From Acidobacteriota bacterium (GTDB taxonomy: Bacteria > Acidobacteriota > Vicinamibacteria > Vicinamibacterales > 2-12-FULL-66-21), in contig JBKPLP010000168.1 of NCBI GenBank assembly GCA_046731735.1, forward strand, positions 389-64,388: a stretch of 64,000 nucleotides of DNA. Reading direction: 5' to 3'. Each line of letters begins with the position of its first letter. The stretch's first letter is position 1. Below, piece by piece: positions 1 to 64,000 of this stretch. The notes below the pieces were generated by a model, which ran no database searches, had not been told where the DNA came from, and was given only the letters and a program-made list of their open reading frames with translations. The position numbers were made by a program, and so were the translations under genes.

Positions 1-2
1 CC

Positions 3-314
3 GGCCTCGTGGTCGTGGTCGCCGCGGGGAATTACGGAACGAATCCCAAGACGGGGCTCTCCGGTTATGCGGGCATCGCGTCCCCCGGCAACGCGCCGTC
101 GGCAATCACTGTGGGTGCGGCAAACACGAACAGCACGGTCGATCGCAGCGACGATCGTGTGGCGCCTTACAGCTCGAACGGGCGCACAGAAGCGCTGGCA
201 GGACTACCAGAACACTTTGAAACGTTCCCAGCGCACCGCATTCGTGGCGCCGCCGCCGCTTACCAGCAATGCCGTCAAAGCGATGCTGCAGTTCACCGCG
301 ACACCCCTTCATGA
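3..314 (+). pseudogene. S8 (subtilisin-like) serine peptidase, catalytic-domain fragment entering from the left edge; reading frame breaks before the Ser box
   Basis: Frame-3 translation VVVAAGNYG..SPGNAPSAITVGAANT..DRVAPYSSNG resembles the Asn-box to post-Asn part of subtilases. No GTSxAxP Ser box appears in any frame. The conserved continuation (LTSNAVKAMLQFTATPL) is in frame 1. Confidence 0.5.
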
Positions 315-954
315 CGCATACGGCGTCTCATACGGCCCGCTGCAGCAGGGCACGGGGATGGCGAACGGCCTCGGCCTCATCTACTTCGCCTACTACAGCG
401 ATACGACCAAGACACCCGCCGAGTACTGGATGACGCTCACGGGGTATCCGTACTCCAGCTACTACGGCACGACCGACATGCCGTGGTCGCAAAACATCAT
501 CTGGGGGACGCGAATTCTCACGGGCACGAGTGTCGTCGAGCTGAACCAATACGGCTGGGCGTTGAACGTCGTGTGGGGCACCGGCGAAGACGGCAACGTG
601 GTCTGGGGCACCGCCGATGAAGACGGCAACGTCGTCTGGGGTACTGGTGCCGACGACGAAGGCAATGTGGTCTGGGGGACAACAGTACCAATCACCCTCG
701 ATCTCACGTGGTCGGGCAACGCGACGTGGGCGAACAACGTCGTGTGGGGCACCGCCGCCGAAGATTGGGACGCCAACGTCGTCTGGGGCACCAACCTCGT
801 GGGATATTTCAACGGTTTCAACGTGGTGTGGGGTACGAACGACGGCGACGAGGGCAACGTCGTCTGGGGCACGGCCGAAGATGGCGACGTCGTTTGGGGA
901 ACTTCGAATGGGAAGGTGGCCGCGCTCGGGTTCGCAGTCGGAGGTGCGCTGTGA
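67..954 (+). CDS. C-terminal part of the same S8 peptidase locus (frame 1) carrying nine NVVWGT repeats; only the part from about nt 250 looks like genuine coding sequence
   Basis: The ORF track protein contains LTSNAVKAMLQFTATPLHD..GTGMANGLG (typical subtilase C-terminal helix region), followed by a NVVWGT(x5-20) repeat region. The stop overlaps the GTG of the next gene. Confidence 0.55.
   Translation: MRASRPPATRRRQSLWVRQTRTARSIAATIVWRLTARTGAQKRWQDYQNTLKRSQRTAFVAPPPLTSNAVKAMLQFTATPLHDAYGVSYGPLQQGTGMANGLGLIYFAYYSDTTKTPAEYWMTLTGYPYSSYYGTTDMPWSQNIIWGTRILTGTSVVELNQYGWALNVVWGTGEDGNVVWGTADEDGNVVWGTGADDEGNVVWGTTVPITLDLTWSGNATWANNVVWGTAAEDWDANVVWGTNLVGYFNGFNVVWGTNDGDEGNVVWGTAEDGDVVWGTSNGKVAALGFAVGGAL
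565..906 (+). repeat. In-CDS tandem peptide repeat, nine copies of NVVWGT separated by short acidic/Gly linkers
   Basis: Read directly: NVVWGTGEDG NVVWGTADEDG NVVWGTGADDEG NVVWGTT.. NNVVWGTAAEDWDA NVVWGTNLVGYFNGF NVVWGTNDGDEG NVVWGTAEDGD VVWGTSNG. Confidence 0.85.
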
Positions 955-1592
955 TCACGACACAGGCCCTGCCGGCCACGACCACCAGGGTAACGTCGCC
1001 GGCCATTACGAGCGACTGGCGGACGGCTCTTCCCGTGCTGCATGCGAGTCGCGTCACGTTGCGCGAGCTGCGGCTGTCCGATGCGCCGTCGCTGCTCGCG
1101 TTCCTGCACGCCAGGGAAGTGAGCCGGTTCATTTCTCCTCCGCCGACGACCGTCGATGGATTCGAGCGGTTCATCGAGTGGACGCACCGCGAGCGCGCTG
1201 CAGGCACCTACGTCTGCTTCGGCGTCGTCCCTGACGGCTGCGAACATGCCGTCGGCCTGTTTCAGGTGCGGCAGTTGAACGGGTCGTTCGACATCGCCGA
1301 ATGGGGATTCGCGATCGGATCGGAATTCTGGGGCAGCGGCGTGTTCATCGAAGGCGCCCGTGCGGTGCTGGCGTTCACGTTCGACACGATCGGCGCAATT
1401 CGCCTCGAGGCGCGGGCGTGTGTGGCGAACGGACGCGGTAACGGCGCGCTGCAGAAGCTCGGCGCGACGCGTGAGGGACTCCTCAGACGGTCGTTCTTGC
1501 GCGACGGGGAATATCACGACCAGGTCCTCTGGTCCGTAATTGCCTCCGACTGGCGCGAGTCGAATACCGCGCGGAGCGTCCTCCGCCACTGA
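951..1592 (+). CDS. GNAT family N-acetyltransferase (RimJ/RimL-like), 213 aa
   Basis: The C-terminal 213 aa of ORF 708..1592 look like an acetyltransferase fold (LRELRLSDAPSLLAF.., WGSGVFIEGARAVLAFTFDTIGAIRLEA..N..ALQKLGA..EG). GTG at 951 overlaps the upstream TGA (GTGA), with GAGG 7 nt upstream. Confidence 0.8.
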   Translation: MITTQALPATTTRVTSPAITSDWRTALPVLHASRVTLRELRLSDAPSLLAFLHAREVSRFISPPPTTVDGFERFIEWTHRERAAGTYVCFGVVPDGCEHAVGLFQVRQLNGSFDIAEWGFAIGSEFWGSGVFIEGARAVLAFTFDTIGAIRLEARACVANGRGNGALQKLGATREGLLRRSFLRDGEYHDQVLWSVIASDWRESNTARSVLRH

Positions 1593-1628
1593 GCCGGCGC
1601 GCGCGGCGGATGTACAATCTCATCGCTG

Positions 1629-3557
1629 ATGACGATTCCGCCGCGCCGCGTGGCGGCCTTGGCGGCCGTCGCGGGTGTTCCTGCGCTCATCCTCCTCGCC
1701 TTTCTCATTCTTCCGATCAACCCAACCAGTAACGGCATCGCGCGTGCGCCGCTCGAATTCGGCCCTCCGGGCCGGACGCACGGCTGGATCGACTTCAGCG
1801 GTTTCTATCCGGCGGAGGTCGATGGCGGGCGCCCATTCAACTGGATGTCGAGTGCAGGACGCATCAGGCTGCCCCGGCTCGATCGCCGCAGCCCGCTGAC
1901 GCTGTCTCTCTGGGTGCAGCCGGCCGTCACGAGCCGTCCGATCGATCTGACCATCGCGGTCGACGGGATCGCGCTGCCGCCGCGGCGTCTCACCGCGGCC
2001 TCGCAGCAGGTGGACGTCGCGCTGCCGGCATCCGGCAGCACGCGCGCGGTGATCAATGCTACGGTTTCGGATTCGCTGGTACCGGGCGGGAGCGATGTGC
2101 GCTCGCTCGGCATGCGCGTCGACGGCATCGCGCTGGCGCCCGTCACCGGCCGCCTGCACATTCCTGCGGCCTCACTGCGCGAGGCCGCGATCGCCGGCCT
2201 CGCGATCGGCATCGTCGCGACGTTGATGCTGGGCGCGCGACCACTCGCGCTCGTGGCCGGCGCAGGAACCGCCGCGTGGTTCGGATTTCTGCTGGCGTAC
2301 GACGGCGCAGCGCTCGGTTCCTATCCGGACCGCGTGCGGCTGATCGGCGTCGCGTCCGCCGTCGCTGCCGTGCTGCTGACGGCGGCCACGCGAGACGGAG
2401 GCGAGCGTTGGGGCTTCCGTGCGGCGGTGTGCATCGCGATCCTGCTGACCGGCTGCAAGCTCGCACTGTTCTTCCATCCGATGGCGCCGGTCGGCGACTC
2501 GATCTTCCACGTGCATCGCGCGAACGTCGTGCAGGGCGGCGAGTACTTTTTCACATCCATCACGCCTCGTCCGTTCTACGAGTTCCCCTATCCACCCGGG
2601 TTGTACGTCGTCGCTGGCCCGCTGTGGCAGACGTTTCGGGGCGAGATGGAACATATGTGGCTCCTTCGCACCATCGCACTGGCGGCGGAGGCGCTGCTCG
2701 CGCTCGCGCTGTACGGAACCGTCTTCCTGAACTGGCGCAATCGGCTCGCGGCGTTTCTGGCGACCGGCGTGATGCTGCTCCTGCCGGTCGGTTTCTATAC
2801 GATCTGCACGTCAAATCTGACCAACTCGTTCGGTCAATCGGTTTTCGGTGCCGGGATCGCGGCCCTCCTGTGCACGCACTTGTGGCCGGCGAAGCGATGG
2901 TGCCTCGCGGCAGGGACCGTCCTCGTGTGTAGTGGATTCCTGTCGCACTTCAGCACGTTCTCGGTCGGGATCCCGCTGCTCTTCGCGTGCGCGGCGGCAG
3001 TCTTTGCGGGCGGCGCGGGAGCGCCGCGCCGCGTCGCCATCTCGATCGTTCTTGCGCTGGCGATCGCGTCGACCACCTCGATTGCGCTCTACTATGCGCA
3101 CTTCATGCCCGTCTACAAACGGACCGCAGAGCGCATCCTGCACCACGAAGACGCCGCGCAGACCAGGTCGATGGTAGCGCCCCCGAGCATGAAGGCGCAG
3201 CGCTTCGCAGCGACGATCGGAGCGGAGTTCGGCGCCGGCGTGCTGATTGCCGCGGTCGCCGCCGGGTTCCTCCTTTTCCGGAGCCGTGCGCGCGATCCGC
3301 TGACGCTGGCGTTGGCCGGGTGGGCAGCCGTGGTCGTGGGCTTCTGGCTGTTGGGAATCGTGACCGCCATCGAAATGCGCGCGAGCCTGGCGGCGCAGCC
3401 GCTCGCCGCGATCGCCGCCGCCTATGCGCTGGCACGCGGCCCCGAGCACGGGGTGTGGTATCGCATCGCAGCGGGCGCCGCGACGGCGTCACTCCTGCTC
3501 CTCGCGGTCAGCGGCTGGCTCACCTGCCTGGGGCTCGAAAGCTTCTGGAGGATCTGA
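1629..3557 (+). CDS. Polytopic integral membrane protein of unknown function (N-terminal extracytoplasmic domain plus at least 10 hydrophobic helices; possibly GT-C-like)
   Basis: 642-aa ORF with coding-like composition and many hydrophobic segments. I recognise no catalytic motif. Confidence 0.7.
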   Translation: MTIPPRRVAALAAVAGVPALILLAFLILPINPTSNGIARAPLEFGPPGRTHGWIDFSGFYPAEVDGGRPFNWMSSAGRIRLPRLDRRSPLTLSLWVQPAVTSRPIDLTIAVDGIALPPRRLTAASQQVDVALPASGSTRAVINATVSDSLVPGGSDVRSLGMRVDGIALAPVTGRLHIPAASLREAAIAGLAIGIVATLMLGARPLALVAGAGTAAWFGFLLAYDGAALGSYPDRVRLIGVASAVAAVLLTAATRDGGERWGFRAAVCIAILLTGCKLALFFHPMAPVGDSIFHVHRANVVQGGEYFFTSITPRPFYEFPYPPGLYVVAGPLWQTFRGEMEHMWLLRTIALAAEALLALALYGTVFLNWRNRLAAFLATGVMLLLPVGFYTICTSNLTNSFGQSVFGAGIAALLCTHLWPAKRWCLAAGTVLVCSGFLSHFSTFSVGIPLLFACAAAVFAGGAGAPRRVAISIVLALAIASTTSIALYYAHFMPVYKRTAERILHHEDAAQTRSMVAPPSMKAQRFAATIGAEFGAGVLIAAVAAGFLLFRSRARDPLTLALAGWAAVVVGFWLLGIVTAIEMRASLAAQPLAAIAAAYALARGPEHGVWYRIAAGAATASLLLLAVSGWLTCLGLESFWRI

Positions 3558-3563
3558 CAAGCT

Positions 3564-3703
3564 GAATCCCTAATCCCTAATCGCGAATCCCTCATCCTCG
3601 AATCCAGGAATCGCTGAATCCGTGTCGCTAAATCCGCGAATCCCTGAATCCGCGAATCGCGAGCCGCGAATCGCGAGCCGCGAAGATTTACGGATTGGGG
3701 ATT
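3564..3703. repeat. Short-period repeat array R1 (GAATCCC/TAATCCC units, then CCGCGAATCGCGAG x2.3; inverted GGATTGGGGATT at the right end)
   Basis: Read directly in the convergent gap between 1629..3557(+) and 3688..6576(-). The right end overlaps the last codons of the M16 gene. Confidence 0.85.
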
Positions 3704-6576
3704 TTCTTTTCCGGCATGAGCACCACCTTTACGTATCGCGTCATGTCGAGATAGGTCTGCGCCGCCTGCTGCACCGCGTCGCCGCTCAACCCCTGGATTT
3801 GTTCCGGCACGTTCAGCACCGCCGGCAGATCGGATCCGTCGCCGTCCTCGTAGGCCTGTGAAATCTGGTTGAGGAGGTAGCGGTTGTCTTGGCTGTTCGC
3901 CTCGTACTCACGCCGCAGCGTTTCGCGAACGCGGCCCATCTGGGCCGTCCCGATGCGCGTCGATTTCACGAAATCGATCTCCTGGAACACCCGCTGCACC
4001 AGCGCGTCGACGCGCGTGGGATCGCACGTCCATTCGATCCGCACGCGGTATTCGGGACGCGGAAATCGGATGGCGTCAGGCGCGGCCGTGATGCTGTAGG
4101 TGCCGCCGAGCTCCTGGCGGATCGTGTCGAACAGACGCGACTCGAGCAGCATCGTCATGGTGCGGAGCGCGAGCAGGTGCGCGGGATCGTAGGCGAACGG
4201 GCCATGAAAGACGATCGCAACGGAGCTTCTCGGCGCGATGCCCTTCTCGATCGTTTTGTCGATGACCGTCGCCGGCGGCAGGATACCGAGGTCTCTCCGG
4301 TTCTCGTGCGCGTGTGTCGCCGGCAGGCTCGCGATGTAGGTCTCGACGAGCGGCCTGATCGCGTCCAGGGTGAAGCTGCCCACGAACACGAAGGTGAAAT
4401 TGCTGGCGTCGGCGAAGCGGGCCTTGTAGAACGCCAGGGATTTCTCGAGGTTCCACCGGTCCACCGTCGTCGCCGTCTCGGGCTGCCGGCGGGGATGATC
4501 GCCGCTGAGCGCAGCGTTGATGGTCCGGGCAAACACCACGTCCGGGCTGGCGGTCTGGTTTGCGACGAACGCTCGCGCCTGCGCCGTGGTGGCGGCGAAC
4601 GCCGCCGCATCGGCCCGCGGCTGCGTGAAGCGCAGGTAGAGCAGTTGAAACATCGTTTCGAGATCCTGCGGCGTGCTCCCGCCGGCCATGCCCTCTTCGA
4701 GCTCGTCGACGTATGGCACCACCGCAAGCGCTTTCCCCGACAGCAGTCTGTCGAGCATCACGCTGCTGAGCGAGCCGACGCCTCCCGCCGGGACGACAGC
4801 ATCCGCGACGCGCGCCGGAATGAAGTCGGCGTCGCTCGCGAGCGATGTCCCGCCCGGCGCCTCCGCACGGAACAGAATCTGGTCTTCCTTGAGCGTCGTC
4901 GGCTTGAGCACGACCGTCGCCCCATTCGAGAGCGACCACTGCGTCACGCCCGTGTTCGCGGGACTGGTCGTCTTGACAATCGTTCCGCGCGGCGGCGGGG
5001 ACGCGAGCAGCGCCTGGCCGGCGGCGGCATCCACGTACGGCTGAAGACGCCTGGCCGCCGCGGTCTTCACGACGTCGGCCAGCTGTGATTCGGTCGGAAG
5101 CGCCACGCCTTCGGCCTCGGGAGCGGAGACGATGACCAGACGGTTGCTTTCCGGAAACCAGTCGGCCGTGAGCGCGTTGATCTCCGCGAGGGTGATTTCC
5201 GGAAGGAACCGCCGGTGGAACGCGAGCTCCTGCCAGATCGTCGGAAGCGCCTCTCCCTGAAGGAAATTCCGCGTGTACTCGTCGGCGCGGCTGGACGACT
5301 CGCGATCGGGGCTCTCGGTGACGACGCGTTCGTAGTCGAGCATCATCGCCTGCTTGGCGCGGGCGAGCTCGGTTGCGGTGAACCCGAACCGCGCGACCCG
5401 CTGCAGCTCGGTCACCAGCGCGTCAAGCCCGCGCGGCGCGCCGCCGTTCGCTACGAGCGCTTGGAGCGCCGCCTCATCCTTCGTCCTGGGCGCCGGGAAC
5501 AGCCCGCGATTCGCCGCCGCGCGCAGAAATGGCGCATTCGCGCTCTGCGCCAGCTCGTCGAGGCGAGCGTCGAACATCGCGGCGAATAGCTGATCGCGAA
5601 TGAGATCGCGGTAGCCGCCGACGGTCGCCTGGTTGCGCGCCGGCCGCAAGTCCGAGAGCTCGACCACCGTCGCCGTGGTTTCCTTGTCGGTGACGAGCGC
5701 GTAGCGCATCCCGGGGTGTTCCGGCACGTCGAACACCGGCCGCGGCCTCGCCGGCGTCGGCGACGTCAGCGACGAGAAGTGATCGCGAATCAGCCTGACC
5801 GCCGCCTCGCGGTCGACGTCGCCCACGACGATTACCGCCATCAGATCCGGGCGATACCAATCGCGGTAGAAACGGACCAACGTGTCGCGCTGCGCGCGCT
5901 CGATGACCGACGGATCGCCGATCGGACGCCGCTCTGCATAACGAGACCCGTTGAGCTGCACCCGGCGGATCTTCTCCTGCGTCCGCTCGCCCGCCCCCAG
6001 GTTCATCCGCCATTCGGAGAGGACGATGCCGCGCTCGCGCTCGATGGCAGCCTGATCGAACGTGGCGCCCTGCGCCCAGTCCTCGAGAATCAGAAGCGCA
6101 CGATCGAGCACCCCTGGAACGTCGGTCGGCACGCGCAGGGTGTACTGCGTGTCGTCGTAACTGGTGGCCGCGTTCGCATCGGGCCCGATCCCGAGCCCCA
6201 GAGACGAGAGCAGGTCAGGGATACTTTGGCCGGGGAAATGCCGCGTCCCCTCGAACTCCATGTGCTCGACGAAATGCGCCAGCCCGCGCTGGTCGTCGTC
6301 CTCCACAACGGACCCCGCCTTGACCACGAGACGAAGCTCCGCACGATGCGCCGGTTTCGCGTTGGGGCGGACGTAGTAGCGCAATCCGTTCGGGAGGGTC
6401 CCGACGACCGCCTCTGGGTCGAAGGGCATCGGCTGCGACAGCGCGTACGCGGCGACCGATTCGGCGGATGTCTCGCGCCCCTGCGCCTGCGCCTGCTGCG
6501 CAACGGCAAAATGCGCGGTCGTGGAGAAGCTGACGAGCGCGGCGAGAACGAGCTTGCGGGCACGCGAAAGGGTCAT
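3688..6576 (-). CDS. M16 family (pitrilysin/insulinase-like) zinc peptidase, secreted, 962 aa
   Basis: HxxEH zinc motif in LAHFVEHMEFEGT; N-terminal signal-like sequence; duplicated M16 architecture length. Confidence 0.9.
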   Translation of the reverse strand: MTLSRARKLVLAALVSFSTTAHFAVAQQAQAQGRETSAESVAAYALSQPMPFDPEAVVGTLPNGLRYYVRPNAKPAHRAELRLVVKAGSVVEDDDQRGLAHFVEHMEFEGTRHFPGQSIPDLLSSLGLGIGPDANAATSYDDTQYTLRVPTDVPGVLDRALLILEDWAQGATFDQAAIERERGIVLSEWRMNLGAGERTQEKIRRVQLNGSRYAERRPIGDPSVIERAQRDTLVRFYRDWYRPDLMAVIVVGDVDREAAVRLIRDHFSSLTSPTPARPRPVFDVPEHPGMRYALVTDKETTATVVELSDLRPARNQATVGGYRDLIRDQLFAAMFDARLDELAQSANAPFLRAAANRGLFPAPRTKDEAALQALVANGGAPRGLDALVTELQRVARFGFTATELARAKQAMMLDYERVVTESPDRESSSRADEYTRNFLQGEALPTIWQELAFHRRFLPEITLAEINALTADWFPESNRLVIVSAPEAEGVALPTESQLADVVKTAAARRLQPYVDAAAGQALLASPPPRGTIVKTTSPANTGVTQWSLSNGATVVLKPTTLKEDQILFRAEAPGGTSLASDADFIPARVADAVVPAGGVGSLSSVMLDRLLSGKALAVVPYVDELEEGMAGGSTPQDLETMFQLLYLRFTQPRADAAAFAATTAQARAFVANQTASPDVVFARTINAALSGDHPRRQPETATTVDRWNLEKSLAFYKARFADASNFTFVFVGSFTLDAIRPLVETYIASLPATHAHENRRDLGILPPATVIDKTIEKGIAPRSSVAIVFHGPFAYDPAHLLALRTMTMLLESRLFDTIRQELGGTYSITAAPDAIRFPRPEYRVRIEWTCDPTRVDALVQRVFQEIDFVKSTRIGTAQMGRVRETLRREYEANSQDNRYLLNQISQAYEDGDGSDLPAVLNVPEQIQGLSGDAVQQAAQTYLDMTRYVKVVLMPEKKIPNP

Positions 6577-6593
6577 GCACCGATCCTACAGGA

Positions 6594-8183
6594 TCAGTGC
6601 TTCGAGGGTTCGCCGTGGAAGACGCGGCCGAAGTCGAGCCCGAACTTCGGCTCCGTCCTGCTGCCGCGGATTCTGATGGGGACCACGGCGCCGGCGCCGT
6701 CCTTTCGGAACAGTGGATCGATGGCCTTCAACAGCACACCCTTCATGCCGCCCGCCGCTTCCGACACGCTGGCGCGCATGCGGACGTTGCCATCGAACTC
6801 GAGCGTCTCGTTGGCCAGCCCGTAGGTCCCTGCGACCTGGACCTGCGCCCCGGGGATGGCGAACGCCGTGTCGCGCAGGGTAATCGTGTCGCGCGCGAGC
6901 GTGAAGTCACCGTGAAGGGTCGACGAGACGTTCTCCGAATGCTCGGCAGGATCGAGCCCGCGCGCACGCTCGCTCATGTCGGAGATGCGCGCCTGCACCT
7001 CCGGGCTCGTGAATTTCACGCCGGCGATATTGAACTGCCCTCGGAGATGCATGCGATCCATGACGTCGGCTGGACCCGCCGGCAGATCGAGATCGGCGTG
7101 CAGGGCGAGCGCGCCGGTCATCGCGGGCGCATTTCCCTTGACCGCCAGCCGCAGCACGTCTTCGATGCGTCCGTCGTCGATCTTCACATGGACCTTGACC
7201 GTGCGTCCCTTCACGCCTTCAGCACCCACGACCGCGCCGCGCGCGGTCAGCGCGGTCTTGAGGAACGACGCGGAAACCGCATTCAGATACGTGTCGCCAT
7301 CGGTGCCGTCGACGACCGCCTCGAACCTGGTGTGAAGCGGCACGCGCGTGCCGCTCACGTCGAGACGGAAATCCGGCGTGTCCGTTTCGCCCTGTACGCC
7401 GATGCGATCGAGCTGTCCCTCGAAGGTTCCCTTCGAGCTCAACGTGCCCGCGATCCCCTTGATGGGCGTGAGATCAGCGTCATCGAACGTGTAGCGCCCG
7501 GTCAGCGGAGTCCGGCCCGGGTCCTCACGGCTCCACGGACCGAACGTGCCGCTCGCTTTCACCAGCCCTTTCGGGATCGGGTTGGTAATCGACGCGTCGA
7601 ACGTCATGGTCTGCGCCCGTCCCAGCGGCTTCATCCTGAGCCGATGGACGGCAAACACCTTCGGCTCCTTGCCCTGGCGTTTCGGGATGAGCGTCAGGGC
7701 GGCGTCCTCCGCTTCGAGGACGTCCACCACGATCGCGGCCGGGCTGCCATCGTCCGAAGGGGTGGAATCGCTGGTCTTCGGACCGCGGCCGAGACCGCCG
7801 GGTGGAATGTTGACCTTCAGCCCCTTGAGAGAAACCGTGCGAAAGTGGCGCGGCCGGCTGAACAGCCCGATGAGGCCGCCGTCCATCACGAACGCGTCGA
7901 CGGCGACCAGCGGCGGAACGTCGCGTCTTCCTTTATGACGGATCGTCAGGCCTGTGCCGGTGATGTGTACGGTAGGAAACGTGTCGACGCTGAACGATTG
8001 AAGCTCCACTTCGCTGTCCAGGCGGTCGGCCAGCGTCGAGGTGAGGAGCTGCCGAAGCTTGTCGGTACGAGATCCCGCGCCTGCAACGATGGCCAGGAGC
8101 ACCAGGGTTCCGCCGACGATCGCGATCAGCCATCGCGTTGCACGCAGTGTCACCAAGACTCTGCTATTCAAGGCGCGTTCCAT
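6594..8183 (-). CDS. AsmA-family-like envelope protein (single N-terminal TM anchor, long beta-rich periplasmic region)
   Basis: 529-aa ORF with an N-terminal TM helix (WLIAIVGGTLVLLAIVAG) and AsmA-like repetitive beta-rich sequence. It lies 17 nt upstream of the M16 gene on the same strand. The family call is from general resemblance only. Confidence 0.6.
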   Translation of the reverse strand: MERALNSRVLVTLRATRWLIAIVGGTLVLLAIVAGAGSRTDKLRQLLTSTLADRLDSEVELQSFSVDTFPTVHITGTGLTIRHKGRRDVPPLVAVDAFVMDGGLIGLFSRPRHFRTVSLKGLKVNIPPGGLGRGPKTSDSTPSDDGSPAAIVVDVLEAEDAALTLIPKRQGKEPKVFAVHRLRMKPLGRAQTMTFDASITNPIPKGLVKASGTFGPWSREDPGRTPLTGRYTFDDADLTPIKGIAGTLSSKGTFEGQLDRIGVQGETDTPDFRLDVSGTRVPLHTRFEAVVDGTDGDTYLNAVSASFLKTALTARGAVVGAEGVKGRTVKVHVKIDDGRIEDVLRLAVKGNAPAMTGALALHADLDLPAGPADVMDRMHLRGQFNIAGVKFTSPEVQARISDMSERARGLDPAEHSENVSSTLHGDFTLARDTITLRDTAFAIPGAQVQVAGTYGLANETLEFDGNVRMRASVSEAAGGMKGVLLKAIDPLFRKDGAGAVVPIRIRGSRTEPKFGLDFGRVFHGEPSKH

Positions 8184-8207
8184 CGCCAGCTCTTGTATAC
8201 TGCCGCG

Positions 8208-8284
8208 CTACCTTCTACCTTCTACCTTCTACCTTCTACCTTCTACCTTCGTCTCCTACGTCCTACCTCCTATCTCCTACCTCC
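8208..8284. repeat. Heptamer array R2: (CTACCTT)x6 perfect plus 5 degenerate units (CGTCTCC TACGTCC TACCTCC TATCTCC TACCTCC)
   Basis: Counted directly: 42 nt of perfect 7-nt periodicity at 8208-8249. The M28 stop codon (8277-8279) and its last two Arg codons lie inside the array. Confidence 0.95.
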
Positions 8285-9911
8285 TGATCTCTGGCAGCGC
8301 CTTCCTCGGCAGCTTCTCGTCCCGCATCGCCGCGTTGTAGGCGAACACCGCGATGACCGTCGCCTGCTGAATCATGTCGTCGCGCTGGACGCGATCGTAG
8401 AAGTCCATGTTCGAGTGGTGCGTCCGCGAGTTGTATTCCAGTCGATCCACCATGAACTGGAATCCGGGCAGGCCGACCTCATCGAACGACACGTGATCCG
8501 TGGAAGACACCGATCGCGGGCCCACGGCAATGACGCCGAGATCCGCAAGTGGCTTCGTCCACTGTTCGAAGATCGGCCTGACGGCGAGATTTCCCTGCAG
8601 CCAGACCCCCCGCACGCGTCCGGTGCCATTGTCGGAATTGAAGTACGCCGCGAGCTTGGCATGATCCGGCTTGAGCGCCATCGTCGCCGCGTCCGCGAAA
8701 TGTTCGCGAACATACGCGCGCGATCCGAGAAGCCCCTGCTCTTCTCCGCCCCACAACGCGATGCGGATCGTGCGCCTCGGCTTGGCGCCGATGACCTTGA
8801 GAATGCGCATCGCCTCCATCATCGCGGCCGATCCAGCCGCGTTATCCGTCGCACCCGTCGCGGCCGCCACGGAGTCGAAATGGGCGCCGAGGATGACGAC
8901 TTCGTCCTTCAGCCTGGCATCCGTTCCGGGAAGCTCGGCGATCGTGTTGAATCCGTTGGGTGTCGCCTCGTCATGGAACTTCGTCTCGACGTTCAGCTCC
9001 ACCTTGACGGGAATCCCTTTCGCGAGCACGCGCACCATGCGGTTGTAGTGCTCGACGGCGAGCGTGATCGTCGGCAGCCCCGTGCCCGCGTCGGTTCCGC
9101 GCGAGCCGTTGCCGGTAGGAAACACGGTCCCGCCGTCGGTGTGCTGCTGCTGCGGCGACAGGTCGCTGCCGATCGACGCGTAGACGGTGTCGCTGCCGCG
9201 ATTGAAAATCGCGATTGCACCCTCGGCCTTGAAGAACTGCCTGACGCGCGCGGCGAACGTCTGCGCGCCGCGGCCGCGCCCTCTCTCCTCGTCGTCGGGA
9301 TCCGTGCTGCCGGGTCCACCGCTCCGGCGGCCGCGGCCGCCAGGCGGGGGAACCGGCGTCGTCGCTGCCTCGGCAAGATCCTTTTCCCCCATGCGATGCA
9401 CGATCAGGCCGTCGAGCATCGGCACTGCACGCTCCATCTGCGAAAGCACGATCTTCCCCGCGAGCCTGCCGCGGTATTTGTCGAAATCCGCATCGCTGTC
9501 GATCTGAACGCGCACGACGTCAGCCGTGACGGTCCCGTTCGTGCCCGGCGTCCAGGAGGCGGGGAATCCGATGAGCGGCTGAACCTGCGGCTCGACCATC
9601 TGCGCACTGAACCGCACGAGCGACCACCCTTTGCCGAACGGCCAGGTCTCGCGATGCACGTTCACGAGCCCCCATTCTTTGAACTTCCGCATGGCCCAGT
9701 CGCTCGCTTGGAGAATCGCCGGGCCGCCGGTCAGCCGCGGGCCATACACGTCGCTCAGCCAGCTGATGTGATCCATCACCTGAGAGCGGTTCAGGCCTTC
9801 GTCCCGAATCCGCGCGATCGTCGGGTAGTCGAGCGCTTCGGTGGGCGCCTGCGCGGGAACAGAGGCAGCAGCGACCGCCAGCAAGGCAGCGGAGGAAATG
9901 AGGAGTCGCAT
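8277..9911 (-). CDS. M28 family metallo-aminopeptidase with PA domain, secreted
   Basis: Motifs HFDSV..ATDNAAGSAAMMEAMR and WGGEEQGLLGSRAYV; signal peptide MRLLISSAALLAVAAASVPAQA. Confidence 0.9.
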   Translation of the reverse strand: MRLLISSAALLAVAAASVPAQAPTEALDYPTIARIRDEGLNRSQVMDHISWLSDVYGPRLTGGPAILQASDWAMRKFKEWGLVNVHRETWPFGKGWSLVRFSAQMVEPQVQPLIGFPASWTPGTNGTVTADVVRVQIDSDADFDKYRGRLAGKIVLSQMERAVPMLDGLIVHRMGEKDLAEAATTPVPPPGGRGRRSGGPGSTDPDDEERGRGRGAQTFAARVRQFFKAEGAIAIFNRGSDTVYASIGSDLSPQQQHTDGGTVFPTGNGSRGTDAGTGLPTITLAVEHYNRMVRVLAKGIPVKVELNVETKFHDEATPNGFNTIAELPGTDARLKDEVVILGAHFDSVAAATGATDNAAGSAAMMEAMRILKVIGAKPRRTIRIALWGGEEQGLLGSRAYVREHFADAATMALKPDHAKLAAYFNSDNGTGRVRGVWLQGNLAVRPIFEQWTKPLADLGVIAVGPRSVSSTDHVSFDEVGLPGFQFMVDRLEYNSRTHHSNMDFYDRVQRDDMIQQATVIAVFAYNAAMRDEKLPRKALPEIRR

Positions 9912-9927
9912 TCGGGAATTCTATCCG

Positions 9928-10126
9928 CGCCTACGCCGCGAAGCGGCTTCGGCGAGGCTCGCGGTAGCCGGCGCTCGCACTCACGCCGGCGTAGGCGGGC
10001 GGATCCCGGATCCCGCATCCCGGATCCCGCATCCCGGGTCCCCCGCCTGCGCCGCAAAGCGGCTACGGCGCGGCCTCGCCGTAGCCGGCGCTCACACTCA
10101 CGCCGGCGTAGGCGGGCGGATCCCGG
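9928..10126. repeat. Composite palindromic element: two ~80-nt REP-like units (9928-10008 and 10044-10126, ~90% identical by eye) flanking GGATCCC/GCATCCC heptamers (10001-10043)
   Basis: Each unit has an outer 11-bp stem CGCCTACGCCG/CGGCGTAGGCG. Unit 2 has a perfect inner 11-bp stem CGGCTACGGCG-cggcct-CGCCGTAGCCG (10060-10087). The element fills the divergent gap between the M28 and AKR genes. Confidence 0.85.
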
Positions 10127-10138
10127 TATGATCCCCTG

Positions 10139-11107
10139 ATGCAGTATCGAACGTTCGGGCGAACGGGTTGGAGTGTGTCGGAAGTCGGCTACGGCATGTG
10201 GGGGATGGCGGGGTGGACCGGGAGCGATGACGACGAATCCATCGCGTCGCTCGATCGCGCCGTCACGCTGGGCTGTAACTTCTTCGACACCGCGTGGGCC
10301 TACGGTGACGGACACAGCGAGGAGTTGCTCGGCCGCCTTCTCAAGCGTCACCCGGATGCGCGCCTCTACAGCGCGACCAAGATTCCTCCCAAGAACCGCA
10401 GATGGCCAGCGCGGCCGGAGTACACGCTCGACGAAGTGTATCCGCCCGACTACATCCGTGAATACACGGAGAAGAGCCTCTCGAACATCGGCGTCTCGAC
10501 GCTCGATCTGCAGCAATTCCACGTGTGGAGCGACACCTGGACGGAAGACGACCGCTGGCAAAAGGCGGCGTCCAGGCTGAAGGAGGAGGGGCTCGTCCGC
10601 GCTATCGGGATCAGCATCAATCGCTGGCAGCCGACCAACGTTCTCCGCGCGCTCGCGACGGGATTGATCGACGCAGTACAGGTCGTCTACAACCTGCTCG
10701 ACTCGAATCCGGAGGACGAACTGTTCCCGTACTGCCGCGAGAACAACATCGCGGTCATCGCCCGGGTGCCGTTCGACGAAGGAAGCCTGACGGGGACGTT
10801 GACGGCGCGCTCCACCTGGCCGGCGGGCGATTTCCGGAACATCTATTTCCGAGGGGAGAATCTCGTCCCTACTCTCGAGCGTATCGAACGCCTAAAGCCG
10901 GTCGTGCCCGCTGGGATGACCATGCCGGAGCTGGCGCTGCGGCACATCCTGCAGAGCCCGGACGTGAGCACGGTCATTCCCGGGATGCGGAAGCTGGAAC
11001 ACGTGGAGCGGAACATCGCGGTCAGCGACGGCAAGCGCCTGCCCGATTCGCTGATGTCCGAGCTCAAGCGTCACCGGTGGGACCGGACGGTCGATTACAT
11101 CGAGTGA
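10139..11107 (+). CDS. Aldo/keto reductase family oxidoreductase
   Basis: FFDTAWAYGDGHSEELLG motif and typical AKR length (322 aa). Confidence 0.9.
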   Translation: MQYRTFGRTGWSVSEVGYGMWGMAGWTGSDDDESIASLDRAVTLGCNFFDTAWAYGDGHSEELLGRLLKRHPDARLYSATKIPPKNRRWPARPEYTLDEVYPPDYIREYTEKSLSNIGVSTLDLQQFHVWSDTWTEDDRWQKAASRLKEEGLVRAIGISINRWQPTNVLRALATGLIDAVQVVYNLLDSNPEDELFPYCRENNIAVIARVPFDEGSLTGTLTARSTWPAGDFRNIYFRGENLVPTLERIERLKPVVPAGMTMPELALRHILQSPDVSTVIPGMRKLEHVERNIAVSDGKRLPDSLMSELKRHRWDRTVDYIE

Positions 11108-11156
11108 ATAAATGACTCGGGGCCACGGAGAATGGGAGCGAAGCGTAAGCCCATCA

Positions 11157-11185
11157 GTGACAAGCACTTACGACCGTGGTATACT
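11157..11185 (+). promoter_or_regulatory. Candidate sigma70-type promoter of rpmE (GTGACA-17 nt-TATACT)
   Basis: Hexamers and the 17-nt spacer were counted directly. The site is 32 nt upstream of the rpmE GTG. Confidence 0.4.
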
Positions 11186-11216
11186 ATCGTTTTGCCCAAA
11201 GCCCCAAGGAGCTGCT

Positions 11217-11486
11217 GTGAAGGAAGGGATTCACCCCAAGTATTTCGACATCGAGGCGCGGTGCGCGTGCGGCGCCACGTGGAAGACACGTTCGACGAAG
11301 CCCGAACTGCACCTCGAAATCTGCAACAACTGCCATCCGTTCTTCACGGGCCGTCAGAAGCTCGTTGACACCGAAGGCCGTGTCGAGCGCTTCACGAAGC
11401 GGTTTGGCGTGCAGACGTCGGAGAGCCGCAAACAGGCCGCGAAGACCGCGCGGACGAAGAAGCAGACCGCCGGCGCCGCGAAATAG
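11217..11486 (+). CDS. rpmE: 50S ribosomal protein L31 (Zn-ribbon type, with Lys-rich C-terminal tail)
   Basis: [40 protein letters not shown] at 11217 is in frame, with AAGGAG 5 nt upstream. The longer ORF from 11112 is rejected. Confidence 0.9.
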
Positions 11487-11511
11487 CGCCTCGTCCGCGA
11501 CTCGACCCGAA

Positions 11512-11544
11512 GCCACCGGCTGGTCGCCGGTGGCTTTCGTTTTT
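11512..11544. terminator. Rho-independent terminator after rpmE, possibly bidirectional (GCCACCGGC-tggtc-GCCGGTGGC followed by TTTCGTTTTT)
   Basis: Perfect 9-bp GC stem and T-rich tail read directly. It abuts the stop of the convergent gene at 11544. Confidence 0.75.
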
Positions 11545-12884
11545 CAGCGGCAGAGCTGGTCGAGAAGCGGCACCGCCCGAGTCGAGATCTTGCGTTCCAA
11601 CCGCGCCAGCCGATGCCGGGTCGCGTCCGCTTTGGGGCGGAGATTGGCCTGGGCCGATTCTTCGAGAAGCATCAGCGCGAGCTCCCTGGCACCTGCGTAG
11701 TCGCGCTCGCGATGTTCGTGATGGACCGCAAGCGCCTCGGCGGCAACCTGGCGGAGCGGCCCCAGCAGCTCGCTGCGCCGGCCAAAACGCGGCTGCCGCA
11801 AGTCGAGAATCGTCCGCCACACCGCCGCGGCCTCCGCGAACCGCCGATCGCGCCGAAGCCGCCGCGCCTTGAGATACAGCGCTTCCGCCCTGACGTCGAT
11901 GTGTGCTCCGGGGTCAGCCGCTGCGTGCTCGAAGCACCCGGCCGCACGATCGGCACATCCGGCTCGTTCGTAAATCTTCCCCAGGGCGAGCGCTTCCGCC
12001 GCGTCGCGGCAGCGCGGCGTGCCCTCGTGCACGAGCCGCGACGCATGCGCGGTCAGCGCCGCCAGCGAGACGAGATCGATCCGGTTGTGCTCGAGCACGG
12101 GTTCGAGGGGACAGGGATCGCCGGAACGCACGAACCGAAAGAAGCGCGACGGGATCTCCAGTCCGGGAACGTCGCCGATCCGGCGCACGTCGAAGAGCGC
12201 ACGCTCGAGCGTCGACAGGCGGCAGCCATTTTCGTCGTCCCGCCATAGCCGGCGTGCCGGATGCAGCATGTCGAAATGCGGCACCCGCTCGAGCGACGGC
12301 TCCATCCGGTGAAACAGCCAGCGCGTCTCCATCACCGGCACGTCGAACGTTTTCCCGTTGTAGGTGACGATCAGATCCGCGTCCTCGAAGAAATCCGCGC
12401 AGGCGGCGAGGAGCGCGCGCTCCTTCGAATGGCTGGTGAGCAGAAACTGCCGCACCTGAAACGCGCCGACGTCGAAATATCCACACCCCACCAGGAACGC
12501 GACCATTCCGGCGCCGCCGCTCAGTCCCGTCGTCTCCAGATCGATGAAGATCGTCCGCGGCACCTGACCGCAACGGGCGGCTGGCCAGCCCGCGGTCACC
12601 GCCGCAAGCGAAGGGTCGAGAACGGCCAGCGCGGCAACATCTGCCAACTCGCAATCGCCGATGCGGATACCGCCGTGCCACCGATCCGACTCGTACCGCC
12701 GATCGACGACGAGGCACTCGCCGAACTCGGTATCGATGCGCCGCCCACCGAGCGCGCTGGCCACCCGGTCCAGATCCAGCGCCGCCGCATTCCGATACCC
12801 GTCATCGGGCTCGTAGGTGAGCTCGCGCGTCGGTGTCGGTGGACCGCTTTTGACGATGGCGCGCAGCCGCGAGGAGAGATCCAT
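11544..12884 (-). CDS. RNase H-like (DEDDh) 3'-5' exonuclease with C-terminal TPR region; YprB/MrfB-like
   Basis: IFIDLETTGL (Exo I), TYNGKTFDVPV (Exo II), HNRIDL (Exo III). The C-terminal helical repeats are TPR-like. Its ATG overlaps the stop of the upstream helicase (ATGA). Confidence 0.8.
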   Translation of the reverse strand: MDLSSRLRAIVKSGPPTPTRELTYEPDDGYRNAAALDLDRVASALGGRRIDTEFGECLVVDRRYESDRWHGGIRIGDCELADVAALAVLDPSLAAVTAGWPAARCGQVPRTIFIDLETTGLSGGAGMVAFLVGCGYFDVGAFQVRQFLLTSHSKERALLAACADFFEDADLIVTYNGKTFDVPVMETRWLFHRMEPSLERVPHFDMLHPARRLWRDDENGCRLSTLERALFDVRRIGDVPGLEIPSRFFRFVRSGDPCPLEPVLEHNRIDLVSLAALTAHASRLVHEGTPRCRDAAEALALGKIYERAGCADRAAGCFEHAAADPGAHIDVRAEALYLKARRLRRDRRFAEAAAVWRTILDLRQPRFGRRSELLGPLRQVAAEALAVHHEHRERDYAGARELALMLLEESAQANLRPKADATRHRLARLERKISTRAVPLLDQLCR

Positions 12885-15403
12885 CAGACCGTCTGGACCT
12901 CGAGCAGGCGATCGAGAATGCGCGATGCCACCGTCTTCGCATGCGGTCCCGTGTTCCCTTCAGGGCCGACGCACGAGGGACAGCCCGACGCACACGGACA
13001 TCCGACGATCAGCTCGCGCGTACGCTCGAGCAGCAGATCGTGCATGTCATAAAGGGGACGGCTGAAGCCGATCCCGCCGGGATAGTTGTCGTAGACAAAG
13101 ATGTTCGGTTCGCTCGCCAGGGCGTCTGGCACCCCGCCCATCCCGCCGGTCCGCGTCGTCCGATCGAGCGACCCGCCGTCTACCGACAGTCCGATGTCGT
13201 GCCCGTCGCACATCAGCAGCAGCTGCGCGATGTTCTTCATCGCGAACGCCAGCCCGATGACGCCGTCGCGTCGATCGTCGCCGGCAAATGGCAGCGACGC
13301 GATGACGTCGCCCGGAATCGTCAGCCAGTACGCCGACGTGTGCATCTGCTGCTCCGGCAGATCGAGCTCGCCGGACCCGACATTCTCGTTGGTGTAGAAC
13401 TTGATCTTCTTGAAGCCGACGACGCGCGACACGACATGGACCTCGCCGTGGGACTTCGCCGCGTCCGGGATCCGGGATCCGGGATCCGGGATCCGATCGG
13501 ATCCCGCATCACGCATCCCGCACCCCGATGCGAAGGTATCGAGAATCGTCACCTTGGTGTAGGTGATCGCGTTCGTGTAGTAGTCGCAGTCGACATGACG
13601 GAGGTACGCTTTCCGCCCGTCGAAATCCAGGCGCTCGACCTGGAACAGCTGCCCCTCCAGGATGTAGATCGCCTTTTCGTGGAGTATCGCCGGCGCGCTG
13701 GTGAAATCGGTCTCGCCGATCACGCGTTCGCCGTTCGTCGTGTCGATGACCACGAAGTTGTCCGACGACACGGATCGCAGGCTGACGGCGTCGGCGGGGT
13801 ACGATTCGTTTGTCCAGTTCCACTGCCCGTCCGCCTGGTGCACGAAGCCTTCTTCCGACAGCACCGCCAGCACCGCCTGCACGTCGACGTCTCCGGCGCG
13901 TCCGTCGGCGCCGAACTGCTCGTCGTTCGTGAACGGCAGCTCGAAGGCGGCGCATTTGACGTGATCGAGCAGGATGTGCAGGTTGTCGGGATTGATGAGC
14001 GCATGCTCGGGCGACGCGCCGAAGAAGTACGACGGGTTGCGCACGATGAACTGATCGATCGGCGCGCTGCTCGCCACCAGCACCGCCGCCGACCTGGTCG
14101 TCCGGCGGCCGGCCCGCCCGGCGCGCTGCCACGTGGCCGCGATCGTACCCGGGTAGCCGGCGAGTACCGCGACGTCGAGCGCGCCGATGTCGATCCCGAG
14201 CTCGAGCGCGTTCGTCGACACCACCGCGCGCACCTGTCCCTCGCGCAAGCCACGCTCGATCTCGCGCCGCCGGTTCGGCAGGTAGCCGCCGCGATAGCCG
14301 CGAATCACGTCGGCGGCGCCGGGGGGACCATGAAACGCGTCCTTGAGATACGTCGTCAGGATCTCGACCGCGAGGCGGCTCTGGCCGAACACGATCAGCT
14401 GGAGGTTGTGCTTGAGGAACTCGAGCGCGACCCGGCGGGTTTCCGCGAGGTACGACCGCCGGATGCCCAGCTGCGCGTTCACGACCGGCGGGTTCACGAA
14501 GAGAAAGAACTTTTCCCCGCGCGGCGCGCCGTTCTTCTCCACCAGCTCGAACCGACGCCCGATCAGCCCTTCGGCGAGCTCGCGCGGGTTCGCGATCGTC
14601 GCCGACGAGCAGATGAAGATCGGATCCGATCCGTAGTGACGGCAGATCCGCTGCAGGCGCCGCATGATGTTCGCGAGGTGACTGCCGAACACGCCACGGT
14701 ATGCGTGCAGCTCGTCGACCACGACGAAGCGAAGGTTCTCGAAGAGTTTCCCCCAGCGCGGATGGTGCGGCAGGATCCCGGAGTGCACCATGTCGGGGTT
14801 GCTGAGGACCACGTGCGCTTTGCCGCGGATCGCGCGCCGCGCGTCGGCCGGCGTGTCGCCGTCGTAGGTGAAGACCCCGATCTCGAGCTCCGTGCCTCGC
14901 GCGACGATTTCCGACAGCGTGTGGAGCTCCGCCAGCTGGTCCTGCGCGAGCGCCTTCGTCGGAAAGAGATACAACGCGCGTGTCGCCGGATCCTGCAGAA
15001 TCGCGTTCATTACCGGCGCGTTGTAGCAAAGCGTCTTTCCCGACGCGGTGGGCGTGATGGTCACGACGTTCCGGCGCGCGAGGACGTGGTCGAACGCCTC
15101 CGCCTGGTGCGTGTAGAGCTGCTCGATGCCGCGGGTACGAAGCGCCGAAACGAGCCGTTCGTCGGTCCCGTCCGGATACGGCGCGAACGCCGCGGGGATC
15201 GCCGGCAGACGGTGCGCCGCCGTGACGATCGGCTCCTCCTCGGGACCAAGCGGCCCGCGCGAGGACGTCAGCCGGCTCAACACCTCCTGCAGCAGCCGAT
15301 CTTTGTCTCCGGTAACGACGGGCAGGGTCTGGTTCGGCATGGAAACTATTGACCGCACAGGAATTGCGGGGCCCATCGTAGCAGGCCACGGGGAGGCGAT
15401 CAA
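12884..15403 (-). CDS. DEAD/DEAH-box helicase with C-terminal DUF1998/MZB Cys-cluster domain; YprA/MrfA-like. Start uncertain (TTG 15403, ATG 15376 or ATG 15340)
   Basis: Motif I TPTASGKT, motif II DELH, motif III SAT, motif VI QRAGRAGR, C-terminal CPCASGCPSC. Confidence 0.9.
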   Translation of the reverse strand: MIASPWPATMGPAIPVRSIVSMPNQTLPVVTGDKDRLLQEVLSRLTSSRGPLGPEEEPIVTAAHRLPAIPAAFAPYPDGTDERLVSALRTRGIEQLYTHQAEAFDHVLARRNVVTITPTASGKTLCYNAPVMNAILQDPATRALYLFPTKALAQDQLAELHTLSEIVARGTELEIGVFTYDGDTPADARRAIRGKAHVVLSNPDMVHSGILPHHPRWGKLFENLRFVVVDELHAYRGVFGSHLANIMRRLQRICRHYGSDPIFICSSATIANPRELAEGLIGRRFELVEKNGAPRGEKFFLFVNPPVVNAQLGIRRSYLAETRRVALEFLKHNLQLIVFGQSRLAVEILTTYLKDAFHGPPGAADVIRGYRGGYLPNRRREIERGLREGQVRAVVSTNALELGIDIGALDVAVLAGYPGTIAATWQRAGRAGRRTTRSAAVLVASSAPIDQFIVRNPSYFFGASPEHALINPDNLHILLDHVKCAAFELPFTNDEQFGADGRAGDVDVQAVLAVLSEEGFVHQADGQWNWTNESYPADAVSLRSVSSDNFVVIDTTNGERVIGETDFTSAPAILHEKAIYILEGQLFQVERLDFDGRKAYLRHVDCDYYTNAITYTKVTILDTFASGCGMRDAGSDRIPDPGSRIPDAAKSHGEVHVVSRVVGFKKIKFYTNENVGSGELDLPEQQMHTSAYWLTIPGDVIASLPFAGDDRRDGVIGLAFAMKNIAQLLLMCDGHDIGLSVDGGSLDRTTRTGGMGGVPDALASEPNIFVYDNYPGGIGFSRPLYDMHDLLLERTRELIVGCPCASGCPSCVGPEGNTGPHAKTVASRILDRLLEVQTV
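13462..13524. repeat. Palindromic heptamer element R4 inside the helicase CDS ((CGGGATC)x4 - GGATCCGATCGGATCC core - degenerate GCATCCC arm)
   Basis: The 16-nt perfect palindrome is at 13489-13504. About 44 nt are identical (in reverse orientation) to the intergenic copy at 47080-47152. It is translated in frame as CGMRDAGSDRIPDPGSRIPD. Confidence 0.85.
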
Positions 15404-15420
15404 GTGGCGAAGGTGCGGGG

Positions 15421-15716
15421 GGATCGATTGACGATTGCAGACTGCCGATTGCCGATTTCATAGATTGACGGTTGCAGATTGAGATTGGCGAGTGCTGAGT
15501 GCCAGTGTCGACTGCTGAGTGCCGAACGCCGAATCCGAATGAAAATGTGATTAATCAGAATGGCAATCGAGATCAGGAGTCGCAATCGACAATCGGCAAT
15601 CCCATTCGGCAATCGGCAATGCAATCGACAACCGGCAATCCCAATCGACAATCAACAAATCTCAATCGACAATCGGCAATCGCAAAATCGGCACTCGGCA
15701 ATCGTCAATCGGCATT
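15421..15716. repeat. Largest array R5: left arm of CGATTG-type units, right arm of CAATCG-type units (reverse complements), AT-richer centre
   Basis: Read directly. The outermost 14 nt pair perfectly (15425-15438 CGATTGACGATTGC with 15698-15711 GCAATCGTCAATCG). The centre has TGCTGAGTGCC x2 flanking GTCGAC. Confidence 0.9.
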
Positions 15717-17045
15717 GCGACTGCGCGCCACCCTCGCGGCCATCCCGCTCAGGCCGACGACGCCGATCAGGTTCGGGAAGATTTGCAGCGCGTTCATCAG
15801 ATCACCCCAGGCCCATACGAGATCCACCTTGGCGATCGCGCCGAACGGAATCAGCAGGCAATAGATCCACCGATAGGGCGTGACCACGCGCGGGCCCAGC
15901 CAGTACTCGAGGAACTGCTCGCCGTAGTAGGCCCAGCCGATCAGCGTGCCATAGCCGAACAGGAACACACAGAACGCAACCAGATAGCCACCCACACCCG
16001 GCATGACTGAATTGAACGCGAGCCCCACCGCCGCAGTACTCGTTGCCCGCTGCGCGGCGGGCACGCTCCAGTCGACGACGCCGGAGAGCATGACGGTCAG
16101 AGCGGTCAACGTGCAGGTGCCGAATGACACGATGAAGGTTTCCATGACCGCATTGAGCCCTTGCTGGGCCGGCCGCGCGCTCTGCGCCGTGCCGTAGGCC
16201 ACCGCGGACGTGCCGTACCCCGCCTCGTTCGCGTAGAGTCCGCGGGCGAGGCCATAACGGATGGCGGTGAAGACCCCGAAGCCCATCGCCGATCGCGTGG
16301 TAAACGCTTCACGAAAAACCATCGTGAGGACGTCCGGTAAACGCGACGCGAACGACACGATGACGATGAGACTGCCCACGAGATAGATGCCGATTTTCGC
16401 GGGCGCGAGCTTCTCGAATGCGCGGCCGATCGATTTGATCCCGCCGATGATGACCAGCCACGTGAGCAGGGCAACTGCGCCGCCGGTGATCCATCGCGGC
16501 ACGCCGACCTGAGTATTCATGACGAGAGCAATCGAATTGGTTTGGGTAAACGGGGTGGTCGTCAGTGCGGCGATGCCGGCGACGACGGCGTAGGTCATCG
16601 CGAGCGCCGGCGAACGCAGCCCGTCGCGCAGGTAGTACATCGGCCCCGAGCGCACGTCCTCGCGGCCGATCGCGGCCCGGAAGCTCAAACCGAGCACCGC
16701 TTCGCTGAACTTGATCGCGGTGGCGAAGAAGCCATAGCACCAGACCCAGAACAGCATGCCGGGACCGCCGGAGACAACGCCCGCGGCAACACCGGCGATG
16801 TTCCCCGTGCCGATCGTCGTGCCGAGCGCAGTCATGAACGCCTGAAAGGGCGTGAGCACGCCCGCGGCGCCGGCGACGCGACCGCCGAAGAACGCGCGCA
16901 GCGCCTCGCCGAACCGTCTGATCTGTACGACACGGAGCCGGAGCGTCAGAAAAATACCTGCCCCGAACAGCACGGCGACGAGGACGGGGACGAACAGCCA
17001 GTCTGCGGTGGACTGAATCAGGGCCGCAAAACGGCTCGAAATCAT
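15705..17045 (-). CDS. Alanine/glycine:cation symporter (AGCS family)
   Basis: 446 aa, about 11 TM; FQAFMTALGTTIGTGNIAGVA motif typical of AGCS transporters. Confidence 0.85.
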   Translation of the reverse strand: MISSRFAALIQSTADWLFVPVLVAVLFGAGIFLTLRLRVVQIRRFGEALRAFFGGRVAGAAGVLTPFQAFMTALGTTIGTGNIAGVAAGVVSGGPGMLFWVWCYGFFATAIKFSEAVLGLSFRAAIGREDVRSGPMYYLRDGLRSPALAMTYAVVAGIAALTTTPFTQTNSIALVMNTQVGVPRWITGGAVALLTWLVIIGGIKSIGRAFEKLAPAKIGIYLVGSLIVIVSFASRLPDVLTMVFREAFTTRSAMGFGVFTAIRYGLARGLYANEAGYGTSAVAYGTAQSARPAQQGLNAVMETFIVSFGTCTLTALTVMLSGVVDWSVPAAQRATSTAAVGLAFNSVMPGVGGYLVAFCVFLFGYGTLIGWAYYGEQFLEYWLGPRVVTPYRWIYCLLIPFGAIAKVDLVWAWGDLMNALQIFPNLIGVVGLSGMAARVARSRNAD

Positions 17046-17070
17046 CCGGCGATGATACGTGAAAAGACCG

Positions 17071-17850
17071 TCAGATATTCGAGCGGCTCTGGCAGCCGTC
17101 GACGGGGATGCAGGCGCCGCTGATCCACGATGCGCGCGACGAGGAAAGAAACACCACGGCGGATGCGACTTCGTCGGAGCGCCCGAAGCGCCCGAACGGC
17201 AGATCGCGTTTGATGAAGTCGGCGATCCCTTGCGGATCCGCCTGCTGGCGCTTGTGCCACGAGCCGCCGGGAAACAGAATCGACCCCGGCGCGACGCTGT
17301 TCACGCGGATGTTCAGCGGCGCCAGCTGCTGCGCGAGCGACTTCGCGAGGCTGATCTCCGCGGCTTTGACGGCATTGTAGGTCATGCGGCCGCCCGACTC
17401 GCGTCCCCAGATCGACGCGATCATGACAATCGAGCCGCCGCCGCGCTGCTTCATCTGCGGCACCGCCAGGCGCGAGGCGCGGACTGCCGGGAACAGCGTT
17501 TCGTCGAACGCGGCCTGCCATTCCGCGTCCGACGTGCCGAGGATGTCGCCGCCCGCGGCACGGCCGACGTTGTTGACGAGAATGTCGACCCCGCCGAAGC
17601 TCTCCACCGTGCGCTCGATGACCAGACGCGTGCCGTCCGCCGTCGACACATCCGCCTGCACCGCGATGATCATGTTGGGCCGCTTGGCAGACGCCTCGAC
17701 CTCGACCGCCGCCGCCGCGAGCTGCTCCGATCCGCGTGCACAGATGCACACGCGGCAGCCTTCGGCGACGAGCGCGCGCGCACTCGCCAGCCCCAGGCCG
17801 CGGCTCGACCCGGTGATGACGGCGACCTTGTCGGTGAGTCCCAGATCCAT
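17071..17850 (-). CDS. Short-chain dehydrogenase/reductase (SDR, FabG-like), 259 aa
   Basis: TGSSRGLG cofactor motif, NNVG, YNAVK catalytic motif. Internal ATG at 17850 chosen; the 615-aa ORF extension is Arg/Pro-rich junk. Confidence 0.9.
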   Translation of the reverse strand: MDLGLTDKVAVITGSSRGLGLASARALVAEGCRVCICARGSEQLAAAAVEVEASAKRPNMIIAVQADVSTADGTRLVIERTVESFGGVDILVNNVGRAAGGDILGTSDAEWQAAFDETLFPAVRASRLAVPQMKQRGGGSIVMIASIWGRESGGRMTYNAVKAAEISLAKSLAQQLAPLNIRVNSVAPGSILFPGGSWHKRQQADPQGIADFIKRDLPFGRFGRSDEVASAVVFLSSSRASWISGACIPVDGCQSRSNI

Positions 17851-17870
17851 CGAGATAGCGGCGGCGCGCC

Positions 17871-18722
17871 CTACTGCGGCCGGCCGCCGGTGAGATCGTT
17901 CAGGCGCCAGTCGAACGGCTGGAAGGTGACCCGGAATTCGTTCTTCTGCACGAACTCCTTCTCGAGCGGCAGCAGGCGCGGCGTGACGAACGCGATGATC
18001 GCGCGTTCGACCGGCGAGCGTTGCGCGAACGTACCGGACGCGCCGGCGTCGTACGCCTGGACGAATTCCGCCTCGTGCCAGCTGATGATCGGCGTCACCG
18101 CAATCTGCCCCGCGGCCCGATCGACCTTGATCATCGAGCCGTCGTTCACGAACTCCTTGTGGATGTCGTCGAGCTGCTTCTCGAGTCGGTCGCCGCTGTA
18201 CGCCTCGCTGCGCAGGCGTCCGCTGCCGAGCGCGCCGCGCCCGAGCGCGAGGTACAACCGCGGGTCCTTGAATTGCGGCAGGATCGTCTTTTCGATCTCG
18301 TCGAGCGTCACGCTTTTCCCGGCGACGCGATATTTCGCCTGTTCGAAGGCGCCAGGAATCTGCCTGATGCTGTTGGCCGGATAGCTCTTGCTCGCGCCTT
18401 GAATTGGATAGTGATTGACCACCGTCTGCAGGACGATCGCGTTGTACGCGTTCAGCCAGAACGCCATCTTGTGCTCGCGCGACCATCCGTCGTACGTGCC
18501 CGTTGCGACATTCAGCAACGCGAGATACCGGTCGAGGCGACCGCGGTCGGAACGAAGCGCCCGGTAATACACGAGACCATCGCGGACGTTGACGTCGAGA
18601 ATCTGGTCGAGCGGACGGTGCAGGGAGTCCGGTGGCGCGCCCGCCTGCGCGCCAGGCGCGGCATGGCCCGGCGGCAGCAGGCACAGCATCAACAGGACCG
18701 TAGGACCGGCGAGAGCACGCAT
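17871..18722 (-). CDS. DUF547 domain-containing secreted protein
   Basis: Signal peptide; FWLNAYNA motif characteristic of DUF547 (from memory). Confidence 0.75.
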   Translation of the reverse strand: MRALAGPTVLLMLCLLPPGHAAPGAQAGAPPDSLHRPLDQILDVNVRDGLVYYRALRSDRGRLDRYLALLNVATGTYDGWSREHKMAFWLNAYNAIVLQTVVNHYPIQGASKSYPANSIRQIPGAFEQAKYRVAGKSVTLDEIEKTILPQFKDPRLYLALGRGALGSGRLRSEAYSGDRLEKQLDDIHKEFVNDGSMIKVDRAAGQIAVTPIISWHEAEFVQAYDAGASGTFAQRSPVERAIIAFVTPRLLPLEKEFVQKNEFRVTFQPFDWRLNDLTGGRPQ

Positions 18723-18731
18723 ATCGGGATC

Positions 18732-19535
18732 TTACATGTTCGACGTGAGGAAATCCGCGACCGCCTGCGAGAACGCATCGGGCGACTCGAGGTTCGACAA
18801 ATGTCCGGCGTCCGGCAGGACGACGACGCGGGAGCGCTCGATATGTTTTTCCATCGCCCGCGCGCTGGCTTCGGGCGTCACTTCGTCGTGCGCACCGACG
18901 AGGATCAACACGGGACAATTGATTCGCGACAGGCCCGGCGTCGAATCCGGTCTCCCCATCATCGCTTCGAGCGCGGCGGCAAGTCCCTCGACGCTGATTG
19001 AGCCCGCCATCCCACGTATGGACGACGCGAGCTCCGGCTGGCGATCGCGCGCCTCCGCGCTGAGCAGCTTGGGCAGCATCTGGTCGGCGACGGCACCGGC
19101 GCCCTTGCTCCGCGCCAGCTCGATCATTTTCCGGCGCCCGTCCCGCGCCTCCGCGGTGTCGGCGTCGGCCTTGGTGTCCGCCAGGATCATCCCGCCGAAT
19201 CGCTCCGGCGATCGGCGGCTCAGCGCCAGCGTAATGTATCCGCCCATCGAAAGCCCGCCAATCACCGCCTGATCGAGCTTCAGATGATCCATGAATGCCC
19301 CAAGATCCTCAGCCGCATCGTCCATGGTGAACGCGCCGGCCTGGGCGCCGTCCCGGCTGAAACCGCGGACGTCCGGCGCAAGGAAGTGCCAACCCTCGGG
19401 AACGCGCTCGAGCTGCGGCCGCCACATGTCGGCAGTGACCGGGAAGGCGTGAATCAACAGCACGGGCCACCCCGCGCCCGCTTCGAGATACCGCACGTCA
19501 CGGCCGCCTACCCTCGCGCGCGCCTCACGAATCAT
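18732..19535 (-). CDS. Alpha/beta-fold hydrolase
   Basis: LLIHAFP.., nucleophile elbow GLSMGG, C-terminal ..GHLSNLE. ATG 19535 chosen because the upstream gene ends at 19585. Confidence 0.8.
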   Translation of the reverse strand: MIREARARVGGRDVRYLEAGAGWPVLLIHAFPVTADMWRPQLERVPEGWHFLAPDVRGFSRDGAQAGAFTMDDAAEDLGAFMDHLKLDQAVIGGLSMGGYITLALSRRSPERFGGMILADTKADADTAEARDGRRKMIELARSKGAGAVADQMLPKLLSAEARDRQPELASSIRGMAGSISVEGLAAALEAMMGRPDSTPGLSRINCPVLILVGAHDEVTPEASARAMEKHIERSRVVVLPDAGHLSNLESPDAFSQAVADFLTSNM

Positions 19536-19584
19536 CAGCCGATCATACTGTGCGTGGTGATTGCCGTCGCAGGCTGAACCGGAG

Positions 19585-20031
19585 CTAACGGATGACGCCG
19601 ATCCGCAGGTTCCGCGTCGCCAGAAGAATCTCACGCAGGAACGTGACCAGCCCCCCGCCCAGCGCCGTCAGCGCGGCGATGAACGTCACGCCGATCATGT
19701 TCGACACATCGCTCGACAGGAACGCGCCCAGGAACAGGGCGATCACAACCGCGCAGATGAGCAGCGCACAGACGGTACAGAGGGTGATCGCGTAACTGAC
19801 GAGACGCGCCCTGCGCGCGAGCAGCTCGATCTCCGCGTGCTGCCGGGCCTGCAAGATGGCGTCGGTTTCGTTGAGCGCGCGCGCCTCGAGCATTCGGGCA
19901 CGGTCGATGATGCGGCCCAGCCGCGTCGAAAGCACCCCGAGCATCGCGCTGACGCCGCTCAGCAGGAACACGGGCGCGACCGAGAGCTGGATGACATGTG
20001 CGAGCCCGACAATCCCGGTTTCTTCCGTCAC
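19585..20031 (-). CDS. DUF2721 domain membrane protein (about 148 aa; GTG start inferred)
   Basis: Three hydrophobic helices and a conserved-looking LSTRLGRIIDRAR segment. The start is not certain. Confidence 0.6.
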   Translation of the reverse strand: MTEETGIVGLAHVIQLSVAPVFLLSGVSAMLGVLSTRLGRIIDRARMLEARALNETDAILQARQHAEIELLARRARLVSYAITLCTVCALLICAVVIALFLGAFLSSDVSNMIGVTFIAALTALGGGLVTFLREILLATRNLRIGVIR

Positions 20032-20062
20032 GCCATCAGGATAGCGCGGCCGAGTCGCGCAT

Positions 20063-20078
20063 TGGCATCCCCGTTGCT
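20063..20078 (+). promoter_or_regulatory. Candidate sigma54 (-24/-12) promoter: TGGCAT-ccccg-TTGCT
   Basis: Matches TGGCAC-N5-TTGCW at 10 of 11 core positions. Correct strand and distance (53 nt) to the ATG at 20131. Confidence 0.5.
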
Positions 20079-20130
20079 CCGCTTTCCCGCAGGCTTCGGC
20101 GGAGACAGGTTGAGTATCGAGGAGGTCAGC

Positions 20131-20361
20131 ATGCCGCGCGGAGACAAACGCCACTACACGGACAAGCAGAAGCGACAGGCGGAACACATCGAGGAAGGGT
20201 ATGAAGAACGCGGCCTATCCGAGACGGAAGCGAAACGCCGCGCGTGGGCGACCGTGAACAAGGTGCATCATGGCGGCGAGAAGCCGGGCGGCGGAGGGTA
20301 CGGGAAATCCGAGAACCATGAGCCGATGCGCAAAGGCGGGCGCAAAGGCGGATCGCGCTAG
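20131..20361 (+). CDS. Small conserved basic, Gly-rich protein (76 aa, stress-protein-like)
   Basis: MPRGDKRHYTDKQKRQAEHIEEGYEERG..RRAWATVNK. GGAGG lies 6 nt upstream of the ATG. The upstream part of the 266-aa ORF is rejected. Confidence 0.75.
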   Translation: MPRGDKRHYTDKQKRQAEHIEEGYEERGLSETEAKRRAWATVNKVHHGGEKPGGGGYGKSENHEPMRKGGRKGGSR

Positions 20362-21491
20362 CGCCGCCGATCGATCTGGGTACAGACCGCTGCGATGGCC
20401 AGCGCGACCAACCAGAACGGCAGGCGCGGCCACGCGTAGATGGGGTACGGGTTCGCCGCACTGACATACTCGGTCCGGGCCGTGGGCGCGCGCGACTGCA
20501 CATCCGCGCGCTGCTCGGCCGACCATCGATGGCCCGTACGCGAAATATACGACGGCGTGTCGAGCACCGGCGCGTAATACTTCTCCAGAATCCGGTTCTC
20601 GCTCCACGCCGCGCCGGGGTCGTTCGCGGCCAGCAGCTCATTGCGCTTCTGCACGTGCGTAACCCCTTCGCTCATGTACTGGTCTTCGCGCGAGACGCGC
20701 TGCAGCAGGAGCGGAAACGGGCGACGCCGCCACTCCTCCGCCTTCGAGGTCGCCATCGCCGCGAGCGCCGCTCGCGCATAGCGCGACTTGAACGAGCCGA
20801 TTTCGTCGTCTCGAATGTCGTACCCGAGATGGACGATGTGAAAGAAGATCGCGAACGCGACGACGAATACCGCCGCCAGGTGTCCGACCCGGCGCACGGA
20901 TCCGGGATGCCAGTGCCACGAGAAGGATGATGGCGGCGCCGCGCCGAGGCTGAAGACGAGCCCGCAGCCGATCGCGACGCCGTTGAGAAACACATCCGCC
21001 ATCTCGCCGACGCGATTGGGGATGAACCACTGCAGCCATTCGTCAGCCGTGCCGACGATCAGCCCCGCCATGAACGGCAGCACGATCAGGGCCGGGTCCT
21101 CTAGCGGGCGCCATGCGCGGTAGAACAGAAAAGTGATGACGCCGTACTCGATGAAGTGGAACCGTTGCACGACGTCCACTTCCGGCACACCGGTCGTCGT
21201 CAGCAGTGAATACCAGGCGGCGCAGGCGATCGACAGCGCGAGCGCGCCGTAGCGGAGCGCACGGTGCGAGCGGACGCGCAGAAGCGCGGTGGCGACGAGC
21301 GCCACCCCGATGACGGCGATGGCGCCGCCGACAATCCGCACGAACTGGCCGGGAAACCGCGTCCGGATCCAGCTGCGCACGTAGCCGATGAACGGCGCTG
21401 AGAGGACCAGCGCCACCGACACGGCGATGGCGAGGACAAACGGAAACGCTCGCAGCCGCGGCGCAGAACGCATGCGATAGGATCGGAGCAT
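20358..21491 (-). CDS. VanZ-like family membrane protein with extra C-terminal domain
   Basis: DEWLQWFIPNRVGEMADVFLNGVAIGCG motif and multiple TM helices. Start is ATG 21491 or 21473. Confidence 0.7.
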   Translation of the reverse strand: MLRSYRMRSAPRLRAFPFVLAIAVSVALVLSAPFIGYVRSWIRTRFPGQFVRIVGGAIAVIGVALVATALLRVRSHRALRYGALALSIACAAWYSLLTTTGVPEVDVVQRFHFIEYGVITFLFYRAWRPLEDPALIVLPFMAGLIVGTADEWLQWFIPNRVGEMADVFLNGVAIGCGLVFSLGAAPPSSFSWHWHPGSVRRVGHLAAVFVVAFAIFFHIVHLGYDIRDDEIGSFKSRYARAALAAMATSKAEEWRRRPFPLLLQRVSREDQYMSEGVTHVQKRNELLAANDPGAAWSENRILEKYYAPVLDTPSYISRTGHRWSAEQRADVQSRAPTARTEYVSAANPYPIYAWPRLPFWLVALAIAAVCTQIDRRR

Positions 21492-21492
21492 T

Positions 21493-23130
21493 ATGCGCCG
21501 GGCCGCACGCTTTTGCGCCGCACTTTCACTCGTGAGTCTCGCCGCGGTCCTCCCGGACCACGCCGGCGCCGCCCCGCAGCGGGGATCCACGGCCGGTCCG
21601 CGAATCGCGGTTTCGTTCGACCGGCAGGCGCGGGGCGACGCCGTTACCGGAATGGTCTACGTGGCCATCAGCCGGGTCAATCAGCGACCGCCGATCGAGC
21701 AGGCGTCACCCACCGGTGTCCCGCTGTTTTCCCGTTACGTCGAAGCGCTGCCTCCCGGCGCCGCGGTGACGATCACGGCGGAGGACCGCGGTCACCCGGT
21801 GCGCAGTCTTCGCGACCTGCCGGCGGGCGTGTACTGGATGCAGCCGTTCGTGAACGTCTACACGCGCTTCCCCCGCGCCGACGGGAAGACCGTCTGGCTG
21901 CACAACGATCAATGGGAAGGACAGGACTGGAAGCGATCACCCGGCAATCTGTTCGGCGATCCCGTGCGCGTCACGTTCGATCCGAAGTCCACCGCGCCGA
22001 TCCAACTCGTCGCCAACAGAGTGATTCCGCCGATCAAAGTGCCCGCGGACACCGACATGGTGAAGCGGATCAAGATCCAGAGCGCCATTCTGACGAAGTG
22101 GTGGGGACAGCCGATCTACCTGGGGGCGACGATTCTGCTGCCCAGGGACTACGCCAAGCATCCCGCCGTCCGCTACCCGGTGAATTACATCCAGGGCCAC
22201 TTCTCGCTCGACGCGCCCGGCGGCTTCGAACGCGGCGGGGAATTCGAACGCATGTGGATGGCGGAGAACACGCCGCGGTTCATCTACGTGACCCTGCAGC
22301 ATCCCTCGCCGTACTACGACGACTCGTACGGCGTGAACTCGGAGAATAACGGCCCGTACGGCGACGCCATCATCAAGGAGCTGGTGCCCGCGGTCGAGGA
22401 GAAGTTCCGCGCGATCAAGGAGCCCTGGGCACGCATGCTCTCAGGCGGGTCGACCGGCGGATGGATCGCGGCCGCCCACCAGATCCTCTACCCCGACTTC
22501 TACGGCGGCGCGTTCGCGAGCTGTCCGGACGCCGTCGATTTCTCGTATCACCAGATCGTCGACATCTATAAGGACGACAACGCGTATTTCATCGACAAGG
22601 GCTGGGTGAAGATCGACCGCCCCAACGAGCGCCGTCCCGACGGCAACATCGAGTCGATGATGAAGGACGAGAACTGGTTCGAGCTGGTGGTCGGCGATCA
22701 CAGCCGATCGGGCGGGCAGTGGGACATCTGGGAGGCGACGTATTCGCCGGTCGGACCGGACGGCTACCCGCAACGGATCTGGAACAAGGAAACCGGCGAC
22801 ATCGACCACGCGGTCGCCGAGCGGTGGAAGAAGTACGACCTCACGAACATCCTGCGCACGAACTGGGCGACGCTCGGCCCGAAGGTCGCGCACAAGCTTC
22901 ACATCTATGTCGGCGACATGGACTCGTACTATCTGAACGACGCCGTAGAAAAGCTCAACGAGTTCCTCGTCAGGGCGGACAAGCCGAAGTTCACCGGCGA
23001 AGTCGTGTTTCAGCGGCGGGCGCCGCACTGCTGGGAACCGAGTGCGACGGATTTAATCGAGAAGATGACCGCGCAGATCGAGAAGGTCGCGCCGGCCGGC
23101 GCAGATCTCAAGTCTTGGAGATATCGATAG
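21493..23130 (+). CDS. Secreted esterase-family (enterochelin esterase-like, alpha/beta) protein
   Basis: Signal peptide; LSGGSTGGWIAAAHQILYPDFYGGAFASCPD (GxSxG-type elbow). Confidence 0.7.
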   Translation: MRRAARFCAALSLVSLAAVLPDHAGAAPQRGSTAGPRIAVSFDRQARGDAVTGMVYVAISRVNQRPPIEQASPTGVPLFSRYVEALPPGAAVTITAEDRGHPVRSLRDLPAGVYWMQPFVNVYTRFPRADGKTVWLHNDQWEGQDWKRSPGNLFGDPVRVTFDPKSTAPIQLVANRVIPPIKVPADTDMVKRIKIQSAILTKWWGQPIYLGATILLPRDYAKHPAVRYPVNYIQGHFSLDAPGGFERGGEFERMWMAENTPRFIYVTLQHPSPYYDDSYGVNSENNGPYGDAIIKELVPAVEEKFRAIKEPWARMLSGGSTGGWIAAAHQILYPDFYGGAFASCPDAVDFSYHQIVDIYKDDNAYFIDKGWVKIDRPNERRPDGNIESMMKDENWFELVVGDHSRSGGQWDIWEATYSPVGPDGYPQRIWNKETGDIDHAVAERWKKYDLTNILRTNWATLGPKVAHKLHIYVGDMDSYYLNDAVEKLNEFLVRADKPKFTGEVVFQRRAPHCWEPSATDLIEKMTAQIEKVAPAGADLKSWRYR

Positions 23131-23143
23131 GGTCGCGGTCCGG

Positions 23144-24214
23144 TCAGATGAACCGGGTGAGGGTGACGTCGAGGAGCCGCGCCTGACGCTTGCCGCCGTG
23201 CCACTGCACCAGGATCGGGCTCTGATACGTGCCTTCCGTGATCGATCCGTACCCGGGGTGGTGGCAATCCGACACCAGCAGGCTCACCGACCGCTTCATG
23301 CGCAGGAAGCGTGAGGCCGGCATCGCGATCGCTTTCGACAACACGTTCTCGACCCGCGACTCGCGCAGGCCCAGCGCGTCGACGAGGCGGTTGAAGACGC
23401 GGACCAGATCGTACTTCGCGTAGTCGAGCGTCTTGGCCGGAATCGCACGCGGGTTGCCGAGCATGTGCCCCGCCTTCTCCGCCATGAACCGCAGCGGGTC
23501 GCGCAGCACCTCCGACAGATCGTGGCGCATCAGGAGCGTCTCGTACTCGTTGACGGTCAGGCCCGCGTGACGCTCCCCGGGCGCGAGCGACAATCGGATC
23601 CGCCCTTTCGTCACGCCGTGCGCTCTCACCAGCGCCGCGCACTGCCCGTAAACGCCGAGCTGGGGATCCTTCAGATTGATGGACTCGACGCTATGGCCGG
23701 AGACGGGGACGATGAGGCGGGTTTGCGCGACGGTTTCCTCCGCCGTGTATCCGAGCACGCTCGTGCGGCGGGTACGTGGACGGCCGGCGTACACGCCGTC
23801 GAGGTCGATGAACGACATCGGCTCGCCGGGACGGTTCGGATACGAGACGCACGTCCGCAGGGCGCCCGCCATGAACGCCAGATGCGAGTCGGCGTTCATC
23901 GGCTCGCTCGGGCGCTGCGCGGGCGTCAGTTCGGTCCGCCGCTCGATCTTGTCGTGCTCGTAGCCCGCCCCTTCCGGGAACATCGTCCGGAAGACATCGA
24001 TGTAGGGCATCACGCCCTCGGGCCGCTGATTGAGCCGTGCCGCGACCCCTTGATCCAGGTATCCGGCTGTCGTGTGGAACGAGCAGCAGAGCGCCCGGGG
24101 ATAAAGGGAGAGACCGTCGCCGTACCGCGAAAAGACTTCGCGGCGGACGTCGATGACGTCGACACGGGCTCGAGGCACCAGCTCGAGCGTGAATTCCGCT
24201 GGGGTCGAAGGCAT
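23144..24214 (-). CDS. Hypothetical protein with N-terminal YjbQ/UPF0047-like region fused to an unrecognised C-terminal half
   Basis: CCSFHTTAGYL, GAGYEHD and NADSHL motifs parallel the HTSASL / YEHD / D(M)PSHIK motifs of E. coli YjbQ (from memory). Confidence 0.6.
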   Translation of the reverse strand: MPSTPAEFTLELVPRARVDVIDVRREVFSRYGDGLSLYPRALCCSFHTTAGYLDQGVAARLNQRPEGVMPYIDVFRTMFPEGAGYEHDKIERRTELTPAQRPSEPMNADSHLAFMAGALRTCVSYPNRPGEPMSFIDLDGVYAGRPRTRRTSVLGYTAEETVAQTRLIVPVSGHSVESINLKDPQLGVYGQCAALVRAHGVTKGRIRLSLAPGERHAGLTVNEYETLLMRHDLSEVLRDPLRFMAEKAGHMLGNPRAIPAKTLDYAKYDLVRVFNRLVDALGLRESRVENVLSKAIAMPASRFLRMKRSVSLLVSDCHHPGYGSITEGTYQSPILVQWHGGKRQARLLDVTLTRFI

Positions 24215-24244
24215 TAAACCGGCAATTCTAAGGATAACATGGGT

Positions 24245-24646
24245 TTACCCCTTCTTCTTCGCCGTGAATGTCGCCTCGCCGAGATCGCCCAGCTTGACGG
24301 CCCCCTTCATCGTGTCCTTATCGACCGTTCCCGAATAAACGATATGGGCCGCCGTTCCCTGGACGTCGACGTCGATGGCAAATTCGATCGCGTTTCCCTT
24401 GATCGTTCCGCTCAACGGCGCTTCGCCAAGCTGACCGCTGTAGTGGCCCGTCAGCTTCTCCCCGTCCTGTTTGAATGTCATCGTCGGCGTCCCTGTCCCG
24501 CCGGAGAACTCGACCTGAAACGACCAGGTGCCGGACACGTCCACACGGGCGTCGGCCGCCTGGCCCGCCGCGGTCAGACGGGAGCCTGCCGGCGCAAGAC
24601 CCAGCGCCGCGGTCAGGAACCACGAAATCATGAGGGTGTTCTTCAT
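24245..24646 (-). CDS. Small secreted beta-rich protein (133 aa), unknown function
   Basis: Signal peptide and alternating beta-strand pattern (GTWSFQVEF..MTFKQDGEKLTGHYSG..). Confidence 0.7.
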   Translation of the reverse strand: MKNTLMISWFLTAALGLAPAGSRLTAAGQAADARVDVSGTWSFQVEFSGGTGTPTMTFKQDGEKLTGHYSGQLGEAPLSGTIKGNAIEFAIDVDVQGTAAHIVYSGTVDKDTMKGAVKLGDLGEATFTAKKKG

Positions 24647-24677
24647 CGGTTCGATCTCCAGAGAAGTGGTCGGACGC

Positions 24678-25097
24678 CTACGCTACCACGGAGCGATCCG
24701 CGGCCGCCGCGGCGGCGCGCAGCTTGCCACCGAGCAGCACCCCGAGAACGGCGATCAGGCCCAAGGCGGAGGGATACCAGCTCGGGTGCGCTGGCGCGGG
24801 CGCGCCGGTCGCGGTCGGAATCGAAATGACCGCGACGATCACCGCCAGCGTCGCGGCATGCGCGTAGGGCGACGAGCGGGCGACGCGCGCCGCGAGCCAG
24901 CCGCCGACGACCGCGCCGACGCCGCACACCACAAGGTTGATGTAGAGATATGCGGCCATCCGCACCGGGGACGCGGCGGCCGCCGCAGGCCCCCCTGGCA
25001 GCAGCGTGGCGTTTGCCAGGATGGTCCATACGGCGCTGGTCGCGGCGATGAACGCGAGCCCAATCGCGATGGCGGCGATGCTGCGGAGAAGACGCAT
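24678..25097 (-). CDS. Small membrane protein (four predicted TM helices), unknown function
   Basis: 139-aa hydrophobic ORF with good coding context between neighbouring genes. Confidence 0.6.
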   Translation of the reverse strand: MRLLRSIAAIAIGLAFIAATSAVWTILANATLLPGGPAAAAASPVRMAAYLYINLVVCGVGAVVGGWLAARVARSSPYAHAATLAVIVAVISIPTATGAPAPAHPSWYPSALGLIAVLGVLLGGKLRAAAAAADRSVVA

Positions 25098-25106
25098 CGA
25101 GACCTC

Positions 25107-26495
25107 TCAGCAGAGCACGCGGATCACGTCGGACCGCGTGATGATGAACGTCTTGTCGGTCTTGAAGTCGCGCACGAGCACCGCGGGATTCGCCAGCGTG
25201 ATCATCGTCGACAGCAACTCGACGGGCGTGGACACGTCGACGAACGGGAAGGCCGGCTGCATGATCGTCTCGACCGGCTTCGATTTCGCCGCCGGGTCGG
25301 CAATCAGCTCCTCATAGAGGTGCGCCTCGTTCAGCGAGCCGACGAGCCGCTTGTCCCGGGTGATCGAGATCTGCGAGAAGTCGTGTGCGCTCATCAGCTT
25401 GACGGCGGTCTCGACCGGCTCGGTCCCCTCGATGGCGAGCAGCTCGCCGGAGACGCCCGAGGCGACGAGGTCGCGGGCGGTCATGCCTGACTTTTCCAGG
25501 AAGCCCTTCTCGCGCATCCACTCGTCGTTGTACATCTTGCCGAGATAGCGCGATCCGTGGTCGTGAAAAATGACGACGACCACATCGCCTTTTGTGAAGT
25601 TGTCTTTGAGCTGGAGCAGGCCGGCCATTGCGGATCCGGCGGAGTTACCGGCGAAGATGCCCTCTTCGCGCGCGATGCGGCGGGTCATCGCGGCCGCGTC
25701 CTTGTCGGTCACCTTCTCGAAGTGATCGATCACGGAAAAATCGACGTTCTTGGGCAGGAAATCCTCGCCGATGCCCTCAGTGATGTAGGGGTAGATCTCG
25801 TTCTTGTCGAAGATCCCGGTTTCCTTGTACTTCTTGAACACCGACCCATAGGTGTCGATGCCCCAGACCTTGATCTTCGGGTTTCGTTCTTTGAGAAACC
25901 TTCCGACGCCGGTAATCGTGCCGCCGGTGCCGACACCGCAGACGAGGTGGGTCACGGCCCCTTTCGTCTGCTCCCAGATCTCCGGAGCGGTCTGCTCGTA
26001 GTGGGCGGCGCCATTCGACAGGTTGTCGTACTGGTTGGCCTTCCAGGCGTTCGGGATTTCCTTTTCCAGCCGTGACGACACCGAATAGTACGAGCGTGGA
26101 TCCTCCGGATCGACGTTCGTCGGGCACACGATCACCTCGGCGCCGAACGCCTTCAGCGCATCGACCTTTTCCTTCGACTGCTTGTCGGTCGTGGTGAAGA
26201 CGCACTTGTAGCCCTTCACGACCGCGGCGATCGCCAGGCCCATGCCGGTATTCCCGGACGTCCCTTCGATGATCGTGCCGCCCGGCTTCAGCAGGCCCTG
26301 CTTCTCCGCGTCCTCGATCATGCGGACCGCCATGCGGTCCTTGATCGAGTTCCCGGGATTGAACGTCTCGAGCTTGGCCAGCACCTCGGCCGCGATGACG
26401 CCGCGGGTGATCGAGTTGATGCGGACCATCGGCGTCCCACCGATGGCGTCCAGGATCGTGTCGCAGATCGGCTTCAAACGGGTCCTCACAGACAA
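25107..26495 (-). CDS. Cystathionine beta-synthase-type PLP enzyme (CysK/CysM fold plus tandem CBS domains). Start is TTG 26495 or GTG 26489
   Basis: NPGNSIKDRMA (PLP Lys) and GTSGNTG; the C-terminal ~130 aa are CBS-pair-like. Confidence 0.9.
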   Translation of the reverse strand: MSVRTRLKPICDTILDAIGGTPMVRINSITRGVIAAEVLAKLETFNPGNSIKDRMAVRMIEDAEKQGLLKPGGTIIEGTSGNTGMGLAIAAVVKGYKCVFTTTDKQSKEKVDALKAFGAEVIVCPTNVDPEDPRSYYSVSSRLEKEIPNAWKANQYDNLSNGAAHYEQTAPEIWEQTKGAVTHLVCGVGTGGTITGVGRFLKERNPKIKVWGIDTYGSVFKKYKETGIFDKNEIYPYITEGIGEDFLPKNVDFSVIDHFEKVTDKDAAAMTRRIAREEGIFAGNSAGSAMAGLLQLKDNFTKGDVVVVIFHDHGSRYLGKMYNDEWMREKGFLEKSGMTARDLVASGVSGELLAIEGTEPVETAVKLMSAHDFSQISITRDKRLVGSLNEAHLYEELIADPAAKSKPVETIMQPAFPFVDVSTPVELLSTMITLANPAVLVRDFKTDKTFIITRSDVIRVLC

Positions 26496-26500
26496 TTATA
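26495..26500 (-). promoter_or_regulatory. Perfect TATAAT -10 hexamer on the minus strand, overlapping the annotated TTG of the CBS gene
   Basis: Minus strand reads ccggTATAATTGTCTGTGAGG. The in-frame GTG at 26489 lies 6 nt after the hexamer, so the mRNA could be leaderless. Confidence 0.35.
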
Positions 26501-26516
26501 CCGGCGGGCAAAACAC

Positions 26517-26683
26517 GAATCCCTAATCCCTCATCGTGAATCCTCAATCTTCGGATCGTGCGAATCGCTGAAACGGTGAATCGGCCGGCTCGCTGATTGG
26601 CTGAGGCGGCGGTTCAGAATTCGCCGATTCGCAAGCTACTGGGATTGGGGATTGGCGGATTGGGGATTGGGGATTAGGGATTG
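26517..26683. repeat. Array R6: left arm GAATCCC/TAATCCC units (26517-26551), right arm GGGATT(G) units (26641-26683), reverse complements of each other
   Basis: Read directly in the divergent gap between the CBS and PadR genes. The right arm has G-runs GGG, GGGG, GGGG, GGGG, GGG. Confidence 0.9.
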
Positions 26684-26696
26684 ATTTCCTTGACCA

Positions 26697-26736
26697 TGTA
26701 GACAACCTACCCCCATGGGTGTAGCATGTCTACACC
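26697..26736. promoter_or_regulatory. Candidate PadR operator(s): TGTAGACA-N22-TGTCTACA and GGTGTAG-catgt-CTACACC centred on the padR ATG
   Basis: The inverted repeats were verified base by base (26697-26704 with 26727-26734; 26718-26724 with 26730-26736). Confidence 0.45.
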
Positions 26737-27100
26737 TATGGCAAAGACGACGCGTTACGAGAACCGCATCGAGTTGCTGCAGGGCACGCTCGACCTGCTG
26801 ATCCTGCAGACGCTCCAGTGGGGCCCGCAGCACGGCTACGGCGTCGCCCAGGCGATCCGCGCCAACTCGAGCGAGGTGCTGCAGGTCGACACCGGCTCGC
26901 TCTACCCGGCGCTGCATCGGCTCGAGCGCAAGAAGTGGATTGCGGCGTCGTGGAAGGTGTCGGGCAACAAGCAGCGCACCCGCGTGTACCGGCTCACCGC
27001 CGCGGGGCGGCGGCAGCTGCTGTCGGAGCGGTCCCGATGGGCACAGCTGGTCGAGGCGATGGGGGGCATCCTCAACCCCGCGAAACGGAGCGAAGCATGA
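26726..27100 (+). CDS. PadR family transcriptional regulator
   Basis: LLQGTLDLLILQTL..GPQHGYGVAQAI..GSLYPALHRLERKKWI winged-helix signature. Confidence 0.9.
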   Translation: MSTPMAKTTRYENRIELLQGTLDLLILQTLQWGPQHGYGVAQAIRANSSEVLQVDTGSLYPALHRLERKKWIAASWKVSGNKQRTRVYRLTAAGRRQLLSERSRWAQLVEAMGGILNPAKRSEA

Positions 27101-29778
27101 CCTGGCGGCGCAACCGCGACAACGAGCTCGACGAGGAAGTCCGCAGCCATCTGACGATGGCGGCGCGCGATCGGATCGAGCGCGGTGAAGATCCCGCGGC
27201 GGCCGCGGCGGGCGCGCGCCGCGAGTTCGGTAACGTGCTGACGGTCAAAGAGGTCACGCGCGAGACCTGGGGATGGATGTGGGTCGAACGGCTCGGACAG
27301 GATCTCCGCTACGCCGTCCGTCTGCTTCGCCGCAACCCCGGCTTCACGCTCGTGGCGATCCTGTCGCTGGCGCTCGGCATCGGCGCGAACACCGCCATCT
27401 TCGAGGTCATCGACGCGATTCGCCTGCGGACGCTTCCGGTACCGAACCCTTCCGAGCTCGCCGAGATTCGGCTCGTGGAACCGGTAGGCGTTCGCGGCAA
27501 CCAGTCGAGCTGGCATGCGACCTTGAGCCATCCCATCTGGGAGCAGATCCGCGCCAGGCAGCAGGGGTTCTCCGGCGTGTTTGCCACCGGCGCCGAGACA
27601 TTCAACCTCGCAAGCGGCGGCGAATCGCGCAACGTGCCGGGCATCTGGGTCACCGCCGACTACTTCCGCCTGCTCGGCGTTCGCGCCGCCGCCGGACGGC
27701 TGATCGACGCGGCCGACGACCACCGCGGCTGCGCGCCGCACGCGGTCCTGAGCTATCCGTTCTGGCAGCGCGAGTACGGCGGCGATCGATTGGTGATCGG
27801 CCGCACGATCAGCGTCGAATCGAAGGCGGTCGAAATCATCGGCGTCGCGCAGTCCGGGTTCTTCGGGCTCGAAGTCGGCCGCAGCTTCGACATCGCGCTG
27901 CCGGTGTGCGCCGAGCCGATCGTCCACGGGGGCACGGGCCGTCTCGAGTCGGGCACCGACTGGTGGCTGATGGTGGTCGGCCGGCTCAAGCCCGGCTGGA
28001 CGCTTGCCTCCGCGACCGCGCAACTGAAATCGATCTCGACCGAGCTGTTCCGCACCACGCTGCCCAAGAACTATCCGGCGATCAGCGTGCAACCGTACCT
28101 GAAGCTGCAGCTCGGCGCCTTCGACGCAGGCGCCGGGATTTCCTGGGTGCGCGAGGAGTACTCGAGATCGTTGTGGCTGCTTCTCGGGCTCGCCGCGGTC
28201 GTCCTGGTGATCGCGTGCGCCAATCTCGCCAACCTGCTGCTCGCGCGCGGCAGCGCCCGGCAGCGTGAGTTCGCGGTGCGCCTCGGCGTCGGGGCGTCGC
28301 GTGGACGCATCGTCCGTCAGCTCCTCACCGAGAGTCTGCTGCTCTCGGCGGCGGGCGCGGCGTGCGGCGTGCTGCTCGCGGGCCTGCTCAGCAGCACACT
28401 GGTGTCCTTCATCAAGGCCGCCGATCAGACGCTCGTCCTCGACATGGGCGTCGACTGGCGCGTGCTCGGGTTCACCGGAGCGCTCGCGGTCCTCACGTGT
28501 GTGCTGTTCGGCGTCGCCCCGGCGCTGCGCGCGACGCGCGTCAGCGTCGACTCGGTGCTGCGCGGCGCGGGCCGCAGCAATTCGGCGACCCGCGAGCGCA
28601 GCGGCCTGCGGCGCGCGCTCGTCGTCTGTCAGGTCGCATTGTCGCTGGTGCTGCTCGTCGGCGCGCTGCTGTTTGCGCGCAGCCTCCGTAATCTCCTGAC
28701 GCTGGATCCGGGGTTCCGCAGCGCCGGCGTGCTCATCGCGCGCATCGACGTGCGCGCGCTCCAGCTGCCGCTCGAGGCGCGCCGTCAGACGCGGCTCGAC
28801 CTGATCGATCGCGTGCGGGCGCTGCCCGGCGTGCAGTCTGCCGCGCACGCCGCGATCGTGCCGCTCAGCGGCAACGGGTGGGGCAACGACGTGTGGACCG
28901 ACGAGGGGGGCTCGCGACGCAAGGCCAATGCCGCATTCAACAGTGTCAGCCGGGGCTACTTCGCGACGCTCGACGCGCCGCTCCTGGCGGGACGTGACTT
29001 CGATCCCGCGATCGACACGCCCCAGTCACCGCTCGTCGCGATCGTCAACGAAACGTTCGCCCGCGAGGTGTTCAACGGGACCAACCCTGTGGGACACCAC
29101 TTCACGGTCGAATCGACGCCCGGCACGCCGGAGCGCACGTTCGAGGTTGTCGGCTACGCGAAGGATGCGAAGTACATGGAACTGCGCGAGGCGGTAATGG
29201 CGGGTGCGTTTCTCGCCGACTCGCAGGAGGCGCGAGGCGGACAGGCGGCGCAGATCGTGATGCGTACGGCGCTTCCGCCGGACACGGTCGCAGGCGAGAT
29301 CACCAGAATGCTGGCCGACCTGAATCCGCGCATCGGCGTCAAATATACGGTCATGGACGCGCAGATCGCCGACACGCTGCTTCGTGAGCGGCTGACCGCG
29401 GCCTTGTCCGGCTTCTTCGGCGGCCTCGCGGCCCTGCTGACGCTGGTGGGCCTTTACGGGGTGATTGCCTTCACGGTCGCCCGGCGCACGAACGAAATCG
29501 GCATCCGGATGGCGCTCGGCGCAAGCCACCGCGCCGTCATGTCGTTGATCCTGCGCGAGGCTGGAACTCTGGTGGTGCTGGGGCTGGCGGCGGGGCTGGT
29601 GCTGGCGGTTCTCACCGCACGCCTCGCAGCGACGCTGCTCTTCGGCCTCGAGCCGAACGATCCGCTGACGCTCGGCGTCGCCGCCGCGTCGCTCGCAGCC
29701 GTCGCCATGGCGGCGAGCTACATGCCGGCACGAAGCGCGTCACGCATCGAGCCAGTCCAGGCGCTGCGGATTGAATAG
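27097..29778 (+). CDS. ADOP-type duplicated FtsX/MacB-like permease (893 aa)
   Basis: N-terminal [51 protein letters not shown] and a second FtsX module at the C-terminus. ATG overlaps the padR stop (ATGA). Confidence 0.9.
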   Translation: MTWRRNRDNELDEEVRSHLTMAARDRIERGEDPAAAAAGARREFGNVLTVKEVTRETWGWMWVERLGQDLRYAVRLLRRNPGFTLVAILSLALGIGANTAIFEVIDAIRLRTLPVPNPSELAEIRLVEPVGVRGNQSSWHATLSHPIWEQIRARQQGFSGVFATGAETFNLASGGESRNVPGIWVTADYFRLLGVRAAAGRLIDAADDHRGCAPHAVLSYPFWQREYGGDRLVIGRTISVESKAVEIIGVAQSGFFGLEVGRSFDIALPVCAEPIVHGGTGRLESGTDWWLMVVGRLKPGWTLASATAQLKSISTELFRTTLPKNYPAISVQPYLKLQLGAFDAGAGISWVREEYSRSLWLLLGLAAVVLVIACANLANLLLARGSARQREFAVRLGVGASRGRIVRQLLTESLLLSAAGAACGVLLAGLLSSTLVSFIKAADQTLVLDMGVDWRVLGFTGALAVLTCVLFGVAPALRATRVSVDSVLRGAGRSNSATRERSGLRRALVVCQVALSLVLLVGALLFARSLRNLLTLDPGFRSAGVLIARIDVRALQLPLEARRQTRLDLIDRVRALPGVQSAAHAAIVPLSGNGWGNDVWTDEGGSRRKANAAFNSVSRGYFATLDAPLLAGRDFDPAIDTPQSPLVAIVNETFAREVFNGTNPVGHHFTVESTPGTPERTFEVVGYAKDAKYMELREAVMAGAFLADSQEARGGQAAQIVMRTALPPDTVAGEITRMLADLNPRIGVKYTVMDAQIADTLLRERLTAALSGFFGGLAALLTLVGLYGVIAFTVARRTNEIGIRMALGASHRAVMSLILREAGTLVVLGLAAGLVLAVLTARLAATLLFGLEPNDPLTLGVAAASLAAVAMAASYMPARSASRIEPVQALRIE

Positions 29779-29783
29779 AGATC

Positions 29784-29845
29784 TGAATCCCTAATCCCTA
29801 ATCGCGAAGCCCTGAAGCCCTGAAGCCTTGAAGCCTTGAAGCCCC
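29784..29845. repeat. Array R7: TGAATCCC TAATCCC TAATCGC then (GAAGCCYY)x5 octamers
   Basis: Read directly in the convergent gap between ADOP(+) and DUF2277(-). Confidence 0.9.
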
Positions 29846-29847
29846 GC

Positions 29848-30117
29848 CTAGCGCGCGTAGCGCTCCGCCGAGCGCGCGCGCATTTTCGCCGCGTACTCAT
29901 CGCGGTCTTTCGGCGGCGCGGTGGTGACCAGCGACTCAATCAAACGCTGCGCCGCGGCAGTGACCTCGACGACGGCGGTGTTGAACGCGTCCTCATTCGC
30001 CTTCGACGGTTTCGTGAAGCCGCTCACCTTCCGCACGAACTGCAGCGCCGAGGCGCGGACCTCATCCTCGGTCGCGGGGGGTTCGAAGTTGAACAGCGGC
30101 TTGATATTTCGGCACAT
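29848..30117 (-). CDS. DUF2277 domain protein (89 aa)
   Basis: MCRNIKPLFNFEPPATEDEVRASALQFVRKVSG is the conserved DUF2277 N-terminus (from memory). Confidence 0.8.
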   Translation of the reverse strand: MCRNIKPLFNFEPPATEDEVRASALQFVRKVSGFTKPSKANEDAFNTAVVEVTAAAQRLIESLVTTAPPKDRDEYAAKMRARSAERYAR

Positions 30118-30567
30118 TTATCGTATCCCTCGCGACGCTTCGTAGCGCTGGATGTACTTCTGCGGTGTCACTTTCGCGATCACCTTGGCGATCGCATCAA
30201 GCGGAAGGTCATCGGGCGCCTTGAAGTGAATGCACGCTTTTCCCATGTCGAGCCGCTTGCCGCTCTTGCGGAACTGATCCACGAGCCACTCGCGCGTGCC
30301 GGGATCGCCGTACGCCGCCATCAGGTGCAGTGAGCACCGGTGCTTCCCGGCGGTGAGCGCCGCGATGCAGAGCGGCTGACCGTTGTAGGTGTTCGGGTAG
30401 TCCTTGAGCGGAATCGCGTACGTGATCGACCCCCAGCCGATCGCTTCTTTGTATCCTCTCGGCAGATTCTCGCGCACGACTTTACGAACCGCGGCCAGGC
30501 TCTTTCGCTGCTCCGGCGGCAGAAGTTTCAGATATTCCGCGACGCTCTTCGCTGTGCTGCCGGCCAT
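30118..30567 (-). CDS. DUF1801 (YdhG-like) domain protein
   Basis: 149 aa with a typical DUF1801 pattern (AEYLKLLPPEQR..). It is directly abutted by its neighbours. Confidence 0.75.
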   Translation of the reverse strand: MAGSTAKSVAEYLKLLPPEQRKSLAAVRKVVRENLPRGYKEAIGWGSITYAIPLKDYPNTYNGQPLCIAALTAGKHRCSLHLMAAYGDPGTREWLVDQFRKSGKRLDMGKACIHFKAPDDLPLDAIAKVIAKVTPQKYIQRYEASRGIR

Positions 30568-31533
30568 CTACATATCCTTTCTCGCCACGTAGGTCTTGCG
30601 GGCGCGCGCGACGAGATCCGGCCGCTTGAGCCGCACGTCGATTTTGTGTGTCTTGCCGTCGAGCTTCTCCGGCGTGAACGCGAGCGCATACTGCCGGTGC
30701 AGCTCGTCGGCGATGCGCTTGAAGGTGGGCCCGAGGTTGTACGCGGTTCTCAGCTCGTAGTAGCCGCCGCCGGTCATCGCGGCAATCCGTGGCAGACCCT
30801 TGTCGATCACCGGCTCGTCGTCGCGCCGCGGCAACCCCAATGTCGACAGCCCGCCAATCCCCTGTCCCGCTCCGCCGCGACGCCCCGTCCCCGAGAGCTC
30901 GCGTCCCGCGAGCCCGATCGCGAAGACCATCACGTCTTCCTGTTCCGCGTTCTTCGCGACGTCGTGAAAGCTGATGTTGTTGCCCCCCATCGGGTGATCG
31001 ATCCCGTCAGTGAACACGAGCACGACGCGGCGGCCGTCCTGGTGCAGCAGCGACGTGATGCCGACGTTCACCGCGTTCCACAGCGGCGTCGGTCCGGGGT
31101 CCTGGAGGTCGTTGCGCAGGATCGTGATCAGATCGCGCTGACTGCTGGTGAATTCGCGTGGATCCAGCTGGATACGGTTGGCGAAGCTCCCGATGCGCAC
31201 TTTGTCCCCCGGCAGCAGCAGCCCGACGAACTGCTCGGCGGCGTTGCGCACCAGCCGGAAGTTCTGCGCCATGCTGCCGCTGCGATCGAGCATCATCACC
31301 ACCGTGATCGGCTGCACGCCGCTGTCGAAGAGGGTGAGCGTCTGCTTCTTGCCGTTGTCGTAGACCTCGAAGTCGTCCTGCGTCAGATCCGGAACCAGCT
31401 TGCCCGCCGTGTCGGACACGGTGACGTAGACCGCCACCGATCGCGAGGTCGTGCGGAATGTCGCCTGCGGCGCCTGAGCCGCAGGCACTTCCGCGGACAG
31501 GGACAGGAGAGCGAGACACAGAGCGGTACGCAT
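30568..31533 (-). CDS. VWFA-related Acidobacterial-type von Willebrand factor A protein, secreted
   Basis: Signal peptide, FRTTSRSVAVYVTVSD..G..V.DL...DFEVYDNGKKQ N-domain, then MIDAS-like DRSGSM. Confidence 0.85.
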   Translation of the reverse strand: MRTALCLALLSLSAEVPAAQAPQATFRTTSRSVAVYVTVSDTAGKLVPDLTQDDFEVYDNGKKQTLTLFDSGVQPITVVMMLDRSGSMAQNFRLVRNAAEQFVGLLLPGDKVRIGSFANRIQLDPREFTSSQRDLITILRNDLQDPGPTPLWNAVNVGITSLLHQDGRRVVLVFTDGIDHPMGGNNISFHDVAKNAEQEDVMVFAIGLAGRELSGTGRRGGAGQGIGGLSTLGLPRRDDEPVIDKGLPRIAAMTGGGYYELRTAYNLGPTFKRIADELHRQYALAFTPEKLDGKTHKIDVRLKRPDLVARARKTYVARKDM

Positions 31534-31562
31534 GGGGCCCTCGTGCGGGGGATTCCACGATT

Positions 31563-32228
31563 CTAGCGCACCAGTGCGTCGACGCGGCGCTGCGCCTCCT
31601 GCAACGCGACGCGGACCTCAGCCGCGTTCTCGAGATCCAACAGGTCGAGGCGGCGGACTTTCCCGCGACGGGTGTGAATCTCAGCTGAGGTTTTCGAGAC
31701 CCGGACCGCCGCAATGTCTTTCCATCGCGCGCGGAACGCCATGAACGGCTTGCCCGGAACGTCGATCCCGTCCGCTGTCAGCCGCATGGACCTGCGCCGC
31801 TGCCGAAATGCGGTCATGCGGCCGTGGGCGAGCCCGAGGGCCAGGGTAAGGAGGCCGTTGAGAATGATCGGCCGCGCGACACGGTGGTGAAGATGCCAGC
31901 GCTCGCCCGCCTCGGCGAACAGCACGCCGGCGGCCCAGATTTCCACCCAGTCGATCCCGTGGCCGTGATGCCGCTGGTCCGTCACCCTGGATGCACGCGC
32001 GGCCCGCATGCTCCGCACAATGGATCCGATGAGGAACGCGCTGGTCACGATTTCGACGATGGCGAGCGCGAGCTCGAAGCCTTGAGCGCCGTGCCGAAGC
32101 GCTTGCGCGCCCGAGGCGATGAGGCCGATGGTGGGAACGGCGTGATTCAGTTTCTGGACCGCCAACGCGCGTTTCAACCGGCGGGAATGCAGCGGAACGA
32201 CCACGTCCACTGAAGGAGTGTAGCTCAT
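31563..32228 (-). CDS. Membrane protein with C-terminal bacterial-PH-like region, unknown function
   Basis: 221-aa ORF with about 4 TM helices. The start is only 15 nt from the divergent DPP4 start. Confidence 0.6.
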   Translation of the reverse strand: MSYTPSVDVVVPLHSRRLKRALAVQKLNHAVPTIGLIASGAQALRHGAQGFELALAIVEIVTSAFLIGSIVRSMRAARASRVTDQRHHGHGIDWVEIWAAGVLFAEAGERWHLHHRVARPIILNGLLTLALGLAHGRMTAFRQRRRSMRLTADGIDVPGKPFMAFRARWKDIAAVRVSKTSAEIHTRRGKVRRLDLLDLENAAEVRVALQEAQRRVDALVR

Positions 32229-32243
32229 GGTAAGTTTCCAGCC

Positions 32244-34457
32244 ATGAAGACGCCACGACGTGTCCGCCTCGCCGCTGCCGCTGTCGCGGCCACCGCCCTC
32301 GTCGTCCCACTCCTCGCGCAGCAGCCCGCGCGCGCGCGCGCGATCACGGCCGCCGACTACGCGCGGGCAGAGAAATTCATGACCTGGAACACGACGCCGC
32401 TCGTGTACCGGTCAGGCGCGCGTCCGACGTGGATCGAAGGCGATCGCTTCTGGTACCGCGTGACCACGCCGACGGGAAATGAAGCGATCCTCGTCGATGC
32501 GGCGAAGGGGACGAAGGAGCGGTGTACGCTTCCAGCCTGCACGGCCCCCGCAGCGGCTGGCCGTGGCGGACGCGGCGGCGGTCAGGCCGCACCGTCGACG
32601 ATCAGCCTGTCTCCCGACGGAAAGCGCGCCGCGTTCATCCGCGACTGGAACCTGTGGATGCGCGAGGTTCCCGGCGGCAAGGAGACCCAGCTCACGGCCG
32701 ACGGCGTGAAGGACTTCGGATACGCCACCGATAACGCCGGCTGGGCGAAGAGCGAGCGGCCCATTCTCGTCTGGTCGCCGGACTCCAGGAAGATCGCCAC
32801 GTTTCAGCAGGATCAGCGCCGCGTCGGCGAGATGTATCTCGTCAGCACCGAGGTCGGACATCCGAAACTGGAGGCCTGGAAATACCCGCTGCCGGGGGAC
32901 GACACGGTATCGATGATCCACCGGGTCATCATCGACGTCGACGGTCCCAGAATCGTGCGGCTGAAGATGGATCCCGATCAGCATCGCAGCACGCTGTGCG
33001 ACAACCTCTCCTGCCGCGGGGGCGATTGGGCGGACGTCCAGTGGGCGGCCGATTCGTCCGCGGTCGCATTCGCGTCGACGTCGCGCGATCACCGGGTGAC
33101 GACGTTGCGCGTCGCGGATCCCGGCACCGGGAACGTGCGCGACGTGCTGCAGGAACAGGTGGGAACGTTCTTCGAGTCCGGCAACGGCAGGATCAACTGG
33201 CGATATTTGCCCGCCTCCAACGAGGTGATCTGGTTCTCGGAGCGCGAGAACTGGGGCCATCTGTATCTCTACGACCTGCAGAGCGGGAAACTGAAGCGCG
33301 CGATCACGAGCGGCGATGGCAACGTGACGCAGGTCGTCCGCGTCGACGAGAAAGCGCGCGTCGTCTTCTTCCAAGCGGTCGGGCGCGAGAAAGGACGCGA
33401 TCCGTACTTCACGCACTTCTATCGCGTCGGCATGGACGGCGGGGCTCCGGTGCTGCTCACGCCCGAGGACGCGACACACGAAATCGCGATGTCGGACTCC
33501 GGCAGATATTTCGTGGACAGCTATTCGAAGCCGGATGTGCCTCCGGTTACAGTCCTGCGCGACGCCACCGGAAAGATGATCGTAGAGCTCGAGAAGTCGG
33601 ACATCACGAAGCTGCTGGCGACCGGCTGGAGGCCGCCGACGCCGATCGTCGTGAAGGCGCGCGACGGCTCGACGGATCTTTACGGGCTCATGTACCGGCC
33701 GACGAAGCTCGTGCCGGGGCGCAAGTATCCGATCGTCAATCACATCTATCCGGGGCCGCAGACCGGCAGCGTCGGCGGACGCACGTTCTCCCCGGCGCGC
33801 GGCGACGCGCAGGCGCTCGCCGAGCTCGGCTTCGTCGTCGTCGAGATCGACGGCATGGGCACTCCGTGGCGATCGAAGAAGTTTCACGAGGCCTATTACG
33901 GCAACATGGCCGACAACACGCTGCCCGACCAGGTCACGGGCATGAAGCAGCTGGCGCAGAAGTACCCGTTCATCGACATCACCCGCGTCGGCATTTACGG
34001 CCACTCGGGCGGCGGCTACGCCGCGGCCGGCGCGATGTTCCACTATCCCGACTTCTTCAAGGTCGGCATCTCCGAATCGGGCAACCACGACAACCGGGTG
34101 TACGAGGACGATTGGGCCGAGAAGTGGATCGGGCTGCTGGAAAAGGATGAAGCGCTGGCGGCCGCCTACGAGAAACAGGCGAATCAGCTCGTCGCCGGCA
34201 ATCTGAAGGGAAAACTCCTGCTCGCGCACGGGACCATGGACGCGAACGTCCCGCCGAACAACACGCTGCTCGTCGTCGACGCGCTGATCAAGGCCAACAA
34301 GGATTTCGACCTGCTGATGATCCCGAATGCCGGCCATGGGTATGGCAACGCCGGCAACTACATGACGCGGCGCCGGTGGGATTACTTCGTGAAGAACCTG
34401 CTCGGGATGGACCCGCCGAAGGAGTACGTGCTCGAAAACCGAATCCCTAATCCCTAA
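32244..34457 (+). CDS. S9 family dipeptidyl-peptidase IV-like serine peptidase, secreted
   Basis: GHSGGGY nucleophile motif, later D (HGTMDANV) and H (NAGHGY); N-terminal beta-propeller length; signal peptide. Confidence 0.9.
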   Translation: MKTPRRVRLAAAAVAATALVVPLLAQQPARARAITAADYARAEKFMTWNTTPLVYRSGARPTWIEGDRFWYRVTTPTGNEAILVDAAKGTKERCTLPACTAPAAAGRGGRGGGQAAPSTISLSPDGKRAAFIRDWNLWMREVPGGKETQLTADGVKDFGYATDNAGWAKSERPILVWSPDSRKIATFQQDQRRVGEMYLVSTEVGHPKLEAWKYPLPGDDTVSMIHRVIIDVDGPRIVRLKMDPDQHRSTLCDNLSCRGGDWADVQWAADSSAVAFASTSRDHRVTTLRVADPGTGNVRDVLQEQVGTFFESGNGRINWRYLPASNEVIWFSERENWGHLYLYDLQSGKLKRAITSGDGNVTQVVRVDEKARVVFFQAVGREKGRDPYFTHFYRVGMDGGAPVLLTPEDATHEIAMSDSGRYFVDSYSKPDVPPVTVLRDATGKMIVELEKSDITKLLATGWRPPTPIVVKARDGSTDLYGLMYRPTKLVPGRKYPIVNHIYPGPQTGSVGGRTFSPARGDAQALAELGFVVVEIDGMGTPWRSKKFHEAYYGNMADNTLPDQVTGMKQLAQKYPFIDITRVGIYGHSGGGYAAAGAMFHYPDFFKVGISESGNHDNRVYEDDWAEKWIGLLEKDEALAAAYEKQANQLVAGNLKGKLLLAHGTMDANVPPNNTLLVVDALIKANKDFDLLMIPNAGHGYGNAGNYMTRRRWDYFVKNLLGMDPPKEYVLENRIPNP

Positions 34458-34556
34458 TCCATGGATCCCTAATCCTGGAATCCCTAATCCTGGAATCCCT
34501 AATCCACGAATCCCTGAAGCCGCGAATCGTTGAATCCATGAATCGCTTCAATCCTT
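34439..34556. repeat. Array R8: GAATCCC/TAATCCC/TAATCCT units, partly as the 15-mer GGAATCCCTAATCCT x3
   Basis: Read directly. It supplies the last codons (N)RIPNP and the TAA stop of the DPP4 gene. Confidence 0.9.
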
Positions 34557-34557
34557 C

Positions 34558-34582
34558 GTAACATCTGCCCCCGTGGGACGTA
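34558..34582 (+). promoter_or_regulatory. Possible ECF-type autoregulated promoter (GTAAC-N16-CGTA)
   Basis: Spacing counted directly, 16 nt upstream of the sigma factor ATG. Motif match is weak. Confidence 0.25.
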
Positions 34583-34597
34583 TCCTCCACAGCCGCG

Positions 34598-35083
34598 ATG
34601 GAGACCGTTGAATTCGGGCAGCTGTACGAGCGGTATGCGCAGGATGTGCTGCGCTTTGCGTTCTATCTCACCGGCAACCACGCGGAAGCGGAAGACATCA
34701 CGTCGGAGACGTTCGTGCGCGCGTGGGTCGAATCCGACGCGATTCGTGTCGGCACCGTCAAGGCGTACCTGTTCATGATCGCCCGCAATCTGCACGTGGA
34801 CTGGCGCCGCCGTGAGTCGAAGCGCGCACCGCTCGAGCAGGATCCGGCCGATCCGGCACCCGGCCCGGAAATCGAGAGCGAGGATCGGAGCGAGCTGCGG
34901 GCGATCGTGGCGGCATTGCAACGGCTGCCGGAGATCGATCGCTCGGCGCTGCTGCTGCGCGCGCAGCACGACATGCCGTACGAGACGATCGCGCAGGTCC
35001 TCGGCGTATCCCCCGGCGCCGTCCGGGTCAAGGTCCATCGCGCACGCATCCGGCTCACCGAGCTGCGAGCGGCAAGGAGATGA
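34598..35083 (+). CDS. ECF-type RNA polymerase sigma-70 family factor
   Basis: Region 2 (DVLRFAFYLTGNHAEAEDITSETFVRAW) and region 4 (LLLRAQHDMPYETIAQVLGVSPGAVRVKVHRAR). Confidence 0.9.
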   Translation: METVEFGQLYERYAQDVLRFAFYLTGNHAEAEDITSETFVRAWVESDAIRVGTVKAYLFMIARNLHVDWRRRESKRAPLEQDPADPAPGPEIESEDRSELRAIVAALQRLPEIDRSALLLRAQHDMPYETIAQVLGVSPGAVRVKVHRARIRLTELRAARR

Positions 35084-35084
35084 G

Positions 35085-35522
35085 ATGAACAACGGAGCAT
35101 CCGCACAGCGCCTGCCGGTGTCGCGCGACGTCATCGCGGACCTGTGGCCGCTTTACGAATCAGGTGACGCGAGCACCGATACGAAGGCGCTCGTTGATCA
35201 ATACCTCGCCGCGGACCCGGAATTCGCTCGCACGATGCGCCTTGAGCCCGGGCTGCAGGCAGCGACCGTGACGATTGCGCCGGACAGTGAGATGGCCGCG
35301 CTCAGGCGAACGCGTGATCTGGTGCGCGGCACTTCCTGGCTCCGCGGGCTGCGACTGGTCGCAACCGTCCTGACCATTTTCGCGTTCGGACGGATCATCG
35401 CCGACACGACGTGGACCGCTTCCCCTCGCGGGTTCATCGCCGATGCGGTCATCGCCACGATCTGCTGGACCGCATACTTCGTCCTGCTCGGCCGCTATCG
35501 ACGGAAGGCGTTTCGCAAATAG
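35085..35522 (+). CDS. Putative anti-sigma factor (ZAS-like N-terminus lacking the Cys/His ligands, two C-terminal TM helices)
   Basis: Immediately follows the sigma gene (2-nt gap). DLWPLYESGDASTDTKALVDQYLAADPEFAR resembles zf-HC2 anti-sigma N-termini. Confidence 0.65.
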   Translation: MNNGASAQRLPVSRDVIADLWPLYESGDASTDTKALVDQYLAADPEFARTMRLEPGLQAATVTIAPDSEMAALRRTRDLVRGTSWLRGLRLVATVLTIFAFGRIIADTTWTASPRGFIADAVIATICWTAYFVLLGRYRRKAFRK

Positions 35523-35523
35523 C

Positions 35524-41503
<5,980 letters not shown>

Positions 41504-42808
41504 TCATCTCGAGGTGGAAGGATCAGGAGCCGGTTTGTGTCCCTTCAGACGCACAGGATCCGCGACCGCGGCCTCGTTCTCCGCCAGCACGCGTTGCGCG
41601 TGCGCCAGGTCGAGCGCGCCGTCCCATCGGGCAATGACCACGGTCGCGACCGCATTTCCAATCAGGTTCGTGATCGCGCGCACTTCCGACATGAATCGGT
41701 CCACGCCGACAAGCAGCGCCAGACCCGCCGGCGGTATCGACGGCACGGCCGCGAGCGTCGCGGCGAGCGTGATAAACCCGCTGCCGGTCACCCCGGCCGC
41801 CCCTTTCGACGTCAGCAGCAGAATCGCGAGAATCGACAACTGCTCGCGCAGCGTCAACGCCACGCCGCTCACCTGCGCGACGAACACCGCCGCCATCGTC
41901 ATGTAAATCGCGGTTCCGTCGAGATTGAACGAATACCCCGTCGGAACGACCAGGCCGACGACCGGCTTGCTGCACCCGAGCTGCTCGAGCTTCATCATGA
42001 GGCGCGGCAGCGCGGATTCAGATGACGACGTGCCGAGCACGATGAGGATCTCCTCCGCAATATAGCGAAGAAAGCGGAAGAGGCGCAGGCCGGCGAGCCG
42101 GAGAATCGAACCGAGAATGACGAGAATGAAGAGGAAGCAGGTGATGTAGACGCCCGCCATCAGCTTGCCGAGTGACAACAGGCTGCCGGCGCCGTAACGG
42201 CCGACCGTGAAGGCCATCGCCCCGAATGCGCCGATCGGCGCCAGCCGCATCACGATGCCGACAATGGTGAAGAGCGTATGCGAGATCTGCTCGATCCAGG
42301 AGACGAGCACGCTCGCACGATCTCCCTGCGCGAGCAGCGCGATGCCGAACAGCAGCGATACGAGCAGGACCTGCAGGATGTCACCGCGCACGAACCCGTC
42401 GAGCATCGTCGTCGGGATCACATTGAGCAGGAAATCGACGGCGGTCGGCGCGGCCCCGGCCGCAGCGGCGGGAGGCGCCGTACCCGGTGCCACGTACAGG
42501 CCGCGTCCTGGCTGCAGGATGTTCACCACCACGAGGCCGATGACGAGCGCCAGCGTCGACACCACCTCGAAGTAGATCAAGGTGCGGATGCCGATCCGGC
42601 CGACGTCCTTCATCGCGCCCATCCGCGCGATGCCGACGGTGATCGTCGCAAAGACGATCGGACCGATCAGCATCTTGATTAGCTTGATGAAGCCGTCGCC
42701 GAGCGGCTTCATGGCGGCCGCGCGCTCCGGTGCCACGATCCCGAAGAGGACGCCGAGAATGATTGCCGCCAGGACCTGGATGTACAGGCTGCGGTGGAGT
42801 CGCGCCAT
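41504..42808 (-). CDS. dctA: Dicarboxylate/amino acid:cation symporter (DAACS; DctA/GltP-like)
   Basis: [10 protein letters not shown] motif and typical DAACS length and topology. Substrate is not determinable from sequence. Confidence 0.85.
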
Positions 42809-42840
42809 TCAGAGCCGGACTATAGCATCGCGTCGACTAC

Positions 42841-43710
42841 TCATGGACGAGTCACGACGTAGATGCCCGCCAGCACGACAATGCCGCCGATCACCTGCGC
42901 CGAGGACAACGGCTCCCCGAGGAAGATGGCCGCCAGCACTGCGGAGAGCGGCACCTGCGCCAGGATCGAAACGGACGTGACCGTCGCGCGAAGATGTCCA
43001 AGTGCGTACACGAGGGCGAAGTAGGCGGCCAGCTGCGAGATGAATCCGAGCGCGAGCAGGGCGCCCCACGATCGCGCGGAATAGCCCCACAGCGGCACGC
43101 CCATGACGACACACGCCACGAGCAGCGTCACCACGCTGCCGCTCACGGCAATCGTGTTGAAGGTCAGCGTGTCCATGTCGGCACGCACGTGTTCCGTCGT
43201 GAGCATGTACGCGGCCCAGAAAACGGCCGCGCTCAGCGCGAGGAGGTCGCCGGAGGTACTGCCGCGCGCAACGCCGCCTCCTTTCGCCGCATCCGAGAAC
43301 ACGATGAACGCACATCCACCAAGCGCCAGCGCCAGGCCGATCCAGAAGGACGCGCGCGGGGGGCGGCGCAGGAACAGCCACGTGCCCAGGCCGACGAAGA
43401 TTGGAGCGTTGTTGCCCAGCAGCACCGCGGTCGCCGCCGACGTGCGCAGCACCGCGCTGTTGAACAGCGCGAGGTCGGCGGCGAAGAATGCGCCGCCGGC
43501 GAGCGCGAGCCGGGCGGCCGGCGCGGTCACGGGACGCGGGCGCCGGTGGCTGAGGCGCCATGGGATCAGGACCAGCGCCGCGATCGACACGCGATAAAAC
43601 GCGGCTGACAGCGCGGACACTCCCGCCCAGCGGACGAACACCGGGGACCACGCCATCCCGACGATCGCCGCGGCGAGCGCCGCGTATGCCAGCCACCGAC
43701 GATCCGCCAC
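42841..43710 (-). CDS. DMT superfamily (EamA-like) transporter
   Basis: 289 aa, 10 TM, duplicated EamA pattern; GTG start. Confidence 0.8.
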   Translation of the reverse strand: MADRRWLAYAALAAAIVGMAWSPVFVRWAGVSALSAAFYRVSIAALVLIPWRLSHRRPRPVTAPAARLALAGGAFFAADLALFNSAVLRTSAATAVLLGNNAPIFVGLGTWLFLRRPPRASFWIGLALALGGCAFIVFSDAAKGGGVARGSTSGDLLALSAAVFWAAYMLTTEHVRADMDTLTFNTIAVSGSVVTLLVACVVMGVPLWGYSARSWGALLALGFISQLAAYFALVYALGHLRATVTSVSILAQVPLSAVLAAIFLGEPLSSAQVIGGIVVLAGIYVVTRP

Positions 43711-43713
43711 GGG

Positions 43714-44319
43714 CTAGCGGCGCTCGTATTTCCAGTTGCGCGATTTGCCTTCGGCGAGCCACTCGATGGTCGTCGCAATCCGCTTGTCGCGGGTCGCGTC
43801 GGTCTTCGCTTCGGTGATCCACTCGAGGTACTCGCGGCGGTGGCTCGGGCTGAACCCCTCGTAGTTCGCCTTTGCCCGGCTGTTGGCGCCGAGCGCCTTG
43901 AGGAAGACAGCGGGCGCCTTCGGGACCGGCTTCGGCGGTTTCCTGTCGCGGACGACCTTTATGCCTTCGTCGTTCAAGCGTGCGGCCTGCCGGACGAGGG
44001 CGACCAGATCTTTTTCAGGCGGTAGATCGTCCACCGACGTGATCCGCCCGAACTGGCCCATCGCATCCTTCGTCTTCGCCGGGACTCCGGGGCCTTCGAG
44101 CAGCGACGCCTTCCAGAATCCGAACGTGCAGTGCTCCTTGAACGCGGCCATCGCGCAGAGCATTCCCTTGTAATCAAAATGCGGGAAGCTCCATTTCATC
44201 GTCTCTTCGATATCCGGGCACCCCTTGTGCACCGCCTGGCGGATGAACTTGAGAATGGGTTTCGCAAACGGGGCGGCTTTGCCGATGTAGGCATCGACAC
44301 GAGGATCTCTGCTGCTCAT
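43714..44319 (-). CDS. DUF1801 / YdeI-like domain protein (201 aa)
   Basis: MSSRDPRVDAYIGKAAPFAKPIL.. N-domain and a C-terminal YdeI-like segment (FSPSHRREYLEWITEAKTDATRDKRI). ATG 44319 chosen; the upstream part of the 348-aa ORF is junk. Confidence 0.75.
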   Translation of the reverse strand: MSSRDPRVDAYIGKAAPFAKPILKFIRQAVHKGCPDIEETMKWSFPHFDYKGMLCAMAAFKEHCTFGFWKASLLEGPGVPAKTKDAMGQFGRITSVDDLPPEKDLVALVRQAARLNDEGIKVVRDRKPPKPVPKAPAVFLKALGANSRAKANYEGFSPSHRREYLEWITEAKTDATRDKRIATTIEWLAEGKSRNWKYERR

Positions 44320-44402
44320 ACTTGAGTCCCAGCCTCTGTTAACACCCGAAATGGTATGTCGTATCCGGATTGCAGTCGAGCCGCAAGGGATAATGGTCCG
44401 GC

Positions 44403-47075
44403 ATGACCGACGCCCCGCGCGATCCCCATGAACGGCTTCGAGACGACGTACGGTTGCTGGGCGGCCTGCTCGGCGAAACGCTGCGCCTGCGCGAAGGCGC
44501 TGCGCTCTACGAAACAGTGGAACGCGTCCGAGCGCTGTCGAAGAGCGGCCGCGCCGGCAGCGACCGCGATCTCGATGCGCTTGCCGATCTCCTGCGGACG
44601 CTGCCGGTCGAATCGGCGGTACCGGTGGCCCGCGCCTTTTCGCACTTCCTGACGCTGGCGAACATCGCCGAGCAGCATCACCGGGTCCGGCGGCGGCGCC
44701 AGTACCTGCGCGATCCGCACGCGGCGCCCCAGCGCGGGTCCTGCGACGAAACGTTCGCACGTCTCACGTCCCACGGCGTCACCGCCGATGCGTTGCATGC
44801 GGCGACGACGTCGATGCGTGTCGAGCTGGTGCTGACGGCGCATCCGACGGCGATCACACGGCGGACGCTGATCCAGAAGCACCTTCGCATTGCCGACGCG
44901 CTCTCGCGGCAGGATCGCGACGATCTCACCGTGCCGGAACGGCAGGAGATCGTCGAGACGCTTCGGCGAGAGGTGATGGCCTCGTGGGAAACGGACGAAA
45001 TCCGCGCGCGCCGGCCGACGCCCGTCGACGAAGCGATTGCCGGGCTGCTGATTTTCGAGCAGACGCTCTGGGACGCGGTGCCGAGGTTCTTGCGCTCGCT
45101 CGATGCCTCGCTGAAGCGCGCCACCGGCCGCCCGCTCCCGCTGGACGCGGCACCGCTGCGCTTCGGCTCGTGGATGGGGGGCGATCGCGATGGCAATCCC
45201 ACGGTAACCCCCCGGGTGACGCACCTCGCGTGCGGCGTGGCCCGGTGGATGGCTGCCGACCTGTACGAGCGGGAGATTGCCGCGCTGCGCGCGGAACTGT
45301 CGATGACGCCGGCGACGAAGGAACTCCAGACGCGCGCAAACGGCGCGCGCGAGCCCTACCGCGCGGTGTTGCGGGAGGTTCGGGATCGGCTGCGCGCGAC
45401 CCGCGATCATTTCGGCGGCGAGCTGGCGCGCGCCGAACTGCTCAAGGGAGACGCGACGCCGGGAAAGGCCGCGCCCTACTTATCGGTCGCGGATCTCCGT
45501 GAACCGCTGCAGCTCTGTTACCGATCCCTCGTCGAGACCGGTCAGCAGGTGATCGCCGACGGCCGCCTGACCGACCTCCTGCGGCGCACCGCCGCGTTCG
45601 GGCTCACGCTCGTGCGGCTCGATCTCCGGCAGCACGCGGCGCGGCACGCGGCGGCGCTCGATGCCATCACGCGCCATCGCGGCGACGGTTCGTACCTCGA
45701 ATGGGATGAAGCGAAGCGGCAGGCGTACCTCACGGCCGCTCTGCGCGGCTCGACGCCGCTCGTCCCCGACGATCTCGTAGCGGATGACGAGGTGCGGGAC
45801 GTCGTGGCGACCTTCAGACTCGCAGGCCTGCTCGATCCGGAGTCGCTCGGCGCCTACGTGATCTCGATGGCACAGGCCCCCTCCGACGTGCTCGCCGTCG
45901 AAGCATTCCAGGCTCATTCGAAGCACCGGCTCCGCGTGGTGCCGCTCTTCGAACGGGTCGACGATCTCCAAGCCGCAGCCGGGACGCTGCGCGAGCTCCT
46001 CGCGATTCCGGAATATCGCCGGCGGATTGGCACCGAACAGGAGGTGATGATCGGGTATTCCGACTCCGCCAAGGATGGCGGCCGATTGGCGGCGAACTGG
46101 GCGTTGTACCTCGCCCAGGAATCCATCGTCGACGTGTGCCGTGAGGCGAACGTCCAGCTGACGCTGTTCCACGGCCGCGGCGGCAGCATCAGCCGCGGCG
46201 GCGGCCCGACCTATCTCGCGATCCAGTCCCAGCCCCCCGGGTCGGTGAACGGGCGCCTTCGGGCGACCGAACAGGGAGAAATGATCCAGGCACAGTTCGG
46301 CCTGCCGGAGATCGCAACCCGCACGCTGGAGCTCTACACCACCGCCACGCTCGCCGCGACGCTCGAAGTGGCCCCTCAGCCGGATCCGCGCTGGCGGCCC
46401 GTGATGGATCGCCTCGCGGAGGCCGCGCGCGGCGTGTACCGCGAGGTCGTCTACGACAACCCGCGGTTCGTCGAGTATTTCCGCAAGGCGACGCCGGAGG
46501 TCGAGCTGGGTGTCGTGCCGATCGGAAGCCGTCCGGTGCGCCGCACCGAGGACGGCGGGGTCGATTCGCTGCGCGCGATCCCCTGGGTGTTCGCGTGGAC
46601 GCAGACGCGGCTCCTCCTGCCGTCATGGCTGGGAACCGGCGAAGCGCTGGCGGCGGCGCTCGAGCGTGGCGAGCTGGACGTGCTGAGGAAGATGTACGAG
46701 CAGTGGCCGTTCTTCCGCTCGACGCTGGACTTGATCGCGATGGTGCTCGCGGAATCGGACGCGCGGATTGCCGCCGAATACGACCGTCGCCTCGTCCCTC
46801 CGGATCTGCAGCCGGTCGGCACCGACCTGCGCCGCCGCCTCGATGCGACGATTCAATCGGTGCTGACGACGACGGGCAAAGAACGGCTGCTGACGGAGAA
46901 CGTCGTGCTCAGGCGGTCAATCGAGGTGCGCAACCCGTACGTCTATCCGATCAACCTCGTGCAGATCGAGCTGCTGCGCCGGCTCCGCGAAGAGGGGCAC
47001 GACGATCCGCAAATCACCAACGCGTTCCAGGTGACCGTCAACGGCATCGCTGCGGGGATGCGGAATACTGGTTGA
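44403..47075 (+). CDS. ppc: Phosphoenolpyruvate carboxylase
   Basis: TAHPT, VMIGYSDSAKDGG, FHGRGGSISRGGGP and the C-terminal GMRNTG signature. Confidence 0.95.
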   Translation: MTDAPRDPHERLRDDVRLLGGLLGETLRLREGAALYETVERVRALSKSGRAGSDRDLDALADLLRTLPVESAVPVARAFSHFLTLANIAEQHHRVRRRRQYLRDPHAAPQRGSCDETFARLTSHGVTADALHAATTSMRVELVLTAHPTAITRRTLIQKHLRIADALSRQDRDDLTVPERQEIVETLRREVMASWETDEIRARRPTPVDEAIAGLLIFEQTLWDAVPRFLRSLDASLKRATGRPLPLDAAPLRFGSWMGGDRDGNPTVTPRVTHLACGVARWMAADLYEREIAALRAELSMTPATKELQTRANGAREPYRAVLREVRDRLRATRDHFGGELARAELLKGDATPGKAAPYLSVADLREPLQLCYRSLVETGQQVIADGRLTDLLRRTAAFGLTLVRLDLRQHAARHAAALDAITRHRGDGSYLEWDEAKRQAYLTAALRGSTPLVPDDLVADDEVRDVVATFRLAGLLDPESLGAYVISMAQAPSDVLAVEAFQAHSKHRLRVVPLFERVDDLQAAAGTLRELLAIPEYRRRIGTEQEVMIGYSDSAKDGGRLAANWALYLAQESIVDVCREANVQLTLFHGRGGSISRGGGPTYLAIQSQPPGSVNGRLRATEQGEMIQAQFGLPEIATRTLELYTTATLAATLEVAPQPDPRWRPVMDRLAEAARGVYREVVYDNPRFVEYFRKATPEVELGVVPIGSRPVRRTEDGGVDSLRAIPWVFAWTQTRLLLPSWLGTGEALAAALERGELDVLRKMYEQWPFFRSTLDLIAMVLAESDARIAAEYDRRLVPPDLQPVGTDLRRRLDATIQSVLTTTGKERLLTENVVLRRSIEVRNPYVYPINLVQIELLRRLREEGHDDPQITNAFQVTVNGIAAGMRNTG

Positions 47076-47079
47076 AATG

Positions 47080-47152
47080 TGCCGGGATGCGCGATGCGGG
47101 ATGCGGGATCCGATCGGATCCCGGATCCCGGATCCCGGATCCCGGATCCCGA
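47080..47152. repeat. Palindromic heptamer element R9: (GATGCGG/GATGCGC) arm - GGATCCGATCGGATCC core (47106-47121) - (GGATCCC)x5 arm (47116-47150)
   Basis: Read directly in the convergent gap between ppc(+) and the HhH gene(-). Same element as 13462-13524, in opposite orientation. Confidence 0.9.
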
Positions 47153-47157
47153 TTCTC

Positions 47158-47799
47158 CTATCCAATCGCCAGATACCGCTTCAGCCTCGCCACTTCCTTG
47201 GCGTCGACGTACTTCCCGATCTCCTTGTCGAACTGCTCCCAGGACTTCCACGGGCGGTATTCCTTGAACTCCCCTACCATGCGCGGGCCGACGCCGGGGA
47301 TCGTCAGGAAATCCGCGTCGGTCGCGGTGTTCAGGTTGATCGGGATGAAGCAGTACTGCGCGAGCTTCGCGGTCGCGTCGGCGCCGACGTACTTGCCGAT
47401 CTCTTTGTCGAACTGCGCCCACGTCTTCCACGGCCGGTATTCGGCGAACTCGCGCGTCATCCGCTGGCCGGCGCCCGGCACGAGCAGGATCTCGTCGCGC
47501 GTGGCGGTGTTGAGGTTGATGTGGACGAACGCCTTCTGGTAGAAGTCCATCGCCTCTTCCTGCTTCAGTCCCTGGCCGATCAGAAACGTGTTCAGCTCGG
47601 TGATGTTCTTGAACGGCCGGACCCCCACGAGCGCCTTGGCGATGGCCGGCGTCATGTGCGGCATCTTCGCGAGGTCCGCTTCCGCAGCCGTGTTCGCGTC
47701 GACGACGCCCTGCGATTTGCCGACCTGGGCGTGTACGGCCGGCGAGGCGACGACCAGCGCGAGCAGCGCCGCGAACACCCGGAGTTTTCGAGCAGTCAT
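47158..47799 (-). CDS. Secreted helix-hairpin-helix (ComEA-like) repeat protein, 213 aa
   Basis: Signal peptide and three HhH-like units (DANTAAEADLAKMP.., INLNTATRDEILLVPGAG.., INLNTATDADFLTIPGVG..). AAGGAGA lies 6 nt upstream of ATG 47799. Confidence 0.8.
   Translation of the reverse strand: MTARKLRVFAALLALVVASPAVHAQVGKSQGVVDANTAAEADLAKMPHMTPAIAKALVGVRPFKNITELNTFLIGQGLKQEEAMDFYQKAFVHINLNTATRDEILLVPGAGQRMTREFAEYRPWKTWAQFDKEIGKYVGADATAKLAQYCFIPINLNTATDADFLTIPGVGPRMVGEFKEYRPWKSWEQFDKEIGKYVDAKEVARLKRYLAIG
47161..47520. repeat. Tandem 180-nt (60-aa) duplication inside the HhH gene
   Basis: INLNTAT..EYRPWK(T/S)W(A/E)QFDKEIGKYV.. occurs twice. The GGTGTTSAGGTTGAT landmarks at 47326-47340 and 47506-47520 give a 180-nt period. 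Confidence 0.8.
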
Positions 47800-47812
47800 G
47801 TTGTCTCCTTGA

Positions 47813-48280
47813 CTATGTGTAGGGCGGCCCTTGACGGGCCGCCGAGATCGTCGGATAGCGATAGCAATACGCCAATCCAATCAGTCCAAGCTGCGCCATC
47901 GATCCCGGTGCGAGCGCGGGCGGCGCCTTCGCCGCCACGGCCTTCCAGAACAGCGGCATCCCGGACAGCGAGCGGTCCATCTCGAGCTGGAATTCGACAT
48001 TCGCCTGATAGTGCAGGACCATCCCAATCAGCCCCGCTGCGATGAACAACACCATGGTGATCTGCACCGTCATCAGGCTCGCGGCGCCGGGCCGGGCCGC
48101 GTGCCAGGCGAGCACGGGCAGCCCGAGCCCGAGCAGCACGAGCGGAATGAGCTGGGTTCCCTCCTCGACATGCTTCAGCAGCAGCAGCTCGATCGTCGTC
48201 CCCACCATTCCAATCAGCAGGATCGCGAGGAGCACGCGGCGGATCACGACCAGCGGTGCCGGCTCCGGTGCCTCGGCCAC
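47813..48280 (-). CDS. Small membrane protein (four TM helices), unknown function
   Basis: 155-aa hydrophobic ORF, 13 nt upstream of the HhH gene on the same strand. Confidence 0.6.
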   Translation of the reverse strand: MAEAPEPAPLVVIRRVLLAILLIGMVGTTIELLLLKHVEEGTQLIPLVLLGLGLPVLAWHAARPGAASLMTVQITMVLFIAAGLIGMVLHYQANVEFQLEMDRSLSGMPLFWKAVAAKAPPALAPGSMAQLGLIGLAYCYRYPTISAARQGPPYT

Positions 48281-48372
48281 CTCTCAACTACACCACAGCC
48301 GCGCTGTCGGCACTGAGATTTTTTCGTGAAAGTGCCGGTGACGCGGCTTTTCGCGTCGCTACAGTGGCCCGG

Positions 48373-49425
48373 TTACTCGACGAACACCTGCACCTTGCGC
48401 GGCGTGAGGTACACGCGATCGCCGGGCTGCACGCCGAGCTTTTCGAACTTTTCGCGGGGCATCTCGGCGTGGATCAAACCGCCATGCGCGCCGGCGAGCT
48501 CGAGCCGGACGGTCGCGCCGAGGCGCGTGACTTCCTCGAGCACGCCCCAGAGTCCTGACCCGGTGTCGGTACGCGACACGTCGAACTCGTGCGGGCGGGT
48601 ATAGGCCGAGGCCGTACGCGGTTCAGCGCCAGGATGCACGGGATATTCGACCGCGAGCGGCCCGAAGAAGCCGCGGCCGCCCTCCACCCGACCCTGGAAG
48701 ATGTTGACGGTGCCGAGAAAGCTGATGACGAACGGCGTGGCGGGATGATCGAGGACCTGCTCGGGCGTTCCCTCCTGCTCGATCGCTCCGCGATTCATGA
48801 TCGCCACGCGATCGGACACTTCGAGCGCTTCCTCCTGGTCGTGCGTCACGAAGACGCTGGTGAGATGGATGTCGTCGTGCAGCCGCCGCAGCCAGCGGCG
48901 GAGCTCCTGCCGCACGCGCGCGTCGAGCGCGCCGAACGGCTCATCGAGCAGGAGCACTTTCGGTTCCACCGCGAGCGCCCGCGCCAGGGCGATGCGCTGG
49001 CGTTGCCCGCCCGACAGCTCGGACGGACGCCGGTCGGCGAGGAAATCGAGCTGCACGAGCTCGAGCAGGTCGTGCACGCGGCGCCGGATATCCGATTCAG
49101 ACGGACGGAACTGCCGCGGGCGCACGCGGAGGCCGAACGCCACGTTCTCGAACACCGACATGTGACGGAAGAGCGCGTAGTGCTGGAAGACGAATCCGAC
49201 GCGGCGCTCGCGTGCGTTGCGCGAAGTCGCGTCTTCCCCCTCGAGCAGCACCGTCCCGGCATCCGCCTCTTCGAGTCCGGCAATGATGCGCAGCAGCGTC
49301 GTCTTGCCGCAACCCGATGGCCCGAGCAGCGCGACGAGCTCGCCCGATGCGACCTTGAGGTTCACGTCGTTCACCGCCACGAACCGGCCGAAGCGCTTCG
49401 TCAGGCCGCGGATTTCGATTGCCAT
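48373..49425 (-). CDS. cysA: Sulfate/thiosulfate ABC transporter ATP-binding protein
   Basis: Walker [10 protein letters not shown], signature LSGGQRQR, Walker B LLLDEPF, C-terminal TOBE-like region. ATG 49425 overlaps the cysW end by 25 nt. Confidence 0.9.
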
Positions 49426-50282
49426 GGTTCGTCGTGTTCGGAAACAGCCGTCCGCGCGCGGACTCGCCGCTCGAGCGCGGCCTTCACGATCAAGGTGACG
49501 ATCGCCAGGCAGCCGAGCAGCGAGGCGACCGCGAACGCTGCCTGCGCGTTGTATTCGTTGTAGAGAATCTCCACGTGCAGCGGCAGCGTATTCGTCACGC
49601 CTCGGATGTGTCCCGAGACGACCGATACCGCACCGAACTCTCCCATGGCGCGCGCGTTCGCGAGAATGACGCCATACAGCAGTCCCCACTTGATGTTCGG
49701 CAGCGTGACGCGGAGAAACATCTGAAGTCCGCCCGCCCCGAGGACGCGCGCGGCCTCCTCCTCTTCCGTCCCCGTCGCTTCCATGATTGGAATGATCTCG
49801 CGCGCGACGAACGGGAACGATACGAAAATCGTCGCCAGGATGATCCCCGGGACGGCGAAGACCACCTTCATACCATGATCGATCATCCAGCCGCCGAGCC
49901 AGCCGCGCCGGCCGAAGAGCAACACGAACACCAAGCCGGAGATTACCGGCGAGACGGCAAACGGCAGATCGATCAGCGTCGTCAAGAGATGACGGCCGGG
50001 AAACTGGAACTTGCCGATGGCCCAGCCGGCGGCGACGCCGAAGACGACATTCAGCGGCACGGCAACCGCCGCGGCCAGCAGCGTCAGCCGGAGCGCCGCC
50101 AGCGCATCCGGCTCGACGATCGCCACGCGGTACGCTTCCCATCCCTTCGCGAATGCTTCCCCGAACACGGCGATCAGCGGGACGACGAGAAAGAGCGCAA
50201 TGAACAGGAATGCGATCGCCGTGATGGTCCACCGGACCACCGCCGGCTCCGTCAGGTGTCCTTTCTTGAGCGGCCCGCTCAT
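49401..50282 (-). CDS. cysW: Sulfate ABC transporter permease
   Basis: Six-TM ABC permease with an EAA-like loop ([16 protein letters not shown]). ATG 50282 overlaps the cysT stop (ATGA). Confidence 0.85.
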
Positions 50283-51109
50283 CCGGTGACTCGTCTTCGC
50301 GTCCACGCCTGCAGGCCGTTGATGGCCAACAGCAGCGCGAACGACAGCCCCAGCATGATGAGCGCGATCGCCGTCGCACCGGCGTAATCGTATTGCTCGA
50401 GCTTGGTCATGATCAGCAGCGGAGCAATTTCGGTCCGCATCGGCATGTTGCCGGAGATGAACACCACCGAGCCGTACTCGCCAATCGCGCGCGCGAACGC
50501 CAGCGCGAACCCGGTCAGCCAGGCGGGCAGCAGGTTCGGCAGCACCACGCGCCAGAGCACCGCGGCGCGCCGCGCGCCGAGGCTGGTTGCGGCTTCCTCG
50601 ACGTCAGGATCGAGATCCTCGATCACCGGCTGCAGGGTACGGACGACGAACGGCATCCCGATGAACACGAGCGCCACGGTGATGCCGGTGCGCGTGAAGG
50701 CGACATCGATGCCGTGCCGCGCGAGCGGCGCTCCCAGCCACCCGCCCGGCGCATACAACGTGGTCAAGACGATTCCGGCGACCGCCGTCGGCAGCGCGAA
50801 CGGCAAATCGATCAGCGCGTCGACGATGCGACGTCCGGGAAAGCTGTAGCGCGCCAACATCCACGCGACGAGCGAGCCGAAGACCGCGTTGATGGCCGCG
50901 GCCACGAAGGAGGCGCCGAGACTCAATTGATACGAGGCGACGACGCGGGGATCCAGGATGGTCGCACGGAACGCCTCCCACGACATCGTCAGCGCCGTCG
51001 CCGGCAGCGTCGCGAGCGGGATCAGGACGACGAGGCTCAGGTACAAGACGGTGACGCCCATCGTCAGTCCGAAACCGGGGAGCACGCGGCGGCGGCCGGA
51101 TCCCTTCAT
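50279..51109 (-). CDS. cysT: Sulfate ABC transporter permease
   Basis: Six-TM permease with an EAA loop ([18 protein letters not shown]). ATG overlaps the sbp stop (ATGA). Confidence 0.85.
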
Positions 51110-52110
51110 CGCGTTCCAGGACGATAGATCTGATCGAACACGCCGCCGTCGGCGAAATGCGTCTTCTGCGCCTTCTGCCAGCCGCCGAATACTTCGTCGA
51201 TCGTGAACAGATTGAGTTTCGTAAAGGTGGCGGCGTACTTCGCCGCGATGTTCGGATCGCGCGGGCGATAGTGGCGTTTCGCGGCGATCTCCTGGCCTTC
51301 CGGCGAGTAGAGGTATTGCAGATATCCTTCAGCCGCCGCCCGGGTGCCGTGGCGATCGACGACTTTGTCGACGACCGCCACCGGCGGCTCGGCAAGGATG
51401 CTCACCGGCGGTGTGACGATCTCCAGCTGACCGGGCGATTCCTGCAGCGCGAGGTACGCCTCGTTTTCCCACGCGAGCAATACGTCCCCGAGTCGTCGCT
51501 GGGCGAAGGTAATCGTCGAGCCTCGCGCGCCGGAGTCGAGCACGGGCACTTTCTTATAGAGCTCGGTGACGAACTCGCGCGCTTTCTGCTCCGATCCGCC
51601 AGGCTGGCGCAGCGCGGCCCCCCAGGCCGCGAGGTAATTCCACCGCGCGCCGCCCGATGTCTTTGGATTTGCCGTGATGATCTGGATGCCGGGGCGTGCG
51701 AGATCGGACCACGTTTTGATGGCTTTCGGGTTCCCCTTCCGCACCACGAAGACGACCGTCGACGTGTAGGGCGAGCTGTTGTTGGGCAGCCGCTTCTGCC
51801 AGGCGGCGTTCAGCAACCCTGCCTGCGCAATCGCGTCGACGTCGTAGGCAAGCGCGAGCGTGACCACGTCCGCGTCGAGTCCCTCGATCACCGCCCGTGC
51901 CTGCGCGCCGGAACCGCCATGGGACTGCTTGATGCTGATGGTCTGGCCGGTTTTTGCTTTCCAGTAGCGCGCGAACGCCGCGTTGAAGTCCTGATACAGC
52001 TCGCGGGTCGGGTCGTAGGAGGCATTGAGCAGGGTCTGAGCAGCGCTCGGGATCACGGTAATGGCGGAGAGTGCAAGCGCGGCGGCGACGGTCCGGGTCA
52101 GCGAAGTCAT
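51106..52110 (-). CDS. sbp: Sulfate-binding periplasmic protein
   Basis: [42 protein letters not shown].. is typical of Sbp/CysP. Signal peptide starts at ATG 52110. Confidence 0.9.
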
Positions 52111-52121
52111 GTGGCAGATCC

Positions 52122-53336
52122 TCAAAACGCAAGCTGCATACGCAGAATGATGACGTTCTCGCTGGGCCGCACGACGTTGCCTCCATCGAAGGAGGTGTGT
52201 TCGTACGTGATGTAGTACTTGATTGGGGTGGCGGGGTACCAGTTCGCGCCGACGGCCCACGCCTTTGCGTCGGCGCTCGCGGTCGGCGCCGCGAGGCCGC
52301 GCACGAACACGAGTGGATCGACGTGCAGCTCTGAATAGCGCGCGACCAGCTGCAGCGCGCCCCACAGCCCCGCATTCGGGTCGAACGAACGCGTCGGCCG
52401 GACACCGCGATCCGATGCCGGCTCGCCGGTCAGGATGTAGGACGCGCTCACCTCCCATCCGTCATTGGTGACGGAGTCCGTGCGCGACTCGCGCGACACG
52501 TCCTGGGTGGTGCGCATGTATTCGGCGAACGTGCCGAAACCCTTGTAGTAGTAAAAGACCGCGGGCGTCACACGGCGGCGATCACCCGCGGCGGCGCTGG
52601 CCGCGGCGTAGGAAAAGTACGGCTGCCCGACCGATGTTCTGAAGACCGGCAGCGCGCCCGCCTGTGAGCCGATCGATCCACCGAGATGAAACCCGAGGCC
52701 GCTCGCGGCGTGACGGGCGGCAGCGCTCGTTCTGAACGGTTGCCAGGTAAGGCGCCCGGCAAGATCCTTCGAGTGATTGACGTCGATATCCGTGGTTGAA
52801 CTGACGCCGTCCGGAACACCGTTGAACACCCCGGCGGCGTAGGTCAGCCGCGGCGTAATCTCGCCGATCGCCTGAAACCCGATGTCTCGATTCGGCATCA
52901 GACCGGAAGCAATCGGCCGCTCAGGGAAGAGCAGGTATGGGTCTCCCTGCAGCAGTTCGTAGCCAACCGGCGTTTTATCCTTGCCGGCACGAACGCGGAA
53001 TACCTGGGAGAACCGCATATCGACGTACGCGTCGAGCAGCGCCGCCGTCCCGTTGCCAAAATCCGGCATCACTTTGAACTCGAAATACTTCGCGACGCGG
53101 CCCGAGAGGGTGGGACGGGCTTTGCGAATCGTGAACGTATTGATAATCGGCTGCGGATCGTCGAGCGAAAAGCGGCCGTCGACCTGCCCGGTCAGGCCGA
53201 GCACGAGCCGGTTGTCGCCGTTCGCCGATTGCACGACAAACCCATCCTGCCACCCTGCGGTGAACGGCGTGGAAGTCGTTTGCGCTGCGGCGGCCGCCGG
53301 AACCGTGACGAGCGCCAGGACCACGAGATGCCTCAA
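52122..53336 (-). CDS. OprO/OprP-like anion-selective outer-membrane porin. Start uncertain (TTG 53336 proposed)
   Basis: [31 protein letters not shown]....[12 protein letters not shown] and a C-terminal aromatic residue (..QLAF). A signal peptide follows the proposed start. Confidence 0.8.
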
Positions 53337-53393
53337 CCAGGACCGTCCTTTGCTGCAATTTCCTTCAATGAATCTCAGTCGCGCTTTCAGGAC

Positions 53394-53431
53394 AAAAAAA
53401 AGGCCCGGAAGCGTTGAACTCCCGGGCCTTT
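53394..53431 (-). terminator. Canonical intrinsic terminator in the 5' leader of the porin-sulfate cluster: GGCCCGGGAG-ttcaacg-CTTCCGGGCC followed by T8 (minus strand)
   Basis: 10-bp stem (one G.U), 7-nt loop and an 8-T run, counted directly. It is flanked by A3 upstream, so it could be bidirectional. Confidence 0.75.
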
Positions 53432-53464
53432 CGAGCTGTTTTTGCGCGTGTAGAAATAAGACGA

Positions 53465-53518
53465 TTACACTGGCAGGCGCAGCACGGGGACCGGAGCTTC
53501 CCCCGGACAACAACACAT
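53465..53518 (-). CDS. Candidate leader peptide sORF MCCCPGEAPVPVLRLPV (extendable in frame to ATG 53539: MVAMAARMCCC..)
   Basis: ATG TGT TGT TGT CCG GGG GAA GCT CCG GTC CCC GTG CTG CGC CTG CCA GTG TAA, read base by base on the minus strand. It lies 36 nt upstream of the terminator stem. No clear SD. Confidence 0.45.
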   Translation of the reverse strand: MCCCPGEAPVPVLRLPV

Positions 53519-54530
53519 GCGCGCCGCCATGGCAACCATCGCTCTTCTTATGTCACACCGGCTTCGCGCGGGTCAAGGGGGGCCGTTCGCGGTGGCCCTG
53601 GCGGCGGCGATCGCAGCCGGCGCGGTGCTCGGCGGCGGCGCGCTGGATGGAGCCGCGAATCAGCCGCCGCAGCGGGCTCCGCGCGCGCTGCGATCGAGCA
53701 TCGAGCTGACCGCCGTGACCGTTACCGTCCGCGACAACCAAGGGCATCTCGTCCCCGACTTGCCGGCCGACGCGTTCACGATCTTCGAAGACGGCGAACC
53801 CCAGACGATCACGCAGTACGCGCACGAACGGGTGCCCGTTGGAGTCGGGCTGCTCCTCGACACCAGCGACAGCATGTTCGGCCAGCGCATCAAGGACGCG
53901 CGCGCTGCGGTCGAGCGCTTTCTCCTGGAGCTGCTGTCGCCAGACGACTCGCTCTTCGTCATGACGTTCAACCATGAACCGCACGTACTGATCTCGTGGA
54001 CGCCTCCCGCTGAAGCGGCCGCGGTGCGCTCGGCGCTCGATACGCTGCGGCCTTTTGGCGGAACGGCGGTGTACGACGCGGTGATGCACGCGCTGACCAT
54101 CATGGATCATCGTCCCCGCGACCGCGCGGCGATCGTCATCATCTCCGACGGCGCAGACACCGCGAGCGACACCACGCTGCGCGACCTCAGGTCGGCGCTG
54201 CTGCGTGCCGATGCCTTCGTCTACGCCGTCGCGATCGACTCGCCAGACCGGCAGGCGATCAACGCGCGCGTCAACGCGGAGGCACTCGGCGAAATCACCG
54301 GGCAGACCGGGGGCAGCACCGAGGTCGTCCGGACGACCGCGGATCTCGCCGCCGCCACGGCGCGCATCGCGGAGGAACTGAATACGCAGTACGTGCTGGG
54401 TTACTCGTCGCCGCACCCGGGCGACGGGAAGTACCACAGCATCAGGGTGAAGGTGAACCGCGAGGGCTATCGTGCGCGTTCACGGAACGGCTACATCTCC
54501 GTGCCGATGAGAAGAACCGGGTCGCGCTGA
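53517..54530 (+). CDS. VWFA-related Acidobacterial-type von Willebrand factor A protein (paralogue of 30568..31533)
   Basis: SSIELTAVTVTVRDNQGHLVPDLPADAFTIFEDGEPQ N-domain and MIDAS DTSDSM. An alternative ATG at 53529 is possible. Confidence 0.85.
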   Translation: MRAAMATIALLMSHRLRAGQGGPFAVALAAAIAAGAVLGGGALDGAANQPPQRAPRALRSSIELTAVTVTVRDNQGHLVPDLPADAFTIFEDGEPQTITQYAHERVPVGVGLLLDTSDSMFGQRIKDARAAVERFLLELLSPDDSLFVMTFNHEPHVLISWTPPAEAAAVRSALDTLRPFGGTAVYDAVMHALTIMDHRPRDRAAIVIISDGADTASDTTLRDLRSALLRADAFVYAVAIDSPDRQAINARVNAEALGEITGQTGGSTEVVRTTADLAAATARIAEELNTQYVLGYSSPHPGDGKYHSIRVKVNREGYRARSRNGYISVPMRRTGSR

Positions 54531-54620
54531 ATCGACTCAGAGGCGGTGGTGGCGTCTCTTCCATCGTTGAATGGAACGGATCGCACCGTCTCGACCGCTG
54601 GCCAAGGCAACAATCACCGA

Positions 54621-54664
54621 TTGACGACACATCACTGTCGACATACTATCTGTCTATGACAGAT
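54621..54664 (+). promoter_or_regulatory. Candidate sigma70 promoter (TTGACG-17 nt-TACTAT) with overlapping palindromes TGTCGACA (54637-54644) and ATCTGTC-tat-GACAGAT (54648-54664)
   Basis: Hexamers, spacer and inverted repeats counted directly. The site is about 100 nt upstream of the second ADOP gene. Confidence 0.5.
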
Positions 54665-54751
54665 ATGACTGCGCGTGCGCTCGACCGCGAGTTGTAGAGA
54701 GGAGCGGGCCCGCATTCGTGGAGGCCGTGCGGCGAGTCACGGGAGACGAAC

Positions 54752-57487
54752 ATGCCTGACTGGGCAGAACACGTGCGTGCGCGGTTATCGCCGCTGCGGC
54801 TCTCGGCTACCCGCAAGAATGAGATCGTCGAAGAGCTCTCGCAGCATCTCGATGATCGGTGGCGGGAGTTGATTGCCGGTGGAGCGTCGCCTGAGGAGGC
54901 CACGCAGCGGACGCTCGCGGATTTCAGGGGCAGGGACGTCTTGGCCAAGCACATGGCGCCGCTACGGCAAGCGCATTCGCCGCCGTCAATCACCCCCGGC
55001 GCGCCCACCGGACACGTGCTCGCCGGCCTCTCGCAAGATCTGCGCTGCGCCGCGCGCATGCTGCGGAAGCAGCGCGGCTTCGCGGCAGTGGCCGCGCTCA
55101 CGCTCGCCGTGGGGATCGGCGCCAATACGGCGATCTTCAGTGTGGTGTACGGCGTGCTGCTGAAGCCACTGCCGTTCCTTGAGCCCGAGCGCCTGGTCGC
55201 CGCCTGGCACCGGGCTCCAGGGCTCAATATGCCCTTGCTCGAACAAGGCCCTGCCACCTACTTCACGTATCGTGAGAGCGGTCGGGTCTTTGAAGACATC
55301 GGGTTGTGGGACAACGAAGAGGTCTCGATCACTGAAGGTGGTGAACCGGAGCGCGTGCAGGCGCTACTCGTGACCCAGGGCCTGCTCCCGATCCTGCGGG
55401 TGCCGCCGCTGCTCGGCCGCGTCTTCACCAAAGAAGATGATGCGCCTGGCAGTCCCCGGCGGGCGATCGTGACTTACGGGTATTGGCAGCGGCGTTTCGG
55501 CGGTACGCCAGAGGTGATCGGTCGATCATTGAACGTTGATGGCATGCCGTGCGAAGTGATCGGCGTTTTGCCGCCGTCGTTTAGATTCCTGCGCACCGAA
55601 CCTGTCGTTTTGTTGCCCCTCCAGCTCAATCGGGCCAAAGCGCGCGTCGGAGATTTTAGCTATCGGGCGGTCGCGCGACTCAAGCCCGGCGTCACCTTGG
55701 AACAGGCCAATGCCGATGTGGCGCGCATGATTCCACTCGCCTTCGATCGGTTTGCCATGTGGCCGGGACTCACGCGCAAGATGTTCGAGGAGGCAGGGCT
55801 GGGTCCGAATGTCCGCCCGCTGTCTCAGGACGTGATCGGCGACGTCGGCCGGGTGCTCTGGATTCTCGTGGGCACGGTGGGCATCGTGCTGCTGATTGCC
55901 TGTGCGAATGTGGCGAACCTCTTCCTCGTGCGAGCAGAGGGACGCCAGCAGGAGCTCGCCGTGCGTGTCGCGCTCGGAGCGAGTCGGAGCCGCCTCGCCC
56001 GTGAACTCCTGGCCGAGAGTATCGGGCTGGCGCTGGCGGGCGGAGCACTTGGCCTGTTGCTCGCCTGGGCCGGCATCCGCCTCCTCGCAAGGCTGGCGCC
56101 AGCCGGCTTACCGCGGATCGACGAGATCAGCATCGACCCACTTGTCTTGATGTTCACGCTCGCAATCTCAGTACTGACGGGTCTGTTATTCGGCCTCATC
56201 CCAGCCCTGAGATTTGCGACGCCGAACGTCGTGGCCCTCAAGGAAGGTGGCCGGTCAGCCAGCGACGCACCGGGGCGGCACCGCGCCCGCAACGCGCTCG
56301 CGGTGTCGGAGATCGCCCTAGCGTTGGTCCTGCTGATCGTCTCAGGGTTGATGATACGGACGTTCATTGCGCTGCGACAGGTCGATCCGGGCTTCGTGCG
56401 GCCCACGGAGGTTCAGACATTCCGCATCTCGATTCCCGGCGCGCTCATCAAGGATCCGCAACAAACCGTTCAGCAGTACGAGCAGATTACCCATCGCCTG
56501 GAACAGGTGCCTGGCGTTATCTCGGTGGGTCTCTCGTCATCCGTGACGATGGACGGCAACAAAGGCAGTATCCCGATTTTCGTCGAAGAATTTCCTGAAG
56601 CAGGTCGAGAGATGCCTCCCATTCGTCGTTTCAAACGCGTTGCGCCTCGGTATTTCGAGACGATGGGCAACCCGGTGCTCGCTGGGCGTGCGATAACCTG
56701 GACCGATATCCACGAGGCCCGGCCGGTCGTGATCATCTCCGAGAATCTCGCGCGCGAGTATTGGAACAATCCTGCCGACGCCCTCGGCAAGCGGATCAGG
56801 CAGTTCCAGTTGAATCCCTGGCGGGAAATCATCGGTGTTGTCGGAAACGAGCGAGACGATGGCGTCCACCAGCCGGCGACGGCCATCGTGTATTGGCCGA
56901 TGCTTATCAAGGAGTGGTCGAACATACCGGTCTACATTAGCCGCTCCATGGCCTATGTCGTGCGATCGCATCGTGTGGGCTCGCCGGGCTTCCTGCGCGA
57001 GCTTCGACAGGCCGTCTGGTCCGTCAATCCGAACCTGCCACTGGCAAGCGTACGGACGCTAGATGAAATTCAGGCAGATTCGATGGCGCAGACATCCTTC
57101 GCGCTCGTCATGCTGGCGATTGCCGCCACTGTGGCGCTGCTCCTCGGCAGCGTGGGGATCTATGGCGTGATTGCCTATATTGCAACGCAGCGGACGCGCG
57201 AGATCGGTATCCGCATGGCGCTCGGCGCGCAGACCGGAGATGTGTGCCGGCTGTTTCTCCGTCACGGGCTCTTGCTCACAGGCGCCGGCATCGCACTGGG
57301 TATAGGTGTTGCGCTGGCGCTCACGCGCGTCATGTCCGCGTTGCTGTTCGGCGTGGGCCCGACGGATCCCGTGACGTACGTCGCGGTCGCGGCGGGCGTG
57401 GCGACTGTCGCCCTGTCGGCGACGTATCTTCCTGCCCACCGCGCCTCGCGCACGGACGCGATCATTGCGTTGCGATCGGGCAGGTGA
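54752..57487 (+). CDS. ADOP-type duplicated FtsX/MacB-like permease (911 aa), no adjacent PadR gene
   Basis: [50 protein letters not shown] and a C-terminal second FtsX module ending ..ALRSGR. Confidence 0.9.
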
Positions 57488-57598
57488 CACGCGGGTTCTT
57501 CCTTTGGGGGGAACGCGTTCGGCGAAATCGGTTCAATCGAACCGCGGTAACGGCACGGCTACTGCGGTTCGTGCCTGTGAGGGTTTCGGTCGAGGCTC

Positions 57599-58594
57599 TT
57601 AGGAGCTATTCTCCGTGGCCTCCGTGGCCTCTGAGTGACTACCAGCAGCGACCGCCTGTGCGAACGGACCCGGATCGATATTCGCCCCCGTCAGCACCAC
57701 CGCGACATTTCGTCCGCGCAGGGCATCGCGCTCCTTCAGAGCCGCGGCAAGCGCTGCCGCGCCCGCCCCCTCGACCGCATTGTGCGTATCCGAGAACAGC
57801 GCCGCAATCGCGCGCTCGATCTCGTCGTCCGTCACCTCGACGATGTGATCGACCCCGTGCTTGATCGTGTCGAGAGCCTCCGGGTTGGGCGTCCGGCAGG
57901 CCATGCCGTCGGCGATCCGCGTCGTGACCTCATGGGACAGCAGGCGTCCAGCCTCGAGGGAACGGGCGACGGCCGGCGCCGAAGCAGAAACCACGCCAAC
58001 GATTCGCGTCCTCAGGCTGAGCGCATCGCGCGCCGCAATGGCGCCGCAAATCCCCGACCCGAGCCCTATGGGCACATACAGCACGTCGATATCCGGAACC
58101 GCACGCAGCAATTCGAGCGAATAGGACGCGACGCCGTGGACGAGGAGCTCGTGGAACGACGGCACCATGTGCCAGCCGCGCTCGGTCGCGATATCCGCAC
58201 TTGCTTCCAGCGCCGCCTGAAAATCGTGACCGCGCTCGATCAGCTCCGCGCCGAGCGCGCGCATGGCGGCGTTCTTCGTGACGCTGTTGCCGTGCGGTAC
58301 CACGATGGCGGCGGGAATGCCGTAGCGCGCCGCCGCGAACGCCACCGACTGCCCGTGATTGCCGCGGGTCGCCGCGACCACCCCCGTGACGCCGCCCTGC
58401 GTCCGCCTGAGGTGGTCGAAGTAGACGAGACCGCCGCGGACCTTGAACGCGCCGACCGGCGTCTGGTTCTCGTGTTTCACCCAGACGGTCGTGCCGCAGC
58501 GTGCGTCGAGCAGCGGCCAGCGCTGCTGCGGCGTCGGGGGCATCGCCGCGTAGACGACGCGCGACGCGGCATCGAGTTGCGAAAGCGTGGTCAT
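57599..58594 (-). CDS. Threonine/serine dehydratase-family PLP enzyme (no ACT domain), 331 aa
   Basis: GAFKVRGG (PLP Lys), ATRGNHGQS, GLGSGICG. ATG 58594 chosen within the longer ORF. Confidence 0.85.
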   Translation of the reverse strand: MTTLSQLDAASRVVYAAMPPTPQQRWPLLDARCGTTVWVKHENQTPVGAFKVRGGLVYFDHLRRTQGGVTGVVAATRGNHGQSVAFAAARYGIPAAIVVPHGNSVTKNAAMRALGAELIERGHDFQAALEASADIATERGWHMVPSFHELLVHGVASYSLELLRAVPDIDVLYVPIGLGSGICGAIAARDALSLRTRIVGVVSASAPAVARSLEAGRLLSHEVTTRIADGMACRTPNPEALDTIKHGVDHIVEVTDDEIERAIAALFSDTHNAVEGAGAAALAAALKERDALRGRNVAVVLTGANIDPGPFAQAVAAGSHSEATEATENSS

Positions 58595-58653
58595 TCGATC
58601 GTCCGCCGTCCCGAGTATTACCGAGGACCGATTATGATGTAGGGTCCAAATAG

Positions 58654-60000
<1,347 letters not shown>

Positions 60001-60080
60001 TAGGCGGCCATAACCAGCCTCCGCTAAAGCTACGGCGGTCCGCCGAAGCCTTGGCGAAGGCGGAAGGCCCGCCCTACCGC
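60001..60080. repeat. REP-like structured element related to the 9928-10126 units (AAAGCTACGGCGGTCCGCCGAAGCC core, outer TAGGCGG/CCGCCCTA stem)
   Basis: Lies in the convergent gap between argG(+) and the tricorn gene(-), overlapping the tricorn stop codon. The core aligns with AAAGCGGCTACGGCGCGGCCTCGCCGTAGCC of unit 2 at 10056-10086. Confidence 0.65.
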
Positions 60081-63000
60081 GTACTACCAGTTCCGATCGC
60101 ACGCGGAACGCGTTTCTCGTACGGCGGACGCTGCGGCGCCTTCGGCATCTTCGCCGCGCGATCGATCACTTCCTTGATGGCGCGCGCGAGCTGCGGATCC
60201 TTGCCCGCGGCCAGCTGGGACGGATCGTCGTCAACCGGAATATCCGGCTCGACCCCGTGGCCTTCCGCGAACCACTGCCCCTTCGGGTCATACATGCGGA
60301 AGGTCGGCACCGTCACGCCGCCGCCGTCGGCGAGCGCCGGTGCGCCGCTGACCCCGATCAGTCCGCCCCAGGTGCGGGTGCCGATAAGCGGGCCGAGGCC
60401 CGCTTCGCGGAAGTACGCAGGGAACGCATCGCCGCCCGAGCCGCTCCAGCCGTTGATCAACATCACTTGCGGGCCGCGATGCGCCACCGGGGGCCACTGC
60501 TGGCTGCCGCCGTCGCGCACCGCCCAGTAGGCCAGGATTGGGCGGTTCAGCAGCTCGATGAAGCGATCCGGAATCTGGCCGCCGCTGTTCCACCGCTCGT
60601 CGATGATCAACCCATCCTTCTTCCACTGCGCCATGAACTGGCGCATCAGTTCGTTCTGCGCGTCGACGCCGGTGCTCTGCACGTAGATGTAGCCGATTCT
60701 TCCGTTCGTCGCCTTGTCGACGATCTGGCGGCGCTCCTCGATCCAGGCGCGGAAGCGCAGCTCGGTCTCGCTCGGCAGGCATTTCACCACCACCTGTCGC
60801 GCGCCACTGGCGGCCGGCGAGCCGTTTACCGTCAGCACGACCGTCTTGTCGCCGAGCCCCTGGAATGCCGCCCAGGGATCGCGCTTCGCGTCGATCGCCA
60901 CGCCGTTCACCGCCAGGACGTACTCGCCCTCCTTGACATTCACCCCCGGCTCGTCGAGCGGCGAACGCACCGACGCATCCCACGCGCCGCCGCGGACGAT
61001 GCGCTTGACGCGATAGGCGCCATTGGCCAGCTCCCAGTCGACGCCGAGCAGGCCGACGTTGCGCTGCGGGGCTAGTTCCATGTCGCCGCCGCCGTGATAC
61101 GTATGCGAGGCGTTCAATTCTCCGATGAATTCCCCGATCAGGAAGTCGACGTCCCAGCGCGTGACCGCATCCTCGAGCAGCTTGCCGTAGCGCTGGCGCA
61201 AACCGGGCCAATCGACGCCGTGCATGCCGGGGTCATAGAAGAAGTCGCGCTCGAAGCGGAATACATCCGCGAACATCTGGCGCCATTCGGCGCGCGGATC
61301 CACGGCCGCTTCCATGTCGGACGTCACCATCGGCTTCTCGAACTTCTGCTGCGGCTTGATCTCGACGATCGCGAACTTCTTCTTGCTCGTCACCAGCATC
61401 TTCTTGCCATCCGCCGTGACTTCGAACCCGTCCGCCTCGTCGAGCACGACCTTCTCTTCGCGCTCGGCGAATTCGAAATAGGCAATGGCGTTCTTCTGCT
61501 CGCCGGAGCCGGTGCGTGGCACACGCCGGTAGAGCAGCTTGCCCTTGACCGCCTGCAGATCGGCGTAGTTGCCCGCCTTGGGCGGCAGCACGATCGCACG
61601 CGCTTCGAAATCGTCGACGTCGATCTCCACGTTCTCGGGCTTCTTTTCGTCCGCCTTCTTTTCGTCCGGTTTCTTGTCGTCGGCCTTTTTGTCGTCGCTC
61701 TTCGCGGCGTCTGCCGGCTTCGTCTCGTCCGCTTTCTTCTCTTCCGGCTTCTTGGGCTCGTCTTTTTTCGAAGTATCCAGCGCCGGGTTCTCGTCGTCGT
61801 TCCGCGCCGCGAGCGGAGACTTCACATCGCGCCGCAACGGCACCGCCACGATCTTCGTGGGATTGGGATAGGTCCACGAGTTGTCGAAACTGCCGTATAC
61901 CGGCTCGAACTCGCGGTCCGACGCGTAGAACAGGTACTTACCGTCGGGATCGAATGTCGGCTGCGAGTCGCTGAGGTACCCGGTCGTCGCCTGGTGCAGC
62001 TTCGCGTTCTTCGTGTCGTAGAGGAACACCGCCGAGTTGGCGTTCGTCGTCGGCCGCGCGTAGGTCAGCCAACGCGAATCGGGCGACCATTGCATCCGGA
62101 AGTTCTCCAGCCCCGGATGCGAAATCCACTCAGGACTCTGATCGATGACGTCGGTCACCTTGTTCGCATCGAGGTCGTAGACCCGGATGCGCATCGCCTG
62201 ATCGATGAATGCGATCTTCTTGCTGTTGGGCGACCATTGCGGCGCATACCGGAAGCCTGCGCCCAACGTCGTCACCTTCCGCTCGGCCGCCGATCCGTCG
62301 GCGGGACGGAGAGTCAGCTCGTACTCGCCGCTGCGATCGCTCCAGTACGCCACCGTCTTGCCGTCAGGCGACCACCGCGGGTAACGCTCCGCTACACCGG
62401 AGGAGCGGGTCACGTTGACGATGGCGCCGAACTCCGCCGGCACCGTGAATACGTCGCCACGCGCCTCGAACGCCGCGCGCTTGCCGGTCGGCGACACCGA
62501 GGCGTACTGAATCAGCGACTCGACCTTCGCCGTCTTCGGCCGCAGCGTCGTTTCGTCGGTGACGACATGAACCGCCACCTCCGTCGGCTTCTCCGTGGCG
62601 AGGTCCAGCAGGTAGAGCCGGCCGCCGCACTGAAAGACGATCGAGTCGGGGCCGATCGAGGGGAAGGTGATGTCGAAGTCGTTGAGCTGGGTCACCTGCC
62701 GCGCCGCGCTGCGCGCCACGTCGTAGGCCCAGATGTTGTTCCGCTCGTTGCTGCCGCGATCGGAGATGAAGTAGATCGTCTTGTCGTGCCACATCGGCTG
62801 CGCGTCGTTCGCCGGGTTCGCCGTGATGTTCTTCGTTTCGAGCGTCTTGAGATCGAAGAGCAGCAGGTCCGGCGCCCAACCGCCGCGATAGCGTTTCCAG
62901 TTGCGGAAATCCTGCGACATCGGCATGTAGACGAACTGTCGGCCGTCGGGCGAGTACGCGCCGAATTCGCCGTACGGCACCGGCAGCTTCTCCGGGAGTC

Positions 63001-63448
63001 CGCCGTCGAGTCCGATGGTGAAGAACTGGCTGTAGCGCTGCCGGCCGCTCTCGCGTCCGGACGCGAACAGCACCCGCTTGCCGTCGGGCGTCCAGCCGAT
63101 GACGCGATCGCTCATCGGATGGTGCGTCAGCCGAACCGGCTCACCGCCGCTGGACGGCGCCACGTACACGTCGACGTTGCCGTCGTAGGACGCGCTGTAG
63201 GCGATTTTGGTCCCGTCGGGCGAGAAGCGCGGAAACGACTCTTCGCCGGCAGACGACGTGAGGCGGACGGCGGTGCCTCCCTTCTTCGGCACCAGCCAGA
63301 TATCGCCGGCATACACGAAGGCGATCTGGTCCTTGGAAACCGCCGGATAGCGGAACATCCGGGCGTCGATCTGCGCGGACGCGACCGATGATGAAAGCGC
63401 CGCGAACGACACGAACGCCAGCGCACGAATGAGCTTCGAATTCGGCAT
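60074..63448 (-). CDS. Tricorn protease homologue (beta-propellers + PDZ + S41 peptidase domain), secreted, 1124 aa
   Basis: N-terminus [50 protein letters not shown] is typical of tricorn homologues. The C-terminus has an S41-like GSGGDAF segment. Confidence 0.9.
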
Positions 63449-63507
63449 GCAGTAACTCCCCAGCGGATGGGAAAACAGGCATTGTACTCCTATATGATCA
63501 GCGCCCG

Positions 63508-64000
63508 ATGAAGATCGCCGACGTCCGCGCGACGACCGTGACCGTGCCTCTCGAAGCGCCGCTGCGTCATGCGAACGGCTGCCATTGGGGTCGCTTCGTC
63601 AGGACGATTGTCGAAGTCGAAACCGACGATGGACGGGTCGGACTCGGGGAAATGGGCGGCGGCGGCGAGTCTGCGATCGCGACGGTCCTCGCGCTGAAGC
63701 CGGCGCTGATCGGGCGGGATCCGGCGCGCCTCGAGGACATGCGCTTCCTGCTCGCGAACCCCACCGCGTCGCTCTACAACAACCGCACCCAGGTCGTGGC
63801 CGCGCTCGAGTTCGCCTGTCTCGATCTGCTCGGGCAGGCGTGGAGCGTGCCGGTCTGCGACATCCTCGGCGGCCGCGTCCGCGATCGCGTGCCGTTCGCG
63901 TCCTATCTTTTCTTCCGTTACGCCAACGCTGACGGAAAGGGCACCGTGCGCAGCGCCAGCCAGCTGGTCGCGCACGCGCGCGAGCTGAAATCGAAATACG
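63508..64000 (+). CDS. Enolase-superfamily (mandelate racemase/muconate lactonizing, glucarate-dehydratase-like) enzyme, N-terminal part; runs off the window
   Basis: I translated it myself (not in the ORF track because it has no stop): [79 protein letters not shown]. This is the capping-domain pattern. Confidence 0.7.

Follow-up and report, generated by a model that had tools for sequence, protein, structure and literature searches.

Heptanucleotide repeat arrays, often palindromic, in intergenic DNA and a helicase gene of Vicinamibacterales

Results

Heptamer arrays in a 64-kb window

The window analysed here, 64,000 nt from the genome of a soil acidobacterium of the order Vicinamibacterales (Acidobacteriota), includes genes encoding an M28 peptidase (8277-9911, minus strand), an 839-residue helicase of the DEAD/HRQ1/MrfA type (12884-15403, minus strand) and a Na:Ala symporter (15705-17045, minus strand). 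Using Tandem Repeats Finder and direct reading, we located period-7 arrays, and a single period-8 array, at all of the positions given by the original prediction (Table 1). In a lag-match scan of the window, lag 7 gave five regions and lag 8 gave one, whereas lags 4-6 and 9-12 gave none. With up to two mismatches allowed, AATCCCTAATCCC occurs 17 times in the window, as compared with 0.39 expected from shuffles. At least five different units are present, including CTACCTT, CAATCGN and GAAGCCYY, which are free of G-tracts. The claim that arrays fill almost all gaps of more than 60 nt was overstated: they are present in about nine of the approximately 19 window gaps of at least 60 nt, and no gap beyond 47.2 kb contains one. 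Several array-free gaps are ordinary, and classic terminators lie at 11509-11537 and 53398-53432. The gene map agrees with the predicted occurrence of arrays at convergent, co-directional and divergent junctions. Most arrays adjoin a stop codon, and three convergent gaps (3558-3687, 29779-29847 and 47076-47157) are wholly filled.

Table 1. Repeat arrays of the window and their component features
Feature	Position	Strand	Units	Context and fold
Convergent-gap array	3561..3703	.	GAATCCC/TAATCCC/GAATCGC at 3564-3684	
14-nt higher-order repeat of the 3561 array	3650-3684			Tandem Repeats Finder/reading
Two inverted units of the 3561 array	3691-3703		GGATTGGGGATT	Overlap 3' end of gene 3688-6576(-)
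CTACCTT array	8208..8287	.	Perfect (CTACCTT)x6 at 8208-8249, then degenerate CTACSTC to ~8287	
(CGGATCC/CGCATCC)x6 array	10000..10048	.		Divergent gap 9912-10138; period-7 signal 10000-10042; z -3.2 (9990-10050)
Palindromic heptamer array	13464..13527	-	Minus-strand order (CGGGRTG)x3, CGGGATCCGATCGGATCC, (CGGATCC)x4	In helicase ORF; z -4.6 (13455-13535)
Largest locus	15421..15716	.	Left arm CGATTGN/GAGTGCY (15421-15522); right arm ~19 CAATCGN (15582-15716), higher-order periods 14, 20, 39; period-7 signal 15425-15522 and 15582-15714	Tandem Repeats Finder and reading; ~290-nt hairpin, z -7.4 (15415-15720)
Divergent-gap palindrome	26517..26683	.	Left arm GAATCCC TAATCCC TCATCGT GAATCCT CAATCTT (26517-26552); right arm (GGGATTG/GGGGATT)x6 (26641-26683)	Hairpin, z -6.0 (26505-26695)
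Convergent-gap array	29784..29845	.	GAATCCC TAATCCC TAATCGC (period-7 signal 29786-29803), then period-8 (GAAGCCYY)x4.9 at 29806-29844	Together occupy whole 69-nt gap
GAATCCC/TAATCCC array	34439..34556	.	15-nt (7+8) higher-order period; period-7 signal 34439-34554	z -2.3
Palindromic array	47083..47157	.	(CGSGATG)x3, CGGGATCCGATCGGATCC, (CGGATCC)x5; period-7 signal to 47163	82-nt convergent gap; hairpin, z -4.0 (47076-47165)

The array at 3561 begins 7 nt past the stop codon of gene 1629-3557 (plus strand). At 8208, the perfect block comes to within 25 nt of gene 6594-8183 (minus strand), upstream of its start, and the degenerate units cross the stop codon (8277-8279) of the peptidase gene. The array at 34439 makes up the end of gene 32244-34457 (plus strand), namely its last six codons and its TAA stop (...NRIPNP, then stop). 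The largest locus lies between the stop codon of the symporter gene and a conserved promoter-like motif of the helicase gene. The palindrome at 26517 is upstream of the region that contains the PadR promoter and operator, and a promoter-like site (26699-26727) is located outside the array. The array at 10000 belongs to a 117-nt direct duplication (block 9958-10126), in which the first copy contains the array with its six units and the second (10075-10126) has only a 1.4-unit seed, CGGATCCCGG. As a separate observation, a distinct class of GTAG/CTAC-containing palindromes seems to be present in these genomes, for example at 9927-10126.

Distribution across the order

The census comprised 149 non-redundant Vicinamibacterales loci (2.09 Mb) from one neighbourhood, the helicase gene ± 10 kb. 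Lag-7 arrays cover 3.91% of intergenic and 0.25% of coding bases, as divided by approximate gene calls made in this analysis. Intergenic cover is 2.59% at lag 14 and 1.14% at lag 8, and at most 0.08% at each of lags 4, 5, 6, 10 and 11. At least one array was found in 74 of the 96 loci of 10 kb or more. The first 81 sequences of the census yielded 142 arrays with 103 distinct canonical units. A reverse-complement partner was present within 300 nt of 65 of these arrays (46%), as compared with 7 for the reverse-only and 10 for the complement-only control (5-7%). Divergent junctions contain 13 arrays; about 25 were expected from base pairs.

Arrays within the helicase gene

The array at 13464 had been predicted to be intergenic (13466-13493) but lies within the helicase ORF. 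In-frame translation of the array gives ...GCGMRDAGSDRIPDPGSRIPDA..., part of a hypervariable loop that ranges from about 3 to about 85 residues across orthologues. Arrays are present in this loop in 34 of 149 orthologues; the loop recurrently encodes GIRDPGS or RIPDPGS, corresponding to the three reading frames of GGGATCC. Inverted array pairs also occur within the helicase coding sequence.

A single helicase-array copy is frameshifted (L054, from a MAG with contigs up to 1.7 Mb), possibly by a sequencing or assembly error, and repeats can mislead assemblers. Nevertheless, the explanation of the arrays as assembly or sequencing artefacts, which the original prediction had raised, is effectively refuted by independent assemblies, and we assign it almost no weight. 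The 74 array-bearing loci are independent and come from many projects, including megabase-contig MAGs and JGI metagenome contigs, and the coding copies keep their reading frame. Moreover, the 19,955 nt over which a long-contig MAG locus (L018) and a JGI metagenome contig (L100) are colinear contain not one indel, arrays included.

Turnover between relatives

Comparison of orthologous gaps, as proposed in the original prediction, revealed that unit identity changes and that arrays are lost or replaced between relatives. Depending on the genome, the gap between the symporter and helicase genes contains arrays of GGGATCC, GCACCGA, CTCCAAA, GGGCGTT, CATTCGG or CAATCNN, or none, and the arrays are always upstream of the conserved promoter-like motif. 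Other orthologous gaps likewise have differing units or no array. Genome pairs of at least 99.4% identity, which are metagenome consensus sequences, differed by just three separate indels: a 14-nt one in (CCAACTC)n, a 21-nt one in (CGAACCG)n of the helicase loop that kept the frame, and a 17-nt hairpin. In the helicase loop of a pair that is 97.7% identical (L111 and L116), one genome has GGCCTTCGGCC where the other has a 117-nt (GGCCGAA)n...(TTCGGCC)n palindrome. No target-site duplications were seen at this indel, and its borders lie in microhomology (GGCC). In the gap adjacent to the helicase gene, a mini-palindrome, AACTTCGAAGTT, and a T-run in L111 occupy the position of a long palindromic array of 8-mers in L116. 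The arrays change fast, and seed and expanded states exist at the same site.

Possible copying within a genome

Judged by sequence likeness, some of the sharing within one genome resembles copying and not independent origin in situ. About 62 nt are near-identical between the unrelated loci 13464-13527 and 47083-47150 (alignment A1), and the likeness stops at the array borders. The 26-mer CTGAATCCCTAATCCCTAATCGCGAA is identical at 3561-3586 and from 29783, in each case a few nucleotides past a stop codon. Two loci of L080 (8520-8650 and 20750-20845) have the same unit pair and the same termini, CTGAGATTG...CAATCTCA. Identical units are five times commoner within than between genomes (6.1% and 1.2% of pairs, respectively). 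These similarities, and the presence of the 117-nt palindrome in only one member of the L111/L116 pair, would be consistent with small non-autonomous mobile hairpins (MITE- or REP/BIME-like) that spread by copying from locus to locus, with slippage only altering the copies afterwards. We regard this explanation as unlikely, given the absence of target-site duplications and the indel borders described above, the large number of units among the 142 arrays and the lack of uniformity in length and internal sequence. Furthermore, many arrays, such as those at 8208 and 29784, have no inverted partner, and array indels in near-identical genomes are whole multiples of 7.

Structural potential

Palindromes had been predicted at the larger loci. 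Most were confirmed, with RNA-fold z-scores from -4.0 to -7.4, but the fold of 3560-3709, with a 13-bp terminal stem, is weak (z -2.6). No hairpin potential was detected at 8190-8290 (z +0.6) or 29779-29850 (z +1.2). The arrays could be selected cis-structures, that is, RNA hairpins for termination or mRNA 3'-end protection, or G-quadruplex/i-motif modulators of expression. The strong hairpin potential of several loci, the adjacency to stop codons, the filled convergent gaps, the UUUUCUUUU that follows the 3560-3709 hairpin and the mini-hairpin with T-run in L111 would all fit such a role, as would the depletion at divergent junctions, which is also seen in Xanthomonas, and the formation of G-quadruplexes in vitro by GGGAATC and GGGGA(C/T)T arrays (PMC4692102). 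However, the classic terminators at 11509 and 53398 score as canonical intrinsic terminators but no array locus does, and two arrays are structureless. Inverted arrays also occur in coding sequence and at divergent junctions, places in which termination would do harm or serve no purpose; the original prediction had rightly held a pure terminator role to be insufficient. Only 54 of 233 arrays (~23%), and 24 of the 159 intergenic ones, have at least four G3 or C3 tracts, and direct reading of the window arrays gave no constant orientation of the G-rich strand relative to transcription. In addition, the orthologous gaps of relatives are array-free or contain unrelated units. A G-quadruplex or canonical terminator role fits only a minority of arrays, and selected cis-structures are in our view an improbable explanation of the whole set. 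Since reverse-complement partners greatly exceed both controls and inverted pairs occur within the helicase coding sequence, palindromy seems to be an inherent property of the arrays and not the product of selection for termination. The placement of arrays by stop codons could reflect selection; together with the depletion at divergent junctions, this therefore leaves room for a function.

Discussion

According to the original prediction, no described class of element matches the arrays. They do match heptanucleotide long simple-sequence repeats (LSSRs), with occasional 8-nt units, and constitute a described class in a new lineage. According to the summaries in PMC4679880 and PMC4692102, Mrázek et al. 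(2007) found an over-representation of heptanucleotide LSSRs within the SSRs of 5-11 nt, mainly in non-coding DNA of large, high-GC genomes of non-pathogens, and proposed polymerase slippage on a segment of about 7 nt as the cause. The present arrays share the 7-nt units, the mainly non-coding location and the large high-GC genomes. In these summaries of the survey, we found no coverage of Vicinamibacterales and, unlike here, neither palindromic pairing nor in-frame protein-loop copies are described.

Rehm et al. (2015) reported scattered heptamer arrays, heterogeneous in sequence, of GGGAATC in Xanthomonas and GGGGA(C/T)T in Nostoc (PMC4692102). Of the xanthomonad arrays, 89-93% are intergenic; convergent inverted pairs that could form stem-loops or cruciforms number 70-75 per Xanthomonas genome and are few in Nostoc; and the arrays are seldom found between divergent ORFs and differ among close relatives (PMC4692102). 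The present arrays have in common with these the 7-nt period, mixed units per array, a dispersed and strongly intergenic distribution, convergent inverted pairs, depletion between divergent ORFs, frequent proximity to ORF ends, length and sequence variation among close relatives, and no link to a gene class. The window sequence 26641-26683 is essentially (GGGGATT)n, as the Nostoc unit, and GAATCCC/TAATCCC is (GGGATTN)n on the opposite strand. In contrast to the Rehm repeats, the host here is an acidobacterium, no unit is dominant (> 100 across the order), only the ~23% noted above could form a G-quadruplex, and there is a recurrent in-frame hot spot within the helicase gene. Absent from the window and all loci were the exact GGGAATC dimer, TAACTGA dimers, and dimers of CCCCAGT, TTGGTCA and CAACAGT, which are the units of the cyanobacterial STRR. 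The STRR of Calothrix PCC 7601, cited in PMC4692102, are likewise tandem heptanucleotides scattered in intergenic DNA, but differ in phylum and GC content. Intergenic heptamers are also abundant in marine Beggiatoaceae (TAACTGA direct repeats; PMC4679880) and, as four-heptanucleotide GGACCGG elements that also occur within genes, in Geobacter metallireducens (PMC2700814). In these systems a single unit dominates each genome and the arrays are short (2-6 units), whereas the present arrays have diverse units, up to ~19 per array, and inverted arms.

We agree with the original prediction that the arrays are not CRISPR, HIP1 or ERIC elements. REP/BIME elements are similarly intergenic and palindromic, often occur as inverted pairs at gene ends and may form mRNA 3' hairpins. 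However, REPs are fixed 20-40-nt palindromes with a conserved GTAG-type head, unlike the tandem 7-nt arrays described here. Phase-variation (contingency-locus) SSRs also change in unit number by slippage, and a 7-nt unit in an ORF shifts the frame unless it is changed by three units. The present arrays differ in being mostly intergenic and without ties to surface or restriction genes, and the in-gene change that was seen (21 nt) kept the frame.

Periodicity, distribution, diversity, turnover, palindromy and in-frame coding copies are observed properties of the arrays. From the sequences, we infer slippage combined with template-switching as the generator, and near-neutrality; that the arrays arise in situ by these processes and are tolerated in unconstrained DNA as a mutational by-product is, in our judgement, the probable explanation. 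The arrays would be hypermutable, formed and reshaped at their own site as a unit of about 7 nt slips during replication, and hairpin-mediated template-switching would keep both arms of a palindrome growing in step. The unit, which varies by locus and genome, would be set by no fixed template, and arrays may sometimes be copied between loci of one genome. They would persist where the DNA is unconstrained, namely between stop codon and next promoter and in convergent gaps, and in indel-tolerant protein loops if the unit is stop-free and the length in frame.

This proposal gives no reason for the preference for 7 nt. A period that is conserved while the sequence is not could also point to platforms for a protein that touches nucleic acid at 7-nt intervals and has little sequence specificity, such as a nucleoid protein, or a cold-shock/OB-fold protein acting on RNA or ssDNA; one CspB protein is reportedly bound per heptamer (discussed in PMC4679880). 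We consider such platforms very doubtful: units are wholly different between loci, arrays are freely gained and lost at orthologous sites, and 8-nt and 15-nt periods are mixed in.

Arrays generated by slippage and template-switching may still have consequences. When transcribed or unwound, inverted arrays could form long hairpins or cruciforms, and the GGGATTN/GGGATCC subset may form G-quadruplexes or i-motifs. As a side effect, these may influence replication or the stability of 3' ends. A known repeat class is now seen in the Vicinamibacterales, and within a helicase gene.

Results

Period-7 arrays in the window

The original prediction, made from the sequence alone, held that short tandem arrays fill nearly every intergenic gap longer than about 60 nt. 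Tandem Repeats Finder returned a period of 7 nt, or a multiple of it, at every array locus named there; the arrays contained 4-19 copies, and one had a period of 8 nt (Table). Every array locus was also inspected by direct reading of the sequence, and the (CTACCTT)6 array was perfect, as predicted. In a lag-match scan of the window (35-nt windows, self-match of at least 77%), lag 7 gave five regions and lag 8 gave one; lags 4-6 and 9-12 gave none. With up to two mismatches allowed, the sequence AATCCCTAATCCC was present at 17 places, whereas dinucleotide shuffles gave an expectation of 0.39.

The extent of the arrays had been overstated: about nine of the roughly 19 gaps of at least 60 nt were occupied. 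These gaps are taken from a gene map backed by Pfam hits; the underlying caller, based on codon log-odds and trained on the data, was ad hoc, and its start codons are approximate. On this map, gaps beyond 47.2 kb contained no arrays, and several array-free gaps were ordinary, with classic terminators (Table). The array at 13464-13527, previously taken as intergenic, in fact lies inside the helicase ORF, between its Pfam domains (DEAD/HRQ1-WHD/MrfA-Zn).

Three arrays showed higher-order periods of 14, 15 (7 + 8), 20 and 39 nt; therefore, blocks of several diverged units have themselves been duplicated. At two gene ends, array units form or cross the stop codon (Table), and every reading frame is closed within 21 nt by units that contain TAA or TAG. 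The array at 3558-3687 lies between two genes that are missing from three otherwise syntenic relatives (loci L003, L004 and L006), in which the orthologue of 6594-8183 directly abuts that of 951-1592. Genes for large duplicated MacB_PCD/FtsX permeases (acidobacterial 'ADOP' type) are flanked by three array loci, and one of these permeases is preceded by a PadR regulator.

Table. Coordinates of arrays, folded regions and neighbouring features in the window; z-scores are from RNA folds of nine regions against dinucleotide shuffles
Position (strand)	Feature	Fold z-score	Remark
1629-3557(+)	gene		missing from L003, L004, L006
3560-3709	array region	-2.6	weak; only array locus with a trailing U-run
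3650-3684	higher-order periods
3688-6576(-)	M16 peptidase gene		missing from L003, L004, L006
8190-8290	array region	+0.6	no structure
8208-8249	(CTACCTT)6
8277-8287	degenerate CTACCTY array		crosses stop of M28 peptidase gene 8277-9911(-)
9927-10126	duplication		52-nt core 9958-10009 / 10075-10126, 96% identical
9990-10050	array region	-3.2
11509-11537	terminator		reported by terminator scan
12884-15403(-)	helicase gene		839 aa
~13440-13545	helicase hypervariable loop		TILDTF to SHGEVHVVSRVVGFKK
13455-13535	array region	-4.6	within helicase gene
15396-15412(-)	helicase upstream motif
15415-15720	array region	-7.4	hairpin of ~290 nt
15580-15711	higher-order periods
26505-26695	array region	-6.0
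~26695-26735	inverted site of PadR gene		TGTAGACA/TGTCTACA
26738-27100	PadR regulator
26738-29778	ADOP-type permease with preceding PadR gene
29779-29850	array region	+1.2	no structure
29806-29844	period-8 array
32244-34457(+)	gene		last six codons and TAA stop (34439-34457) are array units (…NRIPNP*)
34436-34560	array region	-2.3	weak
34449-34544	higher-order periods
35524-38139	ADOP-type permease
44454-47075	ADOP-type permease
47076-47165	array region	-4.0
53398-53432	terminator		reported by terminator scan
54752-57487	ADOP-type permease
60001-60073	possible GTAG/CTAC palindrome

Strand symmetry

The larger arrays had been described as palindromes in which one arm carries a unit and the other its reverse complement. 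The folds bore this out at most folded loci but not at 8190-8290 or 29779-29850 (Table); palindromy is therefore frequent yet not universal. Among 142 arrays from the first 81 sequences of the set described below, 65 had a reverse-complement partner within 300 nt, compared with 7 for a reverse-only and 10 for a complement-only control.

The view that a pure terminator role is insufficient was supported. An intrinsic terminator has a short GC-rich stem, a 3-8-nt loop and a T-run and lies downstream of a gene; the terminator scan reported no array locus as such. Rho-utilisation sites were rejected on inspection: the C-rich strand coincides with the sense strand at 3564 and 34439, yet it does not at 8208 or 47083, an inconsistency with respect to transcription that argues against such sites.

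Distribution among relatives

Helicase orthologues assign the window to Vicinamibacterales (Acidobacteriota); the closest were 85-88% identical to that of the window. From MAGs and metagenomes we fetched 160 relatives' loci, each comprising the helicase gene and 10 kb on either side; removal of near-duplicates left 149 sequences including the window (2.09 Mb), so that the lineage statistics describe one genomic neighbourhood. Within it, period 7 was over-represented relative to other unit lengths: lag 7 covered 3.91% of intergenic and 0.25% of coding bases, lag 14 covered 2.59% and 0.12%, lag 8 covered 1.14% and 0.012%, and lags 4, 5, 6, 10 and 11 each covered at most 0.08% of either. Array density was 1.1 per 10 kb, and 74 of the 96 loci of at least 10 kb contained at least one array.

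In the first 81 sequences, the 142 arrays comprised 103 distinct canonical units, and 74% of the arrays were intergenic, compared with ~10.6% of bases. Relative to expectation from gap length, arrays were depleted at divergent junctions (13 versus ~25), with 70 versus ~61 at co-directional and 18 versus ~16 at convergent junctions. With the helicase hot spot set aside, the intergenic share was 85%. Across 19,955 nt that include their arrays, a long-contig MAG (L018) and a JGI metagenome contig (L100) were colinear without a single indel. This agreement between independent assemblies shows that the arrays are not artefacts.

Turnover at orthologous sites

A conserved promoter-like motif (TTTCGCCxCTTGATCGCC ... 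TACGAT) lies in the gap that separates the symporter gene from the helicase gene. Depending on the genome, the sequence upstream of this motif carries no array, arrays of GGGATCC, GCACCGA, GGGCGTT, CATTCGG or CAATCNN, or inverted CTCCAAA/TTTGGAG arrays. Two further orthologous gaps varied likewise; in that corresponding to 9912-10138, one relative (L017) carries an AATCCCT...GGGATGC/GGGATCA palindrome. The motif itself, in which TTTCGCCxCTTGATCGCC is followed after ~12-15 nt by CTGYTACGATGG, is conserved across the order (orthologous gaps of L001-L031) and resembles a -35/-10 promoter (TTGATC ... TACGAT); arrays are invariably upstream of it. Other repeats also occupy such gaps. About seven tandem copies of a ~39-40-nt unit (…AGATCCGCGAAGATCCGCGTCCCGTTGGACCGTTA…) replace the heptamers in the symporter-helicase gap of L007 (9640-9960), and a hairpin repeat flanked by A- and T-runs (AAAAAGGGGACAGTCACCTTTTT, AAAAAGACACCCGACGTCTTTTT) is present in two or three copies in L012 (4914-5165) and L026 (9831-10012); other relatives have it in the same orthologous gap.

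Copy-number change was judged in near-identical pairs of fetched loci, which are assembly consensus sequences. Pairs at least 99.4% identical yielded only three distinct indel events: 14 nt within (CCAACTC)n, 21 nt within (CGAACCG)n of the helicase loop, and 17 nt in one hairpin. Two of the three are thus whole-unit changes within arrays.

At two sites of the loci L111 and L116 (97.7% identical), one genome has a short palindrome where the other has a long palindromic array. One site is in the helicase loop, with GGCCTTCGGCC opposite a 117-nt (GGCCGAA)n...(TTCGGCC)n; the other is in the adjacent gap, with AACTTCGAAGTT and a T-run opposite an expanded 8-mer palindrome. The array borders lie in microhomology, and no target-site duplication was seen there. 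In the window, a 117-nt direct duplication (9958-10126) has the seed CGGATCCCGG in one copy and six units in the other. This duplication (region 9927-10126) consists of GC-rich palindromes containing GTAG/CTAC (CCTACGCCG...CGGCGTAGG). These look like a separate, REP-like repeat class alongside the arrays, and many indels in 87-96%-identical loci (L042/L047, L045/L143, L122/L141) are similar palindromes.

The heptamer-array palindromes could be read as the work of a distinct, lineage-general sequence-making process. Its seeds would be short hairpins, for instance the stems of terminators or palindromic codons; a specific replication or repair activity would extend both arms stepwise by ~7 nt, and the hairpins would occasionally be copied elsewhere. 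If so, this process would be the source of most of the long intergenic sequence in these genomes, new peptide segments would be inserted into proteins, and the cyanobacterial STRR repeats, those of Xanthomonas and Nostoc and the present arrays would share one enzymatic mechanism. We regard this reading as unlikely.

Sharing between loci of one genome

The arrays at 13464-13527 (minus strand) and 47083-47150 are near-identical over ~62 nt, the centre GGGATCCGATCGGATCC among them, and the similarity ends at the array borders. Positions 3561 and 29783 carry identical copies of CTGAATCCCTAATCCCTAATCGCGAA, and in one relative (L080) two loci have both of their units and their termini in common. Identical units made up 6.1% of within-genome pairs more than 1 kb apart versus 1.2% of pairs between genomes, a five-fold difference. 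In view of this sharing, mobility or gene conversion remains a contender, either competing with array formation in place or adding to it. A MITE identity, which calls for terminal inverted repeats, a target-site duplication and many near-identical copies of uniform length, was rejected: inverted arms exist, but presence/absence polymorphisms showed no target-site duplication, units and lengths were heterogeneous, and only a few loci shared sequence.

Arrays inside the helicase gene

The MrfA/HRQ1-type helicase has a hypervariable loop, from TILDTF to SHGEVHVVSRVVGFKK, of ~3 to ~85 residues across orthologues. Period-7 arrays occurred in this loop in 34 of the 149 orthologues. Many orthologues carry GIRDPGS, RIPDPGS or SRIPA there, the peptides obtained when GGGATCC/GGATCCC is read in its three frames. 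An origin as a coding repeat was rejected: 7 is not a multiple of 3, and the in-gene copies use all three unit frames, so the repeat is a property of the DNA and not of the peptide. The in-gene arrays are also inverted pairs, with (GGGATCC)n as the left arm and (GGATCCC)n as the right arm, and are therefore a DNA-level feature surviving in a permissive loop, where they persist provided that they keep the frame and bring no stop codon. Since termination at a hairpin within an ORF would be harmful, palindromy appears to be intrinsic to how arrays form and not selected for termination. The only frameshifted helicase copy, from a single MAG (L054), loses its frame exactly at the array; this could be a genuine OFF state, as in phase variation, or a mistake in sequencing or assembly.

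Discussion

Heptanucleotide repeats have been known from cyanobacteria since 1990. The cyanobacterial STRR units (CCCCAGT, TTGGTCA, CAACAGT) come from heterocystous species; our organism belongs to Vicinamibacterales, and no dimer of any STRR unit was present in the window or the fetched loci, nor of TAACTGA or GGGAATC. REP/BIME elements are fixed imperfect palindromes of 20-40 nt with a conserved head and an associated RAYT transposase; the arrays do not fit this description, consisting instead of 7-mers in tandem whose unit varies. They are not CRISPRs, as predicted, since a 7-8-nt period without spacers contrasts with direct repeats of 23-50 nt and unique spacers of similar length. An Rfam search of the whole window gave no matches at the gathering threshold.

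Statistical over-representation of heptanucleotides in many large bacterial genomes has been known since 2007. According to two later papers (PMC4679880, PMC4692102), Mrázek, Guo and Shah found heptanucleotides to be the most abundant long SSRs of 5-11 nt in many large, high-GC, non-pathogen genomes, and proposed slippage of a ~7-nt polymerase-bound segment. Rehm and co-workers in 2015 described arrays of GGGAATC (Xanthomonas) and of GGGGA(C/T)T (Nostoc) that are dispersed, internally heterogeneous and 2-26 units long (PMC4692102). In xanthomonads 89-93% of them are intergenic; the arrays are scarce between divergent ORFs, near ORF ends and different between Xcc and Xac; 70-75 convergent inverted pairs per Xanthomonas genome have stem-loop or cruciform potential, with only a few in Nostoc (PMC4692102). 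Two related systems use a single unit each: TAACTGA in Beggiatoaceae (PMC4679880) and the GGACCGG elements of Geobacter metallireducens, which also occur inside genes (PMC2700814).

The original prediction had found no described class. On most features compared, however, the arrays match the heptanucleotide long SSRs and the Rehm repeats, and therefore belong to a known class. As in long SSRs, whose units measure 5-11 nt, the units are repeated head to tail over lengths beyond chance expectation, and copy number shifts by whole units in close relatives; inverted pairs are frequent; and we take the dispersal, intergenic share (74%, or 85% without the hot spot) and divergent depletion as agreeing with a ~90% intergenic system. 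The G3-4 tract in each Rehm unit (GGGNATC or GGGGAYT), which enables G-quadruplex folding of at least four units, has a counterpart only in a subset, GGGATTN and GGGATCC; the CTACCTT, CAATCGN and GAAGCCYY units have no G3/C3 tracts. At least four such tracts were present in 54 of 233 arrays (23%), and in 15% of the intergenic ones, and G-quadruplex formation was rejected as a general explanation on this ground. More than 100 units, with period decoupled from sequence, argue against G-quadruplexes as a general explanation and against a sequence-specific binder. New with respect to the known heptamer systems are the lineage (Vicinamibacterales), the extreme unit diversity that separates period from sequence, the pairing of short and expanded states at one site in close relatives, and the in-frame hot spot in the helicase. 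A literature search found nothing on heptamer repeats in Acidobacteria or Vicinamibacteria.

We think it probable that several processes act jointly. Replication slippage in steps of ~7 nt would generate arrays in situ, hairpin-mediated template switching would keep the inverted arms symmetrical, arrays would occasionally be copied ectopically, and they would be tolerated mainly in unconstrained sequence. The sequences show the periodicity, the distribution, the turnover in whole units, the pairing of short and expanded states, the palindromy and the frame preservation; the enzymology and near-neutrality of the arrays are what we infer here. Structural side-effects are plausible, candidates being 3' hairpins, cruciforms and, in the GGGATYN subset, G-quadruplexes or i-motifs.

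Since stop codons and C-termini can come from the arrays, they call for caution in assembly and gene calling of such genomes; they are also potential high-resolution strain markers. Where a close relative has a long palindromic array in place of a mini-hairpin, the two genomes form a natural 'before and after' pair; such pairs and the helicase hot spot offer a means of measuring slippage versus selection. These results extend the heptamer phenomenon to Vicinamibacterales, which are abundant soil Acidobacteriota.

Follow-up and report, generated by a model that had tools for sequence, protein, structure and literature searches.

Rickettsia palindromic elements (RPEs; Ogata et al. 2000, 2002, summarised in PMC10969869) are dispersed palindromes that lie between genes as well as in frame in conserved housekeeping genes, where they are translated as an extra peptide segment that is apparently compatible with the fold, and for which insert-free orthologues exist. 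The element analyzed here comes from a 64,000-nucleotide stretch (hereafter, the window) of a contig from a bacterium of the order Vicinamibacterales (Acidobacteriota), and it shares these features, compatibility with the fold being probable here. RPEs, however, are ~100-150 bp long, encode a family-specific conserved peptide, and contain no tandem heptamers, whereas the present element measures 64 nt and has heptamer arms; RPEs reside in the AT-rich reduced genomes of intracellular alphaproteobacteria, whereas the window belongs to a soil acidobacterium with a G+C content of 66%; and here, unlike in Rickettsia, many unrelated elements have settled in one single protein turn throughout an order. 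By analogy, the element would work like the RPEs, but it is not placed as a member of that family, because composition and architecture differ; sequence homology to RPEs is not expected.

Several traits of the element are also found in other groups of bacterial repeats. REP/BIME/REPIN sequences and bacterial MITEs (Correia, ERIC, and Nezha; PMC10969869) are likewise short, GC-rich, imperfect palindromes, often located between convergent genes, as is the copy at 47082-47152 of the window, and they too form composites in which one element is nested in another; ERIC and some MITEs are reported to have occasional intragenic in-frame copies. REP sequences are, however, extragenic by definition, whereas the helicase copy described below lies inside a coding sequence and its sister copies are extragenic; unlike in REPs and MITEs, the arms here consist of tandem 7-nt units, with no defined boundary beyond the palindrome. 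Heptanucleotide repeats (cyanobacterial STRR, TAACTGA of marine Beggiatoaceae, Mrazek et al.; PMC4679880) share the tandem 7-nt units and the intergenic abundance, their intragenic copies being limited by stop codons in the unit. They form direct arrays, with a proposed role in regulation upstream of start codons, whereas here facing complementary arrays form a long hairpin, the unit is stop-free, and one copy lies deep in a conserved enzyme. Phase-variable contingency loci of Neisseria, Haemophilus, and other bacteria also carry a perfect tandem tract within an ORF, with a unit length that is not a multiple of three, but frameshifting unit-number variants were seen in none of the 164 loci compared below, and both position and gene type are atypical for such loci.

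The host protein belongs with MrfA/YprA of Bacillus subtilis (PDB 6ZNP; PMC7797055), which it resembles over its full length, including the DELH motif, the WH, OB, and CON domains, and the four-Cys MZB domain; in both organisms, a gene for an RNase_H_2-type exonuclease (MrfB in B. subtilis) lies downstream. In MrfA, the connector (CON; residues 557-630) is a three-stranded antiparallel beta-sheet between OB and MZB that acts as a moving hinge coupling these two domains (PMC7797055). The CON turn of B. subtilis MrfA comprises ~16 residues (the DKTKEKSRTSLHYGD region), compared with 27 aa in the window protein and 6-89 aa among its close orthologues.

An in-frame heptamer palindrome in a DNA repair helicase gene

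The helicase ORF, which reaches position 15403 with a TTG (839 codons), contains the Pfam domains DEAD, Helicase_C, WHD_HRQ1, and MZB in the order RecA1-RecA2-WH-OB-CON-MZB, together with the DELH motif (motif II) and the four-Cys MZB motif CPC..CPSC. It aligns to PDB 6znp over residues 63-832 (E = 6e-231), with the alignment resuming on both sides of an insert. The MrfB-like gene overlaps the helicase stop codon by 1 nt, and the pairing of the two genes is kept in the related loci L082, L083, and L164. As a separate observation, the MrfB-like gene may have a variable linker of its own after residue ~102, as suggested by a fast, coarse alignment that is not quantitative and contains several wrong-frame ORFs. 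The features of the window discussed below are listed in Table 1.

Table 1. Coordinates, strand, and supporting evidence for the element, its host gene, and related repeats in the window
Feature	Position	Strand	Evidence
MrfB-like downstream gene with RNase_H_2 (PF13482) exonuclease domain	11544..12884	-	Pfam
MrfA/YprA-type DNA repair helicase CDS, 818 aa as in P0001	12884..15340	-	Pfam, PDB 6znp alignment
In-frame heptamer quasi-palindrome	13464..13527	-	Sequence, translation, TRF, inverted-repeat comparison, RNA fold
Intergenic sister copy, (CGGGATG-type)x4 - GATC - (GGATCCC)x5	47082..47152	+	TRF, inverted repeats, fold, core search
Third heptamer array, alternating GGATCCC and GCATCCC units, intergenic	10000..10042	+	TRF, repeat comparison, probe
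Intergenic composite, 2 REP-like hairpins flanking a heptamer array	9925..10126	.	52-nt direct repeat, 96%

The insert reads TCCGGGATCCGGGATCCGGGATCCGGGATCCGATCGGATCCCGCATCACGCATCCCGCACCCCG on the plus strand (64 nt) and consists of a GATC centre flanked by arms of tandem heptamers (GGGATGC/GGATCCC); on the coding strand, the order is CGGGGTGC GGGATGC GTGATGC GGGATCC-GATC-(GGATCCC)x4 GGA. TRF reports a period-7 array of 4.6 copies with 100% match at 13464-13495 and a second array of 3.9 copies at 13501-13527. The arms form an overlapping palindrome with 85% complementarity, and the predicted RNA fold has an energy of -54 kcal/mol (z -4.55), a stability reached by 0 of 200 shuffled sequences. 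The element is in frame with the helicase gene: the 839-codon ORF (12884..15403, minus strand) runs through it without a stop as ..TFASGCGMRDAGSDRIPDPGSRIPDAAKSHGE.., the element itself encoding approximately SGCGMRDAGSDRIPDPGSRIPD. Compared with the orthologue L082, in which the site is empty, the helicase loop of the window is longer by 63 nt, corresponding to 21 codons or 9 heptamer lengths. Three heptamer units equal 7 codons (GSRIPDP or GIRDPGS), and neither the GGATCCC nor the GCATCCC unit contains a stop codon in any of the six frames. AATCCCT arrays, by contrast, carry stops on both strands and are found in the window at intergenic positions only.

The insert aligns to approximately residues 574-590 of B. 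subtilis MrfA, that is, to the beta-hairpin turn of CON. The first-pass annotation had assigned it to the DUF1998/MZB region, but Pfam places MZB/DUF1998 at ORF residues 719-812, so that the insert falls outside this domain. The structural placement relies on the sequence alignment to 6ZNP combined with the published domain boundaries; the AlphaFold2 model, for which 55 close orthologues (85-96% identical) were aligned, had a mean pLDDT of 46.8 and a pTM of 0.37 and was unusable. Judging from the alignment, the loop is probably exposed to solvent.

Related copies elsewhere in the window

The first-pass annotation had recognized the segment as an in-frame copy of an intergenic element with which it shares a core of ~44 nt, and both points are borne out: besides the stop-free translation, the 64-kb window contains two, and no more than two, perfect matches (0 mismatches) to the quoted 44-nt core, at 13467-13510 (minus strand) and 47100-47143 (plus strand), whereas none would be expected from 100 dinucleotide-preserving shuffles. 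Compared over 64 nt of the plus strand, the helicase copy and the intergenic copy show 95% complementarity (61/64 positions match), and the coding strand of the helicase thus matches the plus strand of the intergenic copy. The two copies are 33.6 kb apart and have in common their arm asymmetry and the pattern of variant units; none of the 164 related loci contains their 18-nt centre, GGGATCCGATCGGATCCC. The sister copy is located between the convergent 3' ends of genes for PEP carboxylase (44394-47075, plus strand) and an HHH-motif protein (47158-47880, minus strand). When up to 3 mismatches are allowed, a (GGATCCC)3 probe matches the window at 3 places only (10000-10042, 13460-13519, and 47091-47157), and heptamer arrays of many unit types fill the intergenic regions.

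The composite around the third array links the intergenic repeats to the helicase of another genome. The helicase loop of L001 is 89% identical over 74 nt to the intergenic sequence 10017-10090 of the window, the match extending across the point where REP-like hairpin and heptamers meet, and in L001 this combination of hairpin and GGATCC heptamers is in frame, read as ..AGYGETPPKPLRGEAGGSGIRDPGS... Other genes also host such inserts: scanning the related loci, we found in-frame heptamer inserts in a Wzy_C membrane protein (L040) and an EngB-like GTPase (L051), while a candidate intragenic array in L025 (10137-10166) was dropped, the ORF being Arg-rich and in the wrong frame. A protein search with the translated repeat returned 538 proteins at E ≤ 1, the best 120 of which are 42-86 aa long and without domains; among these 120, no host protein families with in-frame copies were revealed.

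Two further readings of the palindromes as RNA signals were rejected. There is no U-tract, T-run, or other terminator signature after either the helicase copy or its intergenic sister copy, which excludes an intrinsic terminator, and Rfam has no match at gathering score anywhere in the window, which excludes a known RNA family.

Turnover of the loop across Vicinamibacterales

In the wider helicase family, 67 of 108 representatives have a turn of 11 aa, and in 103 of them it does not exceed 20 aa; the window protein has 27 aa. The comparison also covered 164 Vicinamibacterales loci, including 83 metagenome loci retrieved with tblastn and thus independent of gene calls. Loop length in the 164 loci ranges from 24 to 273 nt; 24 loci have minimal loops (≤33 nt), and the reading frame is kept in 163. 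Hypervariability is confined to this loop and, less frequently, one other site: among 120 orthologues, large length changes fall within residues 601-640 and, in 10 orthologues, around residue 145 as well, and the remaining length differences amount to 1-3 residues or affect the protein termini. These comparisons uphold the statement of the first-pass annotation that YprA/MrfA homologues are without the segment: it is missing from B. subtilis MrfA and from the larger part of the wider family. Among close orthologues (81-93% identity), however, the majority have a heptamer-derived relative of it (GSGIRDPGS..RIPDPGSRIP) in the corresponding position.

More distant Vicinamibacterales have unrelated palindromes at the same turn. 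Strong hairpins (z < -3) are present in 34 of 128 long loops and represent 17 unrelated sequence families in all, while the other 94 long loops have no significant hairpin. In an initial set of 64 folded loops, z fell below -3 in 17, as against none of 64 control segments taken from these genes; the z-scores of this set and of the 128 long loops derive from mononucleotide shuffles. The hairpins are very stable, at -54 to -70 kcal/mol with z from -4.5 to -8.2. Many of the other palindromes at the site are not tandem repeats (e.g., L023, L026/L032, L050, and L066).

Gains, losses, and rearrangements are evident among close relatives. The empty site of L082/P0042 reads TFESATRSHGE, with a loop of 24 nt, and minimal loops occur in L082/P0042 and P0032 at 88-90% protein identity; L083 retains the right arm only (51 nt). 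L081, the closest DNA relative, has a full loop of the same length as the window (87 nt), with an element ~84% identical by our own count and flanking coding DNA 86.4% identical, but the variant units lie in opposite arms in the two copies. In-place inversion was considered for the latter pattern and is indistinguishable from arm-to-arm correction or ectopic conversion. On a simple NJ tree of 150 loci, Fitch parsimony requires the GGATCC type to have been gained or lost 15 times or more. Length steps between close relatives are multiples of 21 nt (144 nt in L109/L110 versus 165 nt in L113), and DPGSRTT units number 4 in P0114 and 1 in P0070. The left junctions differ by 1-8 codons among element families, which argues against a precise insertion target as the main cause of the hot spot; elements persisting where the protein is permissive would explain it better than a specific target sequence. 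Comparison by eye of the filled window site with the empty L082 site revealed no clear target-site duplication; the whole element is an inverted repeat. A diversity-generating retroelement was also discarded, since the loop varies by indels and whole units rather than by substitutions at fixed positions.

The co-occurrence of heptamer segments and unrelated palindromes at one turn identifies it as a recurrent sink with fast turnover. The proposal of the first-pass annotation that an intergenic element had inserted or expanded and been tolerated is retained as far as the in-frame copy and the empty sites are concerned; the insert is not a one-off event.

Origin and persistence of the insert

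We consider it likely that a permissive loop of the helicase received, and tolerated, a copy of a dispersed heptamer palindrome of REP/MITE-like type, and that the loop then turned over rapidly. The element would have been copied, by transposition or by ectopic recombination or conversion, into the DNA encoding the tip of the CON beta-hairpin; its mobility is suggested by the identity between copies, and neither a RAYT nor another transposase was noticed in the 64-kb window. The insert would have survived because three conditions coincided: the added 63 nt are a multiple of three, the GGATCCC/GCATCCC unit is free of stops in all six frames, and the lengthened turn would be a permissive site. 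The product would be a helicase with ~21 extra residues rich in Gly, Pro, Ser, Asp, and Arg, most likely without function; since CON is a moving hinge, however, a longer tip might not be entirely neutral. Later changes would comprise gain or loss of units in 21-nt steps, other repeats nesting within the insert, disappearance of one arm or of the complete element, and homogenisation with copies elsewhere in the genome, with frame-breaking variants being removed by purifying selection.

Alternatively, the repeat could have arisen in place, through slippage and quasi-palindrome template switching in the loop DNA, its resemblance to intergenic copies reflecting a genome-wide mutational bias toward heptamers. 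The abundance of heptamer arrays of many unit types between the genes of the window, the 21-nt step variants, and the exchange of variant units between arms relative to L081, as arm-to-arm template switching would produce, are all in keeping with this scenario. It is nevertheless unlikely, given that the helicase and intergenic copies agree over 44 nt that include a non-repetitive centre found in none of the 164 related loci, along with the pattern of variant units, that the L001 loop shares a whole hairpin-heptamer composite with intergenic DNA of the window, and that many palindromes at the site are not tandem repeats. An assembly artefact, in which a collapsed or chimeric repeat was misplaced into the helicase gene, is a concern with short repeats, which are hard to assemble, in a metagenome-assembled contig such as this one, but its probability is close to negligible: the reading frame is kept, and independent assemblies from other samples (L081, with its 87-nt loop, L001, L002, L054, and L164) have the same architecture at the same codons. 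The first-pass annotation had further raised the possibility of a slippage hotspot that switches the helicase off, whereby gain or loss of 7-nt units would toggle the helicase and the translationally coupled MrfB-like nuclease. A unit not divisible by three in 4-5 perfect copies would suit such a switch, and the sole out-of-frame locus, L054, is frameshifted exactly within the element, with the rest of the gene intact. Compared with a 97.9%-identical relative, however, L054 (a Nanopore assembly; both are long-read MAGs) has two 1-nt insertions in the spacer and no heptamer step, and the near-universal frame extends to the metagenome loci recovered independently of gene calls. With length steps of 21 nt, a tract situated about three-quarters into a housekeeping repair gene and not near the 5' end of one concerned with the cell surface or restriction, and orthologues that lose the tract and keep the gene, phase variation is very improbable.

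The hairpins at one codon position, many as they are, could also reflect selection for nucleic-acid structure. A selected hairpin or peptide might slow the ribosome between OB/CON and MZB as an internal mRNA structure, adjust the MrfA:MrfB ratio as an RNase or attenuation site, or supply a flexible tip modulating the movement of the CON hinge, and the recurrence of unrelated palindromes at the turn (at least 17 sequence families), their high stability, and the mechanical activity of CON would all fit. We judge this quite improbable, since minimal loops are tolerated in 24 of the 164 loci, the 94 long loops without a significant hairpin look like products of decay, neither copy in the window has a terminator signature or an Rfam match, the peptide shows no sequence conservation, and an 11-aa turn is retained across the wider family. 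A more speculative possibility, which we regard as a long shot, is that Vicinamibacterales harbour an undescribed class of hairpin-based mobile or self-propagating DNA that targets sites or uses hairpins as landing pads, the MrfA loop being a preferred target or selected structure and the gains being convergent. If so, the loop hairpin, in mRNA or DNA, might tune MrfA-MrfB expression or be a substrate-like structure tied to the activity of the helicase.

Implications for Vicinamibacterales

Repeat DNA in frame in conserved proteins, best known from Rickettsia, is thus extended to the abundant soil Acidobacteriota, and to a different kind of element, namely, facing arrays of a stop-free heptamer. 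For annotation, the finding carries a warning: because the repeats are stop-free, gene callers turn their intergenic copies into small "hypothetical proteins," and the best 120 of the 538 translated-repeat matches are likely to be such spurious ORFs; within host proteins, the repeats inflate apparent divergence. On the preferred reading, copying of a dispersed palindrome into a permissive loop, the CON turn provides a clear case, from nature, of selfish DNA being tolerated at one site of a protein. It also represents a replicated natural experiment, in that a turn of 11 residues in most bacteria spans 6 to 89 residues among close orthologues in a single order and has received at least 17 unrelated hairpin elements. 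It therefore lends itself to experiments on the spread of these elements, the pace of their turnover, and the amount of inserted sequence that the hinge of a protein tolerates.

The repeat element and its host gene

The helicase gene of the window, an 839-codon open reading frame (ORF) on the minus strand (12884..15403), contains a heptamer quasi-palindrome and reads through it as ..TILDTFASGCGMRDAGSDRIPDPGSRIPDAAKSHGEVHVV.. (see table). Tandem Repeats Finder resolved the element into a perfect period-7 array of 4.6 copies (13464-13495) and a second array (13501-13527); the 2 arms are complementary to each other, with GATC at the centre. A 44-nt core, not expected even once in shuffled sequence, occurs exactly twice in the window with 0 mismatches, at 13467-13510 (minus strand) and 47100-47143 (plus strand), confirming the first-pass annotation of a repeat copy lying in frame in the helicase gene. 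The helicase and intergenic copies match at 95% over 64 nt and have a common arm asymmetry, with GGGATGC-type units on the left and perfect GGATCCC units on the right of the helicase coding strand and the intergenic plus strand. This heptamer family is restricted to 3 sites in the window (10000-10042, 13464-13527, and 47082-47152), and the heptamer arrays of the window are positioned at gene boundaries. The exact 18-nt centre of the element was absent from all 164 related loci searched.

Repeat features of the window and the second insertion site of the helicase
Position	Feature	Details
556-900	Direct repeats at the left end	Several of 30-48 nt, period about 33 nt, common core AACGTCGTCTGGGGCAC; would be a repeat-protein motif, if translated
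3561-3684	Tandem heptamer array, intergenic	
8208-8282	Tandem heptamer array, intergenic	
9925-10126	Divergent intergenic region of M28 peptidase and aldo/keto reductase genes	Pair of 52-nt direct repeats (96% identity, 117 nt apart) around a GGATCCC/GCATCCC array
13464-13527	In-frame heptamer quasi-palindrome	Plus strand reads TCCGGGATCCGGGATCCGGGATCCGGGATCCGATCGGATCCCGCATCACGCATCCCGCACCCCG
~14861-14920	Second, rarer insertion site	Helicase residues ~141-160 (numbering of the query, P0001), RecA1 domain; 12-36 extra residues in 10/120 close orthologues, e.g. LLREESARGPREAPEGSAEGAAERERVGVGPHARVS; none in the window protein
15425-15714	Tandem heptamer array, intergenic	~300 nt upstream of the helicase start, nearly all repeats; about 19 GCAATCG-type heptamers arranged as a 20-nt unit, about 6 repeats; only site of sigma-70-like matches in scanned 12800-15800 (plus strand, opposite to helicase)
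26503-26683	Tandem heptamer array, intergenic	
29786-29844	Tandem heptamer array, intergenic	
34439-34554	Tandem heptamer array, intergenic	
47082-47152	Sister copy, intergenic	Between convergent 3' ends of PEP carboxylase and HHH protein genes
47174-47529	176-nt direct repeat	73% identical, 180 nt apart, inside HHH-motif protein gene 47158-47880 (minus strand); looks like an internal domain duplication

The encoded protein is an MrfA/YprA helicase (PDB 6znp match, E=6e-231, residues 63-832) with the Pfam domains DEAD, Helicase_C, WHD_HRQ1, and MZB, a DELH motif, and a four-Cys motif. The downstream gene, which has a 1-nt overlap with the helicase stop, encodes an MrfB-like protein with an RNase_H_2 exonuclease domain, and the same gene pairing is found in related contigs. 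In alignment, the insert lies opposite Bacillus subtilis MrfA residues ~574-590 (LKVLEI-DKTKEKSRTS-LHYGDVTV). The published domain map assigns residues 557-630 of MrfA to the connector (CON), an elongated three-stranded antiparallel beta-sheet with proline hinges, which couples OB movement to MZB rotation. The insert thus sits between 2 beta-strand-like stretches, as first described, but its assignment to the DUF1998/MZB region was wrong by one domain. An AlphaFold2 model of the helicase, built with 55 close orthologues, was of low confidence (mean pLDDT 46.8); judging from homology, the turn carrying the insert is probably exposed.

Hypervariability of the connector turn

Among the 120 best database relatives (81-93% identical; Acidobacteriota metagenomes and metagenome-assembled genomes [MAGs]), substantial length differences are confined to residues 601-640, plus a second site around residue 145 in 10 proteins, every other difference being either terminal or 1-3 residues in size. 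The segment between the invariant TILDTF and HGEVHVV ranges from 6 aa (ESATRS, P0042) to 89 aa (P0017) and is 27 aa in the query. We compared the turn DNA of 164 loci: 80 genomes representing species, every one a MAG and the majority labelled Vicinamibacterales or Acidobacteriota; 80 contigs from metagenomes; the window; and 3 of 4 contigs fetched by protein identity. Turn length was 24-273 nt (median 87), with 24 loci at ≤33 nt and 37 above 120 nt; the reading frame was kept at the turn in 163 of the 164. The earlier suggestion of a tolerated in-frame repeat is supported. Across the wider family, sampled as 108 representatives with 36-60% identity to the query, 67 have an 11-aa turn at this position and 103 a turn of ≤20 aa, so hypervariability is a trait of the order and not of the helicase family. 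A few distant members outside the close clade (P0359, P0317, P0272, and P0274) also have this connector turn lengthened, by inserts of 48-74 aa, that of P0359 being a roughly 20-aa tandem repeat, so the turn seems permissive in other lineages too.

Most close orthologues have GSGIRDPGS.. at the left of the turn and ..RIPDPGSRIP at the right, which correspond to translated (GGGATCC)n and (GGATCCC)n, respectively. A run of three units encodes GIRDPGS or GSRIPDP; with the variant unit GCATCCC, the products are ASRIPHP and GMRDAGC, hence the GCGMRDAGS of the query. Other lineages have other heptamers at the same turn, such as (AGCTTCC)n, giving SFQLPAS, and (GGCACGA)n, giving GTRHEAR, as well as further 7-aa periodic peptides (e.g., TTDHGPR and EPGTANR); perfect palindromes without tandem repeats are present in L026/L032 (25-bp stem), L023, L050, and L066. 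With mononucleotide shuffles as reference, hairpins with z<-3 were found in 34 of the 128 turns of ≥45 nt, and in 17 of the first 64 loops folded versus 0 of 64 same-gene control segments; dinucleotide-controlled folds of 6 sequences gave z of -3.3 to -8.2. The 34 hairpins fall into 17 clusters with no detectable mutual similarity, the largest being the GGATCC family (16 loci). The turn is therefore a recurrent hot spot and not the site of a one-off lineage-specific event.

Relationship to dispersed intergenic repeats

The turn of locus L001 matches the window intergenic sequence 10017-10090 at 89% over 74 nt, across the junction from a REP-like hairpin (in frame as AGYGETPPKPLRGEAG) to GGATCC heptamers. 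The 52-nt repeat of the same intergenic region is a REP-like hairpin, and its translation (AGYGE..RGEGG) is present in the helicase loop of several orthologues. The 2 same-genome copies are 95% alike, versus about 84%, by manual count, for the orthologous elements of the window and L081, the coding flanks of which are 86.4% identical. A few loci (e.g., L032, L022, and L003) have a further partial copy of the loop element within the same 6-22 kb of contig. On these sequence comparisons, the helicase turn inserts appear to be copies of dispersed intergenic repeats. A translated-repeat search returned 538 proteins at E≤1, the best 120 of which were all 42-86 aa long and without a domain; such "hypothetical proteins" in metagenome annotations are most likely spurious ORFs over stop-free intergenic repeats.

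Across 1.41 Mb of loci, crude stop-to-stop gene calls put 83 of 121 heptamer arrays outside ORFs or at ORF edges. The other 38 were called as inside ORFs; the helicase turn accounts for about 24 of them, and most of the remainder are near ORF ends. In-frame heptamer inserts are not unique to the helicase gene, genuine cases elsewhere including a Wzy_C (O-antigen ligase family) membrane protein (L040, 14923-16983, minus strand) with 2 RIPDP-type inserts, ..DRGSRIPDPV.. and ..PRIPDPRSRIPA.., and an EngB-like GTPase (L051, 10455-11117, minus strand), the G-domain match of which is split by ..TGSRLPAPG..PAAGRREPEAV... Many of the window intergenic regions inspected carry heptamer arrays, with units including AATCCCT, GAATCCG, CTACCTT, GCAATCG, GGGATTG, and GAAGCCCT, some in both orientations at different sites; none of the intergenic arrays matched an Rfam family.

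Frame maintenance and turnover

The GGATCCC and GCATCCC units have stop codons in 0 of 6 frames; among the other window units, stop codons occur on both strands of AATCCCT and on a single strand of CTACCTT. Because 7 and 3 have no common factor, all frames of a heptamer array encode one 7-residue repeat, so that the downstream frame is set by total length alone. The query loop exceeds the empty site of L082 by 63 nt, that is, 21 codons or 9 unit lengths. A slippage switch operating by 7-nt phase variation at the tract, raised in the first-pass annotation, is unsupported by the loci compared. The sole out-of-frame locus is L054, the closest species-representative genome (88% identity), with a frameshift inside the loop element (11803-11905). 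The genes of L054 and L164 are 97.9% identical, with only 2 gaps in 2.48 kb, both in the element spacer; at each, L054 has one extra base (GGATCC[G]GTT and GC[T]TGTC), which is not a heptamer step. Both contigs stem from long-read MAG projects, and the indels adjoin GATC and CTCGAG motifs; a true inactivating lesion and a base-calling error, perhaps at modified bases, are equally likely. Apart from L054, nothing speaks for 7-nt phase variation.

Change at the turn takes other forms. L081 (92% protein identity; 2290-2378) has the same 87-nt loop as the window, with the variant units (GGGATGC and its complement GCATCCC) in opposite arms; the pattern is as if the palindrome had flipped or its arms had been corrected against each other. 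L083 retains the right arm only, and L082 has no element. L113 has one 21-nt block more than L109/L110, P0114 has 4 DPGSRTT units versus 1 in P0070, and in L001 a 45-nt block is triplicated within a nested composite. Parsimony on a neighbour-joining flank tree, with both tree and trait definition crude, required at least 15 changes in GGATCC-type presence and at least 12 in the minimal loop. Left junctions vary by 1-8 codons between element families, which argues for survival anywhere in a permissive turn and not for a precise target.

By mechanism, the closest known case is that of the Rickettsia palindromic elements: these enter unrelated housekeeping genes in frame, at fold-compatible positions (PMC10969869). 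For the repeat itself, it is the intergenic heptanucleotide arrays of cyanobacteria and Beggiatoaceae, the intragenic copies of which are limited by stop codons (PMC4679880), a limit common to both systems. The helicase element differs in build (facing stop-free heptamer arrays, ~30-bp hairpin) and in the lineage of its host. The clustering of many unrelated elements at a single turn of a single enzyme is a further difference from the known cases. A full-text literature search found no paper describing heptamer repeats in Acidobacteria or Vicinamibacter, although one may exist. We consider it probable that a dispersed palindromic heptamer element persists passively, in frame, in a permissive connector turn of the helicase, where it would turn over rapidly while selection on the reading frame would filter the variants.

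Follow-up and report, generated by a model that had tools for sequence, protein, structure and literature searches.

How the expression of a porin gene and of the genes of a sulfate ABC importer is adjusted to the need for cysteine is the question raised by a locus in a 64,000-nucleotide stretch (hereafter the window) of a contig from a soil Acidobacteriota bacterium of the order Vicinamibacterales. The leader of these genes contains a short open reading frame (sORF) with three tandem cysteine codons, followed by an intrinsic terminator, and a sequence-only reading of the window had proposed that it forms a cysteine-sensing attenuator. We conclude, with a probability of about three in four, that the leader acts as a transcription attenuator of the ribosome-mediated (leader-peptide) type, in which the supply of charged tRNA-Cys determines the read-through into porin-sbp-cysTWA. 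The element most likely switches sulfate import on when cysteine is short. The proposal is supported by the conservation of the sORF, of the terminator and of a hairpin directly after the cysteine codons (P2), by the predicted antiterminator pairing and by the recurrence of the same topology in a divergent sub-family.

The operon and its leader

The features of the locus are collected in Table 1. The gene assignments made earlier from the sequence, a porin-sbp-cysTWA cluster and a divergent VWA gene, were confirmed by matches to Porin_O_P, sulfate-binding protein, CysT, CysW, CysA and TIGR03436. Porin and sulfate ABC importer are the source of sulfur for cysteine. The spacer of about 57 nt between terminator and porin had been described correctly, whereas the start codon of the porin, a TTG, lies 1 base from the position given at first (53337). 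In the orthologues the distance between T-run and porin start is about 30-70 nt and includes a GGAG Shine-Dalgarno (SD) sequence, and no conserved promoter box was found when the spacers of the orthologous loci were compared. Because the spacer is short and holds no such box, expression of the operon depends on read-through of the terminator. In the unconstrained minimum free energy fold of the leader in the window, the SD region of the porin is weakly paired.

Table 1. Features of the leader and of the porin-sulfate importer operon (positions in the window).
Feature	Position	Strand	Basis or remark
VWA gene (TIGR03436), divergent to the porin operon	upstream of leader	+	
-35-like box TTGACC of the putative leader promoter	53571..53576	-	cTTGAC(c/g) in each of the 29 core loci whose upstream sequence is long enough, at a constant distance
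Extended -10-like box TG-a-CATAAG	53547..53555	-	18 nt past the -35 box, 7 nt before the sORF ATG
Leader sORF, 24 codons + TAA, MVAMAARMCCCPGEAPVPVLRLPV	53465..53539	-	ORF list and conservation; TAA at 53467-53465; in-frame ATGs at 53539, 53530 and 53518-53516
Tandem Cys codons TGT TGT TGT (regulatory codons)	53507..53515	-	unchanged in 30/30 orthologues
Hairpin P2 (segment 1 : segment 2), CCGGGG-gaag-CTCCGG	53491..53506	-	right after the Cys codons; CCGG/CCGG core invariant
Segment 2: box D (CTCCGGTCC), box E (CCGTGCTGC), box F (GCCTGCC); predicted antiterminator 5' half	53472..53498	-	nascent-RNA folds
Segment 3: box I (CAGCTCGA) and terminator 5' arm (AAGGCCCGGGAG)	53417..53438	-	alternative pairing
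Intrinsic terminator	53394..53432	-	terminator scan; stem 53432-53398, loop TTCAACG, T8 at 53401-53394
Porin, OprO/OprP family, first structural gene	52122..53336	-	Pfam Porin_O_P, E = 8.5e-26; TTG start at 53336
sbp-cysTWA, sulfate ABC importer as a whole	48373..52110	-	
sbp	about 51106-52110	-	NCBIfam sulfate-binding protein, E = 1.4e-151; start approximate (beginning of profile match)
cysT	50279-51109	-	NCBIfam CysT, E = 1.1e-118
cysW	49401-50306	-	NCBIfam CysW, E = 1.7e-118
cysA	48373 to about 49425	-	NCBIfam CysA, E = 1.8e-122; start approximate (beginning of profile match)

The cysteine-rich leader ORF was recovered as described in the sequence-only reading, with its three TGT codons, its TAA stop and the two further in-frame ATGs upstream. 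The ATG at 53518, which had been taken as the start, is present but is not the conserved start codon: it is specific to the closest relatives of the window, and a GCG occupies that codon elsewhere. The conserved start is the ATG at 53539, which yields a sORF of 24 codons.

Directly upstream of this start codon we found a promoter-like element with the consensus TTGAC(C)-N18-CATAA(G/A/C)-N7, which adjoins the sORF with conserved spacing across the 30 orthologous loci described below. Upstream of the sORF, conservation is limited to its two hexamers and the sequence further upstream is unconserved. A generic sigma-70 consensus scan reported no promoter at the leader, since the -10-like hexamer CATAAG lacks a T at position 6, and the element surfaced only in the cross-locus comparison. 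As the element ends 7 nt before the AUG, the transcript probably begins at or very near this codon, which would make the sORF leaderless or almost leaderless; no SD sequence is present for it.

Conservation of the leader in Vicinamibacterales

We found 1120 homologues of the porin. The comparison set consisted of 30 distinct orthologous Vicinamibacterales sequences from uncultured MAG lineages, each covering about 3 kb on either side of the porin. These 30 loci, whose porins are 55-90% identical, keep the promoter boxes, the start codon, 8 codons, the TGT triplet, the CCGG hairpin, a window for the stop codon and one or two terminators, and without exception the element immediately precedes the porin, in the same orientation. 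The sequence-only reading had staked its proposal on the conservation of the sORF and the hairpin at orthologous loci, and both proved to be conserved in the 30 distinct sequences.

The pattern of conservation within the sORF is uneven. Its start codon is ATG or GTG in 30/30 orthologues and 8 codons precede the cysteine run in 28/30. Its length is exactly 24 codons in 20/30, where compensating indels restore the length; one locus has an in-frame 3-nt deletion. Frame-shifted variants are caught by another stop codon, which lies out of frame about 9 nt further on, and the stop window is fixed. The peptide, by contrast, is conserved solely as ..(C)ACCCP(E/G).., with a fourth cysteine two codons before the tandem run in 16/30 orthologues, and its C-terminal half shifts frame between orthologues. 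All 90 tandem cysteine positions of the 30 sequences are TGT, while the genes of the window favour TGC by 12:4; this exclusive use of the rare codon is consistent with slow wobble decoding that may sharpen the sensor.

At the nucleotide level TGTGACATAA is nearly invariant in the 30 sequences. The invariance of TGTTGTTGTCCGG could stem from a constraint at the RNA or DNA level instead of from codon choice.

The earlier assertion that the cysteine triplet is unlikely to occur by chance was upheld, because TGTTGTTGT is rare (only two copies in the 128 kb of both strands) and because the sORF and the terminator recur before the orthologous porins in 30 distinct sequences. The other copy of TGTTGTTGT, at 40865, is a chance match that lies antisense inside an 870-aa ORF. 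Runs of three cysteines in TGC codons at five further loci (L039, L089, L090, L094 and L095) were set aside, as in our judgement they probably result from reading CTG-rich signal-peptide or GC-rich sequence out of frame.

Besides the core family, two other sub-families were found, with 3-5 tandem cysteine codons among which TGT and TGC change synonymously. The CCCC(C)RG sub-family (L005, L006, L052 and L082) has 4-5 tandem cysteine codons with such changes in otherwise unrelated sequence, which indicates selection on the cysteine codons and not on a motif. L006, which has the CCCCC variant, belongs to a Luteitalea MAG. The sub-family has its own TTGACA promoter, its own terminator and a 1-2-3-4 arrangement of segments with alternative pairing, and it lacks a VWA neighbour. 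In L005, for instance, UGCCUCCGG has two alternative partners, CGGGGCA just after the cysteine run and the terminator arm CCGGAGGCA, with which it can pair perfectly. The third sub-family, at related loci, has a cysteine-rich sORF with a conserved peptide, and no terminator was detectable in it. The sole feature that the core family and the two other sub-families have in common is a run or cluster of cysteine codons in a short ORF.

Alternative structures and their proposed role

The terminator and the hairpin after the cysteine codons, both described in the sequence-only reading, were recovered and are conserved in the orthologues. The scan gave the terminator, with its eight T, a stem of 15 pairs, 8 of them GC, and folding gave the terminator hairpin -21.3 kcal/mol. 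A terminator is present in all core loci, and CAGYTCGA is conserved directly 5' of it. The P2 stem consists of a mere 4 bp in 10/30 sequences; its fifth pair is AU in 11, GU in 6 and GC in 3, a modest covariation, and the peptide encoded by the P2 region is unconserved.

The terminator 5' arm has two possible partners, since segment 3 can pair either with segment 2, as in the nascent folds, or with the terminator 3' arm. The earlier suggestion that the 3' half of the P2 hairpin pairs with the terminator 5' arm was returned by folds of nascent RNA in which a ribosome was modelled on the second or third cysteine codon: there segment 2 pairs with segment 3, the terminator 5' arm pairs with nucleotides 44-52 or so of the leader in nearly all 30 nascent transcripts, and two further conserved helices extend the pairing. 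In the antiterminator register 88% of the cells were paired over the 30 sequences, against 21-49% when the register was slid by 1-3 columns. Double changes occur in three pairs of the antiterminator, a result that cannot be told from shuffles and that, with columns that hardly vary, is uninformative. In truncated transcripts a paired terminator 5' arm was frequent also without a ribosome and with the ribosome at the stop codon, so that the states are not cleanly discriminated in silico.

At equilibrium the balance is different. The comparison of masked with unmasked folds, which had been named as a check on the proposal, bore out the antiterminator pairing in the nascent transcripts, but the terminator still won at equilibrium: with the ribosome footprint masked it was kept in 14/14 orthologues whose construct reached the terminator (the construct of L002 ended early at an internal T-run and was left out). 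Nascent-transcript folds were adopted because the masked equilibrium folds always retained the terminator. In the window the terminated fold is favoured over the antiterminated one by roughly 13 kcal/mol, and since the terminator wins at equilibrium the switch would have to be kinetic. The same equilibrium preference for the terminator is found in the trp attenuator of E. coli.

The elements, how they are conserved and how they can pair are seen in the sequences; from them we infer where transcription starts, that the sORF is translated and that the two structures compete kinetically, which would work together as follows. Transcription would start at the conserved promoter TTGACC-N18-CATAAG. 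When Cys-tRNA is plentiful, the ribosome would pass UGU-UGU-UGU and reach the stop codon, which sits in the loop of a helix between boxes F and H, so that a ribosome at the stop would cover boxes E and F; no antiterminator could then form, the terminator hairpin would fold and transcription would end at the U8 tract. Under a shortage of Cys-tRNA, by contrast, the ribosome would stall on the cysteine codons and cover the P2 5' arm (CCGGGG), leaving the 3' arm (box D) free. Boxes D, E and F would then pair with boxes H and I and the terminator 5' arm as these leave the polymerase, and with the terminator 5' arm captured before its 3' arm is made, RNA polymerase would read into the porin gene. 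In the 8 core loci with tandem terminators the 3' arm of the first (T1) is complementary to the 5' arm of the second (T2), both in direct duplexes and in nascent folds, and this complementarity would relay the termination decision.

Other explanations of the leader have to be weighed against this mechanism. The conserved block could belong to the divergent, plus-strand VWA gene, as its 5' end or as a region that regulates it, with the minus-strand ORF as an incidental feature, in line with the presence of a VWA gene upstream in all core loci with enough flank and with the conserved TGTGACAT, the complement of ATGTCACA, which opens the VWA ORF (MSHR...) in the window and its closest relatives. 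However, the ORF opened by ATGTCACA has the length of a VWA gene (184-348 aa) in just 8/29 loci; in 16 loci it stops after 5-31 codons, in two after 84-101, and in three it runs into a contig end. Moreover, the upstream conservation is confined to the promoter hexamers, the terminator has its T-run on the porin strand and the CCCC(C)RG sub-family has an equal architecture next to no VWA gene. We therefore rejected this explanation, to which we give hardly any chance. It is also very improbable that the leader is a structured RNA to which a ligand or a protein binds, for example a riboswitch or the target of an RNA-binding regulator, with UGUUGUUGUCCGG as recognition motif and translation irrelevant. 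The invariance of TGTTGTTGTCCGG down to the third codon positions in 30 loci with rather divergent porins, and the conserved helices that flank it, would fit such an RNA; the maintenance of start codon, reading frame and stop window would not, nor would the fact that only cysteine codons in a short ORF are common to the other two sub-families, and no Rfam family was matched at gathering score anywhere in the window.

Two further explanations accept part of the evidence. The leader might be a stand-alone small gene, encoding a cysteine-rich micropeptide or a trans-acting sRNA, whose terminator merely ends its own transcript while the porin operon is expressed independently. Its own promoter-like boxes, the strong and sometimes tandem terminator and the preference for the terminator at equilibrium agree with this, and in Sinorhizobium attenuator RNAs can act in trans after their release, as can leader peptides (PMC6614838, PMC7298713). 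Against it stand the lack of a conserved promoter box in the 30-70 nt before the porin start, the invariable position of the element before the porin and a peptide that is kept at ..ACCCP.. only, with a varying C-terminal frame, which makes a functional micropeptide unlikely; this explanation would also leave the conservation of box I, and of the ability of box D to pair with the terminator arm, without a reason. We consider a stand-alone gene improbable. Alternatively, the sORF may sense cysteine while its output is translation initiation, mRNA stability or access of Rho, with the terminator as a constitutive partial dampener. The only experimentally characterised polycysteine sORFs indeed unmask a ribosome-binding site (RBS) without a terminator (10.1101/834739), the third sub-family likewise lacks a detectable one, and the antiterminator is weak and without covariation support. 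Nevertheless, a terminator is present in every member of two sub-families, and in both, despite their unrelated sequences, the segment that a ribosome stalled on the cysteine codons would free can pair with the terminator 5' arm; the SD region of the porin, in turn, is only weakly paired in the unconstrained fold of the leader in the window. Such an output is unlikely, and transcription attenuation is the reading that we retain.

Relation to known systems and significance

Leader-peptide attenuation is textbook knowledge for Trp, His, Thr, Phe, Leu and Ile/Val. The element shares with the attenuators of Proteobacteria (trpL, hisL, thrL, pheL, leuL, ilvL) a short ORF with tandem cognate codons followed by an intrinsic terminator, an alternative hairpin, here predicted, that sequesters the terminator 5' arm depending on the position of the ribosome, and an operon that supplies the cognate amino acid. 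It differs from them in the amino acid, in the phylum, in its seemingly leaderless sORF with no SD and a promoter that adjoins the AUG, and in the genes controlled, which encode an outer-membrane porin and a sulfate importer and not biosynthetic enzymes. There is no sequence homology either: no Rfam family reached its gathering score in the whole window, and at E <= 10 the region gave only sub-threshold matches to Thr_leader (RF00506; 22.2 bits, gathering score 55) and Trp_leader (RF00513; 17.0 bits, gathering score 41). That these weak similarities are to two amino-acid leaders is in favour of the attenuator reading.

We found no terminator-type leader-peptide attenuator for cysteine in the searchable literature. 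The statement, in the sequence-only reading, that polycysteine sORF attenuators have been reported in mycobacteria was correct. Among these leaderless sORFs (Ms5788A and the 'Cys ribulon'; Canestrari et al. 2020, 10.1101/834739), the characterised element controls translation: stalled ribosomes break up a duplex that sequesters the RBS further downstream, and an intrinsic terminator plays no part. Both systems have at least two consecutive cysteine codons at the extreme 5' end of a cysteine or sulfur operon, stalling at low Cys-tRNA as the proposed sensor, a likely leaderless layout and several independently evolved versions in one clade. The element described here, from another phylum and without sequence similarity, has in contrast a strong conserved intrinsic terminator and an alternative pairing directed at it. 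It thus matches the mycobacterial family at the sensing step and is not a member of it, given the terminator and the weakly paired SD region of the porin. Computationally predicted short ORFs with runs of cysteine codons also precede cys, cbs or cysS genes in other bacteria, namely in Actinobacteria, explicitly without terminator hairpins (Seliverstov et al. 2005, PMC1262725), and in Deinococcus deserti, where a leaderless leader with two cysteine codons lies before the tRNA synthetase gene cysS (PMC4007540); unlike the present element, neither controls a sulfate transporter or a porin.

We think it fairly likely that Vicinamibacteria evolved leaderless cysteine-codon sensor ORFs at least twice, and possibly three times, before the operon for a porin and a sulfate ABC importer, two versions with a full terminator/antiterminator switch and some loci with a two-terminator relay, and that these represent the first classical cysteine transcription attenuator and the first leader-peptide attenuator described in the phylum. 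To our knowledge, the only demonstrated attenuation by a cysteine leader peptide is the mycobacterial one, which acts on translation, so a terminator-based version, if true, would fill the cysteine gap among leader-peptide attenuators. A further consequence would be a link between sulfate acquisition and a dedicated OprO/P-type porin, which would help the annotation of such porins, routinely labelled 'phosphate-selective'. The Acidobacteriota are an abundant but poorly cultured soil phylum. Almost no predicted attenuators with assigned functions are available for it (PMC2965389), and the element would, if true, be its first mechanistically interpretable cis-regulator. Among its design features, the restriction to the rare UGU codon, the apparently leaderless layout and the proposed relay between tandem terminators lend themselves to testing, and the compact element of 150 nt could serve as a cysteine-responsive genetic part. 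Finally, the third family, with its peptide-conserved, cysteine-rich sORF and no detectable terminator, hints at a further, different output mechanism.

The leader and its operon in the window

A minus-strand leader, consisting of a short ORF with tandem Cys codons followed by a hairpin and a terminator (see the table), precedes genes encoding a Porin_O_P porin, a sulfate-binding protein, CysT, CysW and CysA, and the divergent genes encode an Acidobacteria-type VWA protein (TIGR03436) and an ADOP permease. The sequence-only reading had described this arrangement, and every particular of its sequence observation was found to be right, save for a 1-nt offset of the porin start. A terminator scan returned a 15-pair stem with a T-rich tail (53432..53398), a promoter scan of the leader region reported nothing, and no Rfam family reached its gathering score within the window; near the element, weak similarity was found solely to Thr and Trp operon leaders.

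Features of the leader region, as read on the minus strand
Feature	Position	Strand	Remarks
-35-like box TTGACC	53576-53571	-	18 nt before CATAAG; read from sequence
-10-like box CATAAG	53552-53547	-	preceded by TG-a; 7 nt to ATG
sORF start ATG	53539	-	followed by GTT GCC ATG GCG GCG CGC ATG
Leader sORF, MVAMAARMCCCPGEAPVPVLRLPV	53465..53539	-	24 aa; ORF listing
Cys codons TGT TGT TGT	53515-53507	-	
Hairpin CCGGGG-gaag-CTCCGG	53506-53491	-	
sORF stop TAA	53467-53465	-	
Terminator hairpin GAAAGGCCCGGGAG-ttcaacg-CTTCCGGGCCTTTT	34 nt past stop	-	eight T in total, 53401-53394
Porin start TTG	53336	-	57 nt beyond the T-run

The porin (52122-53336, minus strand) and its 1120 homologues belong to the OprO/OprP family, members of which are routinely called 'phosphate-selective' in source annotations; because in Vicinamibacterales it heads a sulfate ABC transporter operon with a Cys-codon leader, we consider a sulfate or anion porin more likely there. 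When both strands of the 64-kb window were searched, TGTTGTTGT occurred twice, and the second run (40857-40865, minus strand) lies antisense within an 870-aa plus-strand ORF (38891-41503) and was dismissed as a chance match rather than a second leader. A gene (57599-58786, minus strand) some 4 kb away from the sulfate cluster encodes a PLP-dependent enzyme of the PALP family; cysteine synthase and cystathionine beta-synthase are members of this family, and no run of tandem Cys codons was seen in front of the gene.

Conservation of the leader and other Cys-codon families

Porin homologues were collected, and 41 genome loci, nearly all of them from Vicinamibacterales MAGs, were then compared together with 80 loci from metagenomes; single loci are given as L002, L003 and so on. 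The unit of sORF and terminator recurs upstream of the porin in 30 distinct sequences (the core family), which bears out the earlier judgement that the Cys run is unlikely to be accidental; on this point the comparative evidence is decisive. The core consensus runs from the promoter part, cTTGAC(c/g)-N18-(TG)aCATAA(G/A/C)-N7-ATG, through 7 codons, TGT TGT TGT, CCGG-loop-CCGG and TCC to CGCGCTG, a short spacer, GCCTGTCC and TGTGA (which holds the stop codon), and then through GGATAGGC, a short spacer and CAGYTCGA to the terminator, AGGCCCGGAAG-loop-CTTCCGGGCC followed by T6-9. Upstream of the -35 box no conservation was found in the core family alignment.

The start codon is ATG in 26 of the 30 sequences and GTG in four, exactly 8 codons precede the Cys run in 28/30 (one other has an in-frame 3-nt deletion) and the sORF has exactly 24 codons in 20/30. 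Indels in the hairpin loop are offset by indels within the GCTG..GCC segment, and variants with a net +1 shift end at a second conserved TAG/TAA some 9 nt downstream. The leader peptide is kept solely as ..(C)ACCCP(E/G)..; since the residues beyond vary freely, frame included, the alignment indicates that selection acts on the Cys codons, the reading frame and the RNA, and not on a functional peptide. All tandem Cys codons of the core family are TGT (90/90); the Cys codons in nine window genes are TGC (12) and TGT (4).

A second sub-family of leaders, ..CCCC(C)RG.., was found in L005, L006, L052/L053 and L082, with 4-5 tandem Cys codons that differ synonymously (TGT/TGC), a terminator in all four and, in L006, L052/L053 and L082, a perfect TTGACA-N18-TAnAAn promoter ahead of the sORF. 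These leaders are unrelated in sequence to the core family and alike in topology (segments 1-2-3-4 with alternative pairing): in L005, CGGGGCA, right after the Cys run, pairs with UGCCUCCGG, and UGCCUCCGG can pair without mismatch with the terminator 5' arm CCGGAGGCA as well. A third family, M(T/S)SF..CC..C.....CRCAC.VPT.. (~28 aa, 5-9 Cys), with its own TTGACA box and no intrinsic terminator detected, precedes the porin in many remaining loci (L012, L014, L015, L021, L025, L074, L079, L085, L100 and L114, ~250-500 nt upstream of the porin match). Of the 28 loci that lack a CCC run, 13 have Cys-rich sORFs on the porin strand and none has one on the opposite strand. All three families place a group of Cys codons within a short ORF preceding the sulfate-uptake cluster, and this argues most strongly that the Cys codons would be the sensor.

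RNA structures and the predicted switch

RNAalifold on the 30 sequences returned the terminator, the CCGG hairpin following the Cys codons (P2) and an enclosing helix (P1) that joins GCGCGUGU, with the first Cys codon in it, to CGCGCUG..GC. The 4-bp core of P2 is invariant and stands alone in 10/30; the fifth pair is AU in 11, GU in 6 and GC in 3.

In equilibrium folds of the full transcript with a ribosome footprint masked over the Cys codons, the terminator persists in 14/14 orthologues reaching it (a count that leaves out L002, of which the folded construct ended at an internal T-run), so that the folding check proposed from the sequence alone, taken literally, would look negative. When only the nascent RNA up to the terminator loop was folded, with the ribosome on Cys2 or Cys3, nearly every one of the 30 sequences formed a long three-helix antiterminator hairpin, made up of the terminator 5' arm with box D (the P2 3' arm, freed by the ribosome), box E with box I and box F with box H; the terminator arm finds its partners at leader nt ~44-52. 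In the window, AGCUCCGG.CC (53498-53488) thus pairs with GG.CC(G)GGGAGU (53428-53417), the very complementarity between P2 and terminator arm that had been claimed. In this register 88% of the alignment cells are paired versus 21-49% with the 3' partner slid by 1-3 columns; a covariation test of the antiterminator gave observed values indistinguishable from those of shuffled alignments, the columns being too conserved for such statistics. Since the antiterminator is weaker than the terminator, the modelled switching must be kinetic; the E. coli trp attenuator shares this property.

The modelled ribosome geometry fits an attenuator. Whichever of the three Cys codons occupies the A site, the ribosome would cover the P2 5' arm (nt 34-39) and leave box D (nt ~44-52) exposed. 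The stop codon always falls within the F:H loop, and a ribosome there would hide boxes E and F and block the antiterminator. Eight loci (L002, L003, L004, L031, L032, L047, L049 and L051) carry two tandem intrinsic terminators ~40 nt apart between leader and porin. In 8/8 the upstream terminator has a 3' arm complementary to the 5' arm of the downstream one (-10 to -18 kcal/mol), so that an antiterminated first terminator would in turn block the second; such a relay could operate here, although any near-duplicate terminators would show this complementarity.

Known systems and alternative readings

Cys-run leader peptides were predicted before ahead of cys and cbs genes in Mycobacterium, Propionibacterium and Bifidobacterium, explicitly without terminator hairpins (Seliverstov et al. 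2005, PMC1262725), and in Deinococcus deserti a leaderless leader of 10 aa, two of them Cys, has been predicted upstream of cysS (PMC4007540). The mycobacterial precedent mentioned in the sequence-only reading is that of Canestrari et al. 2020 (10.1101/834739), in which polycysteine leaderless sORFs are cysteine-responsive attenuators that unmask a downstream ribosome-binding site, set by the authors against terminator-type attenuators. The window element is predicted to sense Cys as these sORFs do but shares neither sequence nor Rfam membership with them, and its terminator departs from their terminator-free sequestration of the ribosome-binding site; it would work like a classical trp- or his-type attenuator, again without sequence or Rfam membership. 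Naville and Gautheret remarked that functions have been assigned to almost none of the attenuators predicted in Acidobacteria (PMC2965389). The supposed novelty held in the literature searched, which contained no Cys leader that has an intrinsic terminator, belongs to Acidobacteriota or precedes a sulfate transporter, although subscription journals were thinly covered and a missing precedent is therefore not proof. The logic would be textbook and the Cys sensing precedented, the new and directly testable aspects being the terminator-based form, the phylum, the porin-transporter target, the exclusive UGU usage and at least two independently built versions.

Judged by its conservation, the element is a real cis-regulatory one, and we put at roughly 0.75 the probability that it senses cysteine as a leader-peptide transcription attenuator, probably leaderless, of the porin and sulfate ABC importer operon in Vicinamibacterales. 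A genuine sensor with an output other than transcription is unlikely, and a ligand- or protein-binding RNA is very unlikely. We give almost no credence to the conserved block being the 5' end of the divergent VWA gene: the conserved TGTGACAT box is indeed the complement of ATGTCACA, which opens the VWA ORF in the window, but the corresponding ORF has VWA length (184-348 aa) in only 8/29 loci, ends after 5-31 codons in 16/29 and after 84-101 codons in 2/29, and is cut by the contig end in 3/29. Moreover, conservation of its pseudo-peptide 'MSH....GQ' is limited to the stretches mirroring the -10 and -35 boxes, the terminator T-run is on the porin strand and the CCCC(C)RG loci all lack a VWA neighbour. 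In the window the VWA reading frame (53517-53600, plus strand) continues uninterrupted back to ATGs at 53517, 53529 and 53550, and its first codons overlap the leader sORF start and the leader -10 and -35 boxes.

That the leader is a stand-alone small gene or sRNA, with the porin operon expressed independently, is also very unlikely. The porin start codon, with a GGAG-type SD, lies ~30-70 nt past the last terminator (apparently longer spacers being an artefact of the tblastn match start), and no conserved promoter box was found in between, so that on this sequence evidence the operon has to be expressed by read-through. In L065 alone, a ~200-nt insertion with palindromic GC repeats (gtagcgcagccc...gggctgc...) separates terminator and porin start, and may be a REP-like or miniature mobile element.
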